DNA of 63,881 nucleotides, counting the filler, from Reclinomonas americana ATCC 50394 (taxonomy: Eukaryota): NCBI GenBank assembly GCA_048213135.1. It is 17 parts of 17 records of this genome, joined end to end, with 100 filler letters (N's around TTAATTAATTAA, not from the genome) between each part and the next. Parts side by side here need not be neighbours in the genome. Positions count along the whole stretch, not along the records: positions 9,664 to 12,210 come from AFZH01019316.1; positions 12,311 to 13,760 come from AFZH01019318.1; positions 13,861 to 18,823 come from AFZH01019319.1; positions 18,924 to 27,490 come from AFZH01019320.1; positions 27,591 to 29,427 come from AFZH01019321.1; positions 29,528 to 35,493 come from AFZH01019322.1; positions 35,594 to 43,946 come from AFZH01019323.1; positions 44,047 to 51,538 come from AFZH01019324.1; 9 more parts are not named here. One strand, written 5' to 3'. Positions 1 through 63,881 of the stretch are shown in pieces (position 1 is the stretch's first letter; each line of letters starts with the position of its first letter). The position numbers and the translations under genes were made by a program. The notes below the pieces were generated by a model that had not been told where the DNA came from, ran no database searches, and saw nothing but the letters and a program-made list of their open reading frames with translations.

Positions 1-2782
1 CAAGGAGAATCCCAAACTGCGTGAGCGATATCAGCGCCGGTATCCCTTCATCCTGGTCGACGAGGTCTGTTGCGATGCCGTGCTTCAGTCCGTGCTGTCT
101 CTCTCAGCTCATGCACACCCGCAACTGCAGTTTCAAGACACGTCGCCCGTGCAGTTTGAGTTGCTGAAGCTGCTGCATTCTCGTGCCGGGAGCATTGTTG
201 GTGAGTTGGTGGAGACACTGTGTTGCCGTCGAAGCGATTCGCCCGCCTGTGCTGATTTGTATGTCGCAGCCGTCGGTGATGTGAGTCACCTTTCCCCCCA
301 CGCCACCACAACCCTGTTGTTATCCCTTGTGTCGTTGTCGCTCACACTTGCAGCACAAAGGACGATCAATCAATCTACTCGTTCCGCGGTACCAAGGCTG
401 GCATCTTTCACGAGTTCAAAACCGAGTTCCAGTCGGTGCAGCACAGCCTCACCACCAATTGTTGCGTTTTCCCTTGCGCCTGCTGACGTGCTCTTGCACT
501 CGCTCATCCCTGTCCGATGACACAGATCGCAGCACGCACCGTATTGTTCAGCTGGCGCGTGAGATCATCAGTTTGAATCATTACCGCACCGAGAAGCCAC
601 TGCTGTTGCGTTTTGCTGTCGTCGTCGTGACCGATGAATGTGCAGCGCTCGCCTGACGTTGGTGCATCGCTCCCGCTCCCTTTTGCCGTTGCGGGCGAGC
701 AGTGCGCACAGTGCCAATTCGGTTGGCGACAAGATCGAGCTGTTTGTGGGTGCCTCGGTCGAGAACGAGGTGCAGCAGGTATTCAATCGCATCAACCAGC
801 TGGTGCACGGCGATGGAGTGAGCCTGTGCGACAGTTCCGTCATGGGAGCCTGATCGCGCTGCATGACTGTTGGGTTTTTGTCTGATGCCAAGTCGCCGAC
901 TTCTTTCTCTCTGTGTCACAGTTGCGATTTTGAGTCGAGTAAGGAAGAATGTGTTGGTCGATTTTGAGCGTGAGGCCAAGCGGCGAGGACTGCCGATTGT
1001 GCGACGTACCAGTCGCGCTTTCTCACAGATGGAGGTACGCAAGTGTGTTCCCCGTTTCTCGCACCACACGCGTTGGCTCATCTCAGCGCAGGCACAACAC
1101 ATTCTTGCATACCTGTCGCTGGTTGTCAACCCCGACGATCGCATCTCGTTTGAGCGCGTGATCAATGGTACGTACAGAGGGCGGAGTGTGTTGTCGCTGT
1201 TCGCGTGACCACACTGACGGACGAGCTGTTGTGTGTTGACAGTGCCGAGACGCAATCTCGGACCACAAGCCGTGCAGTACATCAAGCAACTCGCCCGACG
1301 AGAGAATGTTGCGTGCACGCGGTGTGTGTTGTCGAGTTGCAGAAGAATACTCGTGGTGATATGTGGTACATACAGTTGGCCCTGGTCGGTGCCTGCCACT
1401 TTGCCGTTCAGTACGACGTGCCAGCCATCGAAGGCATTCGACGACCGGGACGACGTGGCATCGAGGAGTTTGTGTCGCTCATGGATCATTTGAGTTCGCT
1501 GGCGGAGACCGGCACGCCCCTGGATCTCATCCGGTACGACGCTGCCGGTGGAGTGGCGTGCTGTGCTTTGCTCATTTGTACGTGTGATATTGCCAGGGAG
1601 GTGCTGGAGCGTACCACGTACGCCGACGTGGCACGCAAGATACGCGACGAGAAGATGAAATCGTTGGACCGACTGCGGGCACTTGGCAAGGCTCACTCGG
1701 AGGCCTCGCGTGAGGATGACGATGAGGACGATGCGGTCCGTATGCATGCATGCACTGCTGACTAAAGGCGTCGTCTCACTCACTGTGTGCGTATGTGTGT
1801 GCAGGAGTCACAAGTGAAGAACAATCTCGAGCGGCTGCTGCAGGAGACGGAAAACGTGATGAATAACATGTGCCTGGAGCTGGTGTGTCGATCCTGCTCA
1901 CTGTATGGGCGTGTTGTCTGCTCACGGAGCGACTGTGCCTTGTCTCCTTGTAGCCCGGCAACCGTGCTCCTGAGGACTTGCATGGCGTGGAGTTTCTGGC
2001 ATCGTTCCTCGAAGAGGTGGCGGTCTTCACAGACGAGGTGGATGCTCCGGTGCAGCGTGAGAACGGCTTGTCGATCGAGACCATTCACCAGGCCAAGGGA
2101 CTGCAGTGGAAGTACGTGTTCCTCGTGCGCATGAACGAGGGCCTGTGTCCGCTGTTGTCCATGGAGACGGAGCATCCCATTCCCACCAAGGCCTCCGAGG
2201 ATCACATGGAGGAGGAGCGGCGCATGGCCTACGTGGGCGTCACGCGTGCGCAGCACGCACTGGTGATCTCCACCGTGTGCCTCCCGCCCGGCGCATCCGC
2301 TGTGGACGCTTCAAGTCTGGACGAGTTTATCGACAGTATGCGCAACGGCAGCAGGGTGGATCGCCCATCGCGCTTCATCTGCGGTTCGCATCTCACGAGA
2401 GACTTGTGGAAGGTGCCACGTGGTTGGGATCTGGCGCAGGGTTGTTGGTACGAGGTGCGTCTTTGCGATTGCTTCTTTGGTATTGTGCCATGCTCTGTAG
2501 ACTTTCCCATTCATGCACACTGGGGGTTGGCGACTGCAGGATCCGACCTCTCGCTCTCTCCGCGACATTTTAGTCGCAGCGACAGCCTCGTCGACGTTTC
2601 GGAGCGCCACATCGGCGCAAAAGGCCGCAACACCCAACATCAAAACCGAGAAACCCAGCGGTGGCGGCGACCATGCAATGCGGTTCGCCGTCACTCGTCC
2701 CACTCCTCCTCCTCCTCCGCCACCACCACCACCACCGCCTCGGTTATCGGCGCCAGGCGGGGAGGGGAGTGCCATGAAGTAA
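1..2782 (+). CDS. UvrD/PcrA/Srs2-type superfamily 1A DNA helicase, multi-exon, 5' end outside window
   Basis: Spliced translation gives ILVDE|FQDT (motif II, intron 65-130), AVGD|DDQSIYSFRG (motif III), TNYRST..IV (IV), AILSR, FERVIN|VPRRNLG, TIHQAKGLQW..VF (V) and EEERRMAYVGVTRA (VI). Pro-rich tail ends at TAA 2780-2782. Confidence 0.93.
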
Positions 2783-2865
2783 AAAGCAAACGAATTTGCC
2801 ATTTTTGTCAATACACATCCCTCTGCTCTTTGCCCGTGCGCGCACACCCACCACACCAGAGATAG

Positions 2866-5718
2866 ATGTCTGCGCCACGTCGCCCCTCCTCGTCGGCCTC
2901 TGGCACACGCCCTTCCTCGTCAGCCTCTGCCGCGCGCCCCTCGTCGTCGGCCTCCGCGGCTCGTCCCTCCTCAGCTGCGGCCGGCAGTGCACGACCCTCG
3001 TCCGCGGCCGCCGGCTCCAGTCGCCGCCCCGCCGGTTCCTTGTCGCCACCCTCTGCCGCCTCTGCTCCTCCACGTCGTAGTGTGGTGTCAGTGGCATCGC
3101 CGAGTGGCGTGACGATCGATACACCACGCGCGCCCTTTGGCAGTGGCTTGCTGAATGCCGACGATGTAGCAGCGCTGTACAGAGCACGCTGCAAAGTTGC
3201 GTATCCAAATGAGAGAGCGATGGGAGACTCTCTTGTGAGCGTGTGTGTGTGCGTTGATCAATCAATCATCGCTATCATGATCCCGCGCAAAAAATTGTGG
3301 CGACAACTGTGACTGACCACGGTGGTGCTGCAGGATCAGAACCTGGATGTGCAGAGTGATCGCGAGGATCGATTCGTTACCGTCATTCAAGAGCTGTGCA
3401 AGGGCATGACACTCAGCCTGCGACAGCAAAACTTTGGTGCGATTTCAGACGCACTTTCTCTCTTGTGTCTTGTCTCACTTGTTCCTCACACATACACACA
3501 TAGGGACGAACTGCGCTCGCGTCTTGTGTCGCATGCTCAAGGACGACAACTCGTTTGGCACCATCGATCTGCAGGGTTGCGTTTTGCTTGTGTGTGTGTG
3601 TGTGTGTGCTCGCAGTTCAACCGACTGCTGACTTGTGCCGGCACAGGCAATCGTTTCCGTGACGAGGGCGCCAAGTGTGCGTGCTGAGCTCTATTGTTTT
3701 GTTTCACTTCGCTGCCTGCTGGCTGACACTGCTGCTGCTGCTGCTGCTGCTGTTGCAGACATTGGGGGCATTCTGCGGTTCAACACCACATGTGTGATGC
3801 TGGATCTGCGCTCCAATGATATTGGGCCGCAGGGTGCTACGGACTTGGTATGCGCTGCGTGTTCTTGTTGTTGCGCGCTATCGCGTGTATTTGACTTGCG
3901 CGCGTGCACAGCTCGAGCCACTGGTGGAGGTCAATCGCACTCTCACCTCTCTCGACATGTCGGCCATTGCCGGTGTCAATCGCAATCACATTGGCAAAGA
4001 GGGCTCTCGTGTCATGGCCGAGGTCCTCCGATACAACGATGGTGCGCCTACAAACCGTGCACGTGCACGCACCCATTGGGATATTCTTGCCTTTGTTCCC
4101 TCACCACAGATGCATTCGTGCAGTGCTGGTCGACTTGGCTCTCGGCTCCAACGGCATTGGCGCGGATGGCATTCTTCTGTTGTCGGCTGGTCTCGCCTGC
4201 AACCACACGCTGACCACGCTGGACCTCTCCTCCAATGCCATCACTGGCGAGGTGTGCCCGGCTCTGTTCACCGCGCTCATGTCGACGGCGGTGCACACGC
4301 TGAATCTGTCGCAAAATGTGCTCGGGGATCGCGGGTGGGTGATGTGCCGATCTCTCCCTCTCTCTACGGACAACACGTGGCTTCATGTGTGCCTAACAAA
4401 ACTTGCCATCTGCAGTGCCGCGGCCATGGCCTTGTTCTTCGCCGACGAGACCGTGGCAACGAGCTCGTCGCTGACGTCGCTGAATCTGGACTCGAATCGT
4501 CTGGGTGGTGCCGAGAACGAGGGAGTGCTGGCGTTTCTGCGTGCACTGAAAGGCTCTCAGCGTCTCAAGCATCTGGTGCTCGATAACAATCCCGTGGCGC
4601 CATTCGTGACGACACTGGCGACAACACTGCGTGAACATCGAAGTCTGGAGGTGTTGTCGCTGAACTCGGTTGGATTCGACAAGGTGTGCGCGCCTCTCGC
4701 TCTCAACAGAACTGGGGTGTTATCGACTGATGTGTGCTTTGTATTCGTCCGCAGGATTCGGGCAGTGCGCTGCTCAACTCACTGCTGACCAACAACGTGC
4801 TGCGCGAGTTGTATGTGTCGCAAAATTACCTCGAGGCGGCGGGCGCGGCGCCGTTGCAGACGTTGCTGGAGAAGAATCACACACTGCAAGTGATTGATGT
4901 CAGCAACTGTCGTCTCGACGACTCAGGTGTGTTGTTTCACTCTGTGGCACACTTGTAGAGCTCCCCCTTTTTCCACTCACGCTTTTGTGTGCCTCTTCTC
5001 TCTCCGTCGCTCTCTAGCGGGCGAACGCATCGTGCAAGGCCTCGCTCGAAACCACGGCATCCGCAACTTCATCTGCCGTCACAACAATCTGCGAGTGGTC
5101 GGGCCGCAGCTCGCCGACATTGCGGCCGGTCGACTGGACATCATGCAGCTCGACGTCACCTTCAACGACATCAACTTCAAGTACCTCAAGTTGATCGAGG
5201 ACGCAACGAAAGAGAACGCCAAGCGCTTCAAGGTGCAGTCGTAGTGCTCTGCCTGCGCGAGCCGATCGCTTTACCCATTGTCCTCGTCACAGGCCGGCGA
5301 ATCCGATCGCCTGCGCGAGCGCATCGATGCGCTGTACGAAGTGGCGACGCAGCTGCAGAACGCTCGTCGTGAGATTGTGCGCGAGGACGCGCAGATTGTT
5401 GAGAACAGCAAGAGTTGCGATCCGCCCTTCGCCTTCCTGTCCTTGCGCCCTCGTGTGTTGACCGACTGCGCACAGTTGCTGAGGAGCGGCGCGAGGTGCT
5501 TGCTGAAGCTGAGGCCGACTCGCAGGCGCAGCTCGACAAGCTGCAGGCGAGGTACGAAGAGGTCAAGGCTCGCCGGTGGAAACTGGAGGAGAAACTGGAT
5601 GAGATCAAGAGCAAGTCCAGCGAGTTCCGCTCAGATGCCGAGTTGGAGTTGGCCACACTGGAGGAGCAGTCGGAGGCCGAGCGTGCACAGCGAGCACACA
5701 TTGACAAGCAGATGAAGG
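2866..5718 (+). CDS. Ribonuclease-inhibitor-type leucine-rich repeat protein with an RPSS-repeat N-terminus and C-terminal coiled coil; 3' end lost in gap
   Basis: ATG 2866 and repeated (S/A)RPSS motifs. Many LxxLxLxxNxIG repeats across short introns (LDLRSNDIGPQG, LALGSNGIGADG, LTTLDLSSNAI, LNLSQNVLGDRG, LTSLNLDSNRLG, LRELYVSQNYL). E/K/Q-rich heptads at 5290-5718. Confidence 0.85.
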
Positions 5719-5785
5719 TGCGTTTGTTTGTGTTTCCAGGGAAAGAAAACAGGGAAAGGAAACAGTGAATAGGCAAAGAGACGAC

Positions 5786-5821
<36 letters not shown>

Positions 5822-5858
5822 CGGCAGTAGAGAGAAGACAAGTGTGAGGACAAGAGAG

Positions 5859-5958
5859 NNNNNNNNNNNNNNNNNNNNNNNNNNNNNNNNNNNNNNNNNN
5901 NNTTAATTAATTAANNNNNNNNNNNNNNNNNNNNNNNNNNNNNNNNNNNNNNNNNNNN
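5859..5958. other. Artificial scaffold linker N44-TTAATTAATTAA-N44 (first of 16)
   Basis: Identical 100-nt spacer with six-frame stops also at 9564, 12211, 13761, 18824, 27491, 29428, 35494, 43947, 51539, 53098, 55747, 57389, 59848, 61350 and 62718. Confidence 0.98.
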
Positions 5959-6023
5959 CACGCCACCACCACGAGCACCGACGACTCGGAAGTTGCGAGT
6001 GCAGTCTTCGTCTTTGTACTGAT

Positions 6024-6061
<38 letters not shown>

Positions 6062-8952
6062 ACTCTGCACAGCTCCTGCATCGCAGCAACTGCAGGCGCA
6101 CATTGTGTCCAAGTACGCCGATGAAGTGCTGCTGAATCAGTTTGCGCTGCTCATCGAGCTGCGACTGGTGATGATCATGCTGTTGAGTCTCGTCAACTCG
6201 TGGAGCTCCTTCCTTTGCTGCTTGATTGATTTGTTTTCTTCCCCCTGCAGGTATCGCGACTTGCGCTTGTCGCGTGGTGCAGTCGACTATGCAGAGATGG
6301 TCCGGCGACTGCAAAGTGTGCGCACCGATTACGTTCTCAAGCTCATGCATCCGCACATGAAGCCGTTCGGTGACAACATCGAGTTGCGTGCTGTAGCACG
6401 CATTTGCGTGTGTGTGTGTGTGTGCACGTAGTGACCGTGTCTCTCGTGCGCACAGATGGGAGGTCGCTTTCCTGTCGGCGTTCGCCAAGTACGAGGAGTC
6501 CATTGCCACGTACAGCTTTACCGATTCCACGCTGCAGCTGTGGAAGATGAAGCACGCGCTGGCCATGTGGCGCACCACGCACGCCACCAATTTTGCGTTG
6601 GCGTACGCGCGCGTTCCATCTCCCGCCGCATCGCCAGTCGCTCCACGCAAGAGCAAAGGAGCGGTTCGACGATCGGTGCGTCCTCCACATTGTTTCACGC
6701 GCGCCTCGCCCGCATCTCACTCTCCTCCCTCACCTGCAGCTTGGTTCCGCCGATCCACCCAACGACCCCATGCTCAACAACCCGACGCCGGCCGGCTCCA
6801 AACTGCCCATGCTGCCGCCACCCTCACCTCGCGCTCCGATACCCACACGCCCACCGGCCCTCGATCACGGCGACGCGCAAGTGACGCTCCCACTGTTGAC
6901 GTCGGCCATGGACAGCGAGGAAGTTGGAGTGCACAGCGGCGTTGGCGGCGACGGTGGCGGCGGCATTATCGTGGCTCCGCAGGCGATTCGCGCCGAGTCC
7001 ATACACATTCCCGAAGGTTCACTTGCGTTACCTGCCGCACGCTGTGTTGGGTGGGTCATCTCATCAACCGCTGCAGATCTGGAGGAGGCCGACCACTCAC
7101 CGGCTCATCTCACATCGCTCGATACGTGCCTGCTGACTCCGGACCAAGCGGGACCCACCAGCCCACCGGCTCGTGTCCGTGCTGCTGCAGCTCGCGCTCA
7201 AATCATGAGTGCTGGACGTGACGACGAGGTACCAGCGATTTGTGTGCTTTGTCTGCACACCACATGCTCACTAGTTTTGGTGGCAGGATGTCGAGTCGGA
7301 CGATGCCGGGTGCAGCAGCGAGGCGTCGGGACTCAGCTCGGCATCCCGCCCGCTGGTGTCGGTGCTGAAAACATCGCACTCGACCGATGGACTGGCAAAC
7401 ATCGGTGCAGTCGGGGCGCAGGTGTTGACACCGGCCACTCCCACGAGTGCAGGCGGCAGTGGTGTCGGTTCGAAGCGTCATTCTCTTCTCCCTCTCGAGG
7501 TGTGTCTGTGCGCTGATTCGTTGCGCCGTTGTCTGGTCCCCCCTCCCCCCCCCTGCGCAGGTCGACGACGTGTGATGTTCCAGTTGCCGAGTCAAACACC
7601 ACCGGCGTCGCCAGGCCGTGGAAGCGACTCGGTGCCGTCGTCGGCGGTGATGGGAGCTGCTGAACTGGCAAATCGTCGCACGGGATCTCCGGCAGCGTCG
7701 GCCGCCGCCGCCGCCATCTCGTCATCCATTGTCGGTGCGAGTGCTGCGAGTCATGCACGCGCAGAATTGCGGCAATCTCACTGTTTCCATTGCACGCGCG
7801 CAGGAAGTACTGCGTCGGCAGCCAGCAGTGCTGCCGCCATGGTGGCTGCCGCGTCCGCGGACAGCGCCGCTCGTATGATTCGTGGCACACACGCATCCCC
7901 TCCTGCGACAAGCAAGAAGTGAGTCCCTCGTTGTGGGAGTTGACAGACCTTTTGTTGACTGATTGGTTGTTTGCAGCGCCCCACGCCCATCATCGGCACC
8001 GCCCATTGATGTGTCGTCCACTGGACCCGTCACCTTTGTCGACCGGTGGACGCCACTCCCGCTGGCACGCTGGATGTCCACGATGTTCATGTTTGCGCAG
8101 AGCAAGTGCACGCTGCTGTACTCGCGTCTCATCCGACCATTCGAGGGCTCCTTCGACAAGGAACTCGAGTTGGAGAGTGCACGGCCGGGCATTCAGTATC
8201 TTGTGTGGTGCGTGTCACACATCACACTGGCTTGTGCTGTCTCTTCCCTTCTAATTCGTATTCTCTCCCTCCCTCCCGCAGGGTCGAGTGGTTCTTCCGC
8301 ACCACCGAAGCGGCACACTTTCTTCTGATCATGGACTGCCAGGGCTTGTCACGCGTGTCACTGGACGGCTACTTGTGCACACTGCCCAGATACAGCGACG
8401 ATGCGGAGGACGCCGACGACTATGGCGACATGCCGCTTACCGGCTTGCGCGCATGGCCAGCGGTGTTTCAGCTGCCCACGGTTCGCCTGCAGACTCTCTC
8501 TCTCTCTCTCTCTCTCTCTTTTGTATTCATTCTCCCGCGCGCAGGACGTCGCCGTGTCGCCGGCCCATTGGCCCAACATTGTCAGCTTGCTCACGTACCA
8601 CGCACCGGCACTCGCCGCGCGCCCGACACCCATCCGGCACGTGGAGGTCTGACAAGTCGTCCCCACCCCTCTTTCTTTCCCTCCCACTGCCGTACTTAAC
8701 CGGGATGCACCTGAGCAGGAACGACCCAAAAACACCTACTTTCTCTCCAAACTCGGCCCCCGTCTCTACGCCGTGTGCGTCTACGATCCGGCTCCGAAAA
8801 AGGGCTCGGAGAAAATCGTGCACGAATTCCTCACCAACTTCACGTACTGCATGTCGAACACCAAGGGCTTCAGCCTGCTGACCAAGACAGCAGCGGCGGC
8901 CACCGCTGCGGCCACTGCAGTGGCCACACACGAGAAGGGCTCCAAGTCATAG
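5959..8952 (+). CDS. KICS2: KICSTOR subunit 2 (C12orf66/DUF2003) homolog, multi-exon, 5' end in gap
   Basis: Colinear with recalled human C12orf66 blocks: KLMHPHMKPFGDNIE ~ RFHHPILSPLESSFQ; SIATYSFTDSTLQLWKMKHALAMW ~ [31 protein letters not shown]..SK ~ HLFLWLM..AK; GLRAWPAVFQLP ~ GVDQYPAVVSLP; HWPNIV ~ HWPNVI; NTYFLSK ~ STYFLTR; EFLTNFTYCMSNTKGF ~ SFLNEVSLALKNPKVF. Stop TAG 8950-8952. Confidence 0.85.
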
Positions 8953-9011
8953 CAATGAACGTTGACAGCAAACTGAAGTTGTCCTCTTGTCTCTCTTTCC
9001 CCCATCATATC

Positions 9012-9432
9012 ATGAGCGACGTGGACTCGCTTCTGCGGCAAGAGTTTGCCTCTCGTGCCCGCGTCGATTGGCTCAACTGGTGGAAGGCACAGTCGGGTCG
9101 CCGAGTGGTTCTGCGACTGTACGAAGAGTTGAGTCTGCGCGTCACTGACACACACACACACTGATCTGCATCTCACTCTCTGTGTGTGCGTGTGTGACCT
9201 TGACAGCATCACTGCGGAGGGAGTGTTCGAGGCCTGCGATGCACCTCTCACAGTGCTGCTCATTTCGCAGCTGCAGACGACGCTGGGCACGTATCCGTGG
9301 GCCACAATTCGTGTCGCCGATGTGATGGCCTTGGAGTTCATGCCCGCCATCACTGAGGAAGGAGGGGAGGGAGGGGAGGGCCCTGCAGCAGCAGCAGCAG
9401 CAGCACCCAAAGGAGAAGAAGCTCCAAGATGA
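9012..9432 (+). CDS. GEMIN7: Gemin7-like Sm-fold protein (SMN complex), two exons (9012-9127, 9207-9432)
   Basis: MSDVDSLLRQEFASRARVDWLNWW..GRRVVLRLYE|DITAEGVFEACD..ISQLQTTLGTYPWATIRVADVMALEF resembles recalled Gemin7 ARAALRERYL..GHQVSFTLHE..VSQLQTPIGVQAEALLRCSDIISYTF. Intron 9128-9206 is GT..AG. Confidence 0.72.
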
Positions 9433-9663
9433 CATGCAGGAGATTGTAATGCTAGTTGTGTTGTTTATTGTTGGTCACCTCAGGTCGCCGGGACTGCAGA
9501 GACACGAGAGAATGAGTGCCTTGTCTTTCTCGTTTGATGACAGGTCGCACGCAACATGCCACGNNNNNNNNNNNNNNNNNNNNNNNNNNNNNNNNNNNNN
9601 NNNNNNNTTAATTAATTAANNNNNNNNNNNNNNNNNNNNNNNNNNNNNNNNNNNNNNNNNNNN

Positions 9664-10011
9664 CACAGCATATGCGCAAAGCTCGACTTGCCAACACCTT
9701 ACACACACACTCTGCGCATGAGCGACACACGCACGGACAACAACACCAAGAAAGCGCAACTGGCATCGCCCAACACCAACACGCGACACTTGTCAGTGAC
9801 CGCCGCCAAGTTAACGCCAGCAGCGACCCCCGACAAAGGCGATGCAGCAGCTCCCGATGCACTCCCGCCTTTGCCTGTTTGCGGAGGAGTCGCCGAGGAC
9901 AAGACCGCCGCCACAGTCGATGAGATGGCTGCAGATGATGATGATGGCGACACACCTGCTCCTCCTCCTCCTCCTCCTGATGCTGGTACAGGCGAGGAGA
10001 AGGTCACATGA
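9664..10011 (+). CDS. Probable 3' end of an unidentified gene (low-complexity acidic/Pro tail)
   Basis: Open frame ending ..AADDDDGDTPAPPPPPPDAGTGEEKVT* at TGA 10011. No family motif; the start would lie in the gap. Confidence 0.35.
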   Translation, partial: HSICAKLDLPTPYTHTLRMSDTRTDNNTKKAQLASPNTNTRHLSVTAAKLTPAATPDKGDAAAPDALPPLPVCGGVAEDKTAATVDEMAADDDDGDTPAPPPPPPDAGTGEEKVT

Positions 10012-10098
10012 AAGGCACCACCGCCACCGCTCATCGTGAGTGAGTTGCGATCGTGTGTGCCAATCACGCGCGCGCGAGTTCTCCAATCTTTCGCGCGA

Positions 10099-11998
10099 AT
10101 GGAGAGAGAAGTGGAGACGTTGATCAGTGCGTTTCGCAGCCGTGTGCGCGACAGGGACGAAGGCGATCATACGAGCGGAGAGAGGTGAGAAAGGCGCACT
10201 CGTGAGCGTTCACTGATATCAACAATCATCTATCTGGTCATTGATTTTGCGCGGGATGGCGGTGACAGTTGGTGGCAGCTGTGCGACGGGTTTCGGCATG
10301 TGGTGACCGAGAAGCGACCGCGGCTTGATGCGTTTGTGTGTAGCTTGTCGTCGGTGATTGCGGCGTTGGTATCGGTGGATTTGGGCGCGGAAATGATCGA
10401 TGCGAGTCTGTTGGTGGCGCGTGGACTGGCCAGCTCGTGTCTCGTGCTGCATCACACACAGAGTCGACGCAGTGAGGTGGCGCCGTCGTCGCGGTCCAAC
10501 TATGAGCGATGTATTCAGGAGGTCTGTACTTCTCTGAGATCGCTCTGTGTCTTTGTCTTGTTACTTAGTTGTCGACGAGCAGTGCTTCGAGGTGCACTTT
10601 GCGGAGCAGCGCAACGACTTTGTGCGGGCGTGTCTGTTGCAGTGTGTGGCCGAGTGGAGTGTGGCGATGGCTCGTGGTCACGTGGCCAGCGCCAAGCAGA
10701 AGCGACAACGCGACGATCAGCAGCATTTGTCGCCACCGACTGCCGGTGACTCGCAGATCCTCATGCGGCAGCTGACCACGATTGTGAAGAACCTCGTGGC
10801 TTTATATGCGTCCGGCTCACGTAAGCTGTGTGCCATGCTCGACGACAGTGCGGCGGTTCGATCGCCCACCGATGCCGATGGGTTGGCGGCTGCGTGGAAA
10901 AAATCGTCGCTCCTCACCACGCTCAGCGCCGCACACGCGCTCGTACACGTTGCGCTGGCGTGCGAGGAAATGGGTTTGTGTTTGCCTCTCAGGCTCTGAG
11001 GTGGGGAAGAGGCAGATGGTGGCTGACAGTGGTGGTGCGCAGAACTCCCCGTTGACAACACACCACTCTCCGATCCGGTGCATGTGGCCACCGCGCTGTG
11101 TTCACTGACACAGACACTCGGGCACTCGGTGTCGCTCACGGCGGCGACTGCCGCGCCCGCCGCGTTCCACTGGCACACCGTCTTGTGTGAGCATGCGGCC
11201 AGTGGAGTGCGGAGTCTGCTGGCCAAGTCGGCGACAGCGAGTTGCGTCAACAGCGGTGAGGGGAAAAAGAGTGCCACCACCCGATCCTCACCGCGTTGCG
11301 CACAGTGCTGCTGGCAGAGGATACGGTGGCCGATGTGCTCGAGGTGTTGCTGAGCGCACTGGAGTCGCCGAGTGCCTCACCAACCGTCTTGTCGCTGCTG
11401 CTCAGCAGTCTCAGCGAGAGTTTCACCTCGGTGGTGGTGGCGCGCTCATCGTCGGCCCACGCACGCATCTTGCAGGCGTGCTTTCACGTCTACTGCTCGG
11501 TTTGTCGCACGCTGTGTTTGGCCGCTGTGGTGCCGCACGAGTGACTCACGAACATGCAGAGCGACACACATGCGGCTTGCATGATCAGTGCACTCGAGGC
11601 GCTCTTTGTCTGCTCGGTGGCAGGCATGCAGTTTGCCCGTTCGTGCCTCGACAGCAAGGTGGCCATGTTGCGACATCTCGAGGATTCCGTGTCGCCCTCC
11701 GAGTCGTTGCGCGCAACCACATAACACTCTTTTGTTGTTGTTAATCACCAACGCCCGTGCTCACAGCGTGGACGAGTCGTGGCTGCTGCGTCTCAACGAG
11801 GCCAAGCATGAGCTTGCCGCGCGCCTTGTGGCCGTGTCGGAGCACGAGCAGGCTTGGGCCGCTTTTAGTTGCGTTCTGTCCCACTTCTTTTCCCATAATG
11901 ATTTCCATGCCGCCGACACCCGCCTCCAATACGCGCAGTTCAACGATGCGGTCTGCGCGACGGCACGTGCCTGGAGATGCCACCGCGAGCTGAAGTGA
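10099..11998 (+). CDS. Uncharacterised multi-exon, predicted alpha-helical protein
   Basis: ATG 10099 (MEREVETLISAF..). Long Leu/Ala/Ser-rich open segments (10300-10520, 10570-10970, 11040-11256, 11305-11500, 11560-11690, 11767-11998) separated by short GT..AG introns. Stop TGA 11998. Confidence 0.6.
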
Positions 11999-12347
11999 AG
12001 AAGCTCGTGCAAGAGGGCTTCCGCATCCAGTCTCGCCATCGACCCAAAATCGGCAATCAATCGATACCGTCACCAGGGCCACTGGAGTAATCGTCACCTG
12101 GCCCGCCTACCGAGTAAACACAAAGTTTCGCATTGGCTGTTTTACTCACACAAGCGCGCGGACGTTCCGTCACGCGTTACTCGTACGCAAAGAGCTCTGA
12201 GGCTCCATGANNNNNNNNNNNNNNNNNNNNNNNNNNNNNNNNNNNNNNNNNNNNTTAATTAATTAANNNNNNNNNNNNNNNNNNNNNNNNNNNNNNNNNN
12301 NNNNNNNNNNGAGAGAGAGAGAGATGCACACACACACACACACACAC

Positions 12348-12672
12348 CTTTCTTGGCAGTGACACTGGTAGTAGTGACAGACGTGGAAGAAGAAGAAGAG
12401 ACAGGCACTTGTCGCCTCGCCATCGCAGGCACACCACGATGAGCAGACAACCCCGATGCACTCTTCTTCTTCTCCTCATCATCATCGTGGATGTTGATGG
12501 AGAGAGAGGAGGAATGCATCGTCATCATCGTCGTCAAATGCTGCTGGCTGTCGACGAGCATCATGTCTGCTTTCTCATCGTCGCACGGAGAAGAGTCAGA
12601 CATTGACAGTGATGGAGTTGTTGTTGTTGTTGTTGAGTGAGGGCGTGGAGGAGGAGGAGGTCGAGAGGCCAT
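12348..12672 (-). CDS. Array gene copy 0: first exon only (rest in gap or truncated)
   Basis: MASRPPPPPRPHSTTTTTTPSLSMSDSSPCDDEKADMML..SVTAKK followed by a GT(GT)n donor and then the gap. Confidence 0.6.
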
Positions 12673-13860
12673 TTGTGTGTCTTTGCTGTTGTTTCTCGCA
12701 CACACACGCGCACTGCGTGATGCAAGAAGAAGAGAGAGCGAAATGAAGATTCGTTGATCCGAACAGCAAGATGAAAAGGTGACAAGTCGTGATGTGAGGG
12801 GCGAAAGAGGAGGAGTGTTAGGGGAAAAGGGGAAGGAGGAACTGGGCAATCTTGGGTGCATCGTCAACTGCGATTGTTCTCCACGAGCAACACATGTATA
12901 TCTCTTTGTTTTCGGACCTCTTCTGGAGAGAAGATGGATCAGCGGAAGCTGGAGCTGAGATGATGATGGACGACAGCTCCACGTCGGGTTACAACAGCGC
13001 ACGTGAGCAGCTGCATCATGGCAGCATCACCTCGATGGACACCGAGGAAGAGCCGCAGACAAACACAATGAGAAGGTCTCGTTCTCGGCGATGCAGCTGA
13101 ACACCACAACACTGATCGTCATCGAGTCTGCGGTGCAGGAGTATCCACAAAGCAGCACTTCCTTCTGCTCATCCACATCGAACCACATGCACACGAGTCA
13201 TCTGCACAATCTAGCGATGGGTTCTCCCACCCCGCAGCTGCTGGTGGGCCATCATACACCAACGATGTGCTGCTCTGCCGCTGCCATGAACACAGAAGAA
13301 GCACGTGTCGTTGGTTACCAATCTGGCTGGACATGGTCAATAAGACAGCCATTCTCGTGTTTGTCGTTGCTGAGAGTGAGCAACACGCACGAATGCAAAT
13401 GGATGCCCCGGGGCGACTGCACCAACAATACCATGATGGCCCCAATTTCCAATCATTCTTCATTCGTCTAGCTGCCCCTCCTGCGACAACAACAACAGCA
13501 GTCAGCAGCATGAAGGCAAGACTCTCATGCAGAGTCCATCCCGCACAACACAAGGCAACTTCTCAATCAAGCAGTGTCCTTCTTGGTGCACCGTGATTCT
13601 GCTTTTATCTTCTTCTTCTTCGACAAGCTCCATCAATATCTCACAAACAACATGCATGTGTTGCCTGCCCAGTGAAACCTTTCTCCCTGTCTCACTCACC
13701 CGTCCGGCTGCCCCTCATTCCCACTCTCTCAGCACGCACCGATGCACGTATGCCACAGTTNNNNNNNNNNNNNNNNNNNNNNNNNNNNNNNNNNNNNNNN
13801 NNNNTTAATTAATTAANNNNNNNNNNNNNNNNNNNNNNNNNNNNNNNNNNNNNNNNNNNN

Positions 13861-16800
13861 GCGGCGCTGTGAAACACAAGCCACGCAGTATTAAGATGTA
13901 CCTCTCGCATCTCACTGAAGAGAGCGTCGGGCGTACCTTCTTTCTCTTCGCCTCATTGTCGCCGTCATCATCATCTTCTTCCTGCTCACCCTCCCTCTCC
14001 TCCTCTTTTTTCACCATCTCCATCTCCCTGACGACTGGTCACTTGCTTGTGAGTACATGCATGCACTGTGCAGCAATGAAAGTCAGGCAGTCCAACCTCT
14101 TTCACTGCACCACTCGACGGCGCGTGCAATCTCCGCCTGTGAGAGGCAGCCGTCTCGAAGCAGAGTGACCAGCAGATCTGGACAGTTGCGCAGAGCCTGC
14201 ATGGCCTGCGTGGTGAATGGCAGACGAACATTTGAAGCGCCTCCCTTCTGCGACTTTGCTGATTCCTACCATCCGACCCACAGCAATGTGAGCCAGCTTT
14301 CAATGCCGCACATCAGCACACACAAATTCACACGCGCCTCAGAGTAGCCACGTTCGTCAATCACAGTCAGTGGCTTCTCGACGGCATTCACAAGCTCAGC
14401 TTCGCGAAGACCACTCTTCTGATGGTGACATCCACGTCGAAGTCGAGTCAGGGACCACGCACATAACAATCGGAAGGACACTGCAACACCACACCGACAC
14501 TCGCCTCTACGAAGCTGCTCACACTCTCGAGCACGCCCTCCACCGACTTGGGCGTCGTGCTGCGTGTGTTATTAAAACTACTGGCAAGACTCTTGCCAAA
14601 TGCAGACATGACTGCGGCTGAAGGGCTGCCCGGTCCCTTCGATGGTATTCCGCATTCGTCACAGGCAAGTTGGAAGAGAGCACGCTGATGATGGAGGACT
14701 GTGGATCCCATCACCACAGGTGCCATGAGGCCGAATGCCTTCACCAGCATCCTCTTCCTGTTGCAACCCTGCTCCGAGACGAGGTGAGCAGATGGGAGTA
14801 ACGGCATTGTCGGTAACATGCAAAGAGATAGCGGCAACACGCAACAAGCAGTTTCGCCAGCATCACTTGCTCGTTGATGCTCAACTTCCCAGGACAACTT
14901 TTGCGGCGCTGTGAAGGGCAATCCACACAGAGTTGGGACACGCACCTGTGTCACATCTAACGGAAACGAGCGACGGGCGTACCTTGCCATCGTCCTCGTC
15001 CTGCTGCTCTTCCTCCCGCTTCTCCTCTTTCCTCACCGTCTCCATCTCCGTCAGAGCTGTTCAGTCGTTGGTGATCACATGCGCACAAACTGCAGCAAAG
15101 AATCCTCACAGCCAAACCTCGTCCACTGCACCACTCGACAGCACGTGTGATCTCCGACTCGGACAGACATCCGTCTCGGAGCAGAGTGGCCAGCAGGCTT
15201 GGACAGTTGTGGAAGGCATCCACGGCCTGTGTGATGAATGGCAGAAGAGGGTATTGCTTGTTGAGCTGCATCCCCGGCAAGCTTGACGACTCCTGACAAC
15301 CGAATTCCAGAGCACAGAATGTGAGAAAACACCATTCACGACACACAACGTACAGAGCGCAAGGCTGGCATACCTCAGAATAGCCGCGTTCATCCACCAC
15401 AACCAGAGGTCTCTCAATGGCGTCGGTCAGGGCAGCGCCACGCAGCTCACTCTTCTGCATAATGGCACATGCGTGAGGGCTTGTCTCCGATACGGTCGGC
15501 GAGATGAAAGCTGCTCACCTCGATAAAGTAGCTCATCATCTGGAGCACTCCCTCAACTGACTTGGCCGTCCTAGTGCGTGCCGATACGACGACAAAGACA
15601 AAAGTCTTGCCAAAATGAGCTCACAACTGCCGCCGAAAGGCAGCCTGCTTTCGATGGAGGGATGCCACACTCCTTGCATGCAAGGTCAACAAGCAGGCGC
15701 TGATGATGGCGGACTGTAGAACCCTTAATCATCGGTGCCATGATGCCAAACGCCTTCACCAGTATCTCTTTCCTGTTGCAGCACTGCTCTCCCATGAAAC
15801 AGTGGTGTGATGAGCACTCAATCAGCCAGACGACTGCCAGAGAAGGCCATCAATGCAAACACACTCAACAAGAAGCCTCGCCAGCAACAGCTGTTCGTCT
15901 TTGCTCATCATTGCAGAACCTCTCCCTCGCCGCTGTGGATACACATCATCAGATGCTGTCATAGTGTGCAACCGCCTCACCATCCATGGTCGTACCTTGC
16001 TCATGTCACCGTCACCCACGTCGTCGACCTCATCGTCGTCCATTTCCTCCCTCGAATCATCCTCCCGTTCCTCCTCCTCCTCCTTCATCTCTTCTTTCTT
16101 CAGCACCTTCGCCTCCAGCAGAGCTGCAACTCGCTCGTCAGTTCTGACCCCAAGCACGGTAAGACGTACTCGATGCCATCAGACCTCTTTCGCTGCACCA
16201 CTCCACAGCACGTGCGATGTCCGCCTCGGAGAGACAGCCATCTCGAATCAACAACGTCTGCAAGCCAGGGCACTCACGCAGGGCCTGCGCGGCTTGGGAG
16301 ACGAGCGGCAAGAGACGGTCGTTGCTCCTCCCTTTTCTCGCAACCGTCTTCCATGACTCCTACAGCACGACCGACATCGTAGAAGAAGCAGAAGAAGTAC
16401 AAAAAGCGCACAAAGAAAGTTGGCGCACCTCAGAATGGCCCCGTTCGTCCACCACACTCAGTGGTCTCTCAATGGCATCCGCCAGAGCGGCGCCGCGCAG
16501 TTCACTCTTCTGCAAGAGTTGCACACGCATCGTTGTTGCCCTTTCCAGTTATGTGCGAGATGGAAAGAACAGACAGATGCTCACCTCGATGAACTTGCTC
16601 ATGCTCTGCAGCACTCCTGCAACTGACTTGGATGTCTTGGTGCGTGTAGTATTGACGAAATCGCTAAGACTCTTGCCGAATGAGTCCATGACTGCAGACG
16701 GCAGACCGTCTCCTCGAGATGATGAGATGCCGCACTCCTTGCATGCTTGTTCAACGAGAATGCGCCGATGATGCCAGACTGCATTTTGTTTCAGAATAGG

Positions 16801-18550
16801 TGCCATGATGCCGAATGCCTTCACCAGTATCTTCTTCTTGTTGCATCGCTGTTCACAAACACAACGCATACATCAGGTGTGACAGCAGGCGAGCAAATGA
16901 CAGGGTGCAATCAATCTCTCTTGCTGAGGTATCGTGGGACACGCACACGCAACAAGCAGTCTGTCCAACAGCATTCGCTCGTCCGTGCTCAGATACGCAT
17001 CGTGTACGCGGCGATTGCGTTTGCCGGCCTGCAAAATGCATCACATCCACAATCAGCAAGCCTGCCTCACTAACCATGCACAGACAGCCGATGGCATCGT
17101 CGTACGTTTCTCGGCATCGATTCTTTGTCATCGCCACTGCCTGCTTCCACCTGTAAACACGCATGGCATCCATGCTTGGCAAAGTCCACGAAGACACACG
17201 CACCCAGCCTCTGTTACTCATGCACTATTGCTGCGTACCTTGGTGTCATAGTCTTCAAGCTTGACAGCATCCTTCTCTTCTTCCACCTCCTTCTCCTCCT
17301 TCATCACCATCTTCACATCGCCAGATTCTGCGTGGTGCTGATCAATACCAGCGCAAGCAACATCAACAGTCGCACAAAATTGCAGACCTTTCGATCGGCA
17401 CCAAGCAACGGCACATGATATCACGGCCTCAGAGAGGTGGTTGTTGCGGAGCAGAGCAGCCATGAGACCATTGCAGACGCGCAGCGCATCCATAGCCTGC
17501 TTGACAAACGGCAGGAGATGGTCTATCTGGGACTTGTTGGAGGGGCGCAAAATCTCCCACGACTCCTGTCACATTCAAACAGAGTGAATGAAAATCAATA
17601 GACATGATCACAAAAGGCACTGAAGATCATGCAACAGAGCTGACCTCCGAATAACCGCGCTCATCCACCGCGATCAGTGGTCTCTCAACAGCATCCACCA
17701 GGGCCGTGCCAGAGAGTTGGCTCATCTGTAGATTGCAATCATGTGCACGATGGTTCACGGCCACAATTGTCAAAGCACACATGCTTTCTCACCTCGATAT
17801 AGTTGCCCACTCGCCGGAGCACACCTTCCACTGATTTTGGCGTTCTGGCGCGTGAGCCCATGACGCTCAACCCAAGACTCTTGCCAAACGCACAATTGAC
17901 AGCAGACGACGTTTGAACCGGCTCCGACAACGACATCCCACAGTCGCCACAGGCAATCTCAAAGAGGACACTCTGATGGTGGATGACTGTGGATTCATGA
18001 ACAATCGATGCCATCAGGCCAAATGCCTTCAGCAGAATCCTCTTCCGATTGCATCGCTGCGAGTGACACATAGAGAGATGAGGAGAAGGAGGAGTGAGCC
18101 AGGTTGACTAGATGAAGAGAGGGCAAGCACACGCAACGAGCAGCTTGTTCAGCAGCAGCTTCTCGTCTGCGCTCAACTCCTCTGGCTCTTTCGCAGCTCG
18201 ACTCTTGCCACGCTGTGAATCCATAACAAGCATGATTGATACGATAGAACCCATGTGCGAATCGATGCACAAGCACAACAATATCAGCAACAGAATCCAA
18301 ACCTTCTTCTTCTTCTTTGGCGGTGCCAGCTCATCGTCACTGGATGCATCCACCTGCAGACAACGAAGGGAAAACATCAGCTGTCAACTGCGATGCACGA
18401 GCGAGAGGCAGGTTGAGACGCATGCCTCATCGGAGCTCACCTCCAGAGAACGCTTGCGGGACGATGTCTCAACTGAGTCACGTGCAGGCGAGTCCTCATA
18501 GTGATCCACCAGAGACGAGACGACTTGCTGCCTCATCGCATGTTGCTGTT

Positions 18551-18594
<44 letters not shown>

Positions 18595-18749
18595 TTCAGT
18601 GAGAGACAAGCTCATGTTGGGACGACACACAATCACTGTACCTCGACGATGCCTTCCATCGCCGTGTGTTCCACGCGCTCCTGGTGAGCAGCTGTGTACA
18701 TGCACGGCCCAGGTGAGGCATCAAGTGACGCGAGAATATCAATGACTGC

Positions 18750-18801
<52 letters not shown>

Positions 18802-18927
18802 GAGGAGATACACACCACCGTCGNNNNNNNNNNNNNNNNNNNNNNNNNNNNNNNNNNNNNNNNNNNNTTAATTAATTAANNNNNNNNNNNNNNNNNNNNN
18901 NNNNNNNNNNNNNNNNNNNNNNNCGAC

Positions 18928-18996
<69 letters not shown>

Positions 18997-19327
18997 CTTT
19001 CTTGGCAGTGACACTGGTGGTGGTGACAGAGGTGGAAGAAGAAGAAGAGGAGGAGCAATGCACTCGTCGCCTTGCCATCGCAGGCACACCACGATGAGCA
19101 GACGACCCCGATGCGCTCTTCTTCTTCTCCTCATCATCATCATCGTTGATGGAGAGGGAGGAAGAGGAGGAATGCATCATCATCATTGTCGTCACATGCT
19201 GCTTGCAATCGATGAGCATCATGTCTGCTTTTTCATCGTCGCACGGAGAAGAGGCAGACATTGACAGCGAAGGAGTTGTTGTTGTTGTTGAGTGAGGGCG
19301 TGGAGGAGGAGGAGGTCGAGAGGCCAT
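13861..19327 (-). CDS. Array gene copy 1 (modular repeat protein); 3' module(s) in gap; frameshift in one core exon, possible pseudogene
   Basis: Core exons at 17793-18056, 16585-16848, 15519-15783 (265 nt, +1 near 15612) and 14505-14768. Confidence 0.75.
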
Positions 19328-20509
19328 TTGTGTGTGTCTCTGTTGTTGTTTCGCACACACGCGCACTGCGTGATGCAAGAAACGAAGAGAGAGAGAGAAA
19401 AGAGGCAATGAAGATTCGTTGATCCGAACAGCAAGATGAAAAGATGACAAGTCGTGATGTGGAGGGAGGAGGAGTGCGATGGTGAGAACGAACAGAGAGG
19501 GTGGTGTCAGAGCAAACCCCTGGGTGCATCGTCACACTGTGATTGTTCTCCACGATCAGCTTTGGATCTTTCTCTAATCGAGAGAACATGGATCAGGGGA
19601 AGCTGGAGCTGAGATGATGATGGACGACAACTCCACGTCGGGTTACAACAGCGCATGTGAGCAGCTGCATCATGGCAGCATCACCTCGAGGAAGAGCCGC
19701 AGACAGACACAATGAGAAGGTCTCGATCTCGGCGATGCAGCTGAACACCACAATCCTGATCGTCATCGAGACTGCATTCCAACCGCGCCCGCTGCGATGG
19801 CGTCGAGTGCACGTGCAGGAGTATCCACAAAGCAGCACTTCCTTCTGCTCATCCACATCGATCCACATGCACACGAGTCATCTGCACAATCTCGCGATGG
19901 GTTACTCCCGTCCTCGCAGCTGCTGGTGGGCCAACATACACCAACGATGTGCTGCTCTGCGGCAACCATGAACACGGAAGAAGCACGTGTCGTTGGCTAC
20001 CAATCTGACTGGGTATGGTCAACAAGACAGTCATTCTCGTGTTTGTTGTTGCTGAGAGTGAGCAACACGCACGAATACAAATGGGTGCCCCGGGGCGACT
20101 GCACCAACAATACCATGATGGCCCCAATTTCCAATCATTCTTCATTCGTCTAGCTGCCCCTCCTGCGACAACAACAACAGCAGTCAGCAGCATGAAGACA
20201 AGACTCTCATGCAGAGTCCATCTCGCACAGCACAAGGCAACTTCTCAATTAAGCAGTGTCCCCCTTGGTGCACTGTGTTTCTGCTTTTGTCTTCTTCTTC
20301 CCCGACAAGCTCCATCCATCTCACAAACAACATGCATGTGTTGCCTGCCAAGTGAAACCTTTCTCCCTCTCTCACGCATCCGTCCGGCTGCCCTTCATTC
20401 CCACGCCCTCGCCACTCACCGATGCAGGTATGCCACAGTCCATCAACAGCAATGTCTTGCTCTCCACATCAAGCTCCTTCTCCATCAACACCACTCTGAA
20501 TTTCTTGCT

Positions 20510-23500
20510 CTACATGTCCTCGTTCTCGTCTTCCTGTTCATCCTCCTCCTCCTCCTCATTCTTCACCACCTCCATCTTCACCGGCTTCTCGTCACCCAGC
20601 ACTGCATCACGCGTGTCAGTGCAGATGCTGGCACAACATGCAATAATACAGGTGCTCGCAGATTACTGCATTTGGAGCACTCACCGGCACGTGATATACC
20701 CGCCTTCGAAAGGCAACCATTTCGAAGCAGCGTGGCCAGCAGGCCAGGGCAAGTGCGGAGCACATGCATGGCCTGCGTGACGAGTGGTAGAAGAACGTTT
20801 GGATGATTGTTCTTCGGTAACTCTATTGATTCCTGTCACGCGAAACGAGAAAGCTGAGTCACCAATCACCGAAGCTCCACAGCACACAATCATCGCCCGC
20901 ATACCTCAGAGTAGCCACGCTCATCAATCACAATCAGTGGTCTCTCGACCGCATCCACCAGTTCAGCTCCTCGAAGTCCGCTTTTCTGATGATGACAAGC
21001 GCAGATGGAAGGCAGCTCAATTGCCGTGCACACCACAAGCAGATGTGACATAGAAACACCACACCGACACTAACCTCGATGAAGTTGCTCACGTTCTCGA
21101 GAACACCTTCAGCTGACTTGGGCGTCCTGCCGCGTGTATCTCCGGCACTATTGGCAAGACTCTTGCCAAATGCAGACATTACTGCGGATGACGGGCAGCC
21201 CGGTCCCTCTGACGGTAAGCCGCATTCGTCACAGGCAAGTTGGAAGAGAAGGCGCGGATGTTGGAGGACTGTGGATTGCAGCACCACAGGTGCCATGAAG
21301 CCGAATGCCTTCACCAGTATCCTCTTCTTGTTGCAACCCTGCTCTCGGGTGTGACGGATGGGTGAAAGTGAGCAGGTTACGACAGTATCAGTGGCGGCAT
21401 GCAGAGAAACACGCAACAAGCAATCTCGCCAGCATCAATTGCTCGTTGATGCTCAACTTTGCAGGATCAATCTTTCTGCACTGTGAAACACAAGCCACGC
21501 AGTATTAAGATGTACCTCTCGCATCTCACTGAAGAGAGCGTCGGGCATACCTTCTTTCCCTTCGCCTCATCATCCTCATTCTCGCTGTCATCATCATCCA
21601 CCCTCTCACCCTCCCTCTGCTCCTCATTCTTCACCATCTCCATCTCCCTGACGACTGGTCACTTGCTTGTCAGTACATGCATGCACTGTGCAGCAATGAA
21701 GACAAGCAGCCAAACCTCTTTCACTGCACCACTCGACGGCGCGTGCAATCTCCGCCTGCGAAAGGCAGCCGTCCCGCAGCAGAGTGGCCAGTAGGTCTGC
21801 ACAGCTGCGGAGAGCCTGCCTGGCCTGGGTAACGAATGGCGAAAGAAAATTAGGAGTGCCTCCCTTCTGCGATTTTGCTGTTGATTCCTACCATCCGAGC
21901 CACAGCAATGTGAGCCAGCTTTCAATGCCACACATCAATCAGCACACACAGTTCACACGCACCTCAGAGTAGCCACGCTCGTCAATCACAATCATCGGTC
22001 TCTCGACAACATCCACCAGCTCAGCTCCCCGAAGACCACTCTTCTGATGGTGACATCCACGTCGAAGTCAAGTCAGGCACCGCGCACATACCAATCGGAA
22101 GGATCCTTAAACACCACACTGACACTCGCCTCTATGAAGTAGCTCACACTCTCGAAAACACCCTCCACCGACTTGGATGTCGAGTTGCGTGCGGTTTCCA
22201 CTTCTGGAAAGACTCTTGCCAAAAGCAGACATGACTGCAGATGATGGACACCCTGGTCCCTCCGACGGCATTCCGCATTCGTCACAGGCAAGTTGGAGGA
22301 GAGCACGCTGATGATGGAGGACTGTGGGTGTGAGCACCACGGGTGCCATGAGGCCGAATGCCTTCACCATCATCCTCTTCCTGTTGCAACCCTACTCCCA
22401 AGTGTAATAAGCGGGTGAAAGCCATGAGCAGATGACACTTTTGCAGGCGATACAGTACAGTTGCAGTGAACTCAAAGAACACGCAACAAGAAATCTCGCC
22501 AGCATCAATTGCTCGTTGATGCTCAACTTTGCAGGATCAATCTTGCGGCGCTGTGAAACACAAGCCACAAAGTATTGAGACCAACCTCTCGCATCACAAC
22601 GAATACAGCGTCGGGCGGTACCTTCTTTCTCTTCGCGTCATCGTCCTCATTCTCGCTGTCATCATCATCTTCCTGCTCACCCTCCCTCTCCTCCTCTTTC
22701 TTCACCATCTCCCTCTCCCTCACGACTGTTCACTTGCATGTGAGCACATGCATTATCCTGCCACGAAGACAAGCAGCCAAACCTCTTTCACTGCACCACT
22801 CGACGGCGCGTGCAATTTCTGCCTGCGAAAGGCAGCCGTCCCGAAGCAGAGTGACCAGCAGATCTGGACAGCTGCGCAGAGCCTGCCTGGCCTGTGTGAC
22901 GAAAGGCGAAAGAACATTAGAAGGGCCTCGGTTCTGCGACTTTGCTGCTGATTCCTACCATCCGAGCCACCGCACTGTGAGCCAGCTTTCAATGACGCAC
23001 ATAAGAACACACAGTTCACACGCGCCTCAGAGTAGCCACGTTTGTCAATCACAATCAGCGGTCTCTCGACAGCATTCACCAGCTCAGCTCCCCGAAGACC
23101 ACTTTTCTGATGGTGACATTCACGTCGAAGTCGAGTCAGGGACCACGCACATAACAATCGGAAGGACACTGCACCATCACACCGACACCCACCTCTACGA
23201 AGCTGCTCACACTCTCGAGCACGCCATCCACCGACTTGGGCGTCGTGCTGCGGGTATTGCCGGCACAACTGGCAAGACTCTTTCCAAATGCAGACAAGAC
23301 TGCGGCTGATGGGCAGCCTGGTCCCTTCGATGGTATTCCGCATTGGTCACAGGCAAGTTGGAGGAGAACGCGCTGATGATAGAGGACTGTGGATGGCATC
23401 ACCAGGGGTGCCATGAGGCCGAATGCCTTCACCAGTATCTTCTTCCTGTTGCAGCACTGCTCCAAGATGTGGTGAGCAGATGGGAGTAACGGCATTGTCG

Positions 23501-26500
23501 GTAACATGCAAAGAGATAGCGGCAACACGCAACAAGCAGTTTCGCCAGCATTAGTTGCTCATCGACGCTCAGCTTCGCAGATCCACTCTTGCTGTGCTGT
23601 GAAGTGCAAACCACACAGAGTTAGGACACGAACCCGACTCGCATCTAACGGAAACGAGCGATGGGGGCGTACCTTGCCATCGTCATCATCGTCCTGCTGC
23701 TCTTCCTCCCGCTTCTCCTCTTTCTTCACCATCTCCAACTTCCGCAGAGCTCCTGTCACTTGTATGTCAGAACAAACACTCTGTCGCAATGAGAGAGATA
23801 TGTGGCCAAACCTTGTTCATTGCACCACTCAGCGGCGCGTGCAATCTCCGCCTCGGACAGACAGCCGTCTCGGAGCAGAGTGGCCAGCAGGCTTGGGCAG
23901 TTATGGAAGGCATCCACGGCCTGTGTGACAAATGGCAGAAGAGGGTAGTGCTTGTTGAGCTGCATCCTCGGCAAGCGCGACGACTCCTGACAACCGAATT
24001 CCAGAGCACAGAATGTGAGAAAACACCATTCACGACACACAACGTACACAGAGCACAAGACAGCCACACCTCAGAATAGCCGCGTTCATCCACCACAACC
24101 ACAGGTCTCTCAATGGCATCTGCCAGAGTAGCGCCACGCAGTTCACTCTTCTACATTGCGGTACATACTTTAGAGCTGGCCGTTGATTGATTCAGTCAAG
24201 TAATTTGGACGATACTCACCTCGATAAAGTCGCTCAACATCAGAAGAACTCCCTCAACTGACCTTGGTGCCCCGTTGCGTACCTGTTGGACGACACTGAC
24301 AAATATCTTGCCAAATGAGCTCACAACTGCCGATGAAAGGCAGCCTGCTTTCGACGAAGAGATGCCACACTCCTTGCATGCAAGGTCAACAAGAACGCGC
24401 TGATGATGGCGGACGGTGGATCCCATCACAATCGGTGCCATGATGCCGAACGCCGTCACCAATATCTTCTTTTTGTTGCAGCACTGCATCAAATGGGCGA
24501 TGCGATAAACACTCAATCAGCCAGACGACTGCCAGAGAAGGACATAAATGCAAACACACGCAACAAGAAGCCTCGCCAGCAATAGCTGTTCGTCCTTGCT
24601 CATTGCCGCAGAACCACCCTCACGTCGCTGTGGACACACATCATGAGATGCTGTCATAGTGTGCACCCACTCCACCATCCATGGTCGTACCTTGCTCCTT
24701 TCACCATCGCATATGTCCTCGTCCTCATCTTCCTCCCCGCTGACCCTCGAATCATCCTCCTGTTCTTCCTCTTTCATCTCTTCTTTTTTCATCACCTTCG
24801 CCTCCAGCAGAGCTGCATCTCACTTGTCAGTCCTGACCCCAAGCACGGTAAGACGAACTCGATGCCATCAGACCTCTTTCGGCGCACCACTCGACGGCCC
24901 GTGCGATCTCCGCCTCGGAGAGACGGCCGTCTCGAATCAGCGACACTTGCAAGCCAGGGCACTCACGCAGGGCCTGCGCGGCTTGGGAGACGAGCGGCAA
25001 GAGACGGTCGTTGCTCTTCCGTTTGCTCTCCATCATCTTCCACGACTCCTACAGCACGACCGACATCGTGGAAGAAGCATGTAGTCTGCAAGTCAACAAC
25101 TCAAACCAGAAATACAAAAAATGATGAAAGTTGGCACGCCTCAGAATGGCCTCGTTCGTCCACCACAATCAGTGGTCTCTCAATGGCATCTGCCAGTGCG
25201 GCGCCGCGCAGTTCGCTCTTCTGCAAGAGTTGCACACGCATCGTTGTTGGCTCCCTTTCCAGTTAAATGTGAGAGATGAACAGAACAAACATATGCTCAC
25301 CTCAATGAACTTGCTCATGCTCTGAAGCACTCCCTCAACGGACTTGGTCGTCTTGACGCGTGCATGTTGGACAAATAAACCAAGGCTCTTGCTGAATGAG
25401 TCCATGACTGCAGACGACGGGCTACCAGCTCCTGATGAAGGAATGCCACACTCCTTGCATGCGAGTTCAACGAGAACGCGCTGATGACAGAGGACGGCGT
25501 TTCCCTTCAGAATAGGTGCCATGATGCCGAATGCCTTCACCAGTATCTTCTTCTTGTTGCACCGCTGATCATACATCTACACATATGAACGCCCAAGTGT
25601 AATGACAGGCAGACACATGGAAATGTCAACCAATCAGTCTTGCTGAGGTGCAAAGGACATGCACACGAAACAAGCAGTTTGTTCAACGTCATTCGTTCGT
25701 CCTTGCTCAAACTCGCATCGAAAGCATCGCGACCACCCTTGACGCGCTGCAAACGCACACACGACGCGACATCGACAATCAGCAAGCCTGCCTCATCAAC
25801 CACGCAGACATTGTCTCGCCATACCTTGCTCGGCTTCGATTCTTCGTCACTGTCACTGCTTGCATCCACCTGTAAACACAAGGCATCAATACTTGACAAA
25901 GTCTGTGAAGATTCGCACATTCGCTACAAGCCTCTCTTTGTTGCGTACCTTGGTGTCATCGTCTTCAAGCTTGATGGTATCCTTCTCTTCTTCCTCATCC
26001 TTCTCCTCCTTCACCATCATCTTCACATCGCCAGATTCTGCGCGGTGCTGATCAACACCAACGCAAGCAACATCAACAGACGCACAAAATTACAGACCTT
26101 TCGCATGGCACCACATGACGGCACGTGATATCTCGGACTCGGAGAGGTGGCAGTCTCGAAGCAGAGCGGCCATGAGTCCATCACACTCGCGCATTGCATC
26201 CATGGCCTGCTTGACAAACGGCAGAAGATGGTCTTTCCTGGTCTTGTAGGAGGGGCGCAAGACTTCCCACGATTCCTGTAACAAGCCGAGTGAGCAAGAT
26301 AAGTCGACATGATTGCAACCGACACAGAAGATCGTGTGACATTAACGCACCTCTGAGTACCCATGCTCATTCACCACAATCAGTGGTCTCTCCACAACAT
26401 CCACCAGAGTCGCGCCACTTAGCAGGCTCATCTGCAGATTGCAATCATCTGCATGTCGGTTCACACGCCACGGTCATTCACAGGCACACATGCTTGCTCA

Positions 26501-40800: not shown

Positions 40801-43800
40801 GTAGCCTTGCCAGCAACAGCTGTTCATCGTTGCTCATCATTGCAGAACCACTCTCTCGTCGCTGTGGATACACATCATGAGATGCTGTCAGTGTGCACAA
40901 CCGCCTCACCATCCATGGTCGTACCTTGCTCCTTTCACCATCGCCCATGTCCTCGTCCTCATCGTCGTCCATTTCCTCCCTCGAATCATCCTTCTCCTCC
41001 TCCTCCTCTTTCATCTCTTCTTTTTTCATCACCTTCGCCTCCAGCAGAGCTGCATCTCACTTGTCAGTTCTGACCCCAAGCACGGTAAGACGAACTCGAT
41101 GCCATCAAACCTCTTTCGCCGCACCACTCGACGGCCCGTGCGATCTCCACCTCCGAGAGACAGCCGTCTCGAATCAACGACGTTTGCAAGCCAGGGCACT
41201 CATGCAGGGCCTGCGCGGCTTGGGAGACGAGCGGCAGGAGCCGGTCGTTGCTCTTCCGTTTGCTCTCCATCATCTTCCATGACTCCTACAGCACGGCCGA
41301 CATCGTGGAAGAAGCACGTGAGCCGACACAAACCGAGAAATGCAAAAAATGCGCACAATGGAGATTCGGCACACCGCAGAATGGCCACGTTCGTCCACCA
41401 CATTCAGTGGTCTCTCAATGACATCCGCCAGAGCTGCGCCGCGCAGTTCGCTCTCCTGCAAGAGTTGCACACGCATCGTTGTTGGCTCCCTTTCCAGTTA
41501 AATGTGAGAGATGGACAGAACAAACATATGCTCACCTCAATGAACTTGCTCATGCTCTGGAGCACTCCCTCAACGGACTTGGTCGTCTTGATGCGTGCAT
41601 TTTGGACGACGTTGCCAAGACTCTTGCTGAATGAGTCCATGGATACGGAAGACGGAGAGCCAGTTCCTGAAAAAGGGATCTCACACTCCTTGCATGCGAG
41701 TTCAACGAGAATGCGCTGATGATGCCAGACTGCAGATCGCATCACCACAGGTGCCATGATGCCGAATGCCTTCACCAGTATCTTCTTCTTGTTGCACCGC
41801 TGTTCGCACACATATGAACGCCCAAGTGTAATGACAGGCAGACACATGAAAATGTAAACCAATCAGTCTTGCTGAGGTGCAAAGGACATGCACACGCAAC
41901 AAGCAGTCTGTCCAACGTCATTCGTTCGTCCTTGCTCAAACTCGCATCGAAAGCATCGCGACCACCCTTGACGCGCTGCAAATGCACACACGACGCGACA
42001 TCGACAATCAGCAAGCCTGCCTCATCAACCACGCAGACATTGTCTCGTTATACCTTTCTCGGCTTCGATTCTTCGCCATCGTCACTGCCGGTCTCCACCT
42101 GCGGACACACAAGGCATCAACGCTTGACCAAGTCGATGAAGACTCCCACAAAGCCTCCCTTACTCAAGCACTATTGCTGCGCACCTTGATGTCATCATCT
42201 TCAAGCTTGACGGCATCCTTCTCTTCTTCCACATCCTTCTCCTCCTTCACCACCGTCTTCACATCGCCAGATTCTGCATGGTACTCATCAACATCAATGC
42301 AAGCAACACTAACTGCCACTTGAGATCGCAGACCTTTCGCATGGCACCAAGCGACGGCGCGTGATATCCTGGCCTCGGAGAGGCGACTGTCTCGAAGCAG
42401 AGCAGCCATGAGACCGTCGCACTCGCGCAACGCATCCATGGCCTGCTTGACAAACGGCTGAAGATTGTCTTTCTTGGTTTTGTGCACTGGTGCCAATCTC
42501 ACCCACGATTCCTGTCACAAGCAAGCCGAGTGAACGGAAGTCAGTCGACATGATCACAACACACGCAGAAAATCATGCAACAGAGCTGACCTCCGTATAA
42601 CCGCGCTCATCCACCGCAATCAGTGGTCTCTCAACAGCATCCACCAGAGCCGCGCCACTGAGTTGGCTCATCTGCAGGATTGCAATCACCTGCATGTCGG
42701 TTCACATGCCACGGTCATTCACAGGCACACATGCTTGCTCACCTCGATATAGTTGCCCACTCGCCGGAGCACACCCTCCACTGACTTGGGCATCATGCCT
42801 CGCGAGTTACTCGCAGTCTCGCCAAGTCTCTTGCCAAATGCACACTTGACAGCGGACGACGTGCGACTCCGTTCCGACAACGGAATCCCGCACTCGTCAC
42901 AGGCCAGCTCAAAGAGAACACTCTGATGGTGGATGACTGTGGATCCTTGGACAATAGGCGCCATTAACCCGAATGCCTTCAGCAGAATCCGCTTCCGATT
43001 GCATCGCTGCGAGTGACACGAAGAACAGTGAGTGCGACGAGGAGATGGGTTGCAATGATGCGAGCGCATGCACACGCAACAAGCAGCCTGTTTAGCAACA
43101 GCTTCTCGTTGGCGCTCAACTCCTCTGGTTCTTTCGCAGCTCGACTCTTGCCACGCTGTGAATCCACGATGACAAAAGAGAACCAAATGCAGATCTACGA
43201 ATAAGCACAACAATGTTCAGCGACAGAAAATCCATACCTTCTTCTTCTTTTTCGGCGGTACAAGCTCGTCCTCGCTGGATGCATCCACCTGCAGACAACG
43301 AAGAGAAAACATCAGGTGTCAACAGTCATGCAGGAGCGAGAGCGGCATCTGAGACGCGTGTCTCATCGGAGCTCACCTCTAGAGAATGCTTGCGGGCTGA
43401 TGTCTCGACTGAGTCACGTGCTGGCAAGTCCTCATCGTAATCCACCAGAGACGAGTCGACTCGCTGTCTCCTCGCACGCTGCTGTGCAATCAATCCAAAG
43501 AAAGAGAAGGCCAGTGAGAGACATGCTCATCTTTGGATGACAAACAATCACTGTACCTCGACAATGCCTTCCATCGCCGTGTGTTCCATGTGCTCCTGGT
43601 GAGCAGCTGTGTGCATGCATCACCCTCGTGAGACAACACGTGACGCGCGAGCACCAAAGGCAGCAAGAGAGAGAGAGAGAGACGCACCTTGCGCAGCGAG
43701 ATTCTCCGCGTCGCTTCGGGCAGCGGCAATGGCTGCTGTGCTCTCGTCGGTGAGTTTTTTCATATTCTTGTCCTCCAAGAAGCCAGCTGGTTCTGCAACA

Positions 43801-43847
43801 GGGAATGAAGAAGAAGAAGAAGAACAAGAAGGAGAAGAGAGAGAAGA

Positions 43848-43946
<99 letters not shown>

Positions 43947-44243
43947 NNNNNNNNNNNNNNNNNNNNNNNNNNNNNNNNNNNNNNNNNNNNTTAATTAATT
44001 AANNNNNNNNNNNNNNNNNNNNNNNNNNNNNNNNNNNNNNNNNNNNTCATCCTCATTGCTGTTGATGGAGGGAGAGGAGGAATGCATCGTCATCATCGTC
44101 GTCACATGCTGCTTGCTGTCGATGAGCATCATGTCTGCTTTCTCATCGTCACACGGAGAAGAGGCAGACATTGACAGAGAAGGAGTTGTTGTTGTTGCTG
44201 TTGAGTGAGGGCGTGGAGGAGGAGGACGAGGTCGAGAGGCCAT
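37828..44243 (-). CDS. Array gene copy 4, five modules
   Basis: Core exons at 42743-43006, 41536-41799, 40455-40718, 39442-39705 and 38393-38656, all 264 nt. Stop TAG 37828-37830. Confidence 0.82.
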
Positions 44244-45431
44244 TTGTGTGTGTCTCTGTTGTTGTTTCGCACACACGCGCGCTGCGTGATGCAAGAAACG
44301 AAGAGAGAGAGAAAATGAAGATTCGTTGATCCGAACAGCAAGATGAAAAGGTGACAAGTCGTGATGTGGAGGGAGGAGGAGTGTGGTGGGGAAGAAGAGG
44401 AGTGTCAGAACTGGGCAACCCTGGGTGCATCGTCAACTGCGATTGTTCTCCATGACAAGCCACGCATGTCTCTTTGTTTGGATCTTTCTCTCATGGAGAG
44501 AACATGGATCAGGGGAAGCTGGAGCTGAGATGATGATGGACGACAACTCCACACAGGGTACAACAGCGCACGTGAGCAGCTGCATCATGGCAGCATCACC
44601 TCGAGGAAGAGCCGCAGACAGACACAATGAGAAGGTCTCGATCTCGGCGATGCAGCTGAACACCACAATCCTGCTCGTCATCGTGTCTGCATTCCAACCG
44701 CGCCCGTTGAGATGGTGTCAAGTGCTGGTGCAGGAGTATCCGGAAAGCAGCAGCTCCTTCTCCTTCAAAATCGAACCACATGCACACGTGCACGAGTCAT
44801 CTGCACAATTTCGCAATGGATTCTCCCGTCCCCGCAGCTGCTGGTGGGCCATCATGCACCTGCAATGTGCTGCTCTGCCGCTGCCATGAACACAGAAGAA
44901 GCACGTGTCGTTGGTTACCAATCTGGCTGGACATGGTCAACAAGACAGCCATTCTCGTGTTTGTTGTCGCTGAGAGTGAGCAACACGCACGCATACAAAT
45001 GGATGCCCCGGGGCGGCTGCACCCACAATACCATGATGGCCCCAATTTCCAACCATTTTTCACTCGTCTAGCTGCCCCTCCTGCCACAACAACAACAACA
45101 GCAGTCAGCAGTATGAAGACAAGACTCTCAAGCAGAGTCCATCCCGCACAGCACGAGGCAACTTCTCAATTAAGCAGTGTCCCCCTTGGTGCACTGTGAT
45201 TCTGCTTTTGTCTTCTTCTTCCCCGACAAGCTCCACCAATCTCACAAACAACATGCACGTGTTGCCTGCCCAGTGAAACCTTTCTCCCTCTCTCACGCAT
45301 CCCTCCTTCAACCAAATCACTCTCACACCCTCGCCACTCACCGATGCAGGCATGCCACAGTCCATCCTCAGCAATGTCTTGTTCTGCACATCAAGCACCT
45401 TCTCCATCACCACTACTCTGAATTTCTTGCT

Positions 45432-48400
45432 CTACATGTCCTCGTCCTCCTCGTCCTCCTCCTCCTCCTCCTCCTCCTCGCCCTCCTCGTCCTCCTCTTT
45501 CTTTACCACCTCCATCTTCACCGGTTTCTCGTCACCCAGCACTGCATCATGCTTGTCAGATCGGATAATGGCACAACATGCAATAATGCAGGTGCTAGCT
45601 CATGGTTGCCGCTGGAGCACTCACCGGCACGCTCAATCTCCTCCTTCGAAAGGCAACCATTTCGAAGCAGAGTAGCCAGCAGGCCAGGACAAGTGCGGAG
45701 CAGATGCATGGCTTGTGTGACAAATGGCAGAAGAAAATTAGGCCTGCCACTCTTCCGCAACTCTGCTGATTCCTGTCAATCGAAAACGAGTAAGTGAGTC
45801 AAGAGTCATTGGTACACGACAGCACAAAACCACCACGGTCCACATGCCTCAGAGTAACCACGCTCGTTAATCACAATCAGTGGTCCCTCGACAGCATCCA
45901 CCAGCTCAGCTCCTCGAAGTCCGCTTTTCTGATAATTCCACGTGCACATTATGGAAGGCAGGTCAGTTGCCATGCACACACCACATGCGGATGTGACACA
46001 GAAATAACAAACTGACACTCACTTCGATGAAATCGCTCACGCTCTGGAGCACACCCTCCACTGACTTGGGCGTTGTGCCGCGTGCCTTGTCGGCACTATT
46101 GGCAAGACTCTTGCCAAATGCAGACATGACTGCAGATGACGGGCAGCCGGGTCCCTCTGACGGTATGTCGCACTCGTCACAGGCAAGCTGGAAGAGAACG
46201 CGCTGATGATGGAGGACTGTAGATGCCATGGCCACAGAGGCCATGAGGCCGAATGCCTTCACCGATATCCTCTTCTTGTTGCAACCCTGCTCTCGGGTGT
46301 GACGGATGGGTGAAAGTGAGCAGGTTACGACAGTATCAGTGGCGGCATGCAGAGAAACACGCAACAAGCAATCTCGCCAGCATCAACTGCTCGTTGATGC
46401 TTAACCTTGCAGGATCAGTCTTTCTGCGCTGTGAAACAGAAGCCACGCAGTATGAAGATGTGCCTCTCGCATCACAAAGGACGCAGCGTCGTCGGGCGTA
46501 CCTTCTTTCCCTTCGCGTCATCATCCTCATTCTCGCTGTCGTCATCATCTTCTTCCTGCTCACCCTTTCTCTCCTTCTCTTTCTTCGCCATCTCCATCTC
46601 CCTGACGACTGGTCACTTGCTTGTCAGCACATGCAGATCTGCATTATCAAGCCACGAAGACAAGCAGCCAAACCTCTTTCACTGCACCACTCGGCGGCGC
46701 GTGCAATCTCCGCCTCCGACAAACAGCCGTCTCGAAGCAGAGTGGCCAGCAAGTCAGGACACCTACAAAGAGCTTGCCTGGCCTGGGTAACGAATGGCGA
46801 AAGAACATTAGAAGGGCCTCGGTTCTGCGACTTTTCTGCTAATTCCTACCATCCGAGCCACGTCAATGTGAGCCAGCTGTCAGTGACGCACATCAGCACA
46901 CACAGTTTCACACGCGCCTCAGAGTAGCCACATTCGTCAATCACAATCAGCGGCCTCTCGACAGCATCCACCAGCTCAGCTCCCCGAAGACCACTCTTCT
47001 GATGGCGACATCCACGTCGAAGTCGAGTCAGGTGCCACGCACACAACAATCGGAAGGATACTGAAACGCCACACCGACACTCACCTCTACGAGGCTGCTC
47101 ATGCTCTCAAGCACACCCTCCACTGACTTGGGCGTCCTGTTGCGTGCCGTGTTGGCACTCCTGGCAAGACTCTTTCCAAATGCAGACATGACTGCGGCTG
47201 AAGGGCTGCCCGGTCCCTTCGATGGTATTCCGCATTCGTCAAAGGCAACTTGGAGGAGAAGGCGCTGATGATGCAAGACTGTGGATTTCAGCACTACGGG
47301 CGCCATGAGGCCGAATGCCTTCACCAGCATCCTCTCCCTATCGCAACCCTGCTCCAAGGTGTGGTGAGCCGATGAGAGTGACAGCAGTGCTGGAAACATG
47401 CAGAGAGATAGCAGCAACACGCAACAAGCAGTTTCGACAGCATCAATTGTTCGTTGATGCTCAGCTTCGCAGGACCACTCTTGCGGCGCTGTGGAGCGCC
47501 ATCCACACAGAGTTAGGACAAGCACCCAACTCGCAACTAACGGAAGCGGGCGATGGGAGCGTACCTTGCCATCGTCCTCGTCCTGCTGCTCTTCCTCCCG
47601 CTTCTCCTCTTTCTTCACCATCTCCAACTTCCGCAGAGCTGTTCAGTCGTTGGTGAGCACATGCACAGTGCAGCCATGAAAGTCACACAGCCGAACCTCG
47701 TTCACTACACCACTCGACGGCGCGTGCAATCTCCGCCTCGGACAGACAGCCGTCTCGGAGCAGAGTGGCCAGCAGGCTTGGGCAGTCGTGGAAGGCATCC
47801 ACGGCCTGTGTGATGAATGGCAGAAGAGGGTATTGCTTGTTGAGCTGCATCCTCGGCAAGCGCGATGACTCCTGACAACCGAATTCCAGAGCACAGAATG
47901 TGAGAAAACACCATTCATGACACAAAACGTACACAGAGCACAAGGCAGGCATACCTCAGAATAGCCGCGTTCATCCACCACAACCACAGGTCTCTCAATG
48001 GCGTCCGTCAGGGCAGAGCCATGCAGTTCACTCTTCTGCATTCCGTACATACTTTAGAGCTGGCCGTTGATTGATTCAGTCAAGTAATATGGACGATACT
48101 CACCTCGATAAGGTCGCTCATCATTTGGAGCACTCCCTCCACTGACTTAGGCGTCTTGGTGCGTGCATGTTGGACGACACCGACAAAACTCTTGCCAAAT
48201 GAGCTCACAACTGCCGACGAAAGGCAGCCTGCTTTCGATGGAGGGACGCCACACTCCTTGCATGCCAGGTCAAAAAGAACACGCTGATGATGGCGGACGG
48301 TGGATTTCATCGCCATCGGTGCCATGATGCCAAATGCCATCACCAGTACTTTCTTCTTGTTGCAGCACTGCTCTCCCATGAATCACATCGGTCACTCAAT

Positions 48401-51400
48401 CAGCCAGACGACTGCCAGAGAAGGACATAAATGCAAACACACGCAACAAGAAGCCTTGCTAGCAGCAGCTGTTCGTCTTTGCTCATTGCCGCAGAACCAC
48501 TCCCTCGTCGCTTTGGACACACATCATGAGATGCTGTCATAGTGTGCACAGCCGCCCCACCAAACATGGTCGTACCTTGCAGCTGTCCCGTTCACCCATG
48601 TTGTCGTCCTCATCTTCTTCCCTCTCGTCACTCGAATCATCCTCCTGTTCTTCCTCTTTCATCTCTTCTTTTTTCATCACCTTCGCCTCCAGCAGAGCTG
48701 CAACTCACTTGTCAGTTCTGACCCCAAGCACGGTAGGACGTACTCGATGCCATCAGACCTCTTTCGGCGCACCACTCGACGGCCCGTGCGATCTCCGCCT
48801 CCGAGAAACAGCCGTCTCGAATCAACGACGTTTGCAAGCCAGGACACTCCCGTAGCGCCTGCGCGGCTTGGAAGACGAGCGGCAGGAGACGGTCCGTGCT
48901 CCTCCCTTTACTTACCACCGTCTGCCATGACATCGTGGAAGAAGCATGTAATTCAACAACTCAAAGCAGAAGTACAAAAAGCGCACAGGGAAAAGTTGGC
49001 GCACCTCAGAATAACCACGTTCATCCACCACAATCAGTGGTCTCTCAATGGCATCTGCCAGAGCGGCGCCGCGCAGTTCACTCTTCTGTCCAGTTGCACA
49101 TGCATCGTTGTTGGCTCCCTTTCCAGTTAAATGTGTGATATCGACTGCACAGACACATGCTCACCTCGATGAAGTTGCTCATGCTCTGGAGCACTCCCTC
49201 AACGGACTTGGGTGTGCTGGCGCGTGCATTTTGGACAAATAAACCAAGGCTCTTGCTGAATGCGTCCATGGCTGCAGGCGACGGGCTACCAGCTCCTGAT
49301 GAAGGAATGCCACACTCCTTGCAGGCGAGTTCAACGAGAACGCGCTGATGATAGAGGACGGCGTTTCCCTTCAGAATAGGTGCCATGATGCCGAATGCCT
49401 TCACCAGTATCTTCTTCCTGTTGCATCGCTGTTTGCACATACACAATACAACAAGTGTTACGACAAGCATGCACACGGAAGAATCAATCACTCAGCCTTG
49501 GTAAGGTGCTGTGGACATGCACACGACACGCAACAAGCAGTCTGTCCAACACCATTCGCTCGTCCTTGCTCATCTCCGCATCGAACGCATAGCGACCACG
49601 TATGACCCGCTGCAAATGCACACATGACGCGACATCCACAATCAGCAAGCCTGCTTCGCCAACCACACAGACAATATCTCATCTACCTTCCTCGCCTTTG
49701 ATTCTTCTCCATCGTCACTGCCGGTCTCCACCTGCGGACACAAGACATTAACGCTTGACAGAGTCGATGAAGAAACGCACAGTCCCACAAAGCCTCTCTT
49801 ACTCATGCACTATTGCTGCGTACCTTGGTGTCATCGTCTTCAAGCTTGACGGCATCATTCTCTTCTTCCACCTCCTTCTCCTCCTTCACCATCATCTTCA
49901 CATCGCCAGATTCTGCGTGGTGCTGATCAATACCAGCGCAAGCAACAGCAACAGCCACACGAAATTGCAGACCGTTCGATTGGCACCAAGCGACAGCACG
50001 TGATATCCCCGCCTCAGAGAGGCGACTGTCTCGAAGCAGAGCAGTCATGAGACCGTCGCACTTGCGCAACGCATCCATGGCCTGCGTGACGTACGACTGA
50101 AGATGGTCATTCTGGGCTTTGCTGTTTGGTGCAAGTCTCTCCCACGATTCCTGTCACAAATAAGCCGAGCGAGCGAAGATCACTGGACATGATCACAACA
50201 CACGCATAGTATCATTGAAAACAAACGCACCTCCGAATACCCACGCACATCCACCACAATTAGTGGACTCCCCACAGCATCTACCAGAGGCGCGCCACTG
50301 AGTAGGCTCATCTGTAGATTGCAATCATCTGAATATCGGTTCAAGATGACATGGTCGTTCACAGTCACACATGCTTGCTCACCTCGATGTAGTTGCTCAC
50401 TCGCCGGAGCGCACCCTCCACTGACTTGGGCATCATGCCTCGCGAGTTACACGCAGTCTCGCCAAGTCTCTTGCCGACTGCACACTTGACTGCAGATGAC
50501 GTGCGACTCCGCTCCGACAACGGAATTCCGCAGTCGTCACAGGCCAGCTCAAAGAGAACACTCTGATAGTGGATGACTGTCGATAGTCGGACAATGGGCG
50601 CCAACAGGCCGAATGCCTTCACCAACACTCTCTTTCGATTGCATCGCTGCGAGTGACACATGAAGAGTTGAGGAGAAGGAGGAGTGCGCTAGGTTGCAAC
50701 GACGACAGAGAACATGCACACGCAACAAGCAGCCTGTTCAGCAACAGCTTCTCTTCTGCGCTCAACTCCTCTGGCTCTTTCGCAGCTCGACTCTTGCCAC
50801 CCTGTGAAATCACGATGACACACAAGAACCAAATGCAGATCTACGAACAAGCACTACAATGTTCAGCGACAGAATATCCACACCTTCTTCTTCTTCTTCT
50901 TTGGCGGTGCCAGCTCGTCGTCGCTGGATGCATCCACCTGCAGAGAACAAAGAAACCATCAGGTGCGAACTGCGATGCACGAGCGAGAGGCAAGTTGAGA
51001 CGCGTGTCACATCGAAGCTCACCTCCAGAGAACGCTTGCGGACCGATGTTTCAACTGCATCACGTGCAGGCGAGTCCTCGTCGTGATCTACCAGAGACGA
51101 GTCGACTTGCTGTCCCCTCGCGCGCTGCTGTGCAACCAAGCCAAGACAGAGAGGGAGAGAGATTACTGAGAGACACGCTCATCTTGGGATGACATACAGC
51201 AACTGTACCTCGACGATGCCTTCCATCGGCGAGTGTTCCACGCGCTCCTGGTGAGCAGCTGTGTCCACCCAGGTGAGACATCGTGACCGAGAACACCAAT
51301 AACTGCGACAGAAAAAGAGAGAGAAAGACGCGCCCTGCTCAGTGCGATTCTCCGCGTCACATCGGGCAGCGGCAATGGCGGCTGTGCTCTCGTCGGTGCG

Positions 51401-51934
51401 CTGCTTCTTCTTCTTGTCCTCCAAGAAGCCAGCTGGCTCTGCAACAGGGAAATCAAGCAACGACAACCCATGAGGAGAAAGAAGAAAAAGAAGAAGAACA
51501 AGAAGAAGGGAGAGAGAGAAGAAGAAGAAGAAGAAGAANNNNNNNNNNNNNNNNNNNNNNNNNNNNNNNNNNNNNNNNNNNNTTAATTAATTAANNNNNN
51601 NNNNNNNNNNNNNNNNNNNNNNNNNNNNNNNNNNNNNNGAAGAAGAGGAGGCAGGCACTCGTCGCCTCGCCATCGCAGGTACACCACGATGAGAAGACGA
51701 CCCCGATGCGCTCTTCTTCTTCTCCGCATCATCATCGTTGCTGTTGATGTTGATGGAGGGAGAGGAGGAATGCATCATCATCGTCGTCGTCGTCACATGC
51801 TGCTTGCTGTCGATGAGCATCATGTCTGCTTTCTCATCGTCGCACGGAGATGAGGCAGACATTGACAGCGGAGTTGTTGTTGTTGCTGTTGAGTGAGGGC
51901 GTGGTGGAGGAGGAGGGGGAGGTGGAGAGGCCAT
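45432..51934 (-). CDS. Array gene copy 5, five modules
   Basis: Core exons at 50383-50646, 49165-49428, 48104-48367, 47085-47348 and 46023-46286, all 264 nt. Stop TAG 45432-45434. Confidence 0.82.
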
Positions 51935-52299
51935 TTGTGCGTGTCTTTGTTGTTGTTTCGCACACACGCGCGCACTGCGTGATGCAAGAAACGAAGAGAG
52001 AAAGCAATGAAGATTCGTTGATCCGAACAGCAAGATGAAAAAAGTGACAAGTCGTGATGTGGAGAGAGGAGGAGGAGGAGGAGGAAGGAGAAGAGGAGTG
52101 TCAGAGAACTGGGCAAACTTGGGTGCATCGTCATCTGCGATTGTTCTCCATGACAAGCAATGCATGTCTCTTTGTTTTCGGACCTCTAGAGGAGAGAACA
52201 TGGATCAGGGAAAGGTGGTGCTGAGATGATGATGGACAACAACTCCACACAAGGTACCACCTTGTCTCTCTCGCGTGACGCCACACTTGCGACTCCCCC

Positions 52300-63881: not shown

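What the first reader, a model, noticed from the sequence alone, without database searches (positions are those of the whole stretch)
12311..52257. Two-level (higher-order) tandem array: at least 5 genes, each made of 5-6 copies of an unrecognised ~230-aa domain
Seen: every ~8 kb unit carries a minus-strand gene with a low-complexity N-terminus followed by modules in a fixed order (E-D-C-B-A). Each module has the same exon set: a leader (RRKIDPAKLSINEQLMLARLL), an 88-codon core (xCNKKxILVKAFGxMAP..VxHHQ..LACxECG.P....SSAV..AFGKSL..R..TPKSVEGVL..xS.FIE), a 27-aa exon (LRGAxLxDAxERPLIVxDERGYSE), an exon with PFVxQAxxALxxCPGLxAxLLRDGCLSEAEIxRAVEWC, and an acidic linker. 23 of 25 core exons are exactly 264 nt even though module types differ strongly and their introns have diverged, which implies purifying selection on a folded domain. 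Inference: an old intragenic domain amplification followed by recent whole-gene amplification, architecturally analogous to NBPF/Olduvai arrays but with no sequence resemblance to any family I know. Best candidate for an undescribed system.
Basis: partly seen in the sequence, partly recalled or inferred. Interest (0 to 1): 0.88.

Follow-up and report, generated by a model that had tools for sequence, protein, structure and literature searches.

The report
Tandem genes built from repeated modules
A eukaryotic locus carries five head-to-tail copies of an intron-rich gene, each made of five or six copies of a roughly 230-residue protein module that matches no known family; the way it amplified is textbook, but the module itself is uncharacterised.

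Summary
Window 12311-52257 holds five ~7.6-8.9 kb minus-strand units (82-86% nt identity) plus a sixth first exon.

- **Modules.** There are 25 modules of ~1.05 kb, with 5, 5, 5, 6 and 4 per unit. The fifth module of the last unit falls in an assembly join. Each module has five exons: leader, 264-nt core, 81-nt exon, PFV exon and acidic exon.
- **Coding evidence.** Of 100 introns, 90 have GT and 10 GC donors, and 99 end in AG. There are 0 in-frame stops in 3,234 codons. dN/dS averages 0.41 within module types (51 of 51 pairs have dN below dS) and 0.26-0.37 between types. The 26 module exons of unit 2 splice into 1,156 open codons ending at a conserved TAG.
- **Order of events.** A tree places the five-module structure before the gene duplications. 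The sixth module is an A/B chimera, the signature of unequal crossover.
- **Caveats.** The window is 17 pieces joined by N44-TTAATTAATTAA-N44 linkers. Four of 125 module exons and one first exon are frame-disrupted. No RNA data were available.
- **Identity.** Single exons found no homologue in Pfam, PDB, 1.84 billion proteins or contig collections. The spliced module could not be submitted.

Verdict: a real, lineage-specific gene family of unknown function, possibly nuclear.

The parts
12311..52257 (-). Whole array: five gene units, a sixth solitary first exon, and the intergenic spacers
   Evidence: Self-BLASTN; homology ends at 12327 and 52257. The flanks carry unrelated genes.
45432..51934 (-). 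Unit 1 gene (ATG 51934 to stop 45432; modules E-D-C-B-A). Interrupted by the join at 51539-51638. The acceptor of the module D PFV exon is lost.
37828..44243 (-). Unit 2 gene (ATG 44243 to TAG at 37828; modules E-D-C-B-A). All 26 module exons are intact. Exon 1 is cut by the join at 43947-44046.
   Evidence: Spliced module exons give 1,156 open codons ending at the stop. Exon map; upstream exons 2 and 3 at 43688-43792 and 43557-43606.
29539..36652 (-). Unit 3 gene. Exon 1 has a 22-nt deletion. The 27-aa exon of module D is 80 nt (frameshift). Join at 35494-35593 lies inside exon 2.
20510..28225 (-). Unit 4 gene with six modules (E-D-C-B-X-A). Join at 27491-27590.
21551..22550 (-). Extra module X of unit 4. 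It is a chimera: its 5' part (upstream intron and leader) resembles type A, and everything from the second half of the core exon onward resembles type B. Its core exon is 262 nt (2-nt deletion).
   Evidence: Sliding identity: 0.85-0.94 to A against 0.55-0.81 to B at the 5' end, and 0.82-0.92 to B against 0.52-0.82 to A at the 3' end. Deletion shown.
13861..19327 (-). Unit 5 gene, incomplete (modules E-D-C-B only). The piece ends 6 nt into the next leader exon at the join 13761-13860. The core exon of module C is 265 nt (one extra T in a T-run). A second join lies at 18824-18923.
12348..12672 (-). Sixth copy of exon 1 (325 nt, open), followed by a microsatellite and the join at 12211-12310. No module follows it in the window.
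39783..39845 (-). Reference module (unit 2, type B): leader exon, 63 nt, phase 0 to 0
39442..39705 (-). Reference module: core exon, 264 nt. Predicted to form four helices. C3, H28, C37 and C40 are invariant or nearly invariant.
39273..39353 (-). Reference module: 27-aa exon, 81 nt
39042..39210 (-). Reference module: PFV exon, 169 nt, ends in phase 1. Predicted to form three helices.
38878..38984 (-). Reference module: acidic linker exon, 107 nt (18 D+E of 35 residues), ends in phase 0
36653..37827 (-). Intergenic spacer between the stop of unit 2 and the ATG of unit 3. Paralogous spacers follow every unit.
   Evidence: Alignment of spacers. Mean K 0.122 over 10 pairs. No Pfam, Rfam or tRNA hit.
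29428..29527 (.). Example of the artificial joins (N44-TTAATTAATTAA-N44). Here the sequence on both sides abuts without loss when compared with the paralogues.

Best explanation
This is a real, lineage-specific, protein-coding gene family in a eukaryote with short spliceosomal introns.

**History.**
- A five-exon block of ~1.05 kb that begins and ends in codon phase 0 was first duplicated inside one gene. This produced five diverged modules (E-D-C-B-A).
- The whole ~8 kb gene, with its spacer, was then duplicated head to tail at least five times.
- Both steps are explained by unequal homologous recombination between misaligned repeats. The process is still leaving traces, namely a six-module copy with an A/B chimeric module.

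**Selection.** Moderate purifying selection keeps the module exons open while introns drift. Some copies are decaying.

**Predicted product (inferred).**
- About 1,375 residues: a low-complexity N-terminal region rich in Pro, Ser, Thr and Lys, then five mostly helical basic modules (pI 8.6-9.6).
- The modules are separated by acidic linkers of 24-41 residues.
- No signal peptide was seen.

**Function (my guess, about one chance in three).** A soluble, probably nuclear, multivalent nucleic-acid- or chromatin-binding protein. The function itself is not shown.
For: **Shown**
- Two-level repeat.
- 25 modules with the same five exons.
- 100 intra-module introns: 90 GT and 10 GC donors, 99 AG acceptors, 57-107 nt long, only 24 of 100 a multiple of three.
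- 0 in-frame stops in 3,234 codons, against 3.6% stop codons in introns and 4.8% in the off-frames of the same exons.
- In all 51 same-type pairs dN is below dS: mean dN 0.117, dS 0.293, ratio 0.41, with intron K 0.22.
- Between-type dN/dS is 0.26-0.37.
- 121 of 125 module exons are undisrupted, and none is broken by a nonsense substitution.
- Unit 2's 26 module exons splice into 1,156 codons ending at a stop that is conserved in 4 of 4 type-A modules.
- The predicted upstream exons have compatible phases (exon 1 length is 1 mod 3, exon 2 is 105 nt, exon 3 is 50 nt).
- Module types are monophyletic across units, and the extra module is an A/B chimera.
- Three pieces (44047-51538, 35594-43946, 18924-27490) each contain a gene body, the spacer and the next gene's first exon with no join in between. 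Head-to-tail linkage is therefore present inside contiguous sequence.
- Ordinary cellular genes flank the array (UvrD-like helicase, LRR protein, replication factor C subunit, EEP nuclease, carboxylesterase).

**Inferred**
- Soluble and basic modules with acidic linkers, and no hydrophobic N-terminus.
- Helical content, from single-exon AlphaFold models.
Against: - There is no expression evidence of any kind.
- Four of five units carry at least one frame disruption, and unit 3 carries two. At most one or two copies may be functional, unless the defective exons are skipped or the lesions are sequencing errors. Core and 27-aa exons are phase 0 to 0; one lesion is an extra T in a T-run.
- No unit is free of a join, so no gene is contiguous from ATG to stop.
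- dN/dS of 0.3-0.5 is relaxed compared with typical housekeeping genes.
- The fold models are of modest confidence (pLDDT 64 and 78) and cover single exons only.
- The functional guess rests on composition and on sub-threshold hints only: HTH_24 in 3 of 24 PFV exons with best E 0.02, below Pfam's cut-off, and an Atlas row at 0.83 whose members carry HTH_32 in 38% of cases.
Confidence: 0.8

Rival explanations
1. The array is a decaying pseudogene cluster. The open frames are relics of a once-functional gene, and nothing is expressed or selected today.
For: - There are five frame disruptions spread over four of the five units.
- A sixth copy is reduced to its first exon.
- There is no expression evidence.
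- dN/dS is fairly high (0.41).
Against: - There are 0 in-frame stops in 3,234 codons, while the off-frames carry 4.8% stops.
- No nonsense substitution occurs in 125 exons despite ~16% nucleotide divergence.
- dN is below dS in 51 of 51 pairs and also between module types that diverged much earlier.
- Exons are free of indels while each intron set shows 0-10 gap events per pair.
- Unit 2's modules are fully open.
Confidence: 0.1
2. The tandem array is an artefact. The units are alleles, dispersed paralogues or mis-joined pieces that were stitched side by side.
For: - The window is 17 pieces joined by 16 linkers with stops in all six frames. Stitching contigs with such linkers is known practice (passage read in PMC2394751).
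- Eight joins fall in or at the edge of the array, mostly at (GA)n, (GAA)n or (CA)n microsatellites.
- The order and number of units cannot be verified here.
Against: - Three pieces each contain gene body, spacer and the next first exon without a join, and a fourth contains spacer plus first exon.
- All pieces have the same orientation.
- At 29428-29527 the two sides abut exactly, as judged against the paralogues.
- Units differ by 14-18% in nucleotides, far more than alleles usually do.
- The array is bracketed by unique genes.
Confidence: 0.05
3. The module belongs to a known domain family or to a domesticated transposon protein. It was missed because only single exons, not the spliced ~190-residue folded part, could be searched and folded here.
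For: - Weak helix-turn-helix hints: HTH_24 in 3 of 24 PFV exons (best E 0.02) and HTH_AsnC-type in 1.
- An Atlas row at 0.83 with HTH_32 in 38% of its members.
- The control search with the flanking replication-factor-C exon found no hit above 80% identity among the 120 listed of 2,591. The organism and its close relatives therefore seem absent from the protein collections.
Against: - The 88-residue core exon is long enough for Pfam, yet 23 of 23 copies give no consistent family at E up to 10.
- A 23-sequence profile read against 1.84 billion proteins found only 3 hits, all internally repetitive, compositionally odd proteins with no visible similarity on inspection.
- Profiles against PDB sequences gave nothing below E 0.01.
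- No transposase, reverse transcriptase or integrase domain appears in the long frames of a unit.
- The only inverted repeats are low-complexity purine or pyrimidine runs.
- All the HTH hints are below the tools' own noise levels.
Confidence: 0.15

Closest known systems
NBPF genes with Olduvai (DUF1220) domains in primates
   Same: - Amplification of a coding repeat at two levels: multi-exon domain units repeated in tandem inside a gene, in ordered higher-order blocks.
- The genes themselves are multiplied.
- Copy number is changed by unequal recombination.
- Basis: search listing and abstract openings only (bioRxiv 10.1101/2021.07.06.450945; PMC9584774, ~1.6 kb repeat units and three-unit higher-order repeats). 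The two-exon structure of the domain is recalled from memory.
   Different: - No sequence relation: Pfam gave no hit for any exon.
- The module here is ~230 residues in five exons, not ~65 residues in two (the latter figure is recalled).
- The higher-order block here is the whole five-module gene including promoter and stop codon, not a triplet inside one gene.
- The organism is not a primate.
Multi-box nuclear proteins with acidic regions, such as UBF or HMGB (recalled from memory, not tested)
   Same: Several small basic helical modules in a row, combined with acidic stretches rich in Asp, Glu and Ser, and lysine runs. The modules here have pI 8.6-9.6 and the linkers pI 4.1-4.4.
   Different: - No HMG-box or other Pfam match.
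- The modules are about twice as long.
- Acidic segments lie between every pair of modules rather than only at the tail.
- The resemblance is in composition only.
Helix-turn-helix domains (Pfam HTH_24, HTH_AsnC-type, HTH_32)
   Same: The PFV exon is predicted as three helices and contains an LSEAEIARA-type stretch. There are sub-threshold Pfam matches in 3 of 24 and 1 of 24 copies.
   Different: - All matches are below Pfam's thresholds.
- No recognition helix follows the matched stretch before the acidic linker begins.

Membership tests
Tandemly amplified gene family with internal higher-order repeat (a structural kind, not a protein family) | Head-to-tail units sharing one orientation, with junctions present in contiguous sequence | tested here: met
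   (offsets 7.6-8.7 kb); three pieces each hold gene body, spacer and the next exon 1.
Tandemly amplified gene family with internal higher-order repeat (a structural kind, not a protein family) | Sub-repeats of the same position are closer between units than sub-repeats of different positions within a unit | tested here: met
   Tree of 25 modules: E, D, C and A each form one clade at 100% support. B forms one clade with the extra module (99/94).
Protein-coding gene under selection | dN/dS clearly below 1 and frames kept open | tested here: met
Protein-coding gene under selection | Spliced transcripts exist | not testable with these tools
NBPF / Olduvai (DUF1220) | Match to the Olduvai domain model | tested here: not met
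   Pfam scans of core, 27-aa and PFV exons list no such family, even at E up to 10.
Helix-turn-helix DNA-binding domains (HTH_24 and similar) | Score at or above the Pfam gathering threshold | tested here: not met
   Best E 0.02 in 3 of 24 PFV exons; none in 23 core exons.
Helix-turn-helix DNA-binding domains (HTH_24 and similar) | Tri-helical or winged HTH fold | tested here: inconclusive
Transposable-element protein | Transposase, reverse transcriptase or integrase domain, or terminal repeats bounding a unit | tested here: not met
   No Pfam hit in 7 long frames of a unit and its spacer. The listed inverted repeats (25 longest of 35 pairs) are low-complexity runs only.
Zinc-binding module (suggested by conserved C3, H28, C37, C40 of the core exon) | Four ligands brought together in the fold | not tested
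   Conservation comes only.

The most novel reading that the evidence does not exclude
The module is a previously undescribed, mostly helical, basic domain of ~190 residues bearing conserved Cys and His. Five of them are strung on acidic linkers to make a multivalent nuclear protein that binds nucleic acid or chromatin. Valency (modules per gene) and dosage (genes per array) are both tuned by ongoing unequal crossover. This would be a protist counterpart of the Olduvai/NBPF expansion, with diversification concentrated in the loops between conserved helices.
Probability: 0.25. Interest if true: 0.6.

Novelty: new member of a known kind. Interest (0 to 1): 0.45.

Why it matters
- It is an unusually clean natural example of coding-sequence amplification at two nested levels. 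Every intermediate is visible: phase-compatible exon blocks, module types older than the gene copies, and a chimeric extra module that records an unequal crossover displaced by exactly one module.
- The module has no detectable relative, so its fold and function are open.
- If the family is expressed, it adds a new domain to the catalogue.
- It would also give a tractable case for asking how repeat number in a protein and gene number in an array evolve together.
- If it is confined to one poorly sampled lineage, it is one more orphan family, of local interest only.

Tried and rejected
**Homology and fold searches that found nothing usable**
- Word-based protein search with the core exon, longer and near lengths: none.
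- Profile of 23 core exons against 1.84 billion representatives: 3 hits (E 6e-9, 2.7e-4, 2.9e-4). All three are internally repetitive, compositionally odd proteins with no visible similarity on inspection; I rejected them as spurious.
- Pfam on single exons and on all members of both exon alignments: nothing at threshold.
- Profiles against PDB sequences: best E 0.36 (Sarcospan) for the core. For PFV the best are 0.016 (an OspA construct with a repeated 11-residue stretch) and 0.37 (a COI1 leucine-rich repeat). All rejected.
- ESM Atlas: for the core, unnamed bacterial clusters at 0.90-0.91 and an HTH_32-bearing row at 0.83. For PFV, no usable hit.
- AlphaFold2 on the core exon (pLDDT 64) and on the PFV exon (pLDDT 78).
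- Foldseek against PDB: best E 7.0 and 2.3.
- Related loci in metagenome, viral and prokaryote contig collections: none by tblastn.
- Core and PFV exons are not related to each other (hhalign probability 0.6%).

**Other checks**
- Rfam at gathering thresholds: 0 matches. tRNA scan: 0.
- RNAalifold on the most conserved spacer block: 0 of 81 pairs with compensatory change.
- Sequencing runs: no RNA holder listed, so no reads could be laid.
- No whole genome is held for this window.
- Earlier findings of the scan: nothing by place, sequence or words.
- Full-text paper search for three module peptide motifs: 0 papers. This is the only basis for saying the family is not in print, and it is weak.
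- Interaction prediction between core, 27-aa and PFV pieces: the job was never accepted because the queue was full, so there is no result.
- Mapping replication-factor-C proteins onto the window to test continuity across a join: all matches lie inside one piece, so uninformative.
- Reading through in-frame introns to obtain longer contiguous translations: 19 of the 24 in-frame introns contain stops. The five stop-free cases are four copies of the 60-nt type-E intron and one 81-nt intron. I did not pursue this.

Full report
**1. What the window is.** The window is eukaryotic DNA of about 52% G+C and is not contiguous. It contains 32 runs of 44 N, which pair up into 16 identical joins of the form N44-TTAATTAATTAA-N44. 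Seventeen pieces have therefore been stitched together with a linker that stops all six frames. Stitching contigs with such linkers is known practice (passage read in PMC2394751; the linker there differs in detail). Eight joins lie in or at the edge of the reported region: 12211-12310, 13761-13860, 18824-18923, 27491-27590, 29428-29527, 35494-35593, 43947-44046 and 51539-51638. Most sit at (GA)n, (GAA)n or (CA)n microsatellites.

**2.
- Self-BLASTN shows five units at offsets of 7.6-8.7 kb and 82-86% identity, with an inner period of ~1.05 kb at 73-83%.
- tblastn with the exon peptides of one module finds 25 modules, all on the minus strand, in groups of 5, 5, 5, 6 and 4.
- A MAFFT alignment of the 25 modules shows blocks that align without gaps, separated by short indel-rich stretches bounded by GT (or GC) and AG.
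- Projecting one module's boundaries onto all others gives the core exon as 264 nt in 23 of 25 and the next exon as 81 nt in 24 of 25. The leader is 63, 75 or 66 nt in 15, 9 and 1 modules. The PFV exon is 169-178 nt as projected in 23 of 25 modules, shorter in type A, and ends in phase 1. An acidic exon restores phase 0.
- Type E has one extra 45-nt exon.
- The fourth-from-last module of unit 5 is followed by the intron and the first 6 nt of the next leader, then a join. The missing fifth module is therefore an assembly gap, not a deletion.

**3. It is coding sequence under selection.**
- Of 100 intra-module introns, 90 start with GT and 10 with GC, and 99 end with AG. They are 57-107 nt long (median 77), and only 24 are multiples of three.
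- Of the 24 in-frame introns, 19 contain stops.
- Leader, core and 27-aa exons of correct length contain 0 stops in 3,234 codons. Introns carry 3.6% stop codons and the off-frames of the same exons 4.8%.
- Differences between same-type core exons fall 0.152, 0.111 and 0.212 per codon at positions 1, 2 and 3.
- Nei-Gojobori estimates for all 51 same-type pairs give mean dN 0.117, dS 0.293 and a ratio of 0.41 (range 0.18-0.66). dN is below dS in every pair, and intron divergence is 0.22. The pairs are not independent.
- Between module types, dN/dS is 0.26-0.37 with dS 0.41-1.29.
- The 26 module exons of unit 2 splice into 1,156 codons ending at a TAG that is conserved in all four type-A modules.

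**4. Not all copies are intact.** Four of 125 module exons are disrupted:
- a 2-nt deletion in the core exon of the extra module of unit 4;
- one extra T in a T-run in the module C core exon of unit 5;
- a 1-nt deletion in the 27-aa exon of module D of unit 3;
- a lost acceptor, with a 2-nt deletion, before the PFV exon of module D of unit 1.

The first exon of unit 3 also has a 22-nt deletion. None of the lesions is a nonsense substitution. Only unit 2 has all module exons intact. Core and 27-aa exons are phase 0 to 0, so skipping them would keep the frame. Whether that happens is unknown.

**5. Gene structure outside the modules.**
- Each unit starts with a conserved first exon (MASRPPPP..., 324-352 nt where its end could be located, in 4 of 6 copies). 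The ATGs lie at 51934, 44243, 36652, 28225, 19327 and 12672.
- This exon is followed by a microsatellite-rich intron and four small exons. Their lengths (105, 50, 105 and 48-54 nt), together with exon 1 (length 1 mod 3), restore phase 0 before module E.
- The last of these small exons ends in a run of lysines.
- The sixth first exon (12348-12672) runs into a join, and nothing of the family lies beyond it.
- The predicted product is about 1,375 residues.
- The folded parts of the modules have pI 8.6-9.6. The acidic exons have pI 4.1-4.4, with 12-23 Asp+Glu in 24-41 residues.
- The N-terminal exon has no hydrophobic stretch (maximum Kyte-Doolittle 19-residue mean 0.14). The most hydrophobic stretch in the modules scores 1.79 and contains Lys and Arg.

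**6. Is the array real?** Three pieces (44047-51538, 35594-43946, 18924-27490) each contain a gene body, the ~1.3 kb spacer and the next gene's first exon with no join. A fourth (27591-29427) contains spacer plus first exon. At 29428-29527 the two sides abut exactly when compared with the paralogues. All pieces share orientation, the units differ by 14-18%, and unique genes flank the array. Head-to-tail organisation is therefore shown. The order and the number of units across the joins are not.

**7. History and mechanism.**
- In a maximum-likelihood tree of the exon DNA of all 25 modules, types E, D, C and A are each one clade (100% support). B plus the extra module form one clade (99/94). 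The five-module gene thus predates the gene copies.
- Relationships among units differ from type to type (for example U3+U5 in E and D, U1+U3 in B and C, U3+U4 in A). This suggests recombination or conversion between units.
- The extra module of unit 4 resembles type A over its upstream intron and leader (0.85-0.94 against 0.55-0.81 to B). It resembles type B from the second half of the core exon onward (0.82-0.92 against 0.52-0.82 to A).
- The order E-D-C-B-[A/B]-A is exactly the product expected from an unequal crossover between a type-A and a type-B module misaligned by one module.
- Because a module begins and ends in phase 0, such events keep the reading frame.

**8. What the module is.** Nothing known, as far as single exons can tell.
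- Pfam finds no family at threshold.
- A 23-sequence core profile read against 1.84 billion proteins found three hits, all rejected on inspection as spurious (internally repetitive, compositionally odd proteins).
- Profiles against PDB sequences gave nothing credible.
- Three contig collections gave nothing.
- AlphaFold2 predicts four helices for the core exon (pLDDT 64) and three for the PFV exon (pLDDT 78). Neither model has a structural neighbour above background.
- Variable positions fall mainly between or at the ends of the predicted helices.
- C3, H28, C37 and C40 of the core and one Cys of the PFV exon are invariant or nearly so. Metal binding is possible but untested.
- Helix-turn-helix hints are all below noise.
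- One control matters. A conserved exon of the flanking replication-factor-C gene finds no protein above 80% identity among the 120 listed of 2,591 hits. Neither this organism nor a close relative seems to be in the protein collections. 'No homologue' therefore means no distant homologue, and says nothing about sister species.
- The spliced module could not be given to the search or folding tools, which accept only unaltered translations. This is the main gap.

**9. Verdict.** This is a genuine, lineage-specific gene family built by two nested rounds of tandem duplication through unequal recombination. It is under moderate purifying selection, and some copies are decaying. The amplification mechanism is textbook and parallels NBPF/Olduvai in architecture only (listing and abstract openings). 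The module is uncharacterised. My functional guess is a multivalent nuclear nucleic-acid or chromatin binder. It rests on charge pattern, lysine runs, the lack of a signal peptide and helical content, and I give it about one chance in three.

Noticed in passing
window, 16 places (e.g. 5859-5958, 29428-29527, 62718-62817): The window is stitched from 17 pieces by identical linkers (N44-TTAATTAATTAA-N44). Most pieces end in microsatellites. At 29428-29527 no base is missing, whereas at 13761-13860 about one module (~1.07 kb) is missing.
   Followed up: yes
window 36653-37827 and paralogous spacers (e.g. 37340-37571, 44937-45172, 28944-29176, 20019-20251, 13337-13569): The intergenic spacers are less diverged between units (mean K 0.122; most conserved block 0.071) than module introns (0.22) or synonymous sites (0.29). 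No Rfam hit was found, and no compensatory base pairs (0 of 81). The cause could be regulatory constraint, later homogenisation, or inflated module divergence through conversion between module types.
   Followed up: partly
window 52356-53000: A 134-nt tandem repeat (4.8 copies, 82% matches) lies directly upstream of the first unit, where the other units have the conserved spacer.
   Followed up: no
window 12311-52257, intra-module introns: Ten of 100 introns use a GC donor. This is far more than the roughly 1% I recall as typical of most eukaryotes, and GC and GT alternate between paralogous introns.
   Followed up: no
window 49913-49972, 42274-42333, 33994-34053, 17328-17387 (type E, between PFV and acidic exons): The 60-nt 'intron' of type E modules is in frame and stop-free in 4 of 5 copies. 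It may be retained as coding sequence.
   Followed up: no
window 2-2865 (+), 3895-4788 (+), 53518-54432 (+), 58264-58977 (-), 62818-63426 (-): The flanking genes are ordinary: a UvrD-like helicase, a leucine-rich-repeat protein, a replication factor C small subunit, an endonuclease/exonuclease/phosphatase-family protein and a carboxylesterase.
   Followed up: partly
window 35741-36100, 43832-43946, 55848-56387: Long microsatellites are present: (GAA)x120 and (GA)x60 inside the first introns of the array genes, and (AGAA)x133 in the flank.
   Followed up: no
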